Shown piece by piece: positions 1 through 64,000 of a DNA stretch of 64,000 nucleotides. The stretch is from Acidobacteriota bacterium (lineage in GTDB: Bacteria > Acidobacteriota > UBA890 > WLXD01), in NCBI GenBank assembly GCA_965248695.1, contig CBDFKD010000002.1, positions 3,328,001 to 3,392,000 of the forward strand, read 5' to 3'. Every line of letters starts with the position of its first letter. Position 1 is the first letter of the stretch. Below the pieces are notes generated by a model that was given only the letters and a program-made list of their open reading frames with translations, was not told the origin of the DNA and did not search any database. The position numbers were made by a program, and so were the translations under genes.

Positions 1-986
1 GCCAGGCCGACGACGGCCTCGCCGGCTCCCTTGGCCAATCCGGCGACGGCGCCTCCGGCTCCTTTGGCCAGGTCCGTCACTCCGGAGACGGTGGCGCCCA
101 CTCCCTGACGCGACGCGCCCCAGATCGCCTTGGACACGCTGGCACTCCCGCTCGCGACCACCTCGCCCAGCAGCTTCGTCGCCTGGGTAACAGCAGCACG
201 ACGAACCACCCCGCGACGCTCCGCCACCAACGGAGCGCAGTAGCGCTTTGCCACCATCCCCACCCTCAACGTCAGGAACGCGTTGGCTGTGCCGGTGACG
301 ATCGAGCTCGCTACCAACCCCGCTGCGACGCGCAACCCGGGTACCTCGGCGGCGATAGCAGGCAACGAGGCCGACAGGATCGGGGCGACCTGCTCGCTCA
401 CGTCGATATCCTCCAGCGAGCCCGCGACGAACGTCGTCGCGGCGACGTTGGCGTAGAGGTGGATCAGCTCCCGAACCGCCGGTCGCTGAGCGTAAAGGTG
501 CGCCAGTTGCCAGACCATGCGCATCTGCAGGCCGAGCACCATGAACGCGTCGAGGCGTCCACTCTGTGAGACCGCTGTGGCCAGGAACACCTGGCCGGCA
601 TGCGCCTTGACCAGGGCATCGGCGCAGGCATCGAGCTCGGATAGCGCCGACTCGATCTGTTCCTGTGTCTCGAGCGGCCGGGAGGAAACCCGCTCGTTCT
701 CGGACAATCGAGCGGCGAGGCCCCGCAGATAAGCCTGGTGTTCGGGTCCCTGGCTCTCGGTCGGTGCGACCAGCGGCTTGCGGAGCCGCATGAGCATCAC
801 CAACGGGGTCAGCAACAAGACCGCATAGATCGCAACCAGGCTCCAGAGCACGATCGGCCCCAGACCCGGTCGTAGGGCATCGGCCAGCGTAACCACGCCG
901 GCGGTCTGGTTGATCACCAGCAGCGCGAACGAAACGACCACCAGCGCCGAGACCACCAGCAGCAGTGTGCGCAACCCCTTGGGCAT
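1..986 (-). CDS. DUF697/YcjF-family membrane protein, truncated by the window's left edge
   Basis: Hand-translated, absent from ORF track: ATG at 986 after GGAGGT RBS; MPKGLRTLLLVVSALVVV..., two TM helices, then FLATAVSQSGRLD, LYANVA and GTANAFLTLRVG typical of DUF697. Confidence 0.75.
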   Translation of the reverse strand, partial: MPKGLRTLLLVVSALVVVSFALLVINQTAGVVTLADALRPGLGPIVLWSLVAIYAVLLLTPLVMLMRLRKPLVAPTESQGPEHQAYLRGLAARLSENERVSSRPLETQEQIESALSELDACADALVKAHAGQVFLATAVSQSGRLDAFMVLGLQMRMVWQLAHLYAQRPAVRELIHLYANVAATTFVAGSLEDIDVSEQVAPILSASLPAIAAEVPGLRVAAGLVASSIVTGTANAFLTLRVGMVAKRYCAPLVAERRGVVRRAAVTQATKLLGEVVASGSASVSKAIWGASRQGVGATVSGVTDLAKGAGGAVAGLAKGAGEAVVGL

Positions 987-1002
987 CGGGACCTCCGACT
1001 AG

Positions 1003-1272
1003 TGGCCTGTAACAGATGAACGTTGCCTATCGCAGTTGGGATTTGCGGGTGAGATCAAGGCGCGGCGACGCAGTCGATGCTAGGGGCATCATCGAGGAGC
1101 CGCAACGCCGATATCGCCCGCAACAGCCCATCTGTCCGCAGGATGGCGGCGAACTGGGCCCGCCTGCGGCGTTGCTCCTCCTCGATAATGGGCAAACATT
1201 GTCTCGTCGGACCGCCTGGCATCCGGGCCCATTTCGCCACCACGATAGGCAACGTTCATCTGTTACAGGCCA
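1003..1272. mobile_element. MITE (non-autonomous, 270 bp) with perfect 30-bp terminal inverted repeats and CTAG target duplication
   Basis: TGGCCTGTAACAGATGAACGTTGCCTATCG (1003-1032) is the exact reverse complement of 1243-1272; CTAG at 999-1002 and 1273-1276; no transposase ORF inside. Confidence 0.85.
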
Positions 1273-2805
1273 CTAGTGGCGCTTCAGCGCGCCGCGATCG
1301 ATCTTGCCGAGATGGGTGCGGGGAAAGTCCTGCAGAAACTCTACCTCGCGCGGGTACTTGTAGGGCTCCAGGCTCCGCCGGACATGCTCTTTGAGCTCCT
1401 CTGCGAGGTGGCGGTCGGGCTGCTGGTCCGACGTCGCGACGACGAAGGCCTTCGGCTTCACTAAGCCCTCGACCTCCACCCCGACAACGGCGACCTCGCT
1501 TACCGCCGGGTGCCCCATCAGACAGTTCTCCACCTCGCCAGGAGATAGCCACTTCCCGGAGACCTTCAGCATGTCGTCGTCGCGACCGCAGTAGACATAC
1601 GTCGCGTCGGGAGCGCGCCGAATCATGTCACCCGACACGTACCACTCGCCCCGGAACGCCTGCATCGTGCTCCGCATGCGCTGCCAGTACCCGATCGCCC
1701 GCGAGTTCCCACGCACCCACAGGTAGCCGATCTCGCCGTCCGGAAGATCGTTACCGTGCACGTCGCACACGCGCACCTCGAATCCGGGGACGACCTTCCC
1801 CAGGGTGCCGGGGGTGACATCGCCAGGGCGGTTGGAGATGAACACGTGCCACTGCTCAGCGGTGCCGAGGCCGTCGAGTAGCTCGACCCCGAAGGCGGCG
1901 TCCCAGCGCGCTTGAAGCTCGGCCGGCAACGCCTCGCCGGCCGACGTCGACAGCCGCAGACACGACAGATCATGCGCGCCGGCGTCCGCTGCGCCCAGCA
2001 TGTTGTTGATCATCGTCGGAACGTTGATGAGGATCGTCGGCCGGTGTTTGGCGATGCGCGCGAACAGCGCTTCGGCGGTGCAACGTTCCTCGAACAAGGC
2101 CACGGAGGCACCCACCGAGAACGGAAACAACAGGTTGGACCCGGTGGCGTAGCCGAAGAAAAGCTTCGGAACTGACACCGTGATGTCGCTCTCGCGGTAG
2201 CCGATGACACCGTGCGCGTAGCAGAGCGTCGTGTTCACGAACGAGTTGTGGCTCTGGACGACTGCCTTCGGCTGGCCGGTCGTTCCACCGGAGAACAGCC
2301 AGATCGCCGCATCGTCGCGGTGGGTGGGAAACGTCTCGAAGTCATGCGAGGCGTCATCGAGCCGGGCGTCGCAGTCGGCGTCGCCGAGCACGAACAGATC
2401 CCTCACGCTGGACGTCGCCGTGGCGGCCCGCCGGAACTCGGGCGCTCCGTCAGCGTGCACTACAGCGGCGCGGGCACGCGTGTAGCTGAAGAAGTACTCG
2501 ATGGCCTCCGCCTTCAGCGACGGGTTGAGCATGACAGCCACCGCGCCCATCTTCAGCACGCCGAAGAACGCTCCGACCCAGGCGGCCGAATCGGGAAGAG
2601 CGATGATGACGCGCTGCTCCGGCTCGATCCCGGCCTCCAGCAGGACGTTGGCGAAGCGGTTCGCCAGGCGCTGGACATCCTGATAGCTCAACTCGCCATC
2701 GTCGGTCCGCAGGGCGATCCGGTCGCCCCTGCCCTCGCGCACGCGCGCATCGAGAAACCAATCGGCGATGTTGAGCTGCTCGGGAATCTCTGCGTCCATG
2801 GTCAT
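1273..2805 (-). CDS. Benzoate-CoA ligase family protein, probably 2-aminobenzoate (anthranilate)-CoA ligase
   Basis: AMP-binding motifs FSGGTTGQPK, SAGEALP, GLGTAE, GRDDDMLKVSG, PRTHLGKI; KLFFGYATG aryl-CoA ligase signature; start 2799 or 2805. Confidence 0.88.
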   Translation of the reverse strand: MTMDAEIPEQLNIADWFLDARVREGRGDRIALRTDDGELSYQDVQRLANRFANVLLEAGIEPEQRVIIALPDSAAWVGAFFGVLKMGAVAVMLNPSLKAEAIEYFFSYTRARAAVVHADGAPEFRRAATATSSVRDLFVLGDADCDARLDDASHDFETFPTHRDDAAIWLFSGGTTGQPKAVVQSHNSFVNTTLCYAHGVIGYRESDITVSVPKLFFGYATGSNLLFPFSVGASVALFEERCTAEALFARIAKHRPTILINVPTMINNMLGAADAGAHDLSCLRLSTSAGEALPAELQARWDAAFGVELLDGLGTAEQWHVFISNRPGDVTPGTLGKVVPGFEVRVCDVHGNDLPDGEIGYLWVRGNSRAIGYWQRMRSTMQAFRGEWYVSGDMIRRAPDATYVYCGRDDDMLKVSGKWLSPGEVENCLMGHPAVSEVAVVGVEVEGLVKPKAFVVATSDQQPDRHLAEELKEHVRRSLEPYKYPREVEFLQDFPRTHLGKIDRGALKRH

Positions 2806-2836
2806 CCCCTTCTGCGGGCGGACCCGCGGCGGCACG

Positions 2837-3781
2837 CTAGCCTGGATGCCGGTAGCCGTGTCGCATGTAGCTGCCGTCTGGCGCGATCGTCGGGAGCTTG
2901 AATCGCTTCCTGGTCAGGAGACGGTGTAGCTTCGGATCCGTAAGGGCGAGCTTGTCTGGGGTGTTCGGTCGCCACTCGTGCTGGATCTCCTCCGGCCGGC
3001 CGGCGAAATCCTGCAGGCCGAGCAACGACGTCAGGCCCCAGTAGAAGTACTCCGTCGCCTGGCAGGAGTAGTCGCAAGTGGCATCGTCGTAGGTGTACCA
3101 GGCGGAGTCCGGGTACTGTGGCGGGATCTGCTCGAAATGCCCTCCGCGGGCGACGTCCATGGCGTCGGCGAGTCGAGTTCCGGGAGCCTCGCCCCAGACG
3201 CGCGGGTAAGCCGCCGCCAGTCCTGCATGAGAGATGAGATGCAGCACCTCCTCGAGCGTTGCGTCGAAGACCCCTTCGGCCGCGCCGCCGGGGTGGGTTT
3301 CCAACGCCTGGAGATCCTGAAGCGACAGACCGTCCAGCGTTTCATCATCGATCGTGTCGAAGAACGCATCGGTATCGCGCCGGTGGGCGAACATCACCAT
3401 CGCGGCCCGGGCGGCAATCAGCTTTCTCAGCACCTGACGATTGTCGACCGCGCCGTCGGCGTCGTTGTCGAGGTACTGCGCCATCACGTTGGCGGCGTGC
3501 AGCAGCTTTTTCGCCGGCACCGCAGGCGTGGCGTAGAGACGTACGCCGAAGACATTGACCTGGCGGTCGAAGGTCGCGGCAAAGGCAGCCGGCGCGTCGC
3601 CGTCGAGCGCCGTGATCTCCGGCGGCCCGCTTGAAACCGGTGTCGAAAATACCGGTACCGCCAACGCCACAAACCCGAGCGTTGAACCGGCCAGACGGCC
3701 ACTAACGATGTGCATGCGATGCCTGTCTCCGCTGGCGGTCTGTCTCCAGCCCGAGTGCCGGATGTCGATCATCGGGTTCAT
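2837..3781 (-). CDS. Secreted hypothetical protein, possibly zincin-like
   Basis: 314-aa ORF with signal-like segment; EEVLHLISH and later EYFYW; real start probably near 3715. Confidence 0.6.
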   Translation of the reverse strand: MNPMIDIRHSGWRQTASGDRHRMHIVSGRLAGSTLGFVALAVPVFSTPVSSGPPEITALDGDAPAAFAATFDRQVNVFGVRLYATPAVPAKKLLHAANVMAQYLDNDADGAVDNRQVLRKLIAARAAMVMFAHRRDTDAFFDTIDDETLDGLSLQDLQALETHPGGAAEGVFDATLEEVLHLISHAGLAAAYPRVWGEAPGTRLADAMDVARGGHFEQIPPQYPDSAWYTYDDATCDYSCQATEYFYWGLTSLLGLQDFAGRPEEIQHEWRPNTPDKLALTDPKLHRLLTRKRFKLPTIAPDGSYMRHGYRHPG

Positions 3782-3801
3782 TGTACGAGCCGCGCCGACC
3801 C

Positions 3802-3807
3802 TATAAT
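3802..3807 (+). promoter_or_regulatory. Sigma70-type -10 box, probably driving a leaderless transcript
   Basis: Perfect TATAAT 6 nt upstream of ATG 3814; no Shine-Dalgarno in between. Confidence 0.5.
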
Positions 3808-3813
3808 CGCCAC

Positions 3814-4596
3814 ATGCCGGTGCACCGCCTTGCCGAGATGACCTGGGAGGAGGTGCGCGACCTCGATCGCGATCGGTCGATCGTCATCTTGCCGACCGGG
3901 GCGACCGAGGCCCACGGTCCGCATCTGCCATTGCAGACCGACGTCATCATTGCCTCCGCGATGGCCCGTGCGGGCGCCGAGAAGCTCTCCGCGGCCGGCT
4001 GGCTGCCGCTGCTTGTCCCACCGGTCACCTATTCGGCGGCGCCGTTCGCTGAAGCGTTCCCCGGCACCGTTTCGGTCACACCGGCGGTCGTCGTGGCGAC
4101 CATCGTCGAGGTGGCGCGCAGCTTCGCGCGCCACGGCTTCGGCATCGTGGCCATCGCCAACGCCCACTTTGATCCCGCCCACCTGGCAACGATCCACAGC
4201 GCCGTCGACACGCTCGCAATCGACGCCGACCTGACGACGGTGTTCCCCGATGTCACCCGCCGCCCGTGGGCGCTGCGACTCACCGACGAGTTCAAAAGTG
4301 GGGCGTGCCACGCCGGGCAGTACGAGGGGTCCATCGTGCTTGCGGAACGGCCAGAGCTCGTGCGCGACGACATCCGCGCCAGCCTCCCGGAGCTACCAGT
4401 CTCGCTGTCGGCGGCAATCGCCGACGGTGCGCAGTCGTTCGCGGCAGCGGGCGGGGAGCGTGCGTACTTCGGCTATCCTGCTAACGCCTCCGCCGAGGAA
4501 GGTCGGCAGACGGTCGATCTACTTGGAAGCATCCTCTGCGACGCGATCCTCGCGACGATCGACCGCGCCGACGACGCCCCGGACGAAACGAAATGA
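3814..4596 (+). CDS. Creatininase-family amidohydrolase
   Basis: LAEMTWEE, PTGATEAHGPHLPLQTD, NAH and HAGQYEGS motifs. Confidence 0.88.
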   Translation: MPVHRLAEMTWEEVRDLDRDRSIVILPTGATEAHGPHLPLQTDVIIASAMARAGAEKLSAAGWLPLLVPPVTYSAAPFAEAFPGTVSVTPAVVVATIVEVARSFARHGFGIVAIANAHFDPAHLATIHSAVDTLAIDADLTTVFPDVTRRPWALRLTDEFKSGACHAGQYEGSIVLAERPELVRDDIRASLPELPVSLSAAIADGAQSFAAAGGERAYFGYPANASAEEGRQTVDLLGSILCDAILATIDRADDAPDETK

Positions 4597-4618
4597 CGAC
4601 CAACGGAGAACTCACCGG

Positions 4619-5065
4619 ATGAGCTACCGAGTCATCAACCCCGAGGACCTCGGGGCGCCACGAGGTTGGAACAACGGAATGCTCGGACCGGTCGGGGGTC
4701 GAGTGCTGTTCGTCGCCGGGCAGACGGCGCACGATCGCAGCGGCCGGGTATCGGAGGCAGGATTCGTGCAGCAGTTCGGTCGCGCCCTCGACAACACGCT
4801 GGCGGTGGTGCGCGAAGCCGGCGGCGTACCCGGCGACATCGGTCGAATGACGGTCTTCGTCACCGACGTCGAGGCCTATCGCCAGAGTCTTTCGGAGCTC
4901 GGCGAGATCTGGCGACCGCGCATGGGTCGCCACTTTCCGGCCATGGCGCTGATGGAGGTATCAGGACTCGTCGACGAACGCGCCCTGGTCGAGATCGAAG
5001 CCACAGCGCTGTTGCCCGCTCCTCTCACGTTGACCGGGGAAGAATCCGCGGCGGTCGTGACCTGA
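4619..5065 (+). CDS. RidA/YjgF family enamine/imine deaminase
   Basis: LFVAGQ, HFPAMALMEVSGL, VEIEATA; GGAG RBS upstream. Confidence 0.88.
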   Translation: MSYRVINPEDLGAPRGWNNGMLGPVGGRVLFVAGQTAHDRSGRVSEAGFVQQFGRALDNTLAVVREAGGVPGDIGRMTVFVTDVEAYRQSLSELGEIWRPRMGRHFPAMALMEVSGLVDERALVEIEATALLPAPLTLTGEESAAVVT

Positions 5066-5077
5066 GCGAGCAGAGCC

Positions 5078-5950
5078 ATGCCGATAACGCCGAACAGCTT
5101 TCTGTACGACCACGATCGCAGCACTGGCGTCGCCACGCTCATGCTGAACCGGCCGGACAAGCTCAACGCGATCACCTTCGAGGTCTACGACGAGCTCGGG
5201 CAGGTCTTCCGCGCCCTCGACACCGAGCCGGATGTGCGCGCGATCGTGATCACCGGCCGCGGACGGGCGTTCTGTTCGGGCGGCGACATAGACGAAATCA
5301 TCGGCCCACTCCTGGACCGAGAGCTCGACGAGCTGCACCGGTTCACCGCCATGACCTGCGAGGTCATCAAGGCGATGCGCTCGTGCCGCCGACCTATCGT
5401 CGCGGCGTTGAACGGCACGACCGCCGGCGCCGGCGCGGTCATCGCCACCGCATGCGACATCCGCGTCGCGGCGGAATCGGCCCGCATCGGTTTCGTTTTC
5501 GCCAAGGTCGGATTGTCGGGCGCCGATATGGGCTCGTGCTGGCTGCTGCCGCGCATCGTCGGGCTGGGTCGCGCCAGCGAGTTGCTGTACACCGGGGAGC
5601 TCATCGACGCGACAGAAGCCCATCGAATCGGTCTCTACAATCACGTCGTCGCCGACGACAGGGTGCTCGAAGTGGCCTTGAACCTGGCCGAGAAGCTGGC
5701 GCGTGGGCCGAGCTACGCGCACGGCGTCACCAAAGAGCACCTCGATCTGGAGGCAGACATGACGCTTGCCGATGCGCTCGATCTCGAGGCTACGGTGCAG
5801 GCGGTATGCATGCGCACCCCTGATTTCCGCAACGCCTACGAGGCGTTCGTGGAGCAACGCGAGCCAGAGTTCAACCGGCCGCGTCCGGACGACCGCCTGC
5901 CGGAGACGCCGACCACGGTCGAGGATCCGAATCCGGCGGCCGAAGAATGA
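5078..5950 (+). CDS. Enoyl-CoA hydratase/isomerase family protein
   Basis: LNRPDKLNA, AFCSGGD, GAGAVIATACDIR, GLSGADMG as in abm-cluster crotonases. Confidence 0.9.
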   Translation: MPITPNSFLYDHDRSTGVATLMLNRPDKLNAITFEVYDELGQVFRALDTEPDVRAIVITGRGRAFCSGGDIDEIIGPLLDRELDELHRFTAMTCEVIKAMRSCRRPIVAALNGTTAGAGAVIATACDIRVAAESARIGFVFAKVGLSGADMGSCWLLPRIVGLGRASELLYTGELIDATEAHRIGLYNHVVADDRVLEVALNLAEKLARGPSYAHGVTKEHLDLEADMTLADALDLEATVQAVCMRTPDFRNAYEAFVEQREPEFNRPRPDDRLPETPTTVEDPNPAAEE

Positions 5951-7104
5951 CCGACGTTGCCGCGGTTGGCGCATTCCTCGATGCCGCCCACTGCGATCTT
6001 GCCGTCGCCGTTCGGGCGTTCGCCGATGAGGAAATCCGCCCGCTCCCCGACCCGCGCAGCGATGATGAGGCACGTGTGCAGGCGCGCGAGATCCTCGCTG
6101 CCCTCGGCCGCGGCGGCTGGTTCGGGCCCATCGGCGACCGCGACCTGCGGGCGCTGTGCCTGGTACGCGAGACGCTGGCGGCGGCATCACCGCTGGCCGA
6201 CTCGGTAGCCGCACTCCAGGCGTTGAGCATCACGCCGATCCTGCTGACGGCCAACGAGCCAATGCAGCAAGCGTGGGCCGAGCCGGCGCTGACCGGTGCC
6301 GCCATGGGCGCCTTCGCGATGACCGAGGCGGAGGCCGGATCAGACGTCGGGTCGATTCAGACGACCGCGGTGTGCGAAGGCGACGAGTATCGCCTCGATG
6401 GCGCCAAGACCCTGATCTCCAACGCCGGCATCGCCGACTTCTACGTCGTTTTCGCCAGCACGGATCCCGACGCTGGCACGCGTGGCATCAGCGCCTTCGT
6501 CGTCGGAGCCGCAACCGCCGGTTTGCGCTTCGTACGCCCGCAAGTAATGAGCGCCCCTCACCCGCTGGGCGACATCGAGCTCGACGGTTGCCGCATTCCG
6601 GCAATCAATCGTCTGGGTGCCGAGGGCGAGGGCTTCAAGCTTGGCATGACGACCCTCGATCGCGTGCGCGCGTCGGTCGGAGCGGCAGCCTGTGGACTGG
6701 GCGATCGGGCTCTCGAGGAAGCGCTGACCCACGCGAAGTCTCGCCGGCAGTTCGGCAAGAGCCTGGGCAGCTTTCAGCTCGTGCAGCAGAAGCTGGCGAG
6801 GATGGCCACCGACCTGGCGGCGGCGCGCTTGCTGGTTTATCGAGCCGCCTGGGAGACCGACCGCGGCAAGCAACGCGTCACCCTGGAAACGGCAATGGCC
6901 AAGGCGTTCGCCACCGAGGCAGCACAGCGAATCGTCGACGACGCGGTCCAGGTGCTCGGCGGGCGCGGCGTGCTGGCTACGCATCCGGTCGATCGTCTAT
7001 ACCGCAGCGTGCGGGCCATGCGGATCTACGAGGGAACCACCGAGATCCAACAGTTGATCATCGCCGGCCGGCTGCTGACCGACAGCGACGAAGGCGAGCG
7101 ATGA
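5947..7104 (+). CDS. Acyl-CoA dehydrogenase
   Basis: [33 protein letters not shown]; ATGA overlap with upstream gene. Confidence 0.93.
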
Positions 7105-7126
7105 CCGGCCGATCCGCCGGACGCGC

Positions 7127-9487
7127 ATGAGGATCGGGGCGGTCGGCGGCGGGCCTGCAGGCCTGTACTTCTCTATCCTGATGAAACTCGCGCGGCCCGA
7201 TTGGGACATAAGCGTCTACGAGCGCAACCGCAGCGACGATACGTTCGGCTTCGGCGTCGTGTTCTCGGATGCAACGCTCGACAACCTTCGCGCCGCCGAT
7301 CGTGACTCCTGGAACGCCATCCGCGACAGCTTCCATCACTGGGACGACATCGACATCCACTGCCGTGGACAGGTGCTGCGGTCCACAGGGCACGGATTCT
7401 CGGGAATGTCGCGTCAGCGTCTCCTCACGATCCTGGCGGAGCGAGCTCGCGAGCTGGGCGTGCAGCTGCAATTCGGCACCGAGGTATCGGCGCCCGATGA
7501 GCTTGGCAATGCCGATCTGATCCTCGCGGCGGACGGGGTGCGCAGCGCGCTGCGCGACCGGTTCGCTGAACGGTTCGAGCCCCAGGTCGACCTGCGTCCG
7601 AATCGTTTCGTGTGGCTAGGAACCACCTGCCCGTTCGCCGCCTTCACCTTCCTGTTCAAAGAGAGCGCCCACGGCCTGTGGCGGGTGCATGCCTACCAGT
7701 ACCGAGCGAGCGGCAACAACGGCGAGACCGAGCCGATCTCGACCTTCATCGTCGAGGTGACCGCGACGACATTCGAAGCCGCTGGCCTGGATGAGAACGA
7801 CGAGGACGCCACCATCGACCATTGCCAGCGGCTGTTCGCCGACGAGCTTCGCGGACACCGACTGATCAAGAACCGCTCTGTGTGGCGATGCTTCCCGACC
7901 ATAAGCAACGCGCGCTGGCATCACGACAACGTCGTGCTGCTAGGCGACGCCGCGCACACGGCGCATTTTTCCGTCGGATCGGGGACCAAGCTGGCGATGG
8001 AGGACGCCATCGCGCTGAGCGCCGCGCTAGCCAGAAGCAGTAGCAAGGGCGAGCCCGACGCGGCAGCCATCGAGGGCGCGCTCAGCGCGTACGAAACAAC
8101 CCGCAGGCCGGAGGTCGAGAGCCTGCAGCGCGCCGCACAGGCGAGCCTGCAGTGGTTCGAGGATACCGAGAGATACTGGAACGATGATCCGATCCAATTC
8201 GGCTACGGTCTGCTGACCCGCAGCCTTCGAATCACCCACCAGGACCTGGCGGCCCGCGACCCGGACTATGTCGCGCGCGTCGACGAATGGTTCGCTGAAG
8301 CGGCTGCGGCGCAGTCGGGCATTCCGGTCGCCGAGGTCGCGGCACTGCCGCTGCAACAGGCGCCGGCGGTACTTGCGCGCAGCCTGCAGACGGGCGCCGG
8401 CACACCACCGCCGATGTTCACGCCCTTCAAGCTGCGCCAGCTCGTCCTGGTGAATCGCGTCGTCGTCTCGCCGATGTGTCAGTACAGCGCCGCCGATGGC
8501 ATGCCGAATCAGTGGCATGCCGTCCATCTCGGCGCGCGCGCAATCGGTGGGGCAGCGCTGGTGATGACGGAGATGACCGATATCAGCGCAGAGGGGCGAA
8601 TATCGCCCGGCTGCACCGGTATGTACAGCGACGAGCACGTCGAAGGGTGGCGACGGATCGTCGAGTTCGTGCACCGCCACAGCTACGCCAAGATCGGTCT
8701 GCAGCTGGCGCACGCCGGACGCAAGGGGTCTACGCGCCGGTCGTGGGAGGGTGCCGACGAGCCGCTAGAAGACGGCAACTGGCCGCTGATCGCCGCCTCC
8801 CCGATCCCGTGGTTCCCTCACAGCCAGACCCCGCGCGAGATGACGCGCGGCGACATGAACAGCGTGCGCGATGACTTCGTGGCGGCAGTCGAGCGCGCCG
8901 ATGCCGCCGAGTTCGACCTCATCGAGCTGCACATGGCGCACGGATACCTACTTGCGGGCTTCATCTCGCCGCTGACCAACGCACGCACCGATAGGTATGG
9001 TGGGTCGATTGCCAACCGCATGCGGTATCCGCTCGAGGTCTTCGCGGCCATGCGCGCCACCTGGCCGGCGCACAAGCCGATGTCGGTGCGCATCTCGGCG
9101 GTCGACTGGGTACCCGGCGGAATGCAACCTGAAGACGCGGTCGAGGTAGCGCGACTGCTGGCCGAGGCCCAATGCGACCTGGTGGACGTCTCGGCCGGGC
9201 AAACGGTTCCGGACGCCCGCCCGGCGTACGGCCGCCAGTTCCAGACCCCGTTCGCCGACCGCATCCGGCACGAGGTACCGATCGCCACCATGGCGGTAGG
9301 CAACATCTCCTCGTTCATGGATGTGAACACGATCCTGGCCGCCGGGCGCGCCGATCTCTGTGCCCTGGCCAGAGCGCACCTGTGGGACCCGTACTGGACC
9401 CGAAACGCGGCGCACGCGCAAGGCTTCGAGCTTCCCTGGCCGGATCCCTACGCGGTGCTCGACCGGTACACACCGCGCTTCCGCTAG
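7127..9487 (+). CDS. abmA: Bifunctional anthraniloyl-CoA monooxygenase/reductase (salicylyl-CoA 5-hydroxylase-like)
   Basis: N-terminal FAD monooxygenase ([33 protein letters not shown]) fused to old-yellow-enzyme domain ([26 protein letters not shown]). Confidence 0.9.
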
Positions 9488-9645
9488 CCTTGTCAAGCCT
9501 TGTTTGTCATCATCATTATTAAGTATCGTTTCTGCATAAACAGAGGCGAATAAAGGTATTTAAAGTCTTTTTATATGTTTTACTGACTTTTAATAACTCG
9601 AAAACGCTCTGATGACCGAGATTGTCCGCTAAAGTCTCGGATAGA
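9488..9645. promoter_or_regulatory. AT-rich intergenic island upstream of the GWxTD gene
   Basis: Sharp GC drop (ATTATTAAGTATC..TAAAGGTATTTAAAGTCTTTTTATATGTTTTAC..), the only such stretch I noticed in the window. Confidence 0.45.
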
Positions 9646-9709
9646 CATGACGGCAAGCCACGGCAAGCCGTCACACCGAAGCCTCCCCGGCCCTGCAAAG
9701 GAGGATTCG

Positions 9710-10879
9710 GTGCGCAGGACGACGACAGTGATGCTGCTGGTCGGGTTGATATGGACCAGCGCCACAGCCACCGAGGCATCAGCGCCCACCCCAGCCCGCT
9801 TCACCCGCTGGCTCGAGGGGCCCATCAGCGCGCTCATCCTTCCCGACGAGATCGAGGCGGCGCGGGAGATCGGCGGATCCGGGCTCGAGGAGGAGTTCAT
9901 CGCCTGGTTCTGGGCACGTCGTGACCCCGATGCCGCCACGCCGCTCAACGAGCTCCGTGCCGAATTCGCGGATCGGCTTGCCTTCGTGGACAAGGAGTAC
10001 CTGGAACCCGAGCACGGCCTCCCGGGTTGGGGCACCCCACGCGGGCAGATCTACCTGTTGATGGGAGCGCCGAGCGAGGTGCTCTCGAGCTCGCAGCGAT
10101 ACCGGGTAGAGGGCTCGCTACGTCGTCTCACGGTATGGCACTACGGGCGGCGTGCTGGCGGGCGATCGGTACGCTTCTGTTTCGTCGAGACACGGTCGGG
10201 TATCAGGCTCGCCACCGACCAGAAGCGGCGAATGCAAACTGACCAAACCGCGGCTCTCGACGCTGCTCGCAGTCGTCTGGTGGTCCGTACCGCCGGCGGA
10301 CGTTTCGGAGAGTCTGGCGATTACGACGACGAATCGCTGCCGCTCGATGTCAGCATCGCCGAGCGCGACGAGGGATGGTTGGCAGCGATCCGGCTACCGT
10401 TGCACGAGTTGCTCGGCGAGCCCGACGGTGAGGCGATTCGATACCGGCTGGCCATCGCCGCCAGGTCCGGGCACGGAACAGGAACGCAGCGCGAGTACCA
10501 GTTGGGCGCCCTGGAGATCCGGCTGAGCGCAAGCGACTTCCGTACCTGGTCAGATCAACAGATCCACATCGCAGTCTGGGCGCCGACCGGCGTGACAACG
10601 CTGCAGATTACCGAGACCCCCACCGGACGCTCTAGCACCGTCGCGTTGCAATCGACCGGCATCGTGCCTGACACGATCGCCATGGCCCGGAAGCTGGCGG
10701 TGAGCCCGCTGCCCGGCGAAAGCGGCATGGCAATCGCCTATTTCCCGACCTGCCCGGTGCGGCACCCGAATGCCGTCGCGACGCTCATCGCGGCGCCACG
10801 GGACGCCATACCGGGTGTCGAGCTGCTGCCCGGCGGCCAGCTGGCCTTGGCGCTACCGCGCCCTTCCAGCGACCGCTGA
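9710..10879 (+). CDS. GWxTD domain-containing exported protein
   Basis: AAGGAGG RBS then GTG 9710; signal peptide; FWARRDP..TPLNE..R..GWGTPRGQIY..GAP. Confidence 0.8.
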   Translation: MRRTTTVMLLVGLIWTSATATEASAPTPARFTRWLEGPISALILPDEIEAAREIGGSGLEEEFIAWFWARRDPDAATPLNELRAEFADRLAFVDKEYLEPEHGLPGWGTPRGQIYLLMGAPSEVLSSSQRYRVEGSLRRLTVWHYGRRAGGRSVRFCFVETRSGIRLATDQKRRMQTDQTAALDAARSRLVVRTAGGRFGESGDYDDESLPLDVSIAERDEGWLAAIRLPLHELLGEPDGEAIRYRLAIAARSGHGTGTQREYQLGALEIRLSASDFRTWSDQQIHIAVWAPTGVTTLQITETPTGRSSTVALQSTGIVPDTIAMARKLAVSPLPGESGMAIAYFPTCPVRHPNAVATLIAAPRDAIPGVELLPGGQLALALPRPSSDR

Positions 10880-10984
10880 TCAACGCCCTGACTCGACCCG
10901 GCAGTTGAGCTAAGCTGCCGGAACGGTCTGAGGTGAGCGACGATCGCTCCCTCGGCGAGGCGAATCCCTGCAGCGAGGACTCCC

Positions 10985-11770
10985 GTGCGCTCGCGTACCT
11001 ACGCCGAGTATCTGAAGCTCGCCGAGTTGCTCGATCTACAGCAGCCCAAGTCAGAGGGCCCGGAGCATGACGAGATGCTGTTCATCGTCATCCACCAGGT
11101 CTACGAGCTGTGGTTCAAGCAGGTGCTGCACGAGCTCGACCACCTCGGGGCGCGGTTCCAGGACGGCGACACGGACGCAGCCCTTCGAGCCCTGAAGCGC
11201 GTGCTCACGATTCTCAAGACATTGGTGGCACAGATCGATGTTCTCGAGACCATGTCGCCACTCGACTTCCTGAGCTTTCGTGATCGGCTCGAGTCGGCCA
11301 GTGGATTCGAGTCGTGCCAGTTTCGGGAGCTGGAGTTCGCGCTGGGCATGAAGAGCAGCGTCACGATCGAACGCTTCCCCGAGGGATCGTGGGAGCGCCA
11401 ACGCCTGACGGAACGGCAGCGGTCTCCATCGTTGTGGCAACACTTCGTTGCCTTCCTCGGTACGCAAGGCATGGAAATACCCACCGAGGCCATACCGGTA
11501 ACGTCGGCCGAGCAGACCCCCGAGAGCCCTGCGCTGCAGGAACACCTGGTCGCGATCTATCGTACGAACACGGCGCTGTCGCAGGTGTGCGAGCGACTCG
11601 TTGACCTTGACGAGGGAATCCAGGAGTGGCGCTACCGTCACGTCAAGATGGTGCAGCGCACCATCGGCACCAAGCGCGGCACCGGGGGCAGCTCGGGAGT
11701 CGAGTACCTGCAAACCACGCTCTTCAAGCCCCTGTTTCCGGACTTGTGGGCCATCCGTAGCGAGCTCTAG
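10985..11770 (+). CDS. kynA: Tryptophan 2,3-dioxygenase
   Basis: YLKL..LL..Q, HDEMLFIVIHQVYELWFK, ASGFES.QFRELE, WRYRH..MV.RTIG.K.GTGGSSG. Confidence 0.95.
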   Translation: MRSRTYAEYLKLAELLDLQQPKSEGPEHDEMLFIVIHQVYELWFKQVLHELDHLGARFQDGDTDAALRALKRVLTILKTLVAQIDVLETMSPLDFLSFRDRLESASGFESCQFRELEFALGMKSSVTIERFPEGSWERQRLTERQRSPSLWQHFVAFLGTQGMEIPTEAIPVTSAEQTPESPALQEHLVAIYRTNTALSQVCERLVDLDEGIQEWRYRHVKMVQRTIGTKRGTGGSSGVEYLQTTLFKPLFPDLWAIRSEL

Positions 11771-11813
11771 TGGCCGGGAGCAGGGAACCCTCGACCGCCA
11801 CCCGGCGCCTGTC

Positions 11814-13049
11814 TTGACGGCGCAGACCGGCGGCCCGATTCCCGCAACACGGTTCGACACCACGCAGCTGTCGGCCACTCCGAATCCACTCGCGAGCCAC
11901 TACACGCGTTTCCGAGTAGCGCAGCGAATGCTGCTCACGGGCCACTCCCATCAAGCCTGGCCAGACTGCGGATTCGATGGCCAGCGCCAAGCGTGGCTCG
12001 ATGCGGCGGAGCTGGTTGACCACAAGTGGGAGCGCGCGTTCGCCAGGGCGCAACGGGTGCGGCAGGGTTGGGCGCGGCTCTTACAGGACGATGCCGACGC
12101 CATCGCACTGGGGCCCAATACCCACGAGCTGGTGGTTCGCTTGTTGTCGGCGTTGCCGTTGGGCAAACGGCCGCGCCTGGTCACCACGGACGGTGAGTTT
12201 CATACCCTGCGTCGGCAGCTCGATCGTCTGGCGGAGGAGCGGGTCGAGGTCGTCAAGCTCGCGGCCGAACCGACCGAGACACTGGCCGAACGGCTCTCGG
12301 CCGCGGTCAACGACCGCACCGCGCTGGTCGCTGTCTCCAGCGTCATGTTCCAGAGCGCCAGGCGCGTACCGCATCTGGGGCGCCTGAGCACCGCCTGTCA
12401 GCGTGCTGGCACCGAGCTGCTGATCGACGTGTACCACTCCCTCAACGCAATCCCGTTCTCGGTGGGTGAGGCGGGCCTGGAGACAGCGTTCATCGTCGGC
12501 GGCGGCTACAAGTACTGTCAGCTCGGCGAGGGCAACTGCTTTCTTCGCTTGCCGCCCGGCTGCCGCTTGCGCCCCGTGATTACCGGTTGGTTCGCGGAGT
12601 TCGACACGCTCAGCGATGCCGATGCCGGCCGCGTCGGATACGCCCGCGGTGGGGCACGCTTCGCCGGTGCTACCTACGATCCGACGGCGCACTACCGCGC
12701 CGCCGACGTCTTCGACTTCTTCGAGCATCATGGGCTCTCCCCGGAGATCTTGCGGCAGGTTAGCCAGCGCCAGATGGGTGTGCTGGCCGACACCTTCGAC
12801 GCGCTGGATCTCGACCCCGCGCAGATAGCGCGCGACCGCGATACCCCTCTACGGGAGCTGGGTGGGTTCCTGGCTCTGAGCTCACCCCATGCGGCGGAGC
12901 TCAACCATCGTCTCGGCGAGCTGGGCGTACAGACCGACTACCGCGGCGACGTGCTACGTTTCGGCCCCGCCCCCTACCTCGACGATAGCCAGCTCGAGAG
13001 CGCCATGGAACGTCTCGGCGAAGCCACCCGGCAGGAGCTTGGACGGTGA
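11814..13049 (+). CDS. kynU: Kynureninase (class V PLP enzyme)
   Basis: LLTGHSHQAWPD, DVYH, GGGYKY (PLP lysine), TGWF, RFGPAPY; directly after TDO; start uncertain. Confidence 0.85.
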   Translation: MTAQTGGPIPATRFDTTQLSATPNPLASHYTRFRVAQRMLLTGHSHQAWPDCGFDGQRQAWLDAAELVDHKWERAFARAQRVRQGWARLLQDDADAIALGPNTHELVVRLLSALPLGKRPRLVTTDGEFHTLRRQLDRLAEERVEVVKLAAEPTETLAERLSAAVNDRTALVAVSSVMFQSARRVPHLGRLSTACQRAGTELLIDVYHSLNAIPFSVGEAGLETAFIVGGGYKYCQLGEGNCFLRLPPGCRLRPVITGWFAEFDTLSDADAGRVGYARGGARFAGATYDPTAHYRAADVFDFFEHHGLSPEILRQVSQRQMGVLADTFDALDLDPAQIARDRDTPLRELGGFLALSSPHAAELNHRLGELGVQTDYRGDVLRFGPAPYLDDSQLESAMERLGEATRQELGR

Positions 13050-14719
13050 TCGCCGCACTGGCGGCGCTGGCCGCGCTGGCGATGCCCGCAACGCAGCAGG
13101 CTGGGCCCGTAGTGTGGAGCCCGTGCGCGGTCGACGCCGAGGACTCGAGCCAGACTGCAGAATGCGCCGTGGTCAGCATGCCGCTGCGACACGACCTCGA
13201 CGACAGCGACAACATCGGCATCGCCGTCAAGCGCGTGCTCGGCTCCAGCCATCCCGGCCGTCAGGGCGGCACAGGAACGACGCCCGTCGCTGCCCGGCGT
13301 CAAGTCTGGTTTCTGAACGGCGGGCCGGGCGACTCGGGGATCGAGGCCATCGGGCGTGTCCGACCGTTGTTCGACGACGGCGGCATCGACGTCTACACGC
13401 TGGACCATCGCGGTGTCGGCGGCAGTGCGTTGCTCGCATGCCCGGAGCAACAGGCCGAGGATAGCGAGGAAGGAAACGAAGTCGCAGCCGCCGAATGGGG
13501 TTCGTGCATCGAGTTCATCAACGCCGAGCGCCACGATCTACTGGCGCTGACGATCACCCAGGCCGCCCATGACGTCGGGCGACTCATCGAGCTCACCCGG
13601 GGGCCAGAGGATCGTGTGTTCGTTTTCGGTGCCTCGTACGGCACGACCTGGGCGAACCGCTACCTGAGCCTGTATCCGGAGCAACCGGAGGGCGTGATCC
13701 TCGATGGCATCGTGCCGGCAGACTGGACGTTCGCCGAGTTCGACAGCGGACTCGACACGACGGCGCGCAGCATCCTGGCGCGTTGCGCCAACTTCCAGGA
13801 GTGCTCTCGACATCTCGGCGCCGACCCGATCGCGCTCGCCGAGGCGCTTCCGGGGAAGTTCGATGCCGGCCACTGCAGCGACCTGCAGATCGACAGCAAC
13901 ACAGTCAGGCTGTTGCTCGGCAACATGCTCATGGGCGGACCTGAGGTGTGGCCTTACATACCGGCGATGGTGTATCGGCTCGATCGCTGCAAGCTGCGCG
14001 ACCTGCTGGCCATCGGCGAGCTCTTTGCACGCCTGTTCGAGAGCGGCGAGGCGGGCCAGGAGAGCGAGTCCCACGCGCAGGTGTTGCAACGCCATATCGT
14101 CTTGTCGGAGCTGTGGCCCGATCCCTCTCCGCCGGTAGAGGACTTCGAGGCTGCCATCGAAGAAACGTTGATGACGACTGCGGTGAGTGCGTCGTTCGCT
14201 TCCACGTGGGCGCAATGGCCCCGCTACCCGCTCGATGAGCACACCGGACAGTTCGCCACGTTCGAAGGCCCCATGCTCATGTTGCATGGCGGACTCGATC
14301 CGACCATGCCGGTGGAGCGGCTGCGCGACCTGCGCGCACGCTTCGGCGGAGAGCACCAGACCTTTGCGTTCTTCCCGCACGCCGGGCACGTCACCGTGAA
14401 CTCGGGGGGCAGCTGCGCCGCCGGGCTTTACGGTGCGTTCGTCGACAACCCGGCGGCGACTCTTGACCTCGGATGCATCGCCGACCTCCCCCCGGTGGAC
14501 TTCAGCGGCACGAGATTCGACGCCGATTCGCTATTCGGCACCGCCGATTTCTGGGGCGACCGGCTCAGCACCCTCGAGTGGTTGCTGGTCGCCGCCGCTG
14601 TGGCCGTGCTCGGAGCGCTGGTCGGTGTGGTCCGGTGGGGCGTTCGTCGCCGGCGGCGGCGAGCCCGGCCTGAGCTCGATCTCGAGGGGAGCAAGGCACC
14701 GGGGGCGGACCAGGGATAA
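13046..14719 (+). CDS. Secreted alpha/beta hydrolase (TAP-like peptidase, S33) with C-terminal membrane anchor
   Basis: Signal peptide, NGGPG, DHRGVG, GASYG nucleophile, GLDP, AGH; C-terminal TM helix followed by RRRRRR. Confidence 0.85.
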   Translation: MIAALAALAALAMPATQQAGPVVWSPCAVDAEDSSQTAECAVVSMPLRHDLDDSDNIGIAVKRVLGSSHPGRQGGTGTTPVAARRQVWFLNGGPGDSGIEAIGRVRPLFDDGGIDVYTLDHRGVGGSALLACPEQQAEDSEEGNEVAAAEWGSCIEFINAERHDLLALTITQAAHDVGRLIELTRGPEDRVFVFGASYGTTWANRYLSLYPEQPEGVILDGIVPADWTFAEFDSGLDTTARSILARCANFQECSRHLGADPIALAEALPGKFDAGHCSDLQIDSNTVRLLLGNMLMGGPEVWPYIPAMVYRLDRCKLRDLLAIGELFARLFESGEAGQESESHAQVLQRHIVLSELWPDPSPPVEDFEAAIEETLMTTAVSASFASTWAQWPRYPLDEHTGQFATFEGPMLMLHGGLDPTMPVERLRDLRARFGGEHQTFAFFPHAGHVTVNSGGSCAAGLYGAFVDNPAATLDLGCIADLPPVDFSGTRFDADSLFGTADFWGDRLSTLEWLLVAAAVAVLGALVGVVRWGVRRRRRRARPELDLEGSKAPGADQG

Positions 14720-14802
14720 CCGCCCCGGCACCTCACGCAGGGTCGCGTGAAGCTCGGGTCTCCCTCAAGTGCTTCGTCGGGTCTCCGTCTCGGAAAGCGC
14801 GT

Positions 14803-15582
14803 TCATAGCCTGCCTCCGACGGAGACGAAAGCGCTCACGTCATCGTCCCCGTTGGCCCATCCCCCGGGCTGGCTGAAGGCCGTATCGACCTCCTCGTCGG
14901 CACCCGCCGAGTAGCACACGACGGCGCTCGAGAAACCAGTGCTTGCGACGGCTCGTGGGACGTAAAGGCTGAAGACATTGACCATGTAGCGATTGCCCCA
15001 GGGATCGGCTTCGATGCGGTCGGCGACGTAGGGCCCTCTCCAGGCGAACAGGCTGTTGGAGCCCTGTGTACCGGCAGAGACGGAGGTCAGGCCCCCTTCA
15101 ACGCCGCCAGCAATCCCGTCGACCGTGTCCGTAGGCATGCGATAACCCCGGCTCGGCCCACCTAGTGGGGTGTCGTGCAACAGATGATTGGCAAGCGTAT
15201 CGACGGTGAAACGGTGGTTCGTCCCGCCGGAGTCAGCGGGTTGCTCGAAGTCATTGCCCTCGCCGAGCAACCACGAGGCGCCTGCGGCGCCCGGCAACCG
15301 GTTGTTGAGGGCGGGAACACTTCCGTCGCCGATGAGTAGACCGACCGGGAGGCTGTTGGCCGTGGCGACCGGTTCGCCGCCATGGGACGCCAGGTTGCCG
15401 GTGTCGAGGATGAGCCGCGCCAGGGCGCTGCACACGCGCGTGACGTCCTCCTGCACGCGGGCAAACCACGCCAGACGATTGAAGTCGCCGATGTTGACCA
15501 GCACGATCGACAGGACCACGAGCACGGCGAGGATAATGACGCTGACCTCCACCAGAGTGAATCCCGCTGCCTGTCTGCTCAT
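14803..15582 (-). CDS. Type IV pilin / GspG-like pseudopilin
   Basis: Prepilin motif AG|FTLVE plus hydrophobic helix; WRGPY, DPWGNRY, YSAGAD..DD. Confidence 0.8.
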   Translation of the reverse strand: MSRQAAGFTLVEVSVIILAVLVVLSIVLVNIGDFNRLAWFARVQEDVTRVCSALARLILDTGNLASHGGEPVATANSLPVGLLIGDGSVPALNNRLPGAAGASWLLGEGNDFEQPADSGGTNHRFTVDTLANHLLHDTPLGGPSRGYRMPTDTVDGIAGGVEGGLTSVSAGTQGSNSLFAWRGPYVADRIEADPWGNRYMVNVFSLYVPRAVASTGFSSAVVCYSAGADEEVDTAFSQPGGWANGDDDVSAFVSVGGRL

Positions 15583-16012
15583 CGACCTGCTCCTGTAGCA
15601 CGATGCCGGGGATCACCGCGGGGTCTGAGAACCAGGCTAGTCGCCACCGAGGCGCGACCAAAACCGACCAGGCCACGCCTGTCCGTATCTGCCGAGGAGC
15701 CAATCGCCAGCAGCCGCGCCCGGTGCCCGCCGCGTCCCCGGCCGGTCTTCGCGGCGCGGCTGCGGCCATTGCCGGTCGGCAACGGAAGGACCACGCACGG
15801 CGCTGCCCGCACGTGGCCAGTCGCCGTCGAGCACGGTCACCGCTGGCGCCCCGCCGGTCAATGGGTTGGTGGTCAGCCGCGGACATTGCTGGCGCGCGCC
15901 GCTACTTGCACCGACCACTTCCGCTGCCAAGACGCCACGCTATTGGCCACCGATGCCCGAAGGCTTCTGGTGTGCAGGAGTGGCTTTTGTTGTGTTGGTG
16001 AGTCGACGAAAA

Positions 16013-16924
16013 TCAGTCGGCCGGGAGCAGTAACTCCCCGATCAAGACCGTCACGGCGCATCCGCCAACGCGGACCGCCGCGATGCTCTCCGGCGGACCT
16101 AGCACCTCGACTCGCGCCGTCCCGGGCCGCCCCATCGAGTGGCCTTGCTCGGCGATGAATCGCGCCTCGTCGATCAATCCATGGTGCCAGCAGTAAGCCG
16201 CCATCGATCCGGTCGCCGATCCGGTGAACGGATCCTCGTAGGTGTCCGGCGGCAGGCCGAAGTGCCGCGCCGCGGTGTCGCCTGCCGCGCTGAATCCACC
16301 GAGACAGAACAGGTGTGGGCTGAAGAAATCCCCTTGCTCGAGGGCGGCGGAAAAAGCGGCCACGTCAAGCCGCGCCAGCGCCAGCGTCTCGCGATCGCGC
16401 ACGGGAACCATGAGCATCGGAGTTCCGGTGCTCACCGTCTGCGGCGGCGGCGCGCCTGCGAGCTCGTCGCCCGGGCCCAGCCCGAAGAGCGGCAGGACAT
16501 CGGAGAACGCGTAGCAACGCTGAAAGACCGGCCGCCGCTGGGTCATGGTGATCTCGGCAAGTTCGTCGCTGCCACGCACGTCGACGGTGATCGGGCCGTC
16601 CCGCAACTCCAGATGGAAGCTGGTGTCTCCCGTCGCAACGCTCAGACGTCCGGTGTCGATCAGCGCCCGGGTGGTTGCCAGCGTCGGGTGACCCGCCAGC
16701 GGGATCTCGTCGGCCGGCGTGAAGTAGCGGGCGCGAAAGTCCGCCACCTCGGATCGCATCACGAACGCCGTCTCGGACAAGTTCATCTCGAGGGCAATCG
16801 ACTGCATGGTAGCGGCGTCGAGGTCGTCAGCATCGAGCACCACCGCGCACGGGTTGCCCGCAAGCGGCCGGGAGGTGAACGCGTCGACCTGAAGCAACGG
16901 GAGCCGCCGCCGGTCAAGAGACAC
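16013..16924 (-). CDS. PhzF family isomerase
   Basis: VDAFT..GNP, LSETAF, EIPLAGHP, EDPFTGSA, EQGHSMGRP. Confidence 0.9.
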   Translation of the reverse strand: MSLDRRRLPLLQVDAFTSRPLAGNPCAVVLDADDLDAATMQSIALEMNLSETAFVMRSEVADFRARYFTPADEIPLAGHPTLATTRALIDTGRLSVATGDTSFHLELRDGPITVDVRGSDELAEITMTQRRPVFQRCYAFSDVLPLFGLGPGDELAGAPPPQTVSTGTPMLMVPVRDRETLALARLDVAAFSAALEQGDFFSPHLFCLGGFSAAGDTAARHFGLPPDTYEDPFTGSATGSMAAYCWHHGLIDEARFIAEQGHSMGRPGTARVEVLGPPESIAAVRVGGCAVTVLIGELLLPAD

Positions 16925-17825
16925 GGATCGTCCCCTCGCTCATCATCACTGCAGCTCCTCCTACCCGGGCTGCGGTCACCTCCCCGGCGGCGACATCGGC
17001 CTCGATCTCCATGATGCTCGGGCGTCCCATCTCGAAACCCTGCTCGACCACCCAGCTGAGCCGGCCGTCCGGCTCGCCGGAGCGTGCCGCCAGGTAGGCG
17101 GCCAGTGCCGTGGCAGCGGACCCGGTCGCCGGATCTTCGGCAACCCCGACGCCCGGTCCGAACATGCGGGCGTGCACGTCGGTGCCCGGCCGCTCACCCT
17201 GCGTGGCAAACAGGAACACTTGCGGTGCCCATGTAGAATCCAGAGATCGGCGCCAGGCTCGATGATCCAGCCGCGCCCGTCGCACCGCCTCGATATCGCG
17301 CAACGGGACGAAGAGAAACGGCAGGCCGCACGAGACCGCGCCCACGGCCAGGCTGTCGGCTCTCAGATCGTCGATGGTGAGGCCGAGCACGGCGGCTATG
17401 TCCTGCGGAGGAGTAACGACCGGTTGCTCCTCGGGTGCCTGCGCTGCTGTGAGCTGTGCGAACTCGGGCTCACCGTCGACGCAGCGCACCCGCACCGGCA
17501 CCGGACCCACACCCTCTTCCAGCACCAGCGTGAACTCCGGCCCCTCGGCATCGATCTCTCCCAGTGCCGCCAGGGCAAACGCCGTCCCGACGGTCGGATG
17601 GCCGGCAAAGGGCAGCTCGGTCGTCGGGGTGAAGATGCGCACCTTGCGGGTGTGGACTGGGTTGTCCGGCGGCATTACGAACACCGTTTCCGACAGATTG
17701 AGCTCGCCGGCGACGGACTGCATCGTCGGCCCGCTCAGTCCCCGACCGTCAGGAAACACGGCGAGCGGATTTCCGCCGAAGGCGACATCGGTGAACACAT
17801 CGAGGGTGACGAAGCGATGCCGCAC
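16914..17825 (-). CDS. PhzF family isomerase (second tandem paralogue)
   Basis: LDVFT..GNPL, LSETVF, ELPFAGHP, EDPATGSA, EQGFEMGRPS; probable GTG start 17825. Confidence 0.9.
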   Translation of the reverse strand: MRHRFVTLDVFTDVAFGGNPLAVFPDGRGLSGPTMQSVAGELNLSETVFVMPPDNPVHTRKVRIFTPTTELPFAGHPTVGTAFALAALGEIDAEGPEFTLVLEEGVGPVPVRVRCVDGEPEFAQLTAAQAPEEQPVVTPPQDIAAVLGLTIDDLRADSLAVGAVSCGLPFLFVPLRDIEAVRRARLDHRAWRRSLDSTWAPQVFLFATQGERPGTDVHARMFGPGVGVAEDPATGSAATALAAYLAARSGEPDGRLSWVVEQGFEMGRPSIMEIEADVAAGEVTAARVGGAAVMMSEGTIRVS

Positions 17826-17827
17826 GG

Positions 17828-18277
17828 TCAGGCTCCGTCGTCGAGACGAAGCACCATCGAGGCGGCGCTGCTCGGGCAAAGCGAGCGGTACTCGATCGAA
17901 CCGAGAATCGACTCAGGCGCCTGCTCTCGCGGCATCTCGCGGAACCCGAAACGGGGGAAAAACTCCGCCGCAGTCTCGGTCAGCAGGTAGATGCCGCGCA
18001 CGCCGGCCGAGCGCGCCGAGTCGAGTGCGTGGCGCACCAGGGTCTCGCCGATGCCTAGCCCTCGATACCTGGCGGCGACCGCCAGTGATCGCAGCACGGC
18101 GTCGGGGCCGTGGTGTTCCAGCGCCGCGGTGCCAGCCAGTGACTCCTCGACTCGGGCGATGAGCACCGCACCCCAGCACGCGTCGAGCCCCTCGGTGGGC
18201 AAATCGCTAGCTCGCAACAGCTCCAGCACGGCGGCATGGTCGCCGCGCTGAGCGACGCCGATCCGCACATCGTCCAT
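17828..18277 (-). CDS. GNAT N-acetyltransferase, ArsN2-like
   Basis: LRSLAV..YRGLGIG, YLLTETA..FF..FGF, C-terminal EY..LCPSSA. Confidence 0.82.
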   Translation of the reverse strand: MDDVRIGVAQRGDHAAVLELLRASDLPTEGLDACWGAVLIARVEESLAGTAALEHHGPDAVLRSLAVAARYRGLGIGETLVRHALDSARSAGVRGIYLLTETAAEFFPRFGFREMPREQAPESILGSIEYRSLCPSSAASMVLRLDDGA

Positions 18278-18360
18278 CCTGAGCCTCCCCGAGCGCGCGC
18301 GCTGCTACGACGACAATACCGTCGCCGTCGCGGCTGCGCACGCGCCCCGGAAGGCAGTCC

Positions 18361-18765
18361 TCAGGGTCGTACGACGAGCCACACGCGCGAGCGCCGTTCC
18401 CAGCGATAGTGCGCGCCGCGATAGCGCCAGTAGGGCTTACCCCCCACCACGACCACCTTGGCAGCGCGCGGCAACGTCGTCACGCGAGCGCTGACCGGGG
18501 CACCTACCACGAGATAGCGCGACCCGGAGCGTTGATAGAACGTGCCGCCGTGATAGTAGTAGCGTGTCGTGCCAACCTTGACGATCCGGTAACCGGCCGG
18601 CGGGGCCGAAACGTAGACGCCGGCCGCCGGTGACGGCGTCGCTACCGAGGCGCTGAACGCATACCCGGCGTGGGCGTTGCTCGCACAGCCGACCGTCACC
18701 GTCGCGGCGACGATCAGCACGGTCAGCAACAGCGCAGATTCGAACTTCTTCTTCGTGTGCAACAT
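18361..18765 (-). CDS. DUF6515-like lipoprotein
   Basis: AGGAGG RBS; lipobox TVGC; repeated P.GY..V.VG...YY...G..Y units. Confidence 0.7.
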   Translation of the reverse strand: MLHTKKKFESALLLTVLIVAATVTVGCASNAHAGYAFSASVATPSPAAGVYVSAPPAGYRIVKVGTTRYYYHGGTFYQRSGSRYLVVGAPVSARVTTLPRAAKVVVVGGKPYWRYRGAHYRWERRSRVWLVVRP

Positions 18766-18912
18766 TTCTAACCTCCTGGGAGTGCAACAGGGGACCCCCG
18801 AACAGCATCGTCAGTCGTCCTTGTGTCGGTGGCGCCGTCGCTCTGTATGACAGCCGTATCGTGGATTTGTGGCCCCGCGGCCGCGGCGTGACAAGCGGGT
18901 CCAGGAGAAGAA

Positions 18913-19032
18913 ATGACCGAGTGGGCCGAGATCGCGATGAAGCGCGGCACCGTCGTACGCGGCCTGAAATTCGCCGCGGTGGTGGGCACGGCGCTCATCG
19001 CCATGGACCCGAGGAGCACCGTGCTATCGTGA
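18913..19032 (+). pseudogene. Truncated NrtS-like (small nitrate/nitrite transporter) gene remnant
   Basis: AGGAG RBS; MTEWAEIAMKRGTVVRGLKFAAVVGTALIAMDPRSTVLS*, resembling the NrtS N-terminus up to VVG..LIA and then diverging. Confidence 0.4.
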
Positions 19033-19108
19033 AAGGCTGCGCTCGCTTCCCGCGGCAGCTAGCAGGCCGTGTTGAAAGTGTGCTCCCCCTACCATCAAGT
19101 CTGACGCC

Positions 19109-20272
19109 ATGAGTGTCCCTGAACCCGATGTCTCTGTGCTCACGCCTGCGCTCGGCAAGGCGCGGTGGCGCGCCATGGTGGGGGCCGTCGACGTCTGTTT
19201 CGGCCTCGGTGAGCGTGCCCGGGTGCCGTCGCTGGTCAGCGAGCACCATGCACGCCGGCCGCTGATCATCACCGACCCCGGTGTGCGGGCGACCGGTGTC
19301 GTGGACGAGCTCAGCGCCGCATTGACGCGTCTCGGCTGTACCAGCGCGATCTTCGACGGCGTCCAGGAGAATCCGACCACGGAGTGCGTCGAGTCGGGGA
19401 CGGAGGCGGCCCGGAGCCACGACGTCGATCTGCTAGTCGGGTTCGGCGGCGGCAGCGCAATGGATACCGCCAAGGGCGTAAACTTCCTGTACACCAACGG
19501 TGGTTGTATGGAGGACTACGAGGGAACCGGAAAGGCGCACGCCGATATGCTGCCTTCGATTGGAGTACCGACCACGGCCGGGACGGGGAGTGAGGCGCAG
19601 TCGTACGCGCTGATCTCGCGAGCCGACGATCATCGGAAGATGGCGTGCGGCGACCCGGGAGCTCGATTTCTCAGCGCCGTGCTCGACCCCGAGATCACCG
19701 GCACGGTGCCGCGCGATGTGCGCGTGGCAACCGGAATCGATGCCATCTCGCATGCCCTGGAGAGTCTGGTCAGCGCCCCCGCCAACCCTATCTCGAGGCT
19801 CTACAGCCGAGAGGCCTGGCGCCTGCTCGCAAACAGCTTCGAGCCGGCGGTGACCACCTCGGACGACGTCGACGCACGCGGCCGAATGCTGCTCGGGGCA
19901 CATCTCGCCGGTGCGGCGATCGAGCGCTCGATGCTGGGAGCCGCGCACGCCTGCGCCAACCCGTTGACGGCGCGGTTCGACGTCACCCACGGCATCGCGG
20001 TCGGGGTCATCCTGCCGCACGTGGTGCGCTTCAACCTGGCCAGCGACGATGCCGCGGCCGAGTACGAGGGGCTCGAGGCGGCCGACCTGCCCGGACGTCT
20101 CACATCGATGCTCCGCGGCGGCGGCGTGGCGACCCGCCTGCGTGATCATGCCGTGCCCGAGGCGAGCCTCGGCGCGCTTGCCTCGGAGGCGGCCGAACAG
20201 TGGACCGCCAACTTCAACCCGCGTCCAGTCGACGCGACGGACCTTCTGGGCATCTATGAATCAGCCTACTGA
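19109..20272 (+). CDS. Iron-containing (type III) alcohol dehydrogenase
   Basis: GGGSAMDTAK, PTTAGTGSE, DAISHALES, H..HG metal ligands. Confidence 0.92.
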   Translation: MSVPEPDVSVLTPALGKARWRAMVGAVDVCFGLGERARVPSLVSEHHARRPLIITDPGVRATGVVDELSAALTRLGCTSAIFDGVQENPTTECVESGTEAARSHDVDLLVGFGGGSAMDTAKGVNFLYTNGGCMEDYEGTGKAHADMLPSIGVPTTAGTGSEAQSYALISRADDHRKMACGDPGARFLSAVLDPEITGTVPRDVRVATGIDAISHALESLVSAPANPISRLYSREAWRLLANSFEPAVTTSDDVDARGRMLLGAHLAGAAIERSMLGAAHACANPLTARFDVTHGIAVGVILPHVVRFNLASDDAAAEYEGLEAADLPGRLTSMLRGGGVATRLRDHAVPEASLGALASEAAEQWTANFNPRPVDATDLLGIYESAY

Positions 20273-21398
20273 GCCCCGGTTACCGCTTCCATCCTTGGTC
20301 CGTGGTGTCGCAATCGTGGTCTGTGGCGCCCTGGCCACCACCGGCATCGCCCGCGGTGGACCCGACGACAACGCCTGGCGGGTATTTCGCGGCAACGCCC
20401 AGCTCACCGGTACCGCCACGGTCGAGATTCCGGCGGCGCCCGAGCCTCGCTGGGTCTTCTCGGCCGCCGACAGCATCGAATCGAGCGCCGCGATCGCCGA
20501 CGGCCGGGTGTTCGTCGGCTCGCTCGACGGCCACCTGTACGCGCTGGACCTGGAGAGCGGTGCCGAGCTATGGCGATTCGACACCGGCATCGAGGTGAAA
20601 TCCTCGCCTTCCGTGTTCGGCGACACGGTCTACTTCGGTGACGAATCCGGCAAGTTCTATGCGCTCGACGTCTCCACCGGCAGTGAGCGATGGTCGTACC
20701 AGACCGGCGGTGGCATCGTCTCGGCGGCCAACTACGCGGAGGGGATGCTGATCTTCGGGTCCTACGACAACCATCTCTATGCCGTCGCCGCAGCAGACGG
20801 CAGCCTGGTGTGGCGCCTCGAGACCGGCGGTTATGTGAACGGCACTCCGGCCATTTTCGACGGCAAGGTGATCTCGGTAGGCTGTGACGGCGTATTGCGG
20901 CTCGTGGCGCTCGCCGACGGTGCCCTGCTCGGCACTGTCGAGATCGGAGCCTACGTGGCCGCCAGCCCCGCGATACACGATGGCGTGGCGTACTTCGGCA
21001 CCTACGAGAATCAGGTCTTGGCCGTCAGCCTGGCAGGCGAGCGCCGATGGGCCTATGAGCATCCGAAGCGAAAGTTCCCGTACTACTCCTCGGCCGCGGT
21101 GACCGACGAGGTCCTGGTGGTCGGCGGGCGCGACAAGATGGTGCACGGGATCGATCCCGCCAGCGGCGAGTCTCGCTGGACCCACACCAGCGGTGCCCGC
21201 GTCGACTCGTCGCCTGTCATCGTCGGTGATCGCGTCTTCGTCGGCGGTAGCTCCGGCGACCTGGTGGCCCTCGACGTGCGAACAGGAACAGTTCTGTGGC
21301 AATTTGAGACCGGGTCGTCGATCGTCGCATCGCCAAGCCTGGCCTCCGGGCGCCTCGTCATCGGGACAGAGGACGGCGACCTCTACTGCTTCGGTTGA
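20256..21398 (+). CDS. Exported PQQ-binding-like (BamB-like) beta-propeller protein
   Basis: Signal peptide, WRVFRGN, about 8 repeats of SSP....V.VG..DG.LYALD..SG...W.F. Confidence 0.88.
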   Translation: MNQPTEPRLPLPSLVRGVAIVVCGALATTGIARGGPDDNAWRVFRGNAQLTGTATVEIPAAPEPRWVFSAADSIESSAAIADGRVFVGSLDGHLYALDLESGAELWRFDTGIEVKSSPSVFGDTVYFGDESGKFYALDVSTGSERWSYQTGGGIVSAANYAEGMLIFGSYDNHLYAVAAADGSLVWRLETGGYVNGTPAIFDGKVISVGCDGVLRLVALADGALLGTVEIGAYVAASPAIHDGVAYFGTYENQVLAVSLAGERRWAYEHPKRKFPYYSSAAVTDEVLVVGGRDKMVHGIDPASGESRWTHTSGARVDSSPVIVGDRVFVGGSSGDLVALDVRTGTVLWQFETGSSIVASPSLASGRLVIGTEDGDLYCFG

Positions 21399-21403
21399 GA
21401 TCG

Positions 21404-22777
21404 ATGGACCAGGAATTACTGCCGGACGCCGATTCGTCGCCGGACTTCCGACCCGAGCCAGCTACGTCGCGCCAGCAACAGGAGGCGACCGACGTCGGCA
21501 GCGTATTCGTCTCGAACTATCCGCCGTTCTCGCAATGGACCGTTGAACAGCTGCCCGCTTACTGCCAGGCGCTGGAAACAGTCACAACCGATGCGGCCCC
21601 ACCGCTCGGCCTCTACCTGCATATCCCGTTTTGCCGCAAGCGCTGCAAGTTCTGCTATTTCCGTGTTTACACGGACAAGAACGCCGACGAGGTCGAGGTG
21701 TACTGCGATGCGCTCGCCCGCGAGATCGAGCGCTACGCGCAAGCGCCCGCGATCGCCGGCCGGCCACTGCGGTTCGTGTACTTCGGCGGCGGCACGCCCT
21801 CGTATATTGCCGCCAAGCACCTGCAGGCGTTGGTGGCTCGCGTGCGCACGGCGATGCCCTGGGACGCAGTCGACGAAATCACCTTCGAGTGCGAGCCCGG
21901 CACCCTGAGTCAGGGCAAGCTCGAAGCGATCCGCAAGCTCGGAATCACCCGGCTGAGCCTCGGGGTGGAGAACTTCAACGACGAGATCCTGCAGTTGAAC
22001 GGTCGCGCCCACGTCGGCAAGGAGATCGTTCGAGTCCTGCCATGGATTCATCAGCTGGCGTTCGATCAGCTCAACATCGACCTCATCGCGGGCATGATCG
22101 GCGAAACATGGGAAACGTGGCGCGACACCGTGCATCGGACGATCGACGCGCAGCCGGACTCGGTGACCATCTACCAGATGGAGCTGCCCTACAACACGCG
22201 CTTTTCGAAGCAGTTCCTGGACGGCACCCTGGAGGTCCCGCTGGCCGACTGGGCACTGAAGCGCGAGTGGCACGACTACGCTATCGAGAAGCTGCTAGCG
22301 GCAGGATTCGAGATCTCCAGCGCCTACACCATGGTCAGACCCGACAAGCGATGTGATTTCGTGTACCGTGACGCGCTCTGGCATGGGGCCGATATGCTCG
22401 GAACCGGCGTGTCCTCGTTCGGACACCTGAGTGGCGTCCACGTGCAGAACACTGCTAACTGGGCCAAGTACCTGGAGACGGTGAGCAACGAGGAGTTGCC
22501 GGTCGAGCGCGCCTTTGCAACCAGTGCCGACGACCGCCTGATCCGCGAGACCATCCTGCAGCTCAAGACAGGATCCCTTGCTGCAGCCTATTTCTCGGAC
22601 AAGTTCGACGTCGACGTTCTCGAGCGCTTCGCCGCGACCTGGGAGGTGCTCCAGTCGCGCGGCATGGCGGTGATCAACGACGACGGTGTGGCGTTGACGC
22701 GCCAGGGACTGTTGCAGGCGGACGGCCTGCTGCCGGAGTTTTACGCCGAACGCTATCGCGACGCTCGGTACACGTAA
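21404..22777 (+). CDS. HemN-like (class C) radical SAM enzyme
   Basis: LYLHIPFCRKRCKFCYF (CxxxCxxC), YFGGGTPS, TRLSLGVENF, NIDLIAG, HemN C-terminal domain. Confidence 0.9.
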   Translation: MDQELLPDADSSPDFRPEPATSRQQQEATDVGSVFVSNYPPFSQWTVEQLPAYCQALETVTTDAAPPLGLYLHIPFCRKRCKFCYFRVYTDKNADEVEVYCDALAREIERYAQAPAIAGRPLRFVYFGGGTPSYIAAKHLQALVARVRTAMPWDAVDEITFECEPGTLSQGKLEAIRKLGITRLSLGVENFNDEILQLNGRAHVGKEIVRVLPWIHQLAFDQLNIDLIAGMIGETWETWRDTVHRTIDAQPDSVTIYQMELPYNTRFSKQFLDGTLEVPLADWALKREWHDYAIEKLLAAGFEISSAYTMVRPDKRCDFVYRDALWHGADMLGTGVSSFGHLSGVHVQNTANWAKYLETVSNEELPVERAFATSADDRLIRETILQLKTGSLAAAYFSDKFDVDVLERFAATWEVLQSRGMAVINDDGVALTRQGLLQADGLLPEFYAERYRDARYT

Positions 22778-22780
22778 CCG

Positions 22781-24082
22781 ATGCAACGTCGCGCATCTGG
22801 CAGCGTCGCAGCACCTGCGATGGTCGTGCTCGTGGCGACCGTTCTGGCGCTCACCGGACCCGGCGTGCCGGCAGGGATCGATGCGGTCGAGCTGGCCGGC
22901 GACAGCGCCCAGTCTGCGAGCGCGACCCGCGATTGGCCGCAGCTAAGAGGCCCCAACGCCGACGGCATCTCGCCGCAGACCGGGCTGTTGACCCAATGGC
23001 CGCAATCGGGGCCGCGAGAGATCTGGCGCGTGCCTCTTGGCAAGGGATTCTCCGGCGTGTCCGTTGTCGGCGATCGCGCCGTCACCATGTTCGGTCGCGG
23101 GGGCACCTACCTGGGAGCCTTCGATACAGCAACCGGAGCCGAGCTCTGGCGGCTGCGCATCGACGAGATGTACCGCAACAGCTCCGGCGATGGCCCACGC
23201 TCCACTCCGACCATCGACGAGGGCCTCGCGTTCGTCATTAGCGGCCGCGGTATGCTCGCGGCGGTCGCGGTCGAGACCGGTGACACCGCCTGGCGGCACG
23301 ATCTACGGGGCGAGTACGGAGCCTCGGGGCCGAACTGGGGGTTCTCCACGTCGCCGCGTGTGTACGGTGATCTCCTCCTGGTGGAGGCCGGCGGGCGTGA
23401 TGCGGCGCTGGTGGCGTTCGACAAGCGCAGTGGCCGCGAAGTCTGGCGCGCCGCGGGAGACCAGCCGGGTTACTCGACGCCGCTGCTGGTGCGGATCGGC
23501 GGCCGCCAGCAGGCGGTTTTCTTCACCGGAAGCCGCATTGTCGGGGTGAATCCGACGAGCGGCGCCCTGCTGTGGGGTCTTCCCTGGGAAACGACGTTCG
23601 GCGTCAACGCCGCGACGCCGATCTTCGTACCTCCCGACAAGATTTTCGTCTCATCCGGCTACGGCGTCGGGGCAGCGCTGCTGCGCGTCACCGCGACCGC
23701 TCGAGGCGGCGTCGAAACCGTGTGGCGAACACGGGAGATGAAGAACCAGTTCAGTAGCTCGGTGCTGGTCGACGACTACATCTACGGATTCGACAACTCG
23801 ATCCTGGAGTGTATCGAGCTGACCCGGGGTGAGAGAATGTGGCGGGCTCGCGGCCACGGACAGGGCTCGTTGCTTTACGCAGACGGGCACCTGATCGTGC
23901 TCGGCGACCGTGGCTCTTTGACGCTCGTCAAACTCAGTCCCGGCGAGTACCTTCCCGTGGCGCAGACCCAGGTCTTCCGAAGCCGTACCTGGACCGCGCC
24001 AACGCTAGCAAACGGAGCTCTTTACCTACGTGACGAAGAGGAGCTCGTGGCCCTGGCGCTGACCGTACCGAACTCACCCTGA
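22781..24082 (+). CDS. Exported PQQ-binding-like beta-propeller protein
   Basis: DWPQLRGP, GPRSTP, GFSTSP, GYSTP, TWTAP..ANG.LYLRD. Confidence 0.88.
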   Translation: MQRRASGSVAAPAMVVLVATVLALTGPGVPAGIDAVELAGDSAQSASATRDWPQLRGPNADGISPQTGLLTQWPQSGPREIWRVPLGKGFSGVSVVGDRAVTMFGRGGTYLGAFDTATGAELWRLRIDEMYRNSSGDGPRSTPTIDEGLAFVISGRGMLAAVAVETGDTAWRHDLRGEYGASGPNWGFSTSPRVYGDLLLVEAGGRDAALVAFDKRSGREVWRAAGDQPGYSTPLLVRIGGRQQAVFFTGSRIVGVNPTSGALLWGLPWETTFGVNAATPIFVPPDKIFVSSGYGVGAALLRVTATARGGVETVWRTREMKNQFSSSVLVDDYIYGFDNSILECIELTRGERMWRARGHGQGSLLYADGHLIVLGDRGSLTLVKLSPGEYLPVAQTQVFRSRTWTAPTLANGALYLRDEEELVALALTVPNSP

Positions 24083-24160
24083 CCCGTAGCTCGATAGGAT
24101 GCTGCCGGGCGCCAGTAGCTGTCGCCGGCAAAGCAGATCCCCGACCCTGGATACTCGACC

Positions 24161-26287
24161 GTGCGAATACTCAGAACCACCCTCTGTTTGGCGCTGACCG
24201 TGGCACCGGCGACGGCCGCCGCACAGTCCGCATCTCAGGACGAGCCCGAGCAACAGCTGCCGCTGCGAGCAACGGAGTTCATCTTCGTCGAGGGGAGCTT
24301 GCCGCTGATACCGAGCGGCAACACGATCGCCTCGAAGCTGCCGTTGCCGTTGCAGCTCACCCCCAACAACGTCGGCATCGTCACGGCAGGGCTCTTCGAA
24401 CAGCAGCGCGCTCACGTGCTCGGCGACGCGTTGATCAACGTCAGCGGCCTGAACGTGCAGCCAGGCTTCGGCGGCGTGCACGACTTCTTCGTCGTACGTG
24501 GCTTCGATTCGATCAGCAGCAGCTTGATTCTCACCGACGGCGCCCCGGAGCCCGAGGCCACCTTCTACCAGCTCTACAACGTCGAGCTGGTAGAGGTCCT
24601 GAAGGGACCGGGAGGCTTTCTGTATGGCAGTAACCCGCTCGCCGGTACCGTCAACCTGGTGCGAAAACAGCCGTTCGCGACGCGCGGGCTTCGCGTAAGC
24701 ACCTCAGGCGGAAGCTTCTCCACGTTTGACGGCACGATCGACGCCAACCATGCGTCCGCCGACGGGCGGGTGGCGTTCCGGCTCAACGCGCTGGTGCGCG
24801 ACGCCGGCGGGTACCGTGACGGTCGCAGTGGCAACGCCGTGGCGCTCAACCCCGCGCTGACCTGGCAGATCGCCGACCGCCACTCCCTCAACGCCAACTT
24901 CGAGTACGCACGCGCAGACTTCAGCCCCGAGGCCGGCGTGCCGTTGCTGTTCAACGAGATTCCGCCCGTCCGCCGTGAGAACAACTACAACGCCGCCAGC
25001 GATCGATCCGAGCAGGACGTGTACCGCTTCCAGATCGACTACGAGGGGCACCTCAGCGACACCGTGCGAATTCGCAACAAGCTCTACTATCGCGGCCTTG
25101 ATTGGTTGTCAGACGGCACGCTGCTCATCGGCGCCTTCCCCGAGTTCGGTGCCGGATTCGTGCCCACCGGCCGCACGGTGGTAGCGCGATCACAGATCCA
25201 GCTCAACGATCGGCAGAAGATCCTGGGCAATCAGTTCGAGGCAATCTTCGATTTCGATACCGGCGCGGTGCGGCACAACCTGCTCGCCGGCATCGAAGCC
25301 TCGCGCCACACCGACGACTTCACCATCGACGCGTTCCTGCTGGGGTCCGTGGAGCTATTCAGTCCGGTGGAGCCGGGTGGACCGCCGTTCCCGCTCGGGA
25401 GCGTCGGCGCCGGAAACGCCCGCAGCTTCGTGGTCGCCCCCTACGTCATCGACCAGATCACTTTCGCCGATCGGCTACAGGTGCTCGCCGGAGCCCGCCT
25501 CGACAACATCGACTTCGACGATCAGCTGACCGGTCGCTCCCGCAACGACAGCAAGCTGTCGCCGATGTTCGGTGCGGCGTGGGCCGCCAGCGAGGACGTT
25601 TCGATCTATGGCAACTACTCGCGCTCGTTCGCACCGCCGTCGCCGCGGACGTTCGAGGATCTCGCTCCCGAGGAAGGCGAGCAGGTCGAGCTCGGGCTCA
25701 AGCTGCGCTTCCTCGACGGTCGAGCGCGAGCAACCGCCGCCGTCTACCGTCTGGTGCGCGACAACATCGCCATCCCGGATGACAACGGCTTCAGCCAGCA
25801 GATCGGCAACCAGCGCTCATCCGGCTTCGAGGTCGAGGTAGCCGCCGAGCCCGGTGCCGGCTTCCGGGGCGTAGTGTCGTACGCGTACAACGATGCCGAG
25901 CTCACCGAGTTCAGCGAGCGCGTCACCGGCTTCACACCGTTCGGCGTGCCGTTCGAACAGACGATCGACCGTTCGGGCAATCGGCCGGCGTTCGCTCCCG
26001 AGCACCTGCTCAACGTGTGGGTCAGCAAGACGCTTGTGTCGGGGCTCGGTGTGAGCCTCGGTGGCCGCTACATCGGCAATCAGTTCATCGCCGAGGACAA
26101 CGCCTTCAACATCGACAACGCCTTCATCGTTTCGGGCGCTCTGGCGTACGACTGGTCGCGCTACCGCATCAGCGTCAACGTGCAGAACCTGACCGATTCG
26201 GCCTATTTCGCCCGCGGTTTCGGGTCGCAATCGGTGACGCCAGCGAACCCCGTGGCTGCCACCCTGCGTCTCGGCTACGAGTTCTGA
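24161..26287 (+). CDS. TonB-dependent outer-membrane receptor
   Basis: Signal peptide; plug with VRGF and VEVLKGP..LYGS..AGTVNLV.K; C-terminal VQNLTD..Y...LGYEF. Confidence 0.92.
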   Translation: MRILRTTLCLALTVAPATAAAQSASQDEPEQQLPLRATEFIFVEGSLPLIPSGNTIASKLPLPLQLTPNNVGIVTAGLFEQQRAHVLGDALINVSGLNVQPGFGGVHDFFVVRGFDSISSSLILTDGAPEPEATFYQLYNVELVEVLKGPGGFLYGSNPLAGTVNLVRKQPFATRGLRVSTSGGSFSTFDGTIDANHASADGRVAFRLNALVRDAGGYRDGRSGNAVALNPALTWQIADRHSLNANFEYARADFSPEAGVPLLFNEIPPVRRENNYNAASDRSEQDVYRFQIDYEGHLSDTVRIRNKLYYRGLDWLSDGTLLIGAFPEFGAGFVPTGRTVVARSQIQLNDRQKILGNQFEAIFDFDTGAVRHNLLAGIEASRHTDDFTIDAFLLGSVELFSPVEPGGPPFPLGSVGAGNARSFVVAPYVIDQITFADRLQVLAGARLDNIDFDDQLTGRSRNDSKLSPMFGAAWAASEDVSIYGNYSRSFAPPSPRTFEDLAPEEGEQVELGLKLRFLDGRARATAAVYRLVRDNIAIPDDNGFSQQIGNQRSSGFEVEVAAEPGAGFRGVVSYAYNDAELTEFSERVTGFTPFGVPFEQTIDRSGNRPAFAPEHLLNVWVSKTLVSGLGVSLGGRYIGNQFIAEDNAFNIDNAFIVSGALAYDWSRYRISVNVQNLTDSAYFARGFGSQSVTPANPVAATLRLGYEF

Positions 26288-27561
26288 TGACGTCGGCGGC
26301 TGAAGCCTACGACGTCATCGTCGTGGGCGGCGGTCCAGCAGGGTCGGCGACCGCGACGATGACCGCAGATGGTGGGCGGCGAGTGCTGCTCCTGGAACGC
26401 GAGGAGTTTCCGCGTTTCCGCATCGGCGAGTCGCTCATGCCGGCGACCTACTGGACGCTCCAGCGCCTCGGCGTGCTGGAGCACATGAACGACAGTGTCT
26501 TCCCCCACAAGCACTCGGTTCAGTTCTTCTCCAAGAGCGGCCGTGCATCGGTGCCGTTCTACTTCTCGGAGACCGAGCCCGGACCGAGCGCCCAGACCTG
26601 GCAGGTGAATCGCGGGGAGTTCGACCTGATGCTGTTGAACAACGCCCGCGAGCACGGGGTCGAGGTGCACGAGCGCGCCCGCGTGACGGACATGCTGTTC
26701 GACGGAGAGCGCGCGTCCGGTGTCGAGGCGAGCTTCGCCGACGGATCTACTCGACGGCTGCAGGCCGGCGTTGTCGTCGACGCCACCGGCCAGTCCGCCA
26801 TGCTCGCCAAGCGACTCAACCTCCGACAGGAGGATCCCAACCTCAGGAACTGCTCGTTCTACACCCGGTATGAAGGCGGCTGGCGCGGGGAGGGAGTCGA
26901 CGAGGGGGCTACCCTGATCCTTTACACGGAGCAGCCGCGAACCTGGTTCTGGTACATCCCGTTGCCGGATGGGGTCGTGAGCGCCGGGGTCGTGGGCCCT
27001 ATCGATCGATTGGTGACGGGCCGCGCGCGGAACCCGCAGGTGGTCTATGACGAGGAGGCCGCAGGATGTCCGGCGCTGCTGGAGAAGATCGCCCAAGCCC
27101 GACAGCTGCATGAAGTGCGGGTCCTGAAGGACTTCTCATACGCCAGCAAACGCGTCGCCGGTGACGGCTGGGTGATGGTCGGCGACGCCTTCGGCTTTAT
27201 CGATCCGATCTATTCATCGGGCGTGTTCCTCGCCCTGAAGGGCGCCGAATACACCGCCGACTCGATACTCGATGCGTTCGATCACGGAGAGCTGTCGGCG
27301 ACCCGGCTGGGACAACACGGCGACGAGTTCCTCGCAGGCGTCGAGGCCATGCGCAAGCTGGTGTACGCCTACTACTCTGAGGAATTCAACTTCGCGAAGT
27401 TCCTGGGTAAGTATCCCGATCTCAAGGACGATCTGGTGAACCTGCTGATCGGCAACGTTTACAGAAAAAACGTCAGCCGGCTGCTAGAGTCGATGGAGGA
27501 ATTCTGCCCGTTACCGGCGTACGAGCCCTTCCGACTCCAGGAAACGACGGGCAAGCGCTAG
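26287..27561 (+). CDS. Flavin-dependent halogenase family protein
   Basis: GGGPAG, FPRFRIGES, candidate catalytic Lys in FPHK, WFWYIP (WxWxIP), GDAFGFIDPIYSSGV; TGATG coupling to the receptor. Confidence 0.87.
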   Translation: MTSAAEAYDVIVVGGGPAGSATATMTADGGRRVLLLEREEFPRFRIGESLMPATYWTLQRLGVLEHMNDSVFPHKHSVQFFSKSGRASVPFYFSETEPGPSAQTWQVNRGEFDLMLLNNAREHGVEVHERARVTDMLFDGERASGVEASFADGSTRRLQAGVVVDATGQSAMLAKRLNLRQEDPNLRNCSFYTRYEGGWRGEGVDEGATLILYTEQPRTWFWYIPLPDGVVSAGVVGPIDRLVTGRARNPQVVYDEEAAGCPALLEKIAQARQLHEVRVLKDFSYASKRVAGDGWVMVGDAFGFIDPIYSSGVFLALKGAEYTADSILDAFDHGELSATRLGQHGDEFLAGVEAMRKLVYAYYSEEFNFAKFLGKYPDLKDDLVNLLIGNVYRKNVSRLLESMEEFCPLPAYEPFRLQETTGKR

Positions 27562-27622
27562 CTGCCTGGGCGACCGAAGCCGATAAGCGCCAAGCCGCAG
27601 TCGACCGTCCGATGAGGTGCGT

Positions 27623-27844
27623 ATGAGTGGCAACCGTCTGAAGCTGTACGGCCTGCTGGCGCTGCTGTATGTCCTGCACACCGATTGGTGGCTGTGGAAC
27701 GACGCGCGGCTGTGGTTCGGGTTGCCGGTGGGGTTGCTGTACCACCTCGTGTACATGCTGGCGACGGCCGTGGTGATGTACATGCTCGTTACCCAGGCGT
27801 GGCCACGGCACCTGGAGCTCGATGACGCCGGAGATGACCGATGA
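27623..27844 (+). CDS. DUF3311-type small 2-TM membrane protein (symporter accessory subunit)
   Basis: LHTDWWLW...WFGLPVGLLYH; ATGA overlap with the symporter gene. Confidence 0.75.
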   Translation: MSGNRLKLYGLLALLYVLHTDWWLWNDARLWFGLPVGLLYHLVYMLATAVVMYMLVTQAWPRHLELDDAGDDR

Positions 27845-29310
27845 CGCTGGCGATCATCGCCGCCTACATGGTGGTCGTGCTGGCGATCGGCGCGTCCAGC
27901 AATCGGCTGTTCAAGCGCACCGGCGTCGACTACTTCCTCGCCACCCGTTCCATCGGCCCGTTCTTGCTGTTGATGTCGCTGTTCGGCACCAACATGACCG
28001 CGTTCGCGCTGCTGGGCGCATCGGGTGAGGCCTACCACGCCGGCATCGGGGTGTTCGGCTTCATGCCGGCGATCTCAGGACTGTTGATCCCGGCAATTTT
28101 CTTCTTCGTCGGCACGCGGGCGTGGGCGGTGGGGAAGCGCCACGGCTACGTGACGCAGGTGCAGTTTTTCCGCGACCGCTGGGGCTCGGATTCGCTCGGA
28201 CTGCTGCTGTTTGTGGTGCTGGTTGGCCTGGTGATCCCCTACCTGCTCATCGGCGTGATGGCCGGCGGGGTGACGCTCAACCAGGTGACCGGAGGCGAGG
28301 TGCCGGAATGGGTCGGCGGTCTGGTGATCTGCCTGGTCGTGTTGACCTACGTCACGTTCGGGGGATTGCGCGGCACCGCCTGGGTCAACACATTCCAGAC
28401 GATCGTCTTCATGGTGCTCGGCGCGGCCACCGTCTTCGTAGTGTTTCGCAACATGGGTGGCCTCGGAACGGTGATGGGCAGAATCGCGGCGGAGGCGCCG
28501 GAGCTCCTGGTACGGGAAGGCAATTTCTCGACGGTGCGCTGGCTGACGTACTCGCTCATTCCCCTGTCTCCGGCGATGTTCCCGCACATGTTCATGCACT
28601 GGCTGAGCGCCAGGCGGCTGGAGAACTTCCGCCTCACAGTGATGGTGTATCCGCTGTGCATCGCCGCTGTCTGGCTCCCCCCGGTCCTGCTCGGGATCGC
28701 CGGTCGGCTCGACTTTCCCGGGCTCGTCGGCGGCCAGTCCAACTCGATCCTGGTCCGCATGATCACTATGCACGCCCCCGGAGTCCTCGCCGGGCTGCTG
28801 GCAGCCGGGGTGTTCGCCGCCGTGATGTCGTCGCTCGACTCACAGGTGCTGTCGCTGGGAACCATGTTCACAGAGGACATCGTGCGCCACTACGGTCGGG
28901 CCGACGGCCTCACCGACCGGCAACAGATTCTCTCCGGACGGCTCTTCGTGGCGGGGATCCTGGCGTTCACCTACGCCCTGTTCCTGGTCTCGAACCGCAG
29001 CATCTTCGACCTCGCTACCTGGTCGTTCACCGGGTTCGCGGCGCTGGCCCCGATCGCCATCGGTGCGCTGTTCTGGCGCCGTAGCACCAAGGAGGGGGCC
29101 ACGGCCTGCGTCGGCACCGTGGTTGTCCTATGGAGCTATTTCTTCTACCAGGGGTGGGGTGACCGCACCTATACCGTCGGCGGCAGCGGCGTCATGGCGG
29201 TGGCGGTGATCCTGGCGGCATCAACCGTGGCGATGGTAGTCGTGTCGCTGCTGACGACCCCGCCGGATGACGAGCACGTCAACCGATTCATCGCTCCGCC
29301 AGCCGGCTAG
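27841..29310 (+). CDS. Sodium:solute symporter family protein
   Basis: About 13 TM helices; DYFLATRSIG, YVTFGGLRGTAW, AAVMSSLDSQ. Confidence 0.92.
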   Translation: MTLAIIAAYMVVVLAIGASSNRLFKRTGVDYFLATRSIGPFLLLMSLFGTNMTAFALLGASGEAYHAGIGVFGFMPAISGLLIPAIFFFVGTRAWAVGKRHGYVTQVQFFRDRWGSDSLGLLLFVVLVGLVIPYLLIGVMAGGVTLNQVTGGEVPEWVGGLVICLVVLTYVTFGGLRGTAWVNTFQTIVFMVLGAATVFVVFRNMGGLGTVMGRIAAEAPELLVREGNFSTVRWLTYSLIPLSPAMFPHMFMHWLSARRLENFRLTVMVYPLCIAAVWLPPVLLGIAGRLDFPGLVGGQSNSILVRMITMHAPGVLAGLLAAGVFAAVMSSLDSQVLSLGTMFTEDIVRHYGRADGLTDRQQILSGRLFVAGILAFTYALFLVSNRSIFDLATWSFTGFAALAPIAIGALFWRRSTKEGATACVGTVVVLWSYFFYQGWGDRTYTVGGSGVMAVAVILAASTVAMVVVSLLTTPPDDEHVNRFIAPPAG

Positions 29311-29320
29311 CCGACCCTGG

Positions 29321-30619
29321 ATGCGTATCGCCTACATCACGGCCGGCGCCGCGGGGATGTACTGCGGTAGCTGTCTGCACGACAACACGCTTGCAGCGGC
29401 GCTGCAGCAGCGCGGACACGACGTTGCGCTGATTCCCATGTACACGCCGATTCGCACCGACGAAGACGATGTGAGCATCGACCGCGTCTTCTACGGCGCC
29501 GTCAACGTCTACCTGGAACAACGCTGGAAGCTGTTCCAGCGCAGCCCCGGCTTCTTGCACTGGCTGCTCGATCGGCCAGCCTTGCTGCGCGGCGTCTTAC
29601 GCCTGGCGGGCCCGAGCGCCACCCAGGGCGAGGAACTCGGGCAGCTGGCGCTGTCGGTGTTGCGCGGCGAGGACGGCCGTCAGCGTCCGGAGCTCGAGCG
29701 GCTGGTGGCGTGGCTGCGGGACGATTTCAAGCCGCAGATCGTTCACATAACCAACGCCCTCTTGCTCGGGCTGGCGCGCAGCCTCAAGCGCGAGCTTAGT
29801 GTGCCGGTGTTGTGCGGCGTCCAGGGCGAGGACCTGTTCATCGACGAGATAGTGGAGCCTTACCGAACACGCTTCGTGTCGGAGTTGCGGGCCCATGCCA
29901 TCGATGTCGACGGGTTCGTGGCACCGAATCGGTACTACGCTGACCACGTACGCGGCTACCTCGGGACAGCAGCCGAGAAGATTCGCGTGGTCAGACTCGG
30001 AGTCACACTGCACGGCCGCGAGACCCGAGCACGGCCCGCCGATGCCCCGTTCACCATCGGGTTTCTCGCCAGGCAATGTCCGGAAAAGGGACTCCACCGT
30101 CTCATCGCTGCTTTCCGTCAGCTGACCCAGCGCGCCGCCGATCAACCGATCCGCCTGCGCGTCGCCGGGTATGTGGGCAAGCGGGACGCGGCGTACGTGG
30201 ATGAGCAGCGACGCCTGGTGGCCGACCAGGGCTTGTCGGGCCAGGTCGATTGGGTCGGCGAGGTCGACCGCGACGCCAAGATGCAGTTTCTCGGTTCCAT
30301 TGACGTCCTCTGCCTGCCGACTGTCTACAGAGAATCCAAGGGACTGCCAGCGCTCGAGGCGATGGCCAGCTCCGTGCCCGTGGTAGTGCCCGCACACGGC
30401 GGCTTCCCTGAGCTCATCGAGTGGACCGGCGGTGGACTGTTGTTCGATCCAGACTCGGAGGAGGCCGTGGTGGACGCGCTCGAAGCGCTAATGCGCGATC
30501 CTGAGCGACGCCGTGAGCTCGGGCGCGCCGGTAGGCAGGTTGTCGAGCGCGAGCTCTCTGATGAAGCAATGGCGGCGGCAACGCTGCGTGAGTACGAGCG
30601 GTGGGTATGCACGAGCTGA
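29321..30619 (+). CDS. Glycosyltransferase family 4
   Basis: RQCPEKG, ESKGLPALEAMA (EX7E); unusual N-terminal GMYCGSC. Confidence 0.9.
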   Translation: MRIAYITAGAAGMYCGSCLHDNTLAAALQQRGHDVALIPMYTPIRTDEDDVSIDRVFYGAVNVYLEQRWKLFQRSPGFLHWLLDRPALLRGVLRLAGPSATQGEELGQLALSVLRGEDGRQRPELERLVAWLRDDFKPQIVHITNALLLGLARSLKRELSVPVLCGVQGEDLFIDEIVEPYRTRFVSELRAHAIDVDGFVAPNRYYADHVRGYLGTAAEKIRVVRLGVTLHGRETRARPADAPFTIGFLARQCPEKGLHRLIAAFRQLTQRAADQPIRLRVAGYVGKRDAAYVDEQRRLVADQGLSGQVDWVGEVDRDAKMQFLGSIDVLCLPTVYRESKGLPALEAMASSVPVVVPAHGGFPELIEWTGGGLLFDPDSEEAVVDALEALMRDPERRRELGRAGRQVVERELSDEAMAAATLREYERWVCTS

Positions 30620-31026
30620 CGATTCAACGCAAAGTCGAGTTCTCTGACACGGACATGGCGGGAATTGTGCACTTCTCCCGACTGATCGTATTCATGGAGA
30701 ACGCCGAGCATGCGTTCATCGAAGCCCTTGGCGCGAGCGTGCATATGGACCACGATGGGGTACATCTTGGATGGCCACGCGTCGCGGTGGAGGCACAGTT
30801 CAAGTCGCCGGCACGGTTCAACGATGTCGTCGACATCCACCTGCGGGTGCTGCGCAAGGGAAGCAAGGCGCTGACGTACGGGTTCACCATCTGCGTCGGC
30901 GACCGCCTGGTCGGTACCGGGACCATGACATCAGTCTGCTGTGCGATGGAGGAATCGGGGCCACGGGCCATCGAGATTCCCGCTTTCCTCGCCGATCAGA
31001 TCCAGGAAGCTGGGAGCGTCGAGTAG
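30607..31026 (+). CDS. Hotdog-fold acyl-CoA thioesterase (4-HBT/YbgC-like)
   Basis: VEFSDTDMAGIVHF...ENAE. Confidence 0.88.
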   Translation: MHELTIQRKVEFSDTDMAGIVHFSRLIVFMENAEHAFIEALGASVHMDHDGVHLGWPRVAVEAQFKSPARFNDVVDIHLRVLRKGSKALTYGFTICVGDRLVGTGTMTSVCCAMEESGPRAIEIPAFLADQIQEAGSVE

Positions 31027-31053
31027 CCAGATCGACGGATCCGGAGGAATCGC

Positions 31054-31722
31054 GTGGACCTGCAGGTTGCCAACGTCGTCAAGCAATTCGAGATCGGCGA
31101 GTTGACCGTGCCGGTGCTCGACGGGGTGTCGTTCGACGTTGCCGCGGGCGACTCGGCGGCCATCATGGGGCCCTCGGGCTCCGGCAAGAGCACGCTGCTG
31201 CATATCATCGGCACACTCGAGCCACCGACGAACGGCACGGTGAAGATCGGTGGTCGCGAGCCCCTCGGTCTGAGCGAGCCGGACATGGCGCGATTTCGTA
31301 ACGAGTCCATCGGCTTCGTCTTTCAGGATCATCATCTCCTGCCTCAATACAGCGTGCTCGAGAACACGCTCGTGCCCACGCTGGCTTTCGGCGGACGCGA
31401 AGCCGGTGATGAACGCGCCCGGCGGCTGTTGGGGCGTGTCGGGTTGGGCCATCGACTCGACCATCGGCCAGCGCAGCTGTCCGGCGGCGAGCGCCAGCGG
31501 GTAGCGATCGCGCGTGCCTTGATCAATCAGCCGGCGGTGCTGCTTTGCGACGAGCCGACCGGGAACCTCGATCGCCACACTGCCGATGCGGTCGCGGATT
31601 TGCTGCTGGAGTTGCATGAGCACGAGTCCAACGTGCTCTTGGTGGTGACGCACAGCTCAGATCTGGCGCAGCGTTTCAGACGCCGGCTGGAGTTGCGGGA
31701 GGGCCGGTGCATAGAGGGCTGA
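31054..31722 (+). CDS. ABC transporter ATP-binding protein (LolD/MacB type)
   Basis: GPSGSGKS, FVFQ, LSGGERQR, LCDEPTGNLD, VTH. Confidence 0.93.
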   Translation: MDLQVANVVKQFEIGELTVPVLDGVSFDVAAGDSAAIMGPSGSGKSTLLHIIGTLEPPTNGTVKIGGREPLGLSEPDMARFRNESIGFVFQDHHLLPQYSVLENTLVPTLAFGGREAGDERARRLLGRVGLGHRLDHRPAQLSGGERQRVAIARALINQPAVLLCDEPTGNLDRHTADAVADLLLELHEHESNVLLVVTHSSDLAQRFRRRLELREGRCIEG

Positions 31723-34700
31723 CGCATCACTGGCGAGTCAACATCACCGTGGCGCTGGCGGTTGCCGTGTGCACGGCGGTGCTGACCGGAGCCCTGCTGG
31801 TGGGCGATTCCGTGCGCGCCAGCCTGCGCGATCTCACCCTCGACCGTCTCGGCCATATCGACTCGTCGCTCGTGGCCGAGCGCTTCTTCCGCGCCGACCT
31901 CGCCGGCGAGATCGCCGCCCAGCCTGATTTCGACCCCGACTTCGAGCGCGTCGTGGGCGCCATCTTGCTAAGAGGCAACGCCGTCCACGCCGGCTCCCGG
32001 GCACGCGCCGCGCAGATCAACGTCCTGGGTATCGACGAGGCATTCGCCGAAATGTTTGCCGAGCCGACCACGTCCGAGGTGTTTCAGCACCAGACCGGCG
32101 TCACCCCGCCTGCATTGAGCTTCGCGCGCGCCAGCGGCCAGTTATTCCCATCGATCGTCATCAACACAGCGCTGCAGCGCGAGCTCGGAGCCGAGCTCGG
32201 CGACCAGCTGCTGGTTCGCTTCCGGCTCGGAAGTGAGGTGCCGAGAGACACGCTGCTCGGTAGCCGCGAGACCGAGGATGTCGTCGGAACGATACGCACG
32301 AGCCTGATACGGGTCGTGCCCGATCGTGGGATCGGTCGTTTCGACCTCAACCCCCATCAGGCCTCTCCGCTAAGCGCGTTCCTGTCGCTCGATGATCTAC
32401 AAACCGCGCTCGAGCAGGAGGGACGTGTCAACTCGTTGTTGCTGGACCGGCGTGGGGACAGCAACACCGATGCGGATCTGCTGCTGGTGGACACGCTGAC
32501 CCTCGCTGATGTCGGGCTCGAGCTACGCCCGATCGAGCAGCCATCGGGGACGACGCTCATCGAGATCGAGAGCGACGGGTTCGTCCTTCGGCCAGCTCTG
32601 GTCGACACCATCGAGGCCACCGCGGTGGACCTCGGCGCATCCGCGCAGCGTCTGCAGCTGTACATGTCGAACGGCCTGACAATCGCTGACCGGCAGACGC
32701 CGTACTCGATGGTGCTGGCGATGGAGATCGTGGACGACGCGACACCGTTTGACGGTCTCCAGCTGGCTGGTGGCGGGCCGGTGCCGGCACTGGCAGACGA
32801 CGAGATTCTGCTCAACGAATGGACCGCTACCGACCTCGGCGCTGAGGTGGGTGACGAGCTGCGAATGACCTACTACGTCGTCGGGCTCGACGAGCAGCTA
32901 CGGTCCGAAGAGACCGCCTTTCGAGTTGCCGGCGTCGTCGCGATGCACGGGCTGGCGGTCGACAACGAGCTCACCCCCGAGTATCCGGGCATCGAGGGGG
33001 TCGACAACATTGCCGACTGGGAGCCACCGTTCCCCGTCGATCTGAGCGTCATCCGCGACGTCGACGAGGAGTACTGGGACGCCTACCGTGGTACGCCGAA
33101 GTCCTTCGTTACCGCCAGCACCGGCAGGCGGCTGTGGAGCACGCGCTACGGTGCCACGACCACCGTCCGGGTGGCGCTACCCGCGGGCGCCGATGCCGCG
33201 ACGTTTGCCACCGAGCTGGGCTCGAAGCTGCTGCAACGACTGCAACCCGCCGACTACGGTTTCAGGTTCGTCGACATCAAGGCGCAGGGTCTCGAGGCGG
33301 CGGCGGGGGCTAACGACTTCGGCCAACTGTTCCTCGCCTTCAGCTTCTTCCTCATCCTGTCGGCGCTAATGATCGTCGGCCTGCTGTTCACGCTCGGCAT
33401 CGAACGGCGCGGCAAGGAGATCGGACTGCTGCTGTCGGTCGGTTATCCGCTCAAGAGGGTGCAGCGGAGATTCCTCGTCGAGGGGACGGTGATCGCGCTG
33501 CTGGGCGGCGCCGCCGGGCTGGGCGCGGCAGTGTTGTACGGCAACCTCATGCTGTGGGGGTTGCGGACGATCTGGCTGGCGGCGGTGGGCTCGCCGCTCC
33601 TGTACCTGCACGTGTTGCCGGCCACACTTCTCGTCGGGCTCGTTATTTCCACCATGGCCGCTGTCGGCTCGATCTGGACAGCCGTGCGTCGTTTGCGGCG
33701 CCTGCCGCCGACCCGACTTCTAAGCGGCGTCACCCGCCTGCCTGCCGCCCAGCTCACGCAGCGGCGCCGGCCTTGGCTGGCGGCGACCTGCTTCGTCGCC
33801 GCGCTGGCGCTGCTGGCCTTCGCGCTCGCCGCTGGCCAGACGGCCAACCCGGCCATCGCTTTCGGCATCGGGGCGTTGCTGCTGATCGGCGGGCTGGCGA
33901 CGTTCGCAGCCTGGTGTCGGCGCCCGCACGGCCGCCTCAGCAGCGCCCGATTCGCGGCCGTCGGCATGGCAGTTCGGAGCAGTTCGTGGAACCCGAGCCG
34001 CAGCATCCTCAGTGTGGCGCTGGTGGCGTCGGCGTGCTTTGTCATCGTCACCGTGGCTGGCAACACGCGCGACCCGGGCCGCGAGGCCCACGTCATCGAG
34101 GAGGGTGCCGGCGGCTACGAGCTGATGGCAGTCGCCGACGTCCCGGTTCATCAGAACCTCAACGACGCCGCGGGACGCTTCGATCTCGGTTTCGACGCTG
34201 ATGCCGAGACGTACATGGACGCCGTGCGCATAGAGCAACTCCGGCTGGTGCCGGGCGACGACGCTAGCTGCCTCAACCTGTACCAACCGCGTCGACCGCG
34301 ATTGCTCGGGGTCCCGGACAGCCACATCGATCGAGGCGGCTTCCGATTCGCACAAGTGAGCGCCGACCTGGATTCGACCGGCAACCCATGGGAGCTACTA
34401 CGCACCGACCTGGGCCCCGGTGTGATCCCCGCCATCGGCGACGCCAACTCGATGCAGTGGATTCTCAAGCTACCGGTCGACGGTGAGCTGATGATCGAGG
34501 ACGAGCACGGCGAGCCGCTAATGCTACGACTGGTCGGAACGGTGCAGGAGAGCATCTTCCAGAGCGAGCTGCTGATCTCCGAGGCCAACCTGTTGCGCTA
34601 CTTCCCGAGTCGAAGTGGCTTCTCGTACTTCCTCATCGATACGCCCGCCGGGCGCCACTCGGAGGTCACCGCGGCGCTGGAGGACCGGCTCGACCGGTTC

Positions 34701-35141
34701 GGTTTCGACGTCACCCGAACGGCCGACAGGATTGCCGGCTTCCTGGTAGTGCAGAACACCTACCTGTCGACATTCCAGGCGCTGGGAGGGCTAGGCTTGC
34801 TGCTCGGCACCATGGGACTGGGCATCGTCCTGGTGCGCAACGTGATCGAGCGCCGCGGTGAGCTCGCCACGCTGCGCGCCTTCGGGTTCCGGCGTGCTTT
34901 TCTGTCGCGCATGGTGCTCGCAGAAAACGCGTTTCTGCTCACCGTTGGCACGCTGATCGGCACCGTGGCGGCGCTGCTGGCGATCGCCCCGCGGTTCGCC
35001 CTCGGGACGTCCGAGCTACCGTGGGCCGCCCTGCTACCGACCCTGGCTGCAGTCCTCGTGGTCGGCATGCTCGCAAGCCTGGTTGCCGTGCTCGGCGCGC
35101 TGCGCGTGCCGCTGCTCCCGGCCCTCAAGGCGGAGCGTTGA
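31707..35141 (+). CDS. Large duplicated FtsX/MacB-type ABC permease (1144 aa)
   Basis: Two TM blocks with ERRGKEIGLL.SVG and ERRGELATLRAFGF, separated by large periplasmic domains. Confidence 0.88.
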   Translation: MHRGLTHHWRVNITVALAVAVCTAVLTGALLVGDSVRASLRDLTLDRLGHIDSSLVAERFFRADLAGEIAAQPDFDPDFERVVGAILLRGNAVHAGSRARAAQINVLGIDEAFAEMFAEPTTSEVFQHQTGVTPPALSFARASGQLFPSIVINTALQRELGAELGDQLLVRFRLGSEVPRDTLLGSRETEDVVGTIRTSLIRVVPDRGIGRFDLNPHQASPLSAFLSLDDLQTALEQEGRVNSLLLDRRGDSNTDADLLLVDTLTLADVGLELRPIEQPSGTTLIEIESDGFVLRPALVDTIEATAVDLGASAQRLQLYMSNGLTIADRQTPYSMVLAMEIVDDATPFDGLQLAGGGPVPALADDEILLNEWTATDLGAEVGDELRMTYYVVGLDEQLRSEETAFRVAGVVAMHGLAVDNELTPEYPGIEGVDNIADWEPPFPVDLSVIRDVDEEYWDAYRGTPKSFVTASTGRRLWSTRYGATTTVRVALPAGADAATFATELGSKLLQRLQPADYGFRFVDIKAQGLEAAAGANDFGQLFLAFSFFLILSALMIVGLLFTLGIERRGKEIGLLLSVGYPLKRVQRRFLVEGTVIALLGGAAGLGAAVLYGNLMLWGLRTIWLAAVGSPLLYLHVLPATLLVGLVISTMAAVGSIWTAVRRLRRLPPTRLLSGVTRLPAAQLTQRRRPWLAATCFVAALALLAFALAAGQTANPAIAFGIGALLLIGGLATFAAWCRRPHGRLSSARFAAVGMAVRSSSWNPSRSILSVALVASACFVIVTVAGNTRDPGREAHVIEEGAGGYELMAVADVPVHQNLNDAAGRFDLGFDADAETYMDAVRIEQLRLVPGDDASCLNLYQPRRPRLLGVPDSHIDRGGFRFAQVSADLDSTGNPWELLRTDLGPGVIPAIGDANSMQWILKLPVDGELMIEDEHGEPLMLRLVGTVQESIFQSELLISEANLLRYFPSRSGFSYFLIDTPAGRHSEVTAALEDRLDRFGFDVTRTADRIAGFLVVQNTYLSTFQALGGLGLLLGTMGLGIVLVRNVIERRGELATLRAFGFRRAFLSRMVLAENAFLLTVGTLIGTVAALLAIAPRFALGTSELPWAALLPTLAAVLVVGMLASLVAVLGALRVPLLPALKAER

Positions 35142-35470
35142 TGACCGGCGACGAACCGAGCGCCTGGCACGAGGTATACGACATCGTGCGGCAGATCCCC
35201 TCCGGGCGAGTGATGAACTACGGTCAGGTGGCCGAGCTTCATTCGCGGCCATTGACCCCGCGCGCTGTCGGCTGGGCCATGCACGACTGCCCGGACGACG
35301 TTCCGTGGCATCGAGTCGTGAACGTGCGCGGAGAGTGCTCGACCGACCGCGTCACACCAACTGCCCCGGGGCGCCAGCGGGGGCGACTGGAAGCCGAGGG
35401 GGTGCGGTTCGGTACCGATGGACGGGTCGACATGGCGTGTCACCGCTGGCGACCGGACGACGACCTCTAG
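35141..35470 (+). CDS. Alkyltransferase-like protein (ATL, MGMT family)
   Basis: VRQIPSGRVMNYGQVA, PRAVGWAM, PWHRV (Trp replacing catalytic Cys); TGATG coupling. Confidence 0.88.
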   Translation: MTGDEPSAWHEVYDIVRQIPSGRVMNYGQVAELHSRPLTPRAVGWAMHDCPDDVPWHRVVNVRGECSTDRVTPTAPGRQRGRLEAEGVRFGTDGRVDMACHRWRPDDDL

Positions 35471-36933
35471 TGGCCTGTATCTTTCGATGGCAGACGTACC
35501 GATTCGTCGCCGGGCGTGGCCGGCTCGTCGCTGATCTCAGTCAAGGCGCGATCGAACGCAACCACGGTGGCGTCGATATCGGCGGAGCTCGTGCGGTAGT
35601 TGCAGATGCAGGCACGCACCACCTCCGCCCCGCTCGGCAACCGAACCGTCGAGGCCCAGGCCTGGCCCGAGGCAACGACCCGCGCCACCACCTCGGACGC
35701 CGTGACAAGCCCCGATTCAATCCGAGGATGGCTGAAGCAGACCAGCGGCAGCGGCGTACGGTTGCACAACAACCAGCCGGACTCCTGCAGCCGCTCCCGT
35801 AGCCTCTGGCCCATTTCGGCCTGGTGGTCGACGCGCTCACCGTAGCCCTGCAGTCCGACCTCGGCCAGCGCCATGAACACCTTCAACCCGATGAACCGCC
35901 GACTCCATTGCCAAGAAACCATGTACGGGTCGTCGGCACCCTCGGGGCTGGGCGGTATGTACGTTGCGTCGACCTCGAAAGCCGCCCGTACCGCCGCCGG
36001 GCGGCGGCTGAAGAACATGCCCGCGGCCATCGGCACCGAGAGCCACTTGTGGGCGTCCCAGGTCATCGAATCCGCCGACTCGATTCCGGCGAGTACCGGC
36101 CTGAGACGCTCCGACAGCAAAGCCCCACCACCCCAGGCAGCGTCGGCGTGCATCCAGAGATGCTCTTCGCGGGCGATCTCAGCGATCGATTCGAGCGGAT
36201 CAATCACTCCCGTCGAGGTCGTACCAGCGGTGGCAACCACCAGAAACGGATGCTCGCCGCGCGCCCGGTCTCGGCGCAGCTGCTCGCGCAGCGCCGACAC
36301 ATCCATGCGGAAGTCGTCGTCGACCGGAACCCGCCGCACCGCGTTGCGGCCCAGGCCGCAGGCCACGGCGATCTTCGGAAAGCTATCGTGACCCTGTGTC
36401 GAGAGATACAGGGTCGGCTGCGCCGGTAGCGCCCGCAGCCCGGTCTTCGGCAGCGACGGGAAGGCGGCAACCAGCGCCGCAAGGGTTGCAGTCCCGTTTG
36501 CCTCGGCCCCGCCGCTGGTGAAATGGGCCATGCCACCATCGAGATCGAGGTCGAAGAGTCGCCCCAGCGCCACGAGTACCAAGCGCTCGATCTCCTGGGC
36601 AGCGGGCGAATGGTCCCACGCTGCGAGCTGTGGATTGAACAGCGCCACGAGCGCGTCGGCAACCACCGTGATCGCTGGTACCGCCGGATTGAACAGGCCG
36701 AAATAGCGCGGGTGCGTCACCTGCACCGTCTCGGCCTTCAGACGCTCGATCACCCGCGTGACGAGCTCGTCGACGGAGGTCGGGCGCGACAGGTCGAAGA
36801 GAGCGCCGATCCGGGATCGAACCTCGTGCACGGCGCGCGGCTCGGAGACCGGCCCCTCAGCGACCTTCGCGTTCGTCGCCGACACGACCTGGCGCAGGCG
36901 CCGCAGCGCCGCCGCCAGCTCTGCCTCAGACAT
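35467..36933 (-). CDS. Group II PLP-dependent decarboxylase
   Basis: HPRYFG, FTSGGAEAN, TAGTTSTG.IDP, HADAAWGG, DAHKW; likely ATG 36933 overlapping the upstream stop. Confidence 0.9.
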   Translation of the reverse strand: MSEAELAAALRRLRQVVSATNAKVAEGPVSEPRAVHEVRSRIGALFDLSRPTSVDELVTRVIERLKAETVQVTHPRYFGLFNPAVPAITVVADALVALFNPQLAAWDHSPAAQEIERLVLVALGRLFDLDLDGGMAHFTSGGAEANGTATLAALVAAFPSLPKTGLRALPAQPTLYLSTQGHDSFPKIAVACGLGRNAVRRVPVDDDFRMDVSALREQLRRDRARGEHPFLVVATAGTTSTGVIDPLESIAEIAREEHLWMHADAAWGGGALLSERLRPVLAGIESADSMTWDAHKWLSVPMAAGMFFSRRPAAVRAAFEVDATYIPPSPEGADDPYMVSWQWSRRFIGLKVFMALAEVGLQGYGERVDHQAEMGQRLRERLQESGWLLCNRTPLPLVCFSHPRIESGLVTASEVVARVVASGQAWASTVRLPSGAEVVRACICNYRTSSADIDATVVAFDRALTEISDEPATPGDESVRLPSKDTGH

Positions 36934-37816
36934 ACCCGGCCGCCAGCTCGCTGTCAGCCACGTACGGCGGCCTGTGGGCGGCTTCCCAGCCGAGCATCGC
37001 GATCTTACGGGCCGGGTCCCAGCGGTAGCCACCGAAGTCACCGTCGGCGCGCAAAACGCGATGGCAGGGAATCAGAAAGGCGATCCGGTTGCTGGCGATT
37101 GCGCTCGCTACTGCGCGCCGTGCCGTGGGCTTGCCGATCGCCGTCGCGACGTCGCCGTACGATACGACCGAGCCGTGCGGAACTGCCAGCAAAGCGCTCC
37201 ACACCTGGATCTGGAAATTGGTACCGCGCAGCAGCAGCCGAACCGGAGACTCGGTGCGATCGAAGGCGAACGCCCGAGATGCCGCCGTCGCGGTGCCGGC
37301 ATCGTCACGCAGCAGCTCCGCTGCCCGCCAGTCGCCGGCAAGATCGTCGACCGCAGCGCCGCGCCCGCGATCATCGATGAACGTCAGGGCCACGATTCCA
37401 CGTTCGCTCGCGGCGATCAGAAAATCGCCGAAGCTGGATTCATGGAACCCGTAGCGCAGCTCCAGACCGGCACCGCCAGACTTGTATTCACCGGGTGTGA
37501 CCGCTTCGGCGCTGACGAACAGGTCGTGCAGCCTGGAGGGCCCGGAAAGACCGGTCTCGAACGACGCCTCGAGCACCGACGCCGATTCGCGCAGGAGCCG
37601 CTTGGCGTGCTGCACGGTGACGAACTGGAGGAAGCGCTTTGGCGACACGCCGGCCCAATGCCGGAACAACCGCTGGAAATGGAACTTGCTGAGCCCGACG
37701 TGCGCCGCGACGTCGTCCAGCTGAGGCTGCTCGTCGGCGTGAGCGCGCAGATAGCGGATGGCTTCCTGAATGCGGCAATAATCGGCGTTCATCGCGTCCC
37801 CGTCCGGAAATGTCAC
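36926..37816 (-). CDS. Ada-like AraC HTH / methylated-DNA-protein-cysteine methyltransferase (no N-terminal Zn domain)
   Basis: LSKFHFQRLF..WAGVSPK, GTNFQIQVW, IPCHRV active site. Confidence 0.92.
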   Translation of the reverse strand: MTFPDGDAMNADYCRIQEAIRYLRAHADEQPQLDDVAAHVGLSKFHFQRLFRHWAGVSPKRFLQFVTVQHAKRLLRESASVLEASFETGLSGPSRLHDLFVSAEAVTPGEYKSGGAGLELRYGFHESSFGDFLIAASERGIVALTFIDDRGRGAAVDDLAGDWRAAELLRDDAGTATAASRAFAFDRTESPVRLLLRGTNFQIQVWSALLAVPHGSVVSYGDVATAIGKPTARRAVASAIASNRIAFLIPCHRVLRADGDFGGYRWDPARKIAMLGWEAAHRPPYVADSELAAGYV

Positions 37817-37902
37817 GTTGTCAGAATGAAGCCTACGCTAAGCCCGACGCCGATTGAGAGCGACCCGATAGTTGCTTCTTGCGAGGGTTAACGTCGACGG
37901 GC

Positions 37903-37973
37903 TGAAACTTCCACCGCTGTTTGCGCGAATAAGTAGATACGGGAGCAACCGAAACCGCTGCTCGCGCGTCTAA
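37903..37973 (+). promoter_or_regulatory. Tandem ECF-sigma-type promoters
   Basis: TGAAAC-N17-CGAATAA (37903-37932) and GCAACC-N16-CGTCTAA (37945-37973). Confidence 0.55.
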
Positions 37974-38003
37974 CACGACAGGAAAGGCAATCAGACTACG
38001 AAG

Positions 38004-38046
38004 CCCGGGTCGTCGGGCCGGAGCACGGGGGGCTCGACGACCCGGG
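38004..38046. other. Strong GC-rich hairpin in a presumptive 5' leader
   Basis: CCCGGGTCGTCGGGCC / GGCTCGACGACCCGGG, 16-bp stem with one G-U; no U-tract. Confidence 0.6.
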
Positions 38047-38064
38047 ACATGAAGGACTAGTGAA

Positions 38065-38211
38065 ATGGTAGATCAGGTCATCCCACTGGCACTCGCGGCG
38101 CTGGCGCTATGGTCCGGCTGGACCGTTGTCAGAACAGCGATCGAGTTGCGCCGTGAGCTGGCGGGGGTGCAGGTTCGGCGCGCGTCGCGACTTCCTGGTC
38201 GCCTGCGCTAA
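38065..38211 (+). CDS. Small 48-aa single-TM protein (below the ORF-track cutoff)
   Basis: AAGGA RBS; MVDQVIPLALAALALWSGWTVVRTAIELRRELAGVQVRRASRLPGRLR*. Confidence 0.55.
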   Translation: MVDQVIPLALAALALWSGWTVVRTAIELRRELAGVQVRRASRLPGRLR

Positions 38212-39611
38212 CCGGCAGCCTGCGTCGGCAGGCCTGCCTGGTTCCAGGCTGCCATCCCGCCGTCGACGTTGAGCACACCAGAGCGCCCGTGGCGCTCTAG
38301 CAGGCTGGCTACCACGGTGGACTGAAACCCGGTGCTGCACACAACGGCCACCGGCGCATTGCCGTTCGGCACCTCGTCGAGCCGGCGCGCAACGCGTCCC
38401 GCCGGGATGTTGGCAGCCTGGTTGATATGCCCCGCACCCCAAACCGCCTCACCGCGCACGTCGAGCACGGCCACGCCGCCGTCCGCGAGCTTGGCGGCCA
38501 GCACGTCGGGCTCGATCTGGGCAGTTGCCGCGACCGGAAAGGCCGAAGCGCTCCAGGCGTCGACACCACCCTCCAAGTAGCCTCGGACGTCATCGAGACC
38601 CACCCGAACCAGTCCTCGATACCAGGCATCGTTGGCGTGTCCCGCGTCGTCGACCATGAGCAGCAGCGGGGTGTCGTAGGGAACCGTCAAGGCCGCCCAC
38701 ATGCCCGGCCGATGGCCGACGAAGTACGAGCCCGGCACGTGGCCGGCGGCAAAAGCCTCTTTCGTTCGCAAGTCCACCACCGCATGGCCCTGGTCGCGCA
38801 ACTCCGCGAAACGACAGGCGCCCATGGCCGGTACTGGCGGCGAATCGAGCAAGCTCGCCGGACCGTCGGCGTTGAGTTGCTTCATCCGCCGGTAGTAGTT
38901 CGGGAAGAGCGGCACCTCGTCCAGCACCTTGGTGACGAACTGGTCGCGCTGCATCGGTTGAAGGTAGGGATTCGCCAGTCGCTCGTATCCGAGCGTCGAC
39001 AGCGGGCGCCCGCTAATGCCGGCGCCGCACATCGAACCCGAGCCATGTCCGGGGTGCACCTCGATCCCGTCCGGCAACCCCGGAAGCACGTTGGTGATGC
39101 TCTCGTACAGCTGATTGGCGAGGCCGATCTTGGCCTCCTCACCGAGCAGGTCAGGGCGACCGACCGATCCCACGAACACGAAGTCGCCACTCAGGAACAA
39201 CTGCGGCACTTCGCTGGAGCGGGCGCCGTCGAACACCAGAAAGGCCATGTGCTCGGGCGTATGCCCGGGCGTGTGCAGGGCACGAAATCCGACGACACCG
39301 AGGTTGAACGTATCGCCGTCGCGCAGCTCCGTATGCGGAAAGCTGACGTCGTACAGCTCGCCGGCGTCGTACGCCGAAAGCATGAGCTCGGCCCCGGTAG
39401 CCGCGGCCAGCTCTCGTGCTCCGGAGGCGAAGTCGGCGTGGATGTGGGTCTCCAACACGTAGGCGATGCGCAGATCATGCTGGCGGGCGAAACTCAGGTA
39501 GAGATCGACATCGCGTCGCGGATCGACGACCGCGACCCGGCCGTCGGCCGGGCATCCGACGACGTACGACATCTGCGACAAGTCAACGTCTTCGAAGCGT
39601 TCGAACAGCAT
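38208..39611 (-). CDS. MBL-fold persulfide dioxygenase-like protein with two rhodanese domains (CstB-like)
   Basis: THIHADF, TPGHTPEH, SGDF..GRPDL, PGHG.GS.CG; C-terminal VCSTGFQS. Confidence 0.88.
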   Translation of the reverse strand: MLFERFEDVDLSQMSYVVGCPADGRVAVVDPRRDVDLYLSFARQHDLRIAYVLETHIHADFASGARELAAATGAELMLSAYDAGELYDVSFPHTELRDGDTFNLGVVGFRALHTPGHTPEHMAFLVFDGARSSEVPQLFLSGDFVFVGSVGRPDLLGEEAKIGLANQLYESITNVLPGLPDGIEVHPGHGSGSMCGAGISGRPLSTLGYERLANPYLQPMQRDQFVTKVLDEVPLFPNYYRRMKQLNADGPASLLDSPPVPAMGACRFAELRDQGHAVVDLRTKEAFAAGHVPGSYFVGHRPGMWAALTVPYDTPLLLMVDDAGHANDAWYRGLVRVGLDDVRGYLEGGVDAWSASAFPVAATAQIEPDVLAAKLADGGVAVLDVRGEAVWGAGHINQAANIPAGRVARRLDEVPNGNAPVAVVCSTGFQSTVVASLLERHGRSGVLNVDGGMAAWNQAGLPTQAAG

Positions 39612-39795
39612 TTCGCCTTCCTCCCGAATGAGAGGTTGATTCTATCCGAGCATCGGCGCCGCAGCCGCCGTCCAGGCAGGCCGTGGTGCTAGCAGGCCGT
39701 GGTGAAAGTGTGCGTCAGGCTGCCTCGCATCTGGCCCCAACTCGCCGTAACCAGACCCACCACACTTTCACCACGGCCTGCTAGAGTCTCGGCCC

Positions 39796-40047
39796 ATGGC
39801 GCGTTACGAGATCGAGCTCAGCGACGACACCGTCATCGAGGCGGACGACGCCCGCTTCCTGTGCGACGGCAAGTTCATCGAGCTCATACCGCGCAAGACT
39901 GCCGCCATCGAAGGCGAGCCGGCGACGGTCGTGATCAACAGCTCCCACGTGGTCGCCATCGAGCACAAGAAGATCGGCTTCAGCGGCGGCTATCGGTTCG
40001 GCGGCGACAAGGATTCCTCGTTCGCCAAGACCGAGGGCTCGGTCTGA
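39796..40047 (+). CDS. Hypothetical protein (83 aa)
   Basis: Strong GC3 codon bias; fills an intergenic gap. Confidence 0.65.
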   Translation: MARYEIELSDDTVIEADDARFLCDGKFIELIPRKTAAIEGEPATVVINSSHVVAIEHKKIGFSGGYRFGGDKDSSFAKTEGSV

Positions 40048-40113
40048 CCTCCGCGCACGAGTGCACTGCCCGCTCGAGGCCCGGTCGGTAGGTGTACGCC
40101 ACTGCCCGGGATG

Positions 40114-41025
40114 TCAGCGAACGCCGACGAAGCGCACCTCGAAGAGGCGCGGCCAGAGCTTGCCGGTGATGAACGTCCGACCGCTCGCTGCGTCGTAGGC
40201 GATACCGTTGAGCACCGCTTCGGGGTCGCGGATCAGGTCGGCGTCGATGATCCCCGACATGTCGATCCGTCCGAGCACCTCGCCGGTTCGCGGCGAGACC
40301 CGCAAGATATCGTCGCTATGCCAAACGTTGGCATATATCTCGCCGTCGATGTACTCGAGCTCGTTAATCTGATCGACTGGGGTGCCATCGTCCCGGACCT
40401 CGAGCTGCCGCACCGGCGACACGGTCTCGGGATCGAGGAAGTAGAGGAAGGCGCTACCGTCGCTCATGATCAGCTGTGCGCCATCATGGGTCAGGCCCCA
40501 ACCCTCGGTGAACTGCCGAAACCGCCCCACGGTTGAGAAGCTCTCGAGGTCGTAGACAAAACCGACGCCCGATTGCCAGGTGAGCTGATAAACGCGCTGC
40601 CCGAGGATGGCGATTCCCTCACCGAAAAACGACGGCGCCAGCTCGACGGCTTCGAGCACGCGACCGGTCTCCAGCTCGACTTTGCGAAGTGCTGATTCGC
40701 CCCGGCGCCCGGTTCCCTCGTACAAGTACCCGGCGTGAAACACGAGCCCCTGCGTGAACGCGTCCGGATCATGAGGATAGCTGCGGACTACCTCGTAGGT
40801 CTGCTTGCGAGCAGCGGTGGCGACTTGCCGGGGCGACGCAGACTCGGCATCGCTGTCGGCGCCGGCATGCACGCTCAACACTGCAGGGGGCGGATCAACC
40901 TCCGCCGGTATCGCCTGGTCGCCGCTGTTGGAGGCCGCCGAGCACCCGAGCAAGCTCAGCGCCAGCACTGACGCGCCGACTCGAGCCGGGCCGTTCCGAG
41001 CGACGGTGCCGCTGTCGCCGACCAT
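40114..41025 (-). CDS. Glutaminyl-peptide cyclotransferase (bacterial/plant type), lipoprotein
   Basis: PHDPDAFTQGL, FGEG, QLTW, EGWGLT, MSDGS, NELE, VLNGIA, TGKLW; lipobox LLGC; start uncertain. Confidence 0.9.
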   Translation of the reverse strand: MVGDSGTVARNGPARVGASVLALSLLGCSAASNSGDQAIPAEVDPPPAVLSVHAGADSDAESASPRQVATAARKQTYEVVRSYPHDPDAFTQGLVFHAGYLYEGTGRRGESALRKVELETGRVLEAVELAPSFFGEGIAILGQRVYQLTWQSGVGFVYDLESFSTVGRFRQFTEGWGLTHDGAQLIMSDGSAFLYFLDPETVSPVRQLEVRDDGTPVDQINELEYIDGEIYANVWHSDDILRVSPRTGEVLGRIDMSGIIDADLIRDPEAVLNGIAYDAASGRTFITGKLWPRLFEVRFVGVR

Positions 41026-41081
41026 CCGTTCGACGTGGTCCAACCGGCCGTGGAACCGCTGGCGCTTCCTGTTCGTGCGGA

Positions 41082-41495
41082 TCATCCATCCAGTATGCCG
41101 GCTCGACGCATCGGTTGCCTCGTCGGACGGATCGTTGAGCGCTCCAGGCACCGCCACAGGTGCGCCCGCAGCCCGCGGGCCTGGGCACGTACACCTGCCG
41201 CATAGCATCCCAGTGCCGCCGGGCATGCTTCCATGTACATGGTGCGGAAAGTGCACAAGGCGAGCAAGATGCCTGCACCGATGAAACGGTGGCGCAACGC
41301 CCCGTCGCGGTCCAGCCGTGGATCGGCGGCCTCGAGCTCCACACGTACCTGGTCCAGGACCGCCGCCAAGGTCGTGTAACACCGATCGACATCATCCAGC
41401 GCCGCGGCCGGAATCAGCCCGGCGTCGACGTCGCGTTCCAGACAGATACGGCATCGCGCGAGAACCCTTCGCGCGCTGGCAAACGAGCTACTCAC
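41082..41495 (-). CDS. Possible hypothetical protein
   Basis: Open frame filling the gap between QC and fbp; no recognised motif. Confidence 0.3.
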
Positions 41496-41649
41496 ACCGG
41501 TCTCCACGGTTCGGTTCGTCCTGCAAGCCCTCCACCGAGATGAGACGGGCTGCAGCTGCTTGATTTCGGCTGGAGGCAAGCGAGAATTGCTGGACCGTGT
41601 ACCTTGTACAGAGCTTCCCCCCACTCCAGTGGGCACTCGGAGGACGCTC

Positions 41650-42699
41650 ATGCCCAGCCGTTCGGCCGCAGCGCTGAAGACACCGATCGTCACGCGGCCA
41701 AACCAGATCGTCACCATCGAGCGGCACATCCTCGATCGTCAGGCGTCGCATCCGGATGCCAGCGGTGCCCTATCGCGCCTGCTGTACGACATCGCTCTCA
41801 CCGGCAAGTTGATTGCCCGCGAGGTCACCAAGGCCGGGCTGGTCGACATTCTCGGTGAAACCGGGACGACGAACATTCAGGGCGAGCGTGTACAGAAGCT
41901 CGACGAGTTCGCCAACGAATGCTTCATCAAGAACTTCGACCATGGAGGCATACTGTGCCTCATGGGCTCGGAAGAAGTCGACGACCCGATTCCGATCCCG
42001 GACAAGTTCGCCACCGGCGAGTACGTCCTGCTCTTCGACCCTCTGGACGGGTCCTCGAACATCGACGCCAATGTTTCGATCGGCTCGATCTGGTCCATCT
42101 ACCGCCGCGTCACCGAGCCCGGACACGGAAGCCTGGTCGATCTGCTACGCAAGGGTGCAGAACAGGTGGCGGCCGGGTACATCCTCTACGGCTCGAGCAC
42201 CATGCTGGTGTACACGACCGGCGACGGCGTCTACGGTTTCACGCTCGACCCGAGCCTCGGCGAGTTTCTCCTCTCGCATCCGCGCATCGAGATTCCCAAG
42301 AAGGGCAACGTCTACAGCGTCAACGAGGGCTATCGGAACGTGTTCTTCGAGAGCACTCGACGTTTCCTGGATCATCTCCAGGAAGACGACGCCGCAACCG
42401 GCAGACCGTACTCCGGCCGGTACATCGGTTCGATGGTCGCTGACGTGCACCGCACGCTGCTGTACGGCGGCCTGTTCATGTACCCGGCAACCCAGAGGGC
42501 ACCGGGCGGCAAGCTCCGGCTGATGTACGAGGCGAACCCCATGGGGATGGTCATCGAAGAGGCCGGCGGCATGGCCTCGACCGGTACCGAGCGTATCCTC
42601 GACGTGCAATCCACCGAGTTGCACCAACGTGTACCGCTGTACATGGGGTCGGAGGAAGACGTCCGGTTGGCGGTGGAGTTCGAGACCGGAGTGCGCTAG
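41650..42699 (+). CDS. fbp: Fructose-1,6-bisphosphatase class 1
   Basis: [46 protein letters not shown]. Confidence 0.95.
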
Positions 42700-42814
42700 C
42701 GAGCCCGCCGTGGTGACGGTGTGGCGAGTCCGGTACGCGCCGCGACCATCGCGCCCTCCTTGCAGCTCTTGACAGCCGGCCGCAAAGGGTAGGAACCTCC
42801 AACCCATACTCATA

Positions 42815-42842
42815 ATTTTCCGTACCCTATTTTCCGTACCCT
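42815..42842. repeat. Perfect 14-bp tandem direct repeat upstream of fabH
   Basis: ATTTTCCGTACCCT x2. Confidence 0.8.
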
Positions 42843-42921
42843 TCCATCATCCGCGCCATGCTCTCATCCTGCGCGGTAACTGACCGCGGGCTCCTCGTGC
42901 GCCCCCGGCTACAGGCACGAC

Positions 42922-43965
42922 ATGAAGCCGGATCTCGCGATCGGCTACGTGGGCTTTGGTGCCTACGTGCCTTCCACCGTTCTCACCAACCACGACCTCG
43001 AACAGATCGTCGACACCACCGACGAATGGATCCAGCGTCGGACCGGGATCCGTGAGCGGCATATCCTGGCCGAGGACGAGACGATCCTCGACATGGCGGT
43101 GGCGACCGCCCAGCAAGCGCTCGACGACGCCGGCCTGACGGCGGAGCAGATCGGCGACATCCGTGTCGGGGTGAACACCTGGGCGCGCTTCCCGAGCCTC
43201 GCGACCCAGGTGCAGGCGGCAATCGGCGCCACCGGTGCGTCGGCGGCCGACGTCTCCGCCGGCTGCGCCGGGTTCGTCTACGCCGTCGAGGAGGCGTACA
43301 ACAAGATCTACGTCTCGAAGAGGCGCGACGGAGAAGACCTCATCTCGTTGGTGATCGGAGTCGACGGTCTGTCACACATCACCAACTGGAAGGATCGCGG
43401 AACCTGCGTCTTGCTGGGAGACGGTGCCGGCGCCGTGGTCATGCGCCAGGTCGACCGCGGCGGCATTCTGTCGATCCACACGCATGCCGACGGGCGCTAC
43501 GGCGACTACCTGTACTCGGACTCCGTGCTCGAGACGCAGTGGGACCCGGGTGCTCCCGAGCCGTTCTCCAACAAGAAGAAAGGCGTACGTCCCTATCTGC
43601 ACATGAACGGCCGCAAAGTGTACGGCGTCGCGGTACGCACAATGGTGAACGACATCCACGCGGTGGTCGAGAAGTACAATCGCGACAACCCCGACCCCGT
43701 CAGCCTCGACGACGTGAGCTTCGTCTATCCACACCAGGCCAACCTGCGCATCATCGAGAGCGTCGCCAGCAAGCTCGGGATGCCGCTCGACCGCGTTTAC
43801 ACCAACGGGATCATGCACTTCGGCAACACATCGACCGCCTCGATCCCGATCGGGTATCTCGACGTCGACGCGCGTACCAACGGTGCGCCGCGGCGAGGAA
43901 TCGAGATCGACGTCGCCTTCGGCGCCGGGTTCGCCTCCGGGGCGATCCTCCGCGAGGTCGCCTAG
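42922..43965 (+). CDS. fabH: 3-oxoacyl-ACP synthase III family
   Basis: WI..RTGI.ER, AGCAGF, GDGAGA, PHQANLRII, GNTSTASIP. Confidence 0.9.
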   Translation: MKPDLAIGYVGFGAYVPSTVLTNHDLEQIVDTTDEWIQRRTGIRERHILAEDETILDMAVATAQQALDDAGLTAEQIGDIRVGVNTWARFPSLATQVQAAIGATGASAADVSAGCAGFVYAVEEAYNKIYVSKRRDGEDLISLVIGVDGLSHITNWKDRGTCVLLGDGAGAVVMRQVDRGGILSIHTHADGRYGDYLYSDSVLETQWDPGAPEPFSNKKKGVRPYLHMNGRKVYGVAVRTMVNDIHAVVEKYNRDNPDPVSLDDVSFVYPHQANLRIIESVASKLGMPLDRVYTNGIMHFGNTSTASIPIGYLDVDARTNGAPRRGIEIDVAFGAGFASGAILREVA

Positions 43966-43971
43966 CAGGCC

Positions 43972-44453
43972 GTGCGTGAGGCAGTGTGGGAGATCGATCC
44001 GCGGCTGCCGATCGCCAACATGCAGCCGTTCGGGCGACTGGTTTCCGAATCGTTGTTGCGCACTTCATTCACCCGCGTGATGCTCGGAGTCGTGGCCCTT
44101 GTGGCGCTGCTGCTCGGCGCGATCGGCATTTATGGCGTCATCGCGTACATCGTCAGCGAGCGCACGCAAGAGATCGGGGTGCGCATCGCCCTGGGTTCGT
44201 CTCGACGGGGAGTCCAGGCGATGGTGGTCTGCCGGGGTCTGGTGCTGGCGGCCGTGGGAATCGCCGTCGGGCTGGGCGCGTCGATAGCCGTCAGCAGCGT
44301 GTTGACGTCGTGCTGTACGAGGTCGACGCGACCGATCCGACGACCTATGCGGGTGTGGTCACTGCACTCGGACTGGTAGCCTTGATCGCCAGCTGGCTAC
44401 CCGCGGTCCGCGCCTCGAGCGTCGACCCCGTAGTAGCCTTACGCGCCGACTGA
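43972..44453 (+). pseudogene. C-terminal fragment of an ADOP/FtsX-type ABC permease, frameshifted
   Basis: IGIYGVIAYIVSERTQEIGVRIALG in one frame, continuing LYEVDATDP...ASWLPAVRASSVDPVVALRAD in another (shift near 44310); no N-terminus. Confidence 0.8.
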
Positions 44454-44479
44454 GTTCCCCGTTCCGTGGACGACCATCG

Positions 44480-45292
44480 ATGCCGAAGCCGACTCGCTTT
44501 CACCACAAGACCGCTGCGTTTGTGGCGACCCTCGCCACCGTCCTGATTGGTGCCGCTGCCGCTGGTGAGCCGCCGCGAGCCGCAGGCCAGGATCGAGCCG
44601 TCAGCTCGCGTGCCGACTGGGAGTATCCGGACGACGGAACCTGGGCCGAGGACTTCCCCAGCTGCGGCCTCCGACACCAGTCACCGATCGACATCGCTCG
44701 TCAGGACATCAACTCGACGCTGCGTCGGCCGCTGGCATTCCACTACGAGACCACCGACTTCACCGCCTTTAACAACGGCCACACGATCGAGCTCGAGGCC
44801 GACGAGGCCATCAACTATATCGAGGCGCGCGGCATCAAGTTCTGGCTGCTGCAGTTCCATTTCCACAGCGCGGCCGAACATCGCGTCCCGGCGCGCGGCG
44901 TAGCGCGGGGCGCCGAACGCACCCACGGGGCAATGGTGACACACCTGGTACATCAGTCGGATACCGGGATCCTGGCGGTGGTTGCGCGCGTTTTCGCCCT
45001 CGGCGACGCGAACCCGACGGTCGACGAGATCTGGCGTCCCAGGCTCCGAAACCAGGACGTCAACGTGCACCTGCGGCTGAACCCTGAAGACCTGCTACCG
45101 CGAGATCGCAGCGTGTACCAATACAACGGGTCGCTGACCACCCCGCCGTGCACCCAGCAGGTCCGCTGGAACGTAATCCGCAAGCTAGGACAGGTCGATC
45201 AGGATCAGGTCGATTTCTTCACGGGGATCTTCCCGCTGAGCACCCGCAACCTGCAGCCGTTGAACTCGCGCGCGATCTTCCGGACGCAGTAG
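44480..45292 (+). CDS. Periplasmic alpha-carbonic anhydrase
   Basis: Signal peptide, QSPIDI, NNGHT, QFHFH..EH, HLVH, YNGSLTTPPC, RNLQPLN. Confidence 0.92.
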   Translation: MPKPTRFHHKTAAFVATLATVLIGAAAAGEPPRAAGQDRAVSSRADWEYPDDGTWAEDFPSCGLRHQSPIDIARQDINSTLRRPLAFHYETTDFTAFNNGHTIELEADEAINYIEARGIKFWLLQFHFHSAAEHRVPARGVARGAERTHGAMVTHLVHQSDTGILAVVARVFALGDANPTVDEIWRPRLRNQDVNVHLRLNPEDLLPRDRSVYQYNGSLTTPPCTQQVRWNVIRKLGQVDQDQVDFFTGIFPLSTRNLQPLNSRAIFRTQ

Positions 45293-45294
45293 GG

Positions 45295-46740
45295 TCAGCT
45301 CAGCCCGAAGGCGTAGAGCGTGCCGCGAGTGCGTACATAGATCCGACCGTCGGCGATCGCAGGCGTGGCGTAGCACAGGTCGTCGAGATCCGACACGGAG
45401 ACCGGCTCCAGCCCTCCGTCCGGCTCGAGCACGGACAGCATACCGAGCTCCGACAGCATGAAGACCTTGCCGTCGGCGGCGATGGGCGAGGCGTAGTACT
45501 GATCGACGGCCCCCTTCAAACGGCCTTGCTTGATCACCTCACCGGTCTGCGGATTGAACGATGTAACGATGCCACCATCGTTCACCATGTACAGAACATC
45601 GTTGTAGATGAGCGGTGACGGCAGCTGGGGGACGGCGCGGTTGTACTCCCAGAGCAGATTCTCCTCGGTCATGTCGCCGCGGCCGCCCAGACGGATCGCC
45701 AGCATGCCGTTGCGGCTCTCCAGCGCCGCCCGCAGGTACGCCCATTCCTCCGCATCGAGAGTCTCGTTGAGGTTCAGATCAGCGAGATAGAACCAGTTCC
45801 GAGCTCGGTTCGCCGGCATTTCCTGGCTGTTGATCACCTCGTCGCCGTCGGCATCAAGCTCGGCCACAACCTCGGCGAACGGCGCCAGGAAGACCTGGTT
45901 GCCGGGCTGGTTGATCGGCGCACCATAGCCGTTGATGTACGCGACATCGTCCAGGATCACCGGCGTCGACTTGATCTCGAACGACAGGCCCCGAACCCAC
46001 CAGATCTTCTCGCCGGTGTCCGGATCGTAGGAGTCGAGCAAGAAGGAGCCCGGCAAGATCAGCTGCGTATCGCCCTCCGGCGACTTCCATAGCACTGGCG
46101 TCGAATGCCCGCTCTTGGCTTCGGGACGCTGAACCTCCCAGATCGTCTCGCCGGTGTCCTTGTGCACAGCGAGCATGAAGGATCCGACGTTCTGGTCGCA
46201 CACCAGAATCACCTTGTCGTCGACGACCACCGGCGATGCGCCCATTCCATAGATGTTGTTGAACGGCCCCAGGGGCACGCGCCAGCGCTCCTCACCGTCG
46301 AACGTGTACGACAGCAGGCCAAAGTCGGGAAAGAACACGTATATCGAGCCGTCGGCGATCGCAGGGCTCGGCGACGCCGCGTTGTTGCGATTGTCGAAGA
46401 AGTCGGCCCGCGGTCGCGGCGCCTCGCGCTGCCACAGCACCGCACCGCTCTCGCGATCGAGCGCCATCGTCAACAGACGCTCGTCCTCGGTGGCGGTCAG
46501 GAAGATCCGTCGCTCCGACAGTACCGGCGACGAATGGCCCTCCGCTAATTCGGTTTTCCAGATGACGTTGGTGTCGGGCCCGAAGGTCGTCGGCAGCGCA
46601 CCGGTCTCGACTACGCCCGACCCGTTCGGACCGCGAAACCGCGTCCAGTCCTCGTTTGCCGCCACTGGGCGTGCGCCGATCGCGGCGGGGAGGGCAGCCA
46701 ACAGCAGCATCGCCGTAAGAGTCGTGCGCATCGGTGTCAT
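45295..46740 (-). CDS. Exported PQQ-like beta-propeller protein with EF-hand-like insert
   Basis: DWTRFRGPNG, GHSSP, GASP, HSTP, YYASP, ATPA; DADGDEVINSQE and DLNLNETLDAEE loops. Confidence 0.88.
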   Translation of the reverse strand: MTPMRTTLTAMLLLAALPAAIGARPVAANEDWTRFRGPNGSGVVETGALPTTFGPDTNVIWKTELAEGHSSPVLSERRIFLTATEDERLLTMALDRESGAVLWQREAPRPRADFFDNRNNAASPSPAIADGSIYVFFPDFGLLSYTFDGEERWRVPLGPFNNIYGMGASPVVVDDKVILVCDQNVGSFMLAVHKDTGETIWEVQRPEAKSGHSTPVLWKSPEGDTQLILPGSFLLDSYDPDTGEKIWWVRGLSFEIKSTPVILDDVAYINGYGAPINQPGNQVFLAPFAEVVAELDADGDEVINSQEMPANRARNWFYLADLNLNETLDAEEWAYLRAALESRNGMLAIRLGGRGDMTEENLLWEYNRAVPQLPSPLIYNDVLYMVNDGGIVTSFNPQTGEVIKQGRLKGAVDQYYASPIAADGKVFMLSELGMLSVLEPDGGLEPVSVSDLDDLCYATPAIADGRIYVRTRGTLYAFGLS

Positions 46741-46823
46741 CCGTTGTCGCCGGAGACATCGGCCACGGTTTGCGCCGAGGACACCAGCCGTTGCTGGGAG
46801 CGAGTTGACTGTATCATCGGGCG

Positions 46824-47102
46824 ATGGGTAGCCGCAGGGGTCTTTTTGTGGCGGTCGGGGCGCTCGTTGCCGGCCTGCTGGCGTTGATCATCTATTCGAG
46901 CCTGGGCCTGGCGCAGGTCACGGGCGAGATCTGCTTCACCTTCAACGGCCGCACCGAATGCCGCGTCGCGTCGGGAACGACGCGTGAGGAGACCATACGG
47001 ACGGCCGCCGAGATGGCCTGCTCCGCGATCGCGTCGGGTATGACGGAACGCATCAACTGCACGCAGTCACGACCCACCCGCATCGAGTGGAGTGGCGAAT
47101 AG
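46824..47102 (+). CDS. Small membrane-anchored hypothetical protein with four Cys
   Basis: N-terminal TM helix; C.F.GRT.CR...AC..IASG.TE.I.C. Confidence 0.7.
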   Translation: MGSRRGLFVAVGALVAGLLALIIYSSLGLAQVTGEICFTFNGRTECRVASGTTREETIRTAAEMACSAIASGMTERINCTQSRPTRIEWSGE

Positions 47103-47120
47103 CCTGGATCGACTAGTGGC

Positions 47121-48755
47121 CTAGCGCCCGCTGCCGGCCCGCATTCTGGCGCTGAGATCGCGGCCATCCAGGTCACCAGGCGCTCGGATTCCGAGCAGCG
47201 CGGCAAGCGTCGGTGCGAGATCCGCAGTAGAGGCAACCTCGTCGTGCTGGCCGGCAGCGACGCCGGGACCGGCGATGATCATCGGCACATGCGAGTCGTA
47301 GTCGAACACGCTTCCGTGGGTCGTGCCCATCGACGGATCGTCCAGCACGTAGTCGTGATACTGAACAACGAGGTCAGGACTGCGGCGCGGAAAGTAGTTG
47401 TTCCGATAACGCTGGGTCTGTGCATCAGCGACGCTGCTGGCGCGGATCAGCTCTGTCGACGTCCAGACGCGCTCGACCACGGCACACTCGCTCAGGATCT
47501 CGGCAAGCTCTCGCTCCACGTCGGCCTTATCGCGTAGCTGCCGCTCGATCACCGACTCGTCCAGATAGAAGTCGCTCTCGATCCAGGGGTGATCACCGAG
47601 CCTGTCGCGTAGTCGCGCACCGGCCTGCTGGACGCACAGAAGATCGTCACCGCCGAGCCGCTTGCCCTCCCTACCCTGCGACGCTTCATACTCCGGCATC
47701 AGCTGAACACCATGATCGGCGCTCAGCGCCATCATCACGTGATCGGAGCCGATGCGCTCGTCGATGAACTCGAACAGCTCGCCGAGGCGCAGGTCGAGCC
47801 GGAACAGGATGTCGAGAACTTCCGGCGCGTTGGGCCCATAGGAGTGGCCGACGTAGTCGAGCGATGAGAACGACAGGCCCAGAAAATCGATGCTGGCGTC
47901 CGTCCCGAGATCCTCCTGGACGATCATCTCCTCGGCCAGCTCTGCCAGATACCAGTCGCCCCAAGGGCTTTCCGGGATTCGCGCGTAGAACTCGATGCCC
48001 GGATCCGGATACGACCAGCCGAGCACGTGCGGAAACCCCAGCGCGAAGCCCCCGGTGTCGATCTGCTCGACGTCGACCTCCGACCAGAGACGCTCGAGGA
48101 TCGCGGGTTCCCAAGCCGTCCCATAGAACTGGCGCAGCCGTTCCTCGTCGTTGAACTCCTGCACCCAGAGCCGATCCGCGGCGCCGTAGTAGCTGCTGCT
48201 CGTCCAGCCACCGGTGCTGCCGTCGTACCAGAACGCGCCGTCGGCGTTCTGGCCCCCCAGCATGACCGCGGAGCGATCCTTGATGCTGGCGGTGAACACC
48301 TTCGTCCGCGGATCCGCCGCTTTCATCCAGTCTCCGATCGCCGTCCCATGCAGGTGTACCGGCGAACGCTGCGACGCGGGCCCCGCGGCGTAGACCGAGA
48401 CGTTGCTCCGACGGTCGTACCACGAGTTGCCGACGATGCCCGATCTCGCCGGCTCGAGCCCGGTGGAGATCGTCGCGTGCCCCGGCGCCGTCGCCGTCAT
48501 CGAATGGTTCTGGTGCGCGTCGGTAAACACCGCGCCGGTATCGAGCAGGCGCGCGAGCCCACCGGTAAGGAATGGCCGGAACCGAACCAGGTAGTCGTAG
48601 CGCGCCTGGTCGATGGCGATGATCAGCAGCAACGAGGGCCCGTCGCCCCGCGGCGTCGGCGCCGGCACGGGCGTCGGGGCTGAGGCACATCGCACCATCA
48701 GCAGCGGCACCATACAGACGAGCACGAAGCGCAGAACGATCGGTTTGCGAAGCAA
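47121..48755 (-). CDS. Alkaline phosphatase family protein (PafA-like)
   Basis: IAIDQ, TAPGHATISTG (Thr nucleophile), KDRSA, DYVGH, SADHG, THGS. Confidence 0.9.
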   Translation of the reverse strand: MLRKPIVLRFVLVCMVPLLMVRCASAPTPVPAPTPRGDGPSLLLIIAIDQARYDYLVRFRPFLTGGLARLLDTGAVFTDAHQNHSMTATAPGHATISTGLEPARSGIVGNSWYDRRSNVSVYAAGPASQRSPVHLHGTAIGDWMKAADPRTKVFTASIKDRSAVMLGGQNADGAFWYDGSTGGWTSSSYYGAADRLWVQEFNDEERLRQFYGTAWEPAILERLWSEVDVEQIDTGGFALGFPHVLGWSYPDPGIEFYARIPESPWGDWYLAELAEEMIVQEDLGTDASIDFLGLSFSSLDYVGHSYGPNAPEVLDILFRLDLRLGELFEFIDERIGSDHVMMALSADHGVQLMPEYEASQGREGKRLGGDDLLCVQQAGARLRDRLGDHPWIESDFYLDESVIERQLRDKADVERELAEILSECAVVERVWTSTELIRASSVADAQTQRYRNNYFPRRSPDLVVQYHDYVLDDPSMGTTHGSVFDYDSHVPMIIAGPGVAAGQHDEVASTADLAPTLAALLGIRAPGDLDGRDLSARMRAGSGR

Positions 48756-48786
48756 GTAGGCGGGCTCGCGGGTAGCTTGGACGCGG

Positions 48787-51075
48787 CTAGAAGTCGAACG
48801 ACCGCGTCATCTTGGCGATCACGGCCTGATCCATCAATCCGTAGAATTCCGGATCGTAGCGTACGGTCGACTTGTAGACCAGAAAGAGATCGTCGCCCGT
48901 ACGGTGAATGAAATTCAGGCGCGCGAAGATCGCAAGCCGATCCGCGATGCTGTTGTATTGCACCAGCGCGCTCGTCAGCCAGCGCTCGCTGAAGTTGTAC
49001 GACGCTCGCATGCTAGCCACATGGGTGTCGAAAGCGTCGGCCGGCAGCTGAATCTTGTTGAAGTCGTATCGCGGCGACAGCGACAGCTTCTCGTTGAAGC
49101 GCATCGCCAGGCTGCCACCGTAGGAGCGCCTCGTGCCGTCGAAGAAGCCGCCGCCGCTAGCATTCACGCGACCGCTGAGCCGCCGCGCCCGGTAGGTCTC
49201 GAACGACACTCGCCACACATTGGTGCTGTAGTCGCCGACTCCGATCTCAGCCTGGTCGGAAACCTCGAACGGTGTGCGAATGCGCTCGAAGCTCCGCTGC
49301 ACCATGATGCTCGCGGAGTCTCCCGACTCGAGCTGATAACGAGTCCACAGGGTGTTCTCGCGCGTCTCCAGGTTTCCGGCAGTGTCGGTGGTGTACTCGA
49401 CGTTGGCGAAGACCATTATCTGGCGCATCCACGACCAGCTCGGTCGAGGCTTCCAGCCCAGCCGATACGCCTGGCGAATCATGTCATGGCGACGGATAAA
49501 GCCCATATCGGTGACGAAGTCCGGATCGACGTACGCGTAGCTCGCCTGGGCGCTCCAAAGATCGCTGTCCCAGCCGGCGTCGAACGCGCCGACATACTTT
49601 GCGGTGCCGACCTCGGAGTCGTGCGCCCGCGCGACGTAGCCGCGCACGCTCATGTGATCGAAGAATCGGAAGCTGGCATCAACCCCGCCGACGCGATTGT
49701 GCGCCCCGCCGCCCTGGACGTTGGTGAGGATCACTCCCACCGAGGAACGCTCGAGGATGTCCTGCTTGAGCCGCAAGGTCGTGTGGTTACGGCCTATGTA
49801 GCCGAGATCGCCGTTGCTGCCCGTCTGCGCGTTGATGAAACCGATGCTGGTGTTGCCCATCTTGCCGGTCAGCTTGGCGCCGTACCGCATGGTGACGGGC
49901 GTCCCGTCGAACAATCCGATGTTGCGGGAGTGGTACAGGAGGGTGTTCGATCCGCCGCGCCCCCGTTCTCCGCCGCCGCCAAACGCGAACTTGTCCGACC
50001 CTTCCAGAAAGAACTCTCGCCGTTCCGGGAAAAAGAGCGGAAAGCGCGTCAGGTTGACGCGCTCCTCGTCGTCCTCCACCTGGGCGAAGTCGGTGTTGAC
50101 GGTGAGATCCGCGGTCAGATTGGGGGAGATCTGTACCTTGAAGTCCTCGATACCGAAATCGCCAGTGCCCTCGGTGAACGGAGAGTCCGAGGCGTCGAGC
50201 GCCGTGTAGCCGCCGGTGGCATACGGCTTCAAGCGATAACGGCCGGTGAGCTTCAGGCTTCGAAGACCGAGCAGATGGCCACCCTGGGAGATATTGCGGA
50301 AGTCGAAGCCGCGCCGGTAGTTGCTCCAGTTGACCTCCTCGTTGGTGCGACGGATCTCGCGCTTGAAGTCGATGCCCCATACGTGCGCCCCGGCATCGAA
50401 CCGCAGTGCCTTGAACGGAATCTGCATCTCCGCCTCCCACCCCTTGGGTGTGACGCGTGCGGCCGCCTCCCACTTCTCGTCCCACTGCGAGTTGAGGTTG
50501 CGCTCGCCTTGCAGTGTGGCGTCGTACTTCGTGCCCAGAGCGTTGACGCGGAACAGGAAGCCGTTGCGGTGATCGTGGAAGGTGTCCAGCAGCACGGCGA
50601 TGGTGTCGTCGGTCTCCAGGCGACTGTCGCGGCGCAGCTCGGTGGCAACGATACGGTCGGGCTCGTCGTCGTACATGACGAAGCCGAGATACAGGTAGTC
50701 ATCGTCGAAGAGAATCCTGACCTCGGTACGCTGGGACGGGACTCCCGCCTCGACGGGCTCGCGTTGTAGGAAATCGGTGACCACCTCCGCTAGCTTCCAG
50801 ACGTCGTCGTCGACGTGCCCGTCGATACGCGGCGGGGTCGGCGCCTCGGTCGCCGCCATGCGCTTGCCGCCGGGGCCGATCTCGATTTCTTCCGCCGGCG
50901 TTGGCGCCCGCTTCGACGCGATCGCCGCGGGGTCAGCCGCCGCAGCTTCCAGAGCCTCGCGTAGCTCCTGCGCAGCCTCGTCACGTTGTTGCTCGGCGAG
51001 AGCCTGCAGCGCGGCAACGGCCTCGGTCGGTGCTGCCGCGAGAATCACCGCGGTCATTGCAGCGCCCACGAGCAT
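48787..51075 (-). CDS. CBM9-like plus DUF5916 outer-membrane protein
   Basis: PRIDG..DD..W, LDTFHD.RN, TVNTDFAQVE.D...NLTRF.LFFPERR.FFLE; terminal FDF; start uncertain. Confidence 0.82.
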   Translation of the reverse strand: MLVGAAMTAVILAAAPTEAVAALQALAEQQRDEAAQELREALEAAAADPAAIASKRAPTPAEEIEIGPGGKRMAATEAPTPPRIDGHVDDDVWKLAEVVTDFLQREPVEAGVPSQRTEVRILFDDDYLYLGFVMYDDEPDRIVATELRRDSRLETDDTIAVLLDTFHDHRNGFLFRVNALGTKYDATLQGERNLNSQWDEKWEAAARVTPKGWEAEMQIPFKALRFDAGAHVWGIDFKREIRRTNEEVNWSNYRRGFDFRNISQGGHLLGLRSLKLTGRYRLKPYATGGYTALDASDSPFTEGTGDFGIEDFKVQISPNLTADLTVNTDFAQVEDDEERVNLTRFPLFFPERREFFLEGSDKFAFGGGGERGRGGSNTLLYHSRNIGLFDGTPVTMRYGAKLTGKMGNTSIGFINAQTGSNGDLGYIGRNHTTLRLKQDILERSSVGVILTNVQGGGAHNRVGGVDASFRFFDHMSVRGYVARAHDSEVGTAKYVGAFDAGWDSDLWSAQASYAYVDPDFVTDMGFIRRHDMIRQAYRLGWKPRPSWSWMRQIMVFANVEYTTDTAGNLETRENTLWTRYQLESGDSASIMVQRSFERIRTPFEVSDQAEIGVGDYSTNVWRVSFETYRARRLSGRVNASGGGFFDGTRRSYGGSLAMRFNEKLSLSPRYDFNKIQLPADAFDTHVASMRASYNFSERWLTSALVQYNSIADRLAIFARLNFIHRTGDDLFLVYKSTVRYDPEFYGLMDQAVIAKMTRSFDF

Positions 51076-51380
51076 CGATCGCAGCGCGCGCCGGTACCCG
51101 CGGCTCGCCGTAGAGTTGATCGTCAAGTGTATTCTCGGCCTCTGAAGCGCCCCCACGGCGACCAGGAAAGTGGCGCCCGAGCGTTCCATTCCACTGTAGC
51201 GATCCGACATCAGCCCAACAATGCGAAAACGCCCGTCTCGCAAGTTCTTACCGTGCTCCTGACACTCCTTTACCGGCGCCTCGCCAGGCCACCGTGCGGC
51301 ACCGGAACCACCGCGACTTCGAAGGGCGCCCGTGGCACAGTCTAGGCATTGGATCGGCTCCTCCGCCCCAACCGGAAAAG

Positions 51381-53441
51381 ATGATGAACTGCAAGGCAAG
51401 CGTCGTACTGTTGGTGACGGTCTCGCTTCTGTCGTTGACCGCGCCCACGCAAGCCAACCAGCAAGAAGCTCCGACGGTACCGGCCAGCATCGAGGTCAGC
51501 CCCGACCGCGTCATTCTCGAGGTCGGCAGCACGGCAAGCCTGACGGCGGTAGTGCGCGACGCCGACGGCAACGTGCTGGACGACATCCAGATCGTTTATC
51601 TGTCCCGTTCGCGGCGTAGCGTCGGGGTCAACCCTGCCGGCACGATAGAGGCCTACCAGCCGGGCGATGTCGAGGTAGTAGCGATCGTCCCGAGCTCACC
51701 GGATGTCGACCCGCGCCGGGACGATGAGGCCTTGCGAGCGATTACCGAGGTCCACGTGCCGGTGCCGCCGCTGGCATCCGTTGCTTTCGCCGACATGCCG
51801 GGGCGCTACTACGCCGGGACGACGGTTCGTCCCGAGTTCGAGGCGACGGATAACTCGGGCGCCGAGCGGACCGGCGTCAGACCGGCGCTCGAAAGCAGCG
51901 ACACAGCGGTCGTCGAGATCGACCACGTCGGGTCGCTACGCCTCGTTGGGCACGGCACTGCAGTGATCACTGCCAGGGCCGAGGACGTGACCGACAGCAT
52001 CGAGGTAGCGGTTGCCGCGGACCCGACAGCGTCGGTACGGCTCATCTCGAGCGCCAGCGAGGTGCGCACCGGCGACGTCGTGCACATCAGCGCCACACCG
52101 CTGGCTGCCGACGGCAAGCCGGTGCCTGAAATGCCCGTGGTGTACGCGCTCCGCGCCCGTACGGATCAGCACGGTCTCGGCGAGCCGCCGTCCGGTCTGG
52201 TGACCGGCGACGGCCGCTTCGTCGCCGACTTGCCGGGTGAGTACACGATCCTCGCGACCGCCGGTGAGCACTGGGCGTCAACGACCGTCATGGCGACCGA
52301 CCGTGGAGTGAAGCGCGAGATCGAGCTCCTCGGGCACGGTAGGGTCGCCGACCGGAAGACCTCCGACCTTTGGGTCTGGGAGGCGCCGGACAGTCGCGAC
52401 TACGCGATCACCGGAACCTGGGGCGCTGCCGGTCATGCCTACATCTGGGACGTGACCGATCCGCGCAACATCCAGCTCATCGACATGGTCAAGGTCGACG
52501 CGCGCACGGTCAACGACGTCAAGGTGTCGGAAGACGGCAGCATCGCAGTGATTAGCCGCGAGGGCGCGTCGGACCGCCGCAACGGGCTGGTGCTCCTCGA
52601 CGTGTCGAGTCCGCGCGACGGGGTCAAGGTGCTGGCACGCTACGACGACCAGATGACCGGCGGCGTGCACAACGTATACATCCATGAGGATCATCTATAC
52701 GCCCTCTCGGGCGGGCGTCGGTACGACATCCTCAACATCGAGGATCCGCGCAACCCGTACCGCGTCGGGCGGTTCGAGCTCGATTCACCGGGCCGATCGA
52801 TTCACGATGTCTGGGTAATCGACGGCGTCGCCGTGTCATCCAACTGGGACGACGGAGTCGTCCTCGTCGACGTCGGCGGCGGCGGCATGGGAGGGTCGCC
52901 GAACAGTCCGGTGGAGATGGGCCGCTACGCGTATCCGAGCGGGTGGAACCATGCCGCCTGGCCGCACAAGAGCGAGTCGAGCGGCAAGTTCTACGTCATC
53001 GCCGGCGACGAGGCTTTCCCGGCCGATCGCAACCCGATGGGACTGGATCGATTCGAGGGACCGCCGGTACAGGCCGCCGGCTGGATTCACTTCATCGAGT
53101 TCGACGATCTGAATGAACCGCGCGAAGTGGCCCGATACCAGGTGCCGTACGGCGGCACACACAACTTCTGGGTCGATGGCGACACGCTCTATGTCGCGTA
53201 CTACAACGGCGGGCTACGGGTGGTCGATATCTCCGGTGAGCTGCTCGGTGATCTGTATCGCCAGGGACGCGAGATCGGCTACTTCCTGGCCGACGATCCG
53301 CAGGGGTTCAAGCCCAACGCGCGCCGTACGTGGGGAGCGATGACCCACAAGGGAAACATCTTCTTTGCCGACAACAACTCGGGGCTGTGGGCCGTGCGCC
53401 TGAAGCCGGAGGTCGATGCCGATGCGGCCGGTCCCGAATGA
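51381..53441 (+). CDS. Secreted Ig-like domain plus LVIVD-repeat propeller protein
   Basis: Signal peptide, Big_2-like repeats, WDVTDP, GVHN, SIHDVWV, THNFWV..YVAYYNGGLRVVD. Confidence 0.8.
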   Translation: MMNCKASVVLLVTVSLLSLTAPTQANQQEAPTVPASIEVSPDRVILEVGSTASLTAVVRDADGNVLDDIQIVYLSRSRRSVGVNPAGTIEAYQPGDVEVVAIVPSSPDVDPRRDDEALRAITEVHVPVPPLASVAFADMPGRYYAGTTVRPEFEATDNSGAERTGVRPALESSDTAVVEIDHVGSLRLVGHGTAVITARAEDVTDSIEVAVAADPTASVRLISSASEVRTGDVVHISATPLAADGKPVPEMPVVYALRARTDQHGLGEPPSGLVTGDGRFVADLPGEYTILATAGEHWASTTVMATDRGVKREIELLGHGRVADRKTSDLWVWEAPDSRDYAITGTWGAAGHAYIWDVTDPRNIQLIDMVKVDARTVNDVKVSEDGSIAVISREGASDRRNGLVLLDVSSPRDGVKVLARYDDQMTGGVHNVYIHEDHLYALSGGRRYDILNIEDPRNPYRVGRFELDSPGRSIHDVWVIDGVAVSSNWDDGVVLVDVGGGGMGGSPNSPVEMGRYAYPSGWNHAAWPHKSESSGKFYVIAGDEAFPADRNPMGLDRFEGPPVQAAGWIHFIEFDDLNEPREVARYQVPYGGTHNFWVDGDTLYVAYYNGGLRVVDISGELLGDLYRQGREIGYFLADDPQGFKPNARRTWGAMTHKGNIFFADNNSGLWAVRLKPEVDADAAGPE

Positions 53442-53505
53442 GGCGATGACCGGACCCGCGGTGTGAGAAGGATGGGTTGACGGCTGTCGGTGACGGTCCC
53501 GGCGG

Positions 53506-54675
53506 TCAACCGTTCTTCAGATCGTCCAGCCGGTAGAAGGTGCCGCGCCAGTAGATCCCTCCACGCCATAGCGCCAGAACCGCGGCCCGGGCGAAGCAGG
53601 CCTGCGTGAGCAACACGCCCAGAGGCAACAACGGCACGGTCCACAGCCGCAGGCGCGTCTCCCTCAGCATTGCGGTCTGGATCGACACGATGATCGCTAC
53701 CACCAAGACGTTCAGCCATCGGGTGGTGCCCGCCGTCATCAGCACGGCAACGAATGGCCAGACCACCATCACGAGCTGCGCTAGACCGCCTGCGGCGAGC
53801 AACGGCACGGAGTAGTTGACTGCGCCGAGGGTGTTCTTTTCCAGACCTCGGAACGCCGCCCCCAGACTCGGGTACCACTCGACGCAGAGGAAGGGCCCAG
53901 CCACGGTGCAGTGCGCCTTGGCGCCGCTTGCCTTCAGATTGACCGCTAGCCGCACGTCGTCGAGCGGGTCCATCGCCAGCGCCGCATGTGTTCCGGCGCG
54001 CTCGTAGGCCGCGCGGCGCACGAGGTTGAAGGAGCCGAATCCCACCGCCGCAGAGCTGCTCGGGTCGCTGACACGCCACGGCCGAAAATAGCCGTTGAAC
54101 AGCAGAGCGAACGCGGACACGAACAGCTCCAGCGCCGCGCTAGTCACCTTGACGTCCGCCGGCATGGTCAGGTGATCGTACCCCTGCGTGACCATGTAGT
54201 GAACCACCCGGCTCAGCACTGTGGGCTCGAAGACTACGTCGGCATCGGTAAACAACAAGAGGTCGCCGGACGCAACCTCCGCGGCGCGCTGCAGTGCGTG
54301 GTTCTTGCCGAGCCAGCCGGCCGGTAGCTCGGCAATGTGGATGACCTGCAATCGCGGTTCCGCGGCCGCGAACTCGTCGAGCACTCTGCCGGTGGCGTCG
54401 TCGGACCGATCGTTCACCGCGATGACCTCGAGGTCACGGTAGTCGAGGCTCAGCACGGAACGCAGCGCCGGACCGACGGTAGTGCCTTCGTTGCGCGCCG
54501 GTACGATGACGCTGACGCGCGGCAGGGTGAGCCGCGCTGCGGCATCCGGCATCGGCATATCGCGGACGAAGCTCATGGCGCCGCGGCCGCGCACCAGATC
54601 GATCGCGAACACCGTCCAGGCCACACAGCTAGCTGCGGCAAGCACCAGCAGGCCGGTCTCGAAGGAGGATGGCAT
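53506..54675 (-). CDS. Glycosyltransferase family 2, membrane-bound
   Basis: SVIVPARNE, NDRSDD, GWLGKNHA, FTDAD, DD. Confidence 0.9.
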   Translation of the reverse strand: MPSSFETGLLVLAAASCVAWTVFAIDLVRGRGAMSFVRDMPMPDAAARLTLPRVSVIVPARNEGTTVGPALRSVLSLDYRDLEVIAVNDRSDDATGRVLDEFAAAEPRLQVIHIAELPAGWLGKNHALQRAAEVASGDLLLFTDADVVFEPTVLSRVVHYMVTQGYDHLTMPADVKVTSAALELFVSAFALLFNGYFRPWRVSDPSSSAAVGFGSFNLVRRAAYERAGTHAALAMDPLDDVRLAVNLKASGAKAHCTVAGPFLCVEWYPSLGAAFRGLEKNTLGAVNYSVPLLAAGGLAQLVMVVWPFVAVLMTAGTTRWLNVLVVAIIVSIQTAMLRETRLRLWTVPLLPLGVLLTQACFARAAVLALWRGGIYWRGTFYRLDDLKNG

Positions 54676-54793
54676 CACCAGGAACACTATGGGCCTGTAA
54701 CCGGCCACTAACCCCCGATTGGAGAGGATCGCTGCAACTCGGCCCAGCCCCGGCTACCGAAGCCGTCGGAACGACGCGGTGGCCGGCATCTCA

Positions 54794-55777
54794 TCAGTCG
54801 ACGCCGCGCCAATCATGGAGAAACCGCAGCAGGACGGTTGCTGAGTTGTCCGCCGCCAGTCGCCCGAACGTGCGGATCTGGTTGCCGCCCGACCCGCCAC
54901 CGGCAAGGTCCGATAACGATCGGAAGGCCAGGAAGCGCACTGCGTTGATCGCCGCCACCTGGGCCACCGCGGCGGTCTCCATGTCGACTGCATCGGCCGC
55001 GAACGTATCCCAGATCCATTCGCGGAAGGCAGTATTGTCCAGGAACGTAGGGCCGGACACGCCGTTGCCGCCAACCACCAGACGCGGCGCCTCGTCGAGG
55101 CACTCACCGATGTCGATACAACGCCGCAACGCGAGGTCTCCGGCGATCCGCCTGGCTCGCGCCAACATGCGCTCATCGACCGCGAACCAGAAGCGTCGTT
55201 CGCGTCCCTCCGAGCCCGATCCGGATGGCATGAGCTGCCCCCGCGGAAACATCATGCCGAAGTTGCCGAACTCACCGGCGCGCCCGCCGGTCTCCCAGCC
55301 GTCCGGCGTCTGACGTGCGAACACCATCTCCTGGTGCTGACCCCAGCGAGCGGGGACGGTCACGTCACCGACGTTCAATGCCGGATTGGCGCCCCCGGCA
55401 ATGCCCGAGAAGATAATCGCTCCGACATCGAAGTGATCGATCACCGCCTGGGTGGCGGCGGCGGCATTGACCAGGCTGACGCCACCGAGGAACAGCACCA
55501 CCGGGTGGCCTTCCAGATTGCCTACGTAATGCAAGCGTCCGGCGAACTCCCGGGTGTCATCGATGCGCGCTGCCGCCAGGAGCTTTTGGAGCTCCGATTC
55601 GACCGCGCACATGATGACCACGCGGACAGGCTCGCGCGTTCCGAACGACGGACGTCCACTGCCTGGGCCCCCTGTTGGCGGCTCGACGACCCGCACGTTG
55701 GCGCACGAGACACCGGCGCATCCCGCCAGAAGCCAGGCGACGACGAGCCGAGTCCGCACCGGGCTAGCGCTGATCAT
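54794..55777 (-). CDS. MTA/SAH nucleosidase (phosphorylase) family, exported
   Basis: GVSLVNAA, FSGIAGG, VDMETAAVA, RSLSDLAG. Confidence 0.85.
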   Translation of the reverse strand: MISASPVRTRLVVAWLLAGCAGVSCANVRVVEPPTGGPGSGRPSFGTREPVRVVIMCAVESELQKLLAAARIDDTREFAGRLHYVGNLEGHPVVLFLGGVSLVNAAAATQAVIDHFDVGAIIFSGIAGGANPALNVGDVTVPARWGQHQEMVFARQTPDGWETGGRAGEFGNFGMMFPRGQLMPSGSGSEGRERRFWFAVDERMLARARRIAGDLALRRCIDIGECLDEAPRLVVGGNGVSGPTFLDNTAFREWIWDTFAADAVDMETAAVAQVAAINAVRFLAFRSLSDLAGGGSGGNQIRTFGRLAADNSATVLLRFLHDWRGVD

Positions 55778-55839
55778 GAGTACGGTGACTTCGCAGGAAC
55801 ACCCGCCTCCCGACCGTCGTCGACCGAGTTCCCGGCCGT

Positions 55840-56736
55840 CTACTGTGCCGTCACCGAATCGCCCTCGGCGGCGGCGCCGTCGACTAGCCGGCAAATCGCC
55901 GATTGGCCGAGAACTCGTGTGACCTCGAGCAGGCCGACGCGATCCGTGATGCGGTCGAGCACGTTGCCCTGCGCGTCCTTGATCTCGTCGACGACGCGCA
56001 TGACGGCAAACTGCTGGCCCACCGTCACGCCGAAATTGTCGCCGCGGTCGATGTAGTAATCGTCGCCGCGGTTGCCGACGATCGTTGCGGGCGGCATCAC
56101 CGGCTTCAGCCCTGCGAAGCTGCCGGACTGCTCGGCGATTTGCTCCACCGCCTCTTCGATCGCCGGGCGAAGTGCTTCCTGGGCCAGCCCCTCGTCGAAG
56201 TTCTGCTCGAAGCTGACGCTATTTATCTGGATGCCACCGAGACGCTTCTTCCCCTTGCCCTCGGCGACCACCAAGATCTCGCTGGTCACCGTGTTCACCA
56301 CGCGCACATCCACGATGCTCTCGGCCTCGGTAAAGCGGCCGCCGATGCCGCCGATCCCGGCACGCTTGCTCTCCACCGAGAACTGCGTGATCGACCCGGT
56401 GACCATCAGCTGAGCGCCGAGCACCTTGCCCATCTGCGCCGCGGTCGAGGCGTTGACGCGACCGCTAGCGCCGAAGTCTTGCTCGCCGAGAATCGCCTGG
56501 ATCTCCCGGCGCTCGATCACCGAGAACTTGCCGGACTTCACCAGCTGGGTTGCCAGCTCGTCAGCAGCGGCTTCTCCGAGGCGTCCGCCCCAGAAGCTCC
56601 AGCTGCTGTTGTTGTAGAAGTTCATCACCGCCACCCTGACCCTGTCCTGCGCCTGGACCGGCGCCGGCGCCACGACTGAGAAAGCGGCGAGGATTACGAC
56701 GGCAATAGCGGCGACTCTAGAAACACGATTGCTCAC
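55840..56736 (-). CDS. CsgG/HfaB-family protein with FlgT-like C-terminal domain
   Basis: Signal peptide, GKFSVIER...ILGEQ, GAQLMVTGSITQF, YIDRG..FGV..G. Confidence 0.8.
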   Translation of the reverse strand: MSNRVSRVAAIAVVILAAFSVVAPAPVQAQDRVRVAVMNFYNNSSWSFWGGRLGEAAADELATQLVKSGKFSVIERREIQAILGEQDFGASGRVNASTAAQMGKVLGAQLMVTGSITQFSVESKRAGIGGIGGRFTEAESIVDVRVVNTVTSEILVVAEGKGKKRLGGIQINSVSFEQNFDEGLAQEALRPAIEEAVEQIAEQSGSFAGLKPVMPPATIVGNRGDDYYIDRGDNFGVTVGQQFAVMRVVDEIKDAQGNVLDRITDRVGLLEVTRVLGQSAICRLVDGAAAEGDSVTAQ

Positions 56737-56836
56737 GGGTGCCTCGCAGTTTGTCTGGGGAAATACTGCGCTCAGTGTATTGCAGATCACCGCGTCGGCG
56801 CATCTGAGCAATAGTCTGCCGAAGGGTCGTGCGACC

Positions 56837-57283
56837 TCAGTGGGTCGACGGCGTGCTGAACGAGATCGTGCCGCGGATCGGGTGCCCGTCGCCGCTCGAG
56901 GTTCGCCAGGCGATAACGTGGTCACCGGGCTCGAGATCGCCCTGCACCTCGACGAACAGCGTGTTCTCTGCGCCGGCCTCGAGTGCACCGAGCTCCTCGG
57001 TCTCGTGGCAGCTCAAGGCGATACGACTCACCGCCAGCTCCGGTGTCAACGAGAACCAGAGTCGTACTTCGGCAGGCGACGCCTCCAGGACGGCGTCCTT
57101 CTCCGGGGAGCTGCCGGTCAAGCGCAGATGCCTCACGGGCGGCGCCGCGGCCAGCAGGGTCAAGAGCGCCAGGGCGACGAATACCACCAGGATCCGATTG
57201 TCGATGCGCTGGTCACCAAAGCGCTTTTGCGCGTCTCTCACCGCTCGCCTTTCGGTCGTTGGCCGTGCTTGCGTTCCCTGCAA
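56837..57283 (-). CDS. CopC-like periplasmic copper-binding protein
   Basis: Mature N-terminal H (HLRLTGSSP), L.F, W...S.DGH...G...F; start uncertain. Confidence 0.8.
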   Translation of the reverse strand: MQGTQARPTTERRAVRDAQKRFGDQRIDNRILVVFVALALLTLLAAAPPVRHLRLTGSSPEKDAVLEASPAEVRLWFSLTPELAVSRIALSCHETEELGALEAGAENTLFVEVQGDLEPGDHVIAWRTSSGDGHPIRGTISFSTPSTH

Positions 57284-57348
57284 GGGAATCTACGGGTCGT
57301 CCCGAGCCAGTGCAACCTGCACCGGCCAAACGAGCACGCATCCGTGCC

Positions 57349-58761
57349 TTACTGAATACCGACCTGCCCGCGCACCGACTCGAGGAGCGCCGCGGAGTCG
57401 TAGCCGACGCCGTTCTTGAACACCAGCGTCACGTTGCGGATGTCGCTCGGGTTGGCGAGCGGATTGCCGTCGAGAACCACCAGGTCGGCCTGCTTCCCGG
57501 CTTCCACCGAACCGACCTCGTCGTAAATACCCAGGACCTTGGCACCGTTCGCGGTGAGCACCTGGATTGCCTCTATCGGCGTGAAATCGGTTTCTAGCAG
57601 GAGCTCGAAGTTGCGTTGGTCGCCAAAGCCAGCCAGCGCGGCACCGTAGCCGGTCGGATCGACCCCGGCCGCCAGCAAGCCGCCGGATTCTGAGAACTTG
57701 TAGGCATAGTGCAGCCCCTTGAGGAACAGCTCCGGGGGTATCGAGCCCTGTACCTCGATGCGCGCCGCTGCCGCCTCCACCTCTTCCAGCGCTCCGGGCG
57801 CCAGCGCCTCGCGCACCCGCGGGTCGAGCTCGGTACGCCCCTTGACGAACATCTCGTTCACCACCGGTGTGGTGGTCATCGCCACCCCCGCGTCGATCAT
57901 CTCGCGAAAGGTAGTCGCCACCTCGTCGCTCGACAGATCGAGCTCGGTAACGCTCTGCATGAGGTTGCGCGAACACTCGTCGGCGGTGCGCGTCTCGTCA
58001 TAGTCGCTGTTGGTCAGCAGGCCGTGCTCGATGTTGTCGATGCCGGCCTCCACCGCCTCACGGAAGCTCACCGAGCACAGGTGAGCGGTTACCTTGAGGC
58101 CGTGCCGGTGCGCCTCGTCGATCGCCGCCGCGAGCTCCGCGCGCCCGATCCAGGTGTAGGCCTTGAACCAGTCGACGCCCTCCTCGGCCCAGTAGCTCAC
58201 CACACGGCGGGCGTGTTCTGGATCGGAGAGCTTCGACATGTTCATGAACTGCGCCTGTTCGCCGGTTAGGTAGGGGCCGGTGACGAACATGCGGGGCCCC
58301 GGGACCTCGCCCGCCTCGATCGACTTCTTGAGGCTGATCTCGGCGTATGGGTACTCGCTGCCGGTGGTACGGATGGTGGTCACTCCGGCGGCCAGATAGA
58401 GCCGCGGAGATGTGTAGTTCGACTGCACTGCACGGCGTGAGGTGGTGTAGTAGCTGTGATCGTGCAGGCCTACGAGTCCGGGAAGCACCGTATGGCCGCC
58501 CAGATCCAACACCTCGGCCTCGGCTCCCACGTCGACCGAGTCGCTACCGCCAACCGCGACTATGCGCCCATCACGGATCACGATTGTCTGGTCCTCGCGC
58601 GCCGGCGCGCCGGTGCCGTCCACCACTCGGACGTGCGTGAGCGCCACTTCCCCGGCCCGAACAGCGACGTACTCGAGAACCTCGTCCGACAGCGTCTGCG
58701 GCATCGAAGCCGCGGCGATAAGGGCCAGGGCTGCAGCGGCGACTGAAACCGACTTGATCAT
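57349..58761 (-). CDS. Exported amidohydrolase family protein
   Basis: LPGLVGLHDH, GVTTIRT, KAY, TAH, IEHG, GVD, GSVEAGKQADLVVLDGNP. Confidence 0.88.
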   Translation of the reverse strand: MIKSVSVAAAALALIAAASMPQTLSDEVLEYVAVRAGEVALTHVRVVDGTGAPAREDQTIVIRDGRIVAVGGSDSVDVGAEAEVLDLGGHTVLPGLVGLHDHSYYTTSRRAVQSNYTSPRLYLAAGVTTIRTTGSEYPYAEISLKKSIEAGEVPGPRMFVTGPYLTGEQAQFMNMSKLSDPEHARRVVSYWAEEGVDWFKAYTWIGRAELAAAIDEAHRHGLKVTAHLCSVSFREAVEAGIDNIEHGLLTNSDYDETRTADECSRNLMQSVTELDLSSDEVATTFREMIDAGVAMTTTPVVNEMFVKGRTELDPRVREALAPGALEEVEAAAARIEVQGSIPPELFLKGLHYAYKFSESGGLLAAGVDPTGYGAALAGFGDQRNFELLLETDFTPIEAIQVLTANGAKVLGIYDEVGSVEAGKQADLVVLDGNPLANPSDIRNVTLVFKNGVGYDSAALLESVRGQVGIQ

Positions 58762-58772
58762 CCGAACTTCTC

Positions 58773-61034
58773 CTAGCGTGGCTCGTGAGGCGATGGCGTG
58801 GGGGCGTCGTCGACCGTGAAGATCATCTTCATGCCCGACTCCAGGTGCTCGGCGATGTGGCAGTGAACCATCCAGCGCCCCGGGTTGGACAGCTCCAGCA
58901 GGAGATCGGTGGTCGAGGCCACTGGTAGCAACACAGTGTCCTTCCACGCCAGATTATCGTTCGCCACGCCGTCCTGCTCGAGTACGAGGAAGCGCTGGCC
59001 GTGGAAATGGATCGGATGCTGCATGGCGTGAAACGAGCCCCGATCGTTGATGATTCGAATCTTGACGACGTCACCGACCGCGAAGTTCCAGTCGTCGATG
59101 TCCGTATTTCGGTTGCCTGTACGCGGATCGATCAGCAGCCACTCGATCTGCTCGCCAGTGCTGATCCAGTTCATCATCGGCATCGTCCCGGCCCACTCAG
59201 CGGGATTGAAGTACACGCGATCGAGCGCCATCAGCTGGTCGATTACGAGCGGCAGCTCTCCGGCCTCCAACCGCAGGACGAGCTCGCGATCGGGCGGACG
59301 ATCGAAGTGTTCACGATAGGCCTCGATATCCGCCGTAACATCCGCGTTCGTCCGCAGCACCGAGTGGCTCTCGACGAGGTCGGTGTCGACTCGATCGGCA
59401 GCGACCCTCACAACGCCTAGCTCCGTCGACTCGGTAAAGAACGTCCCGGCGCGATGATTGATTCCCTGCACCACATTCACCACGCGAACGGCACCAGGCT
59501 GCGCGAAACGGACGTCGACGATGTATCGCTCCGCTGGTGCAATGACCAGACTGTCGGCCCACACTTCTCGCTGGTATCGCGATACGTCCGTCGCTACCGC
59601 CTTCATTGGCAGCGGCGTCGTCGCGCCATCGTGCCGGAAGCTCAGGTTGAAGGTGCGCGTGTTGGCAACGTTGGTAAAGAAAAACCTCACGACCTCACCA
59701 CGCATTACCTCGAGCTCGTAGTCGGGCTCGCCGTTCACGAGAAACAGGTTGCCGAACCTCCCCATGAGCATGAAGTTGGCCGACTCGGCGCCGTAGGGTA
59801 CCAGGCCCTGCGCGCCCACCAGCAGGTCGTCGAGCATGAGCACCTGTTCAGTGTTCACCGGTCCGTAGACATCCGCAGCCAGCGGATCGACGAGCATGTT
59901 GCCGTACAGACCGAGATCCTGTGCGATGTCCTCGCGGTGGTGTGGGTGATACCAGTAGAGTCCCGCGTCGCGGAAGTACACCTGGTAGCGGAAGCCCTCC
60001 CCCGGGAGGACCGGGTCCTGGGTCACCCCGGGGACGCCGTCGTAACGATTGTCGAGCCGAACGCCATGCCAGTGCACCGCGGTGGGCAACGCGGTGCGGT
60101 TCTCGAAGTTGACGAAGATCGTCGCCTTCTCCGGAACATGGATCAGCGGCCCGGGTATCTGGCCATTGAAGCCGTACATCAGATAGGTGCGACCAGCCAG
60201 CTGCCGGCGCACGAGGCCGGCTTCGAGATCGAGCGTGCCGCCGTCGCCCAGGCGAACGATCTGACGGCGCCGAGCCAACGGCACGCCCTCGGGATCGGCT
60301 GCTGCAGGTAGCCAGGGCGTGGCGTCCGGGCGCAGCGCAGCCAACCCCGGCATCATCGGCACCGCCGGGTGCATGGGTGGCGCTATGTCCTCGTCACGCT
60401 GGTCCGCATCCGGCGCACTGCCATGCTCGCCGGTCCCGCTCGGGGCAACCAGCGCCAACGGCGCCTGCGTGATCAGGTCCTCGGCACTCATGCGCGAGCT
60501 CGGCGACCTGCCCCGAAGGACCAGGCGTCCGCCGCGGGCCAGTGCCTCCGCCACGGGCTCGGCACTGATCCATATCGAGAATTTGTTGTGGCTCACCTCG
60601 CCCAGATCGTTGAGCCCGTTGTGCACTTCGCCCAGCCGGGTGACCGGATCCAACCACGGGGTCGTCACCCAGGCGACGTAGGCCGCCGATCCGAGCTCGG
60701 CCGGGTCCGGAAGGCCTTCGATCCACACCCTGAGGTCATACCGGTGCCGGCCCTCTGCGGTCACCGCAATGCCGAACGGTGAGCGCACTCGTCCGAGCTC
60801 GACCAGGCCACGCGCGTCCCCGGCGCGGGCGGTCGGAAACAGCTCCATGCAGCCCAGATCCGCCGAAGTGGCAATCATCGAAGCAGAAAAGGCACATCGG
60901 AAACCGGCGGCCGGTGGCGCCAAGCCCGTAGCGGTCGTTTGCTCCGATGCCTCGACCCCCGCGAACGGCGCTGCCGCCATCGCCAAGAGGATCCATCTCG
61001 CAGCCAGCCATGCGTGGGTGCCGTGCGGCTTCAT
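58773..61034 (-). CDS. Multicopper oxidase with extra N-terminal domain
   Basis: HWHG, WYHPH, HPIHFHG, HCHIAEHLESGM. Confidence 0.92.
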   Translation of the reverse strand: MKPHGTHAWLAARWILLAMAAAPFAGVEASEQTTATGLAPPAAGFRCAFSASMIATSADLGCMELFPTARAGDARGLVELGRVRSPFGIAVTAEGRHRYDLRVWIEGLPDPAELGSAAYVAWVTTPWLDPVTRLGEVHNGLNDLGEVSHNKFSIWISAEPVAEALARGGRLVLRGRSPSSRMSAEDLITQAPLALVAPSGTGEHGSAPDADQRDEDIAPPMHPAVPMMPGLAALRPDATPWLPAAADPEGVPLARRRQIVRLGDGGTLDLEAGLVRRQLAGRTYLMYGFNGQIPGPLIHVPEKATIFVNFENRTALPTAVHWHGVRLDNRYDGVPGVTQDPVLPGEGFRYQVYFRDAGLYWYHPHHREDIAQDLGLYGNMLVDPLAADVYGPVNTEQVLMLDDLLVGAQGLVPYGAESANFMLMGRFGNLFLVNGEPDYELEVMRGEVVRFFFTNVANTRTFNLSFRHDGATTPLPMKAVATDVSRYQREVWADSLVIAPAERYIVDVRFAQPGAVRVVNVVQGINHRAGTFFTESTELGVVRVAADRVDTDLVESHSVLRTNADVTADIEAYREHFDRPPDRELVLRLEAGELPLVIDQLMALDRVYFNPAEWAGTMPMMNWISTGEQIEWLLIDPRTGNRNTDIDDWNFAVGDVVKIRIINDRGSFHAMQHPIHFHGQRFLVLEQDGVANDNLAWKDTVLLPVASTTDLLLELSNPGRWMVHCHIAEHLESGMKMIFTVDDAPTPSPHEPR

Positions 61035-61105
61035 TCAGGCACGATACGCGGCCGCCAGCCCGCATCGCAATTCTGGCCGACGGACGCGAGCGCAGAGGTC
61101 CGAGC

Positions 61106-64000
61106 TCAGCGCCGGCGGGCGCCTTCCCAGCGACTACCGGCGAGCAGCCCAGGGCGCGCCACATACACCGGTCCAGCGTAGAGTCGCTGTACCGCCGCGG
61201 CGCGCGGCGAGATCGCGTGCTGCTCGAGATGATCCGACGTGGCGGCGTCGATGCCTGCCGCCGGGCGAACGCCGTTGGCCGGCGCCTCGGTGCGGTCGGT
61301 GCGGTCGGTGCGGTCGTCGTCCACCGCGCGAGGGTCGCTCCGGCGCACCTGCGGCGGGGCCATCACCGTGATGTAATCGTAGAGTCGGGGCCGCAACGGC
61401 GACGCCGCCACGATCGGCGCCGGCGCCGTCTCCACCAGCTCTGCTATCGGCGGCAAGGAGGCAGTCACGGTTATCTGGTCGACCACGCGCGGCGGAATCC
61501 CTTTGACCCACTCGGTCACCGTCACGTACTCGTACAACCGCGGTCGCAGCAACGCTACTCGGCCCGCCGACGGGGGTCCGACCGGTACCAGTTCCGAGGC
61601 CTCCGGAGCCGCCGCGACGACCGTCTCCCGCACGCTCAGAGACACCGTGCCGTCGTTGTCCGCCGGCGCAACGGGGTCGGCGATCCGTACGTCGGCGGTG
61701 GCTTTCAGAGGCTTCTCGAGTGGTCCTACCGCGGCAACGGTGAGAGACGGCCAGGGAAGCAGCATCAGCGGCGGCGCGGTGGCCGTAGCAACCGCGTGAA
61801 GGCCAGTGCCCGACGACGGAGCCGGGCGCTCGGGCGGCGACGCCGAAACCGCGAATAACCGACTTGCGATAGAGCTCGGGTTCGTCCGCGGCGCTGTCGA
61901 CGGGTCGACGGCGGCGGCCGTCCTCGATGCGTCGGTCGTAGTGTCGACATGGGCGATCACGCGCTCGGCTCCGGCCGAAATCTCCAGCGACAAGTCCTGA
62001 TCGAAAATGAAGTCATCGATCACCTCTACCGGGCGACTCGGCCATTCAATGTCTGCATCGGGAGCGTTGTCGGGAGATAGCCGCAGGGTGTAGCTACCGA
62101 TCGGAACTCCGTCGATGCGGAACAGTCCGAAACGGTCGGTCGCTGCCCGTGCCACGACGTCTCCTCGACGGTCGACGAGCTCGACCATCAGCCCTGGAAG
62201 CTTGCGACCGCCAACGAGCACCCGGCCGGCAATGCCGAACTCGACGTCGAGGGTGAAATCGGCTCGGGTTATTGCCCCGGCCGCAACCTCGACCATGCGC
62301 TTGCGCTCTCGCGGCGACAGCTCGATCGGCAGGCGATCCGGATCGTATTCGACACGATGCACGCCCTCGTCGAGATTGGTCAACAGGTACTTGCCACCAC
62401 GAGTGGTCCGGGTCGCCGGTCGCCCGTTCACCAGAATGGGAAGCCCGGCGAGTTGCTCGGCATCGACCTTGTAGCCGTCGGCGACGCGAATGCGTCCGGC
62501 AATACCGCCGGTGGAGCCGTAGTTGCCCAGTGACCGTCCCGGAACGACACGACTGCCAGCAAAGGCAAGATCGCCGACCAGAGCAAACGACAGCGTGGCG
62601 CCACTCTCGCGGCCCTCCTCTGCCAACAGAGACTTCGTCTGATAGGTAGCCGCCAGGAGCATTCCGGGCATCACCGCGGCCTGCACACCGAGGGCGACTC
62701 CCAGCTGGCCATTGGTGAGCATCGGGCCGCCGATCAAGGCCGGTTGCCAGCGGCCTTTGCCGACCCACGACAGGCGCAGGGCCTGGCTGTGGCCGGCCCC
62801 TTGAACGATCTGGCCAAGCAGTGAGGCGCGAAGCCGGGCAGCTGGCTGCCATGTGAGGTCCAGCATGGCGTTGGGACCGCTCCGAGTCGCGCCCACGCGC
62901 CACCGCGACCCGGGCGACCACATCAGATCGAGGCGATACTCACCGTGGTAGTCGGGGCGAGCACGCATCGACATGCCGCGCCAGGGTCGGAACGACACTG
63001 CCGGGAGCAGGAACGTCTGATCACCGGTCTGCGACCGTCGATAGCGACCGACGACGCCGACCTCCCAGGTGCCGCTGACGCTCCGCCGTGAGAAATCGAC
63101 GAAATGGTCGGTGAACCGCTCACTGCCGAGCTGAAAGCCCGCCTCACGACCCTGCGAGCTGGCGAGGAAGCGCCACCGCCCAGCGTACGCCTCGATATCG
63201 CCCAGATAGCCGAACCGGCCTCCCGAGCCGGCACCGGCGAACGATGCCACGACGCCGCTGGCGAGCTGGCTGACAGCACCGACGACGAACTGGCGCCGGG
63301 CGCCGTCCTGCTGCATCGCCGTCTCCAGCGTCAGCTTGCTTGATACGCCGAATCTGCCTTGAGCGAAGCCGGCGGTGCCCGACAACTGTTGCGCCGGGTG
63401 AAGCGCATTGCCTTGCTGACCGAACCCACCCTGCATCATGAGCGCGCCGGAAGGCAGCATCTGCTGTGAGGCGCTGCGCGAGTGGTCGTGGATATCAATC
63501 GGCACCGTGGGAATGCCACGGTCGTAAATCAGTACCTCGACGCGATTGGCGCGCGATGTCGACAGTCGTACTTCGCGAAAATCATAGAGACCGTCGAGAC
63601 CCATCGTTTGCGCCGCCACATTCCGGTCGTTGACCCGGAGGACCGCGGTGCCCGCTGGAACGCCGACCCCGCTGATCGGAGCGCATCTGGCGGGGCAACA
63701 GCTCGGTGCCGCTGGCATTGACGCTGAACAGCTCGAACGGCTGATTCGTCCAGGCCCCCTGAAGGCCGGTCATCTCGATGCCGCTGAGCATGGGGTGGAG
63801 GCTGACGCGCTGGTATCCCGCCATCACCAGCTTGTCGTCGAAGCGACGCAACCAGGCGTATTCCGACAACCGCCGGCGCTCGGCAAACGACTCATCGTAG
63901 CGAATGCGCCACTGCCCCCCAGCGGCGCGGCCCGACAAGACCGTGTCCGCCGATGAAACGCCCAAATCCCGTCGCTGCGATCTGCGAGCCCGGATTTGCG
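61106..64000 (-). CDS. Large outer-membrane / usher-like protein with carboxypeptidase-regulatory-like domains; 5' end beyond window, frameshift near 63677
   Basis: Frames 63582-63965 and 61106-63718 join at ELLPRQMRS/ISGVGVPAG; beta-strand-rich barrel region, GIAGR..TDRFG.F.IDGVP.G.Y.L, Pro/Ala-rich tail. Confidence 0.65.
61287..61316. repeat. 9-bp in-frame tandem repeat (TCGGTGCGG x3, encoding DRT x3)
   Basis: Seen directly in the sequence. Confidence 0.8.

Follow-up and report, generated by a model that had tools for sequence, protein, structure and literature searches.

Thirteen genes lie between positions 19109 and 35470 of the window (the whole 64-kb stretch of DNA analysed, from an Acidobacteriota genome designated G000). 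All are on the forward strand, and a Pfam and NCBIfam profile search returned a match for each of them, in agreement with the coordinates, orientation and domains described earlier (Table 1). Junction lengths across the row run from -44 to +78 nt; the couplings read in the earlier note, TGATG at 26287 and 35141 and ATGA at 27841, are all present, and the propeller 1 gene is translationally coupled to the radical SAM gene by a 4-nt overlap. The start of propeller 1 is uncertain, the first in-frame start past the stop of the alcohol dehydrogenase gene being TTG at 20295 and the ORF being open from ATG at 20049. The earlier note had seen no NRPS or PKS core, no carrier protein and no obvious precursor peptide. 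Our results agree: Pfam gave zero matches to NRPS, PKS or carrier-protein domains in any gene of the block, and the intergenic gaps within it are all too short to encode a precursor peptide.

Table 1. Features of the block and of two upstream pieces. Positions are those of the window, except where C2 is named. Locus counts refer to the best 80 loci encoding a radical SAM relative, a gene being counted at coverage > 0.5; they are lower bounds, with loci ending at +10 kb or at contig ends.
Feature	Position	Strand	Profile or domain evidence	Loci (of best 80)
Fe-dependent alcohol dehydrogenase (Fe-ADH; module II)	19109..20272	+	PF00465 149 bits, ADH_Fe_C	63, upstream of the radical SAM gene
Propeller 1, secreted, 8-bladed, BamB-like	20295..21398	+	PQQ_2 201 bits; Beta-prop_ACSF4 199.5 vs cut-off 133	73
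HemN-like radical SAM enzyme, cytoplasmic	21395..22777	+	Radical_SAM and HemN_C	
Propeller 2, secreted	22781..24082	+	PQQ_2 142 bits	42
TonB-dependent outer-membrane receptor (TBDR), siderophore-receptor subfamily	24161..26287	+	Plug and barrel	29
Flavin-dependent halogenase, Bmp2/PltA/Mpy16/CndH type	26287..27561	+	PF04820 Trp_halogenase, 84 bits vs cut-off 21	54
DUF3311 small membrane subunit of symporter	27617..27844	+	PF11755 37 bits; ATGA overlap with symporter gene	18
Sodium:solute symporter (SSS), inner-membrane import	27841..29310	+	PF00474 122 bits	19
GT4 glycosyltransferase (module I)	29267..30619	+	Glycos_transf_1 110 bits	21
Hot-dog (4HBT/YbgC-like) thioesterase, cytoplasmic	30601..31026	+	4HBT_2, 4HBT	13
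ABC ATPase, LolD/YbbA/MacB class	31054..31722	+	ABC_tran	
YbbP-type type VII ABC permease, 1144 aa	31707..35141	+	Two FtsX domains	
Alkyltransferase-like (ATL) protein	35141..35470	+	PF01035 DNA_binding_1; TGATG-coupled to permease gene	
EhpF-like and ALDH-like genes	C2:3283990-3286519			
Propeller 4L, propeller 3 and 4HBT gene	C2:3249852-3254082			

The thirteenth gene, which has PWHRV in place of PCHRV and is therefore a true ATL, follows the permease gene in only one of five genomes, that of a near relative. Its place in the cluster, assumed earlier, was accordingly rejected, and its distribution marks it as a lineage-specific passenger outside the conserved system. An Ada/Ogt-like gene lies close by on the reverse strand (36926-37816). 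The genes flanking the cluster recur, among the best 80 loci, only in the near relative L004, and the same holds for two PhzF-family genes upstream of the cluster. On comparative evidence, the 12 genes from 19109 to 35141 are a conserved unit and the main piece of an uncharacterised pathway common to several little-studied phyla.

Conservation and two-module structure

Acidobacteriota, Latescibacterota, Poribacteria and KSB1 share the gene order of the block at 45-65% identity, and an identical order in other phyla takes the arrangement far beyond chance. Co-occurrence was counted in 251 genomes of the phylum, whose relatedness to one another makes them non-independent, so that the counts overstate the support. 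The radical SAM gene (60 genomes) and the permease gene (75 genomes) are found together in 60, the former alone in none, the latter alone in 15 and neither in 176. For the radical SAM gene and the halogenase the corresponding numbers are 56, 4, 1 and 190; for the radical SAM gene and the EhpF-like gene they are 57, 3, 12 and 179; and for the EhpF-like gene and the permease they are 69, 0, 6 and 176.

The same comparisons show that two modules have fused in the block. Module I contains the EhpF-like adenylating enzyme and the ALDH-like protein as well as GT4, ABC ATPase and YbbP-type permease, usually with a propeller gene next; here it also includes the thioesterase. Module II is the stretch from Fe-ADH to DUF3311/SSS, which also takes in propellers 1 and 2, the HemN-like radical SAM enzyme between them, the TBDR and the halogenase. 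The notion of a single 13-gene pathway did not hold up, since in all six radical-SAM-free genomes examined the module I operon stands alone and intact. In each of these six loci the GT4 gene lies between the ALDH-like and ABC genes, the ABC ATPase gene adjoins the permease gene and the thioesterase is missing; in four, a propeller gene follows directly. All five Poribacteria genomes carry the permease and GT4 orthologues megabases away from the radical SAM locus.

A chance row of independent small operons without common function is strongly disfavoured by these data, and we give it next to no weight. The genes of the two modules are sometimes far apart, and 15 genomes have module I without module II, as such a row would allow, but the gene order is held across phyla, co-occurrence is near-perfect even among unlinked genes and the junctions are tight or overlapping. 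Cross-phylum synteny and co-occurrence thus uphold the earlier view that the genes form one conserved unit.

Enzymes and importers of module II

Fe-ADH, which falls under all NCBIfam equivalog cut-offs (closest ErcA, 231 vs 550), likely turns an aldehyde into an alcohol. HemN-like class C radical SAM methyltransferases include NosN, YtkT/C10P and MenK. The radical SAM enzyme of the cluster shares with HemN (1olt) and the methyltransferase NocN (9p2u) a radical SAM core with CxxxCxxC and a HemN_C domain; it differs from HemN in falling short of the cut-offs of all NCBIfam HemN-family models (HutW 193/400, HemN 186/325, HemW 146/205 bits) and in having no heme gene context. HemN is its best solved match (138 bits, with NocN at 103). 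Its motif reads CRKRCKFC, followed by YF rather than a fourth Cys, and its orthologues form a separate group, 47-87% identical across the phylum. By these sequence relationships it is a new branch of HemN-like enzymes.

The halogenase keeps GGGPAGS, WFWYIP and, in a motif alignment, the catalytic Lys; its matches in the PDB are 8zop (230 bits), Mpy16 (5buk, 192), CndH (186), PltA (171) and Bmp2 (169). Neither the halogenase nor the radical SAM enzyme has a signal-peptide-like N-terminus. The halogenases of known structure that come nearest to this one take carrier-protein-bound pyrroles or tyrosine as substrates; with no carrier protein here, this counts against the reading favoured below.

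The TBDR exceeds the cut-off of the siderophore-receptor subfamily model TIGR01783 (235 vs 223.5) and reaches merely 34 vs 1200 for PqqU; none was detected in the Poribacteria loci or the six minimal module I loci. The symporter lies under the cut-offs of its NCBIfam matches (PutP 106, PanF 92 bits). In Poribacteria it is replaced, in that part of the cluster, by a TAXI-type binding protein, a family found in 24 of the best 80 loci. TBDR and symporter stand here where other lineages have a PaaK-like aryl-acid ligase (48 of the best 80 loci). G000 has no orthologue of that ligase, its closest match, 31% identical, being located elsewhere, and none of the small EamA-like protein of fuller cluster versions. 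Nor was a chorismate lyase (PF04345, PF01947) found in the genome, the controls of both searches being positive. With importers in place of the ligase and no chorismate lyase, the precursor import suggested earlier is plausible.

The subfamily of the receptor would also fit a metallophore-type cycle, in which a small aromatic chelator is made, leaves through a MacB-type pump in the manner of pyoverdine and PvdRT, is matured by the propellers in the periplasm and is taken up again through the TBDR. A MacB-type exporter and periplasmic proteins are indeed encoded, but the receptor is confined to a minority of the related loci, is undetected in those named above and is accompanied by no genes for catechol, hydroxamate, NIS synthetase or other chelating-group biosynthesis; such a cycle seems very unlikely.

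The same importers, TBDR and symporter (or the TAXI protein in Poribacteria), could instead bring in an exogenous, perhaps halogenated, aromatic acid for catabolism or detoxification; activation, reduction and glycosylation would then prepare it for disposal. Enzymes such as CoA ligase, thioesterase, the ALDH-like protein and Fe-ADH typically serve in aryl-acid metabolism, and glycosylation followed by efflux, a known detoxification route, would fit. All halogenase motifs are kept, however, which points to an anabolic role; the conserved gene set holds no ring-cleavage or ring-reduction enzymes; and it is hard to see what the radical SAM enzyme and secreted propellers would do in catabolism. 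We regard disposal of this kind as quite unlikely.

Activation, transport and the propellers

The EhpF-like and ALDH-like genes of G000 lie 61 kb upstream of the block, and their products are 60% and 46% identical, respectively, to those of locus L017. The former matches EhpF of the D-alanylgriseoluteic acid (phenazine) pathway of Pantoea agglomerans (3l2k, 3hgu) over its full length (134 bits to 3l2k, E 6.5e-38); like EhpF, it is a short protein that lacks the C-terminal domain known from acyl-CoA synthetases, and an ALDH-family gene comes next. Unlike the EhpF/EhpG genes, the pair has no linked phenazine core genes, and it is located outside the 64-kb window. The aldehyde dehydrogenase partner mentioned in the earlier note is real, its gene being present in 37 of the best 80 loci as well as in G000; the protein itself is distant from known ALDHs (40 bits). 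EhpF and EhpG convert a carboxylate to an aldehyde, and by analogy the ALDH-like protein may act as a reductase.

The thioesterase scores 52 bits against the YbgC cut-off of 141, and the ABC ATPase is also under cut-off, with LolD closest (258/308 bits) and YbbA at 203/336. Hydropathy gives the permease 10 TM helices and periplasmic domains of ~510 aa (TM1-2) and ~240 aa (TM7-8). Atlas assigns MacB_PCD to residues 32-540 (0.95). The AF2 model of the permease (pLDDT 81.8) has E. coli YbbAP as the best Foldseek match (9ge7/9ge6, E 8.5e-18, ~900 columns), followed by BceAB, MacB and LolCDE, so that the model bears out an exporter of MacB/Lol type. Type VII ABC machines operate with periplasmic partners (PMC12646458). 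E. coli YbbAP-TesA (PMC12646458; PDB 9ge6-9ge8) likewise has 10 TM helices with periplasmic domains at TM1-2 and TM7-8, a separate LolD/YbbA-class ATPase and a neighbouring gene for a secreted protein. It differs in sequence (12-13% identity), in its first periplasmic domain, which here is roughly twice the usual size, and in its partner, an SGNH hydrolase where the candidate here is a beta-propeller; the thioesterase of our block is a cytoplasmic hot-dog protein.

The AF2 model of propeller 1 (pLDDT 94.5) resembles BamB, YxaL and tetrathionate hydrolase in Foldseek, and its predicted fold agrees with the 8-bladed PQQ_2 propellers BamB and YxaL (TM 0.78-0.84), all of them secreted. Unlike BamB, it stays below the TIGR03300 cut-off (157 vs 285), and the propeller genes lie within a small-molecule pathway, not beside bam genes. 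A hydrophobic N-terminus is found in 64 of 72 propeller 1 orthologues and a signal-peptide-like one in 57 of 59 members of the propeller 2 family, which has paralogues elsewhere in G000 at 32-35% identity; no canonical lipobox was seen in the propellers of the window. A third propeller at 45295-46740 is indeed a PQQ_2 protein, as the earlier note had it, but is hardly noteworthy, since 159 loose PF13360 candidates are found in the 5.9 Mb of G000.

The product was earlier proposed to be a small ligand or cofactor, made or salvaged by the pathway and loaded by the type VII ABC machine on the many orphan PQQ_2/BamB-like propellers that these genomes encode. The correlation suggested between cluster presence and propeller richness was found: medians are 57.5 in radical-SAM-positive and 9 in radical-SAM-negative genomes with any match, these being loose first-look PF13360 candidates in mutually related genomes. 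No permease-positive genome (n=75) has fewer than 21 such candidates, and where 40 or more are found without the radical SAM gene (12 genomes), the permease is present in 10. The location of propeller genes, in the cluster itself and immediately downstream of the permease gene, points the same way, as do the periplasmic partners typical of type VII ABC machines (PMC12646458) and the 9 loci of G000 above the PQQ dehydrogenase cut-off in a genome with no pqqC. Yet the fold of propeller 1, with its likeness to BamB and YxaL, gives no pointer to a cofactor site, and permease-positive genomes without the radical SAM gene (n=15) or the halogenase (n=18) mean that the decorated molecule cannot be a universal cofactor. 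Two propeller-rich genomes (G137 and G237) have no permease, six propeller-rich genomes of family f49 have no radical SAM gene, and the link to true PQQ dehydrogenases is not tight (31 of 60 carriers, 25 of 191 non-carriers). A cofactor is thus unproven, and we consider a ligand or cofactor of this kind unlikely. The earlier interpretation is thus partly supported: it holds for the conserved unit, exporter type, ALDH and propeller correlation, is plausible for import, finds no support for the cofactor and fails for ATL membership and the single pathway.

A putative route and its relatives

The reading that we favour, tentatively and with somewhat less than even confidence, is that the cell imports an aromatic acid, halogenates it, adds a C1 modification, and reduces and glycosylates it, and that the type VII ABC machine then extracts the product for the secreted propellers. 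It builds on what was observed: which genes are present, their synteny and co-occurrence, the halogenase motifs, and the folds of permease and propeller 1. From these we infer what the substrate is, how the steps follow one another, the radical SAM chemistry and the role of the propellers. The block from 19109 to 35141 would be the largest of three pathway pieces on one chromosome, the other two lying upstream and holding the EhpF-like and ALDH-like pair and, at 95 kb, two propellers with a second thioesterase. Module II would acquire and decorate an aromatic carboxylic acid, probably of the hydroxybenzoate type by analogy with BaaA/BaaB, itself an unvalidated proposal. The acid would be imported across both membranes, because G000 has no chorismate lyase, halogenated by the Bmp2/PltA/CndH-type enzyme and given a C1 modification by the radical SAM enzyme. 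The EhpF-like adenylating enzyme and ALDH-like reductase of module I would reduce the carboxylate, Fe-ADH would carry the product to the alcohol and GT4 would glycosylate it, whereupon the type VII ABC machine would draw the amphiphilic product from the inner membrane and present it to the secreted BamB-like propellers. We know of no transmembrane channel in type VII ABC machines; this leaves the path of a cytoplasmic glycoside to the outer leaflet unexplained and counts against the route.

Two sets of described loci come close to the proposed route. Bmp5/Bmp6 and the proposed BaaA/BaaB route lead to brominated 4-hydroxybenzoate derivatives (Panter et al., bioRxiv 10.1101/723874). As we propose here, Bmp5/BaaB-type loci use a stand-alone flavin halogenase on a simple aryl acid without NRPS or PKS; unlike them, G000 has importers instead of a chorismate lyase. 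In the available part of that source, BaaA/BaaB were never genetically validated (bioRxiv 10.1101/723874), and the loci have no radical SAM enzyme, reduction, glycosylation, type VII ABC machine or propellers, all of which are part of the present system or our reading of it.

The second set comprises the 'Halo_AMP' orphan clusters of sponge microbiomes, for which the available part of the account gives no known product (Loureiro et al., bioRxiv 10.64898/2026.08.03.742642). Their detection rule, as given there, calls for an AMP-binding gene beside the halogenase, a gene absent from the 64-kb window, and their focus cluster CC A has P450s where the present cluster has none. The available account makes no mention of a module of the EhpF-like/ALDH/GT4/YbbAP type, of a two-module structure or of a link to propeller-rich genomes; the present cluster may match one of the 20 components defined there. 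According to the same source, the Halo_AMP clusters combine a flavin halogenase with PaaK-like adenylating enzymes, a radical SAM enzyme, a glycosyltransferase, a thioesterase and TonB receptors, a content similar to that found here, and they are assigned to Acidobacteriota, Latescibacterota and Poribacteria, phyla that overlap with those of the present cluster.

Extent of the gene block

The 5.9-Mb source genome (66% G+C), whose nearest public relative is a locus labelled as an Acidobacteriota MAG (L004, the near relative), carries thirteen plus-strand genes between 19109 and 35470 of the window (C2:3328001-3392000), with the domains that the earlier note had named. The TGATG and ATGA couplings claimed there are present and the junctions span -44 to +78 nt; of two corrections, one concerns propeller 1, for which TTG 20295 is the likeliest start, and the other the last gene, taken up below. 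A promoter and terminator scan gave 0 promoter-like and 6 terminator-like sites, numbers that do not exceed those in shuffled sequences.

Features of the window, the source contig (C2) and a related locus; bare coordinates are window positions
Feature	Position	Strand	Basis or remark
Fe-ADH, two PQQ_2 propellers (one either side of Radical_SAM/HemN_C), TonB-dependent receptor (TBDR), Trp_halogenase-family flavoprotein	19109..27561	+	Pfam/NCBIfam
Propeller 1	20295..21398	+	
Radical SAM gene	21395..22777	+	HemN-like
Propeller 2	22781..24082	+	
Flavoprotein (halogenase)	26287..27561	+	
DUF3311, SSS symporter, GT4, 4HBT thioesterase, LolD-class ABC ATPase	27617..31722	+	Pfam/NCBIfam
1144-aa protein with two FtsX domains, then small MGMT-fold protein	31707..35470	+	Pfam/NCBIfam
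Permease	31707..35141	+	
ATL neighbourhood	35141-37816		Probably alkylation repair
PLP-dependent decarboxylase ORF	35467-37041	-	
AraC-HTH/MGMT fusion	36926-37816	-	Ada/Ogt-like
Two PhzF-family genes, GNAT gene, DUF6515 gene	16013-18765	-	Directly upstream
786-aa fusion	7127-9487	+	
Neighbours of the fusion	9647-10879, 11601-13049		No Pfam match
FabH-like KS III gene, 135-aa FtsX ORF	42922-44379	+	
Third propeller	45295-46740		
EhpF-like and ALDH-like genes	C2:3283990-3286519 (L086:7951-10525)		Upstream of the cluster, at 61 kb
Two extra propellers, second 4HBT thioesterase	C2:3249852-3254082 (L085:9852-14082)		95 kb from the cluster
PQQ-dehydrogenase locus	C2:1375913-1377412		In-frame TAG
DUF488 genes, RecQ-like helicase	L007:11394-15226		Poribacteria locus

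A scan of the radical SAM protein against species-representative genomes returned at least 560 relatives, and the best 80 loci were taken; these are mostly labelled Poribacteria, Latescibacterota and Acidobacteriota (including Thermoanaerobaculia and Holophagales), with one labelled KSB1. The synteny search proposed in the earlier note found the window order retained at 45-65% identity in the best 80 loci (tblastn, window proteins). At coverage above 0.5, and out of the best 80 of at least 560 loci, propeller 1 was present in at least 73, Fe-ADH in at least 63, the halogenase in at least 54, propeller 2 in at least 42, the TBDR in at least 29, GT4 in at least 21, the symporter in at least 19, DUF3311 in at least 18 and the thioesterase in at least 13, all of these being lower bounds because a locus is cut off either at the end of its contig or 10 kb downstream. 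The tally of 26 for the ABC ATPase in the best 80 loci takes in paralogues of about 30% identity; clustering gives 19.

The flanks of the window (two PhzF genes, GNAT, DUF6515, PLP decarboxylase, Ada/Ogt and MBL-rhodanese) were found again only in the near relative. The last of the thirteen genes has the MGMT DNA-binding domain (PF01035) with PWHRV replacing PCHRV, the active-site Cys thus being lost, and is a true ATL by this signature. Its membership of the pathway was rejected: it lies 3' of the permease gene in one of five genomes, that one being the near relative, and it probably belongs with the alkylation-repair neighbourhood. From the flanks and the ATL together, the conserved block is therefore 19109-35141. 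The Ada/Ogt-like fusion, close to the ATL and on the opposite strand, overlaps the 5' end of the decarboxylase ORF; the PhzF-family genes, adjacent to each other, and the GNAT and DUF6515 genes are divergent from the cluster.

Two modules

One 251-genome sample of the phylum (completeness at least 80%) was used for every gene searched. A radical SAM orthologue is carried by 60 of these genomes, in 39 of 164 genera and in 8/8 members of the source genome's own family; the halogenase occurs in 57 genomes, the EhpF-like gene in 69 and the permease in 75. Fragmented assemblies account for several of the mismatches in the pairwise counts (G177, G187, G097, G111). The gene counts take in two genomes flagged unpublished (G054, G155), and the PF13360 count also G029; without them counts shift by at most 2.

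Co-occurrence of gene pairs in the 251-genome sample
Pair	Both	First only	Second only	Neither
Radical SAM, halogenase	56	4	1	190
Radical SAM, EhpF-like	57	3	12	179
Radical SAM, permease	60	0	15	176
EhpF-like, permease	69	0	6	176

When all ORFs of the best 80 of at least 560 loci were clustered, further recurrent families emerged: a PaaK-like aryl-acid ligase (48/80 loci; NCBIfam PaaK 266 bits, below cut-off), a divergent ALDH-family protein (37/80), a TAXI binding protein (24/80; seen in the Poribacteria loci examined and in related locus L083), a short, EhpF-like AMP-binding protein (21/80), two further propeller families (17/80 and 11/80) and a membrane protein of about 160 aa with one EamA-like domain (10/80). 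The source genome holds an EhpF-like gene (60% identical) together with an ALDH-like gene (46%), and elsewhere two extra propellers, both large (51% and 59%), with a second 4HBT thioesterase. In same-family relatives these usual upstream genes lie 31 kb to 1.5 Mb from the cluster. Orthologues of the PaaK-like ligase (best match 31%) and the EamA-like protein were not found in the source genome. Residues 23-358 of the 370 in the EhpF-like protein match residues 21-353 of the 366 in EhpF (134 bits, E 6.5e-38; full length); the AMP-binding match is weak and the C-terminal AMP-binding_C domain absent, as in EhpF-type short adenylating enzymes.

All five Poribacteria genomes examined hold permease and GT4 orthologues, megabases away from the radical SAM locus, and the genes therefore travel together even without linkage. 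In 6/6 radical-SAM-free genomes examined that have the permease and the EhpF-like gene, the EhpF-like, ALDH-like, GT4, ABC ATPase and permease genes (module I) form a compact operon, with a propeller gene directly 3' in four and an EamA-like gene nearby in two. Module II (Fe-ADH, propeller 1, radical SAM, halogenase, and importers or PaaK-like ligase) is a narrower addition, which in the window block has become joined to the distal half of module I. What had been described as one 13-gene unit is thus real and conserved, but comprises twelve genes in two modules.

Predicted chemistry and transport

The radical SAM protein reached none of the NCBIfam cut-offs against which it was scored (HutW TIGR04107, 193/400 bits; HemN TIGR00538, 186/325; HemW, 146/205). 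A CxxxCxxCxC motif with a fourth cysteine is typical of HemN. In the alignment, CHKLCYFCGC of Escherichia coli HemN is matched by CRKRCKFCYF, in which the fourth Cys is missing, and a motif of this type, again lacking that Cys, occurs in 8/8 orthologues inspected. A heme-related role, in which a ChuW/HemN-like enzyme would be paired with the TBDR, was rejected on family cut-offs and gene context.

The flavoprotein scores 83.6 bits with PF04820 (Trp_halogenase; cut-off 21), and its order of likeness runs from 8zop (230 bits) through Mpy16, CndH, PltA and Bmp2 to CmlS; no literature on '8ZOP' was found. It keeps GxGxxG as GGGPAGS and WxWxIP as WFWYIP, and the Lys of 'PHKHS' aligns to the one that Mpy16 has in 'PKKFG' and 8zop in 'QRKYG'. 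We take these to be the motifs and catalytic Lys of flavin-dependent halogenases, a class to which the protein is assigned on sequence, with halogenation as the predicted activity.

By hydropathy the permease has 10 TM helices; one periplasmic domain, of about 510 aa, lies between TM1 and TM2 and another, of about 240 aa, between TM7 and TM8. YbbAP is described as having exactly this 10-TM topology, with periplasmic domains at TM1-2 and TM7-8 (PMC12646458). The AF2 model (pLDDT 81.8) finds E. coli YbbAP (9ge7/9ge6) as its best Foldseek match, at E 8.5e-18 over about 900 columns, followed by BceAB, MacB and LolCDE. Judged by its domains, hydropathy and model, the permease has the type VII ABC, YbbAP/BceAB architecture of two FtsX modules, 10 TM helices and a separate ATPase, and the MacB/Lol-type export suggested earlier agrees with an exporter predicted to be of type VII. 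PF12704 gives no match to the permease; as a lead, atlas features place MacB_PCD clusters at 0.95 over residues 32-540. Unlike the ATPase of LolCDE, that of the window falls below the LolD equivalog TIGR02211 (257.6 vs 307.75 bits). The TBDR has both plug (PF07715) and barrel (PF00593) and, at 235.3 vs 223.5 for TIGR01783, belongs to the siderophore-receptor subfamily.

The chorismate lyase families PF04345 and PF01947 were not found in the source genome; positive controls for both match. The source genome differs in this from a Bmp6/BaaA-type route, which is supplied by a chorismate lyase. For BaaA/BaaB, proposed for 3,5-dibromo-p-anisic acid, the authors report being unable to validate the assignment genetically (10.1101/723874). 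In four Acidobacteriota genomes (loci L115-L118, from G255, G049, G077 and G139), the radical SAM gene is separated from the halogenase gene by a conserved ORF of about 190 aa; with sub-threshold likeness only (PF01947, E 0.032 in one of the four; PDB 2nwi, E 0.4), it is a candidate for a divergent protein of chorismate-lyase fold. Given the absence of a chorismate lyase from the source genome and the sub-threshold likeness of this ORF, we infer that the substrate would be an aryl acid, probably of hydroxybenzoate type, imported in this lineage. Precursor import, as envisaged in the earlier note, is probable.

Propellers and a possible ligand

Propeller 1 gives a confident 8-bladed model (pLDDT 94.5) whose fold resembles BamB, YxaL and tetrathionate hydrolase, as well as one part of the far longer chain of a quinohemoprotein dehydrogenase. 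The fold is shared with BamB, yet TIGR03300 is not reached (157 and 58 bits for the two propellers vs 285). Nor is TIGR03075, the model for PQQ-dependent alcohol dehydrogenases (94.6 and 26 for propellers 1 and 2 vs a cut-off of 480), whose catalytic propeller has about 550-600 aa, whereas the mature propellers here have about 340-400 aa. Signal-peptide-like N-termini occur in 64/72 members of the propeller 1 family and 57/59 of the propeller 2 family, against 0/80 for the radical SAM protein and 0/53 for the halogenase. The third propeller is not supported as a pathway member: it is no orthologue of the cluster propeller families, and propellers are very common in the source genome.

The number of propellers was loosely proxied by first-look PF13360 candidates per genome, chosen because the count of matches saturates. 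The proposed tie between cluster presence and propeller richness is real by this measure: carriers of the radical SAM gene (n=60) have at least 21 candidates and a median of 57.5, and the 130 non-carriers with any match a median of 9. Twelve of these 130 reach 40 or more, with the permease in 10/12 and lacking in genomes G137 and G237; the radical SAM gene is absent from all 61 further genomes without any PF13360 match. Among mixed families, f29, f28, f38 and f2 agree with the link, and f49 disagrees, with six propeller-rich non-carriers. The tie is an association, the genomes being related and not independent.

Salvage of PQQ itself is weakened as an explanation. True PQQ dehydrogenases occur in only 31/60 carriers and in 25/191 non-carriers, and hence there is no tie between the pathway and canonical quinoproteins; the TBDR gives 34 vs 1200 for PqqU, and 19 genomes positive for PQQ-ADH and negative for pqqC are without the radical SAM gene. 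The source genome has 9 loci above the cut-off for the PQQ-dependent methanol/ethanol-family dehydrogenases, one dehydrogenase locus having an in-frame TAG, and pqqC was not found in it (the model matches 13/251 sample genomes). Across the phylum sample, pqqC is missing from 47/56 genomes with PQQ dehydrogenases, which points to auxotrophy for PQQ being widespread or to use of a different cofactor.

The earlier interpretation stands in part: the conserved unit, probable import, the type VII exporter and the propeller tie are supported, but a cofactor remains a minority reading. That reading, which we consider unlikely, would have a halogenated, C1-modified aryl glycoside extracted from the inner membrane by a YbbAP-like machine and loaded as a prosthetic ligand onto secreted, BamB-like propellers. 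If true, it would represent a new cofactor or ligand system, and would account for why Acidobacteriota, Poribacteria, Latescibacterota and similar groups, most of them without PQQ synthesis, have large 'empty' families of PQQ_2 propellers.

Orphan 'Halo_AMP' clusters are described in sponge metagenomes by the Loureiro preprint, which gives their product as unknown, their content as halogenase, AMP-binding, radical SAM, GT, TE and TonB genes with frequent PQQ-like domains, and their assignment as Acidobacteriota, Latescibacterota and Poribacteria (10.64898/2026.08.03.742642). Searches for HemN-like/halogenase/PaaK-type or PQQ-like/TonB clusters found no description beyond that preprint. When genes are retained together at 40-80% identity over several phyla, this is usually the sign of an important function. 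As a rule, halogenase pathways are narrow traits found at strain level, and it is unusual for one to be single-copy and kept over a quarter of the phylum. The five-gene core (EhpF-like, ALDH-like, GT4, ABC ATPase, YbbP-type permease), the radical SAM/halogenase decorating module and the statistical tie to an unexplained PQQ_2 propeller expansion offer experimental handles, and a permease predicted to work with a secreted propeller is a testable partnership. Among the sampled carriers, several have genomes in a single contig and may for that reason be cultured strains; if so, the function of the pathway is open to direct testing.

Other genes in and around the loci also merit record. The 135-aa ORF that follows a FabH-like KS III gene has only an FtsX domain and may represent a fragment of a permease. 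Some Poribacteria loci have an insertion directly 3' of the radical SAM gene, made up of two DUF488 genes and a RecQ-like helicase with DuOB and Gp157-like domains, that resembles a mobile or a defence island. The 786-aa fusion, which joins FAD-binding monooxygenase-type and Old Yellow Enzyme domains, is surrounded by genes for acyl-CoA dehydrogenase, enoyl-CoA hydratase and tryptophan 2,3-dioxygenase.
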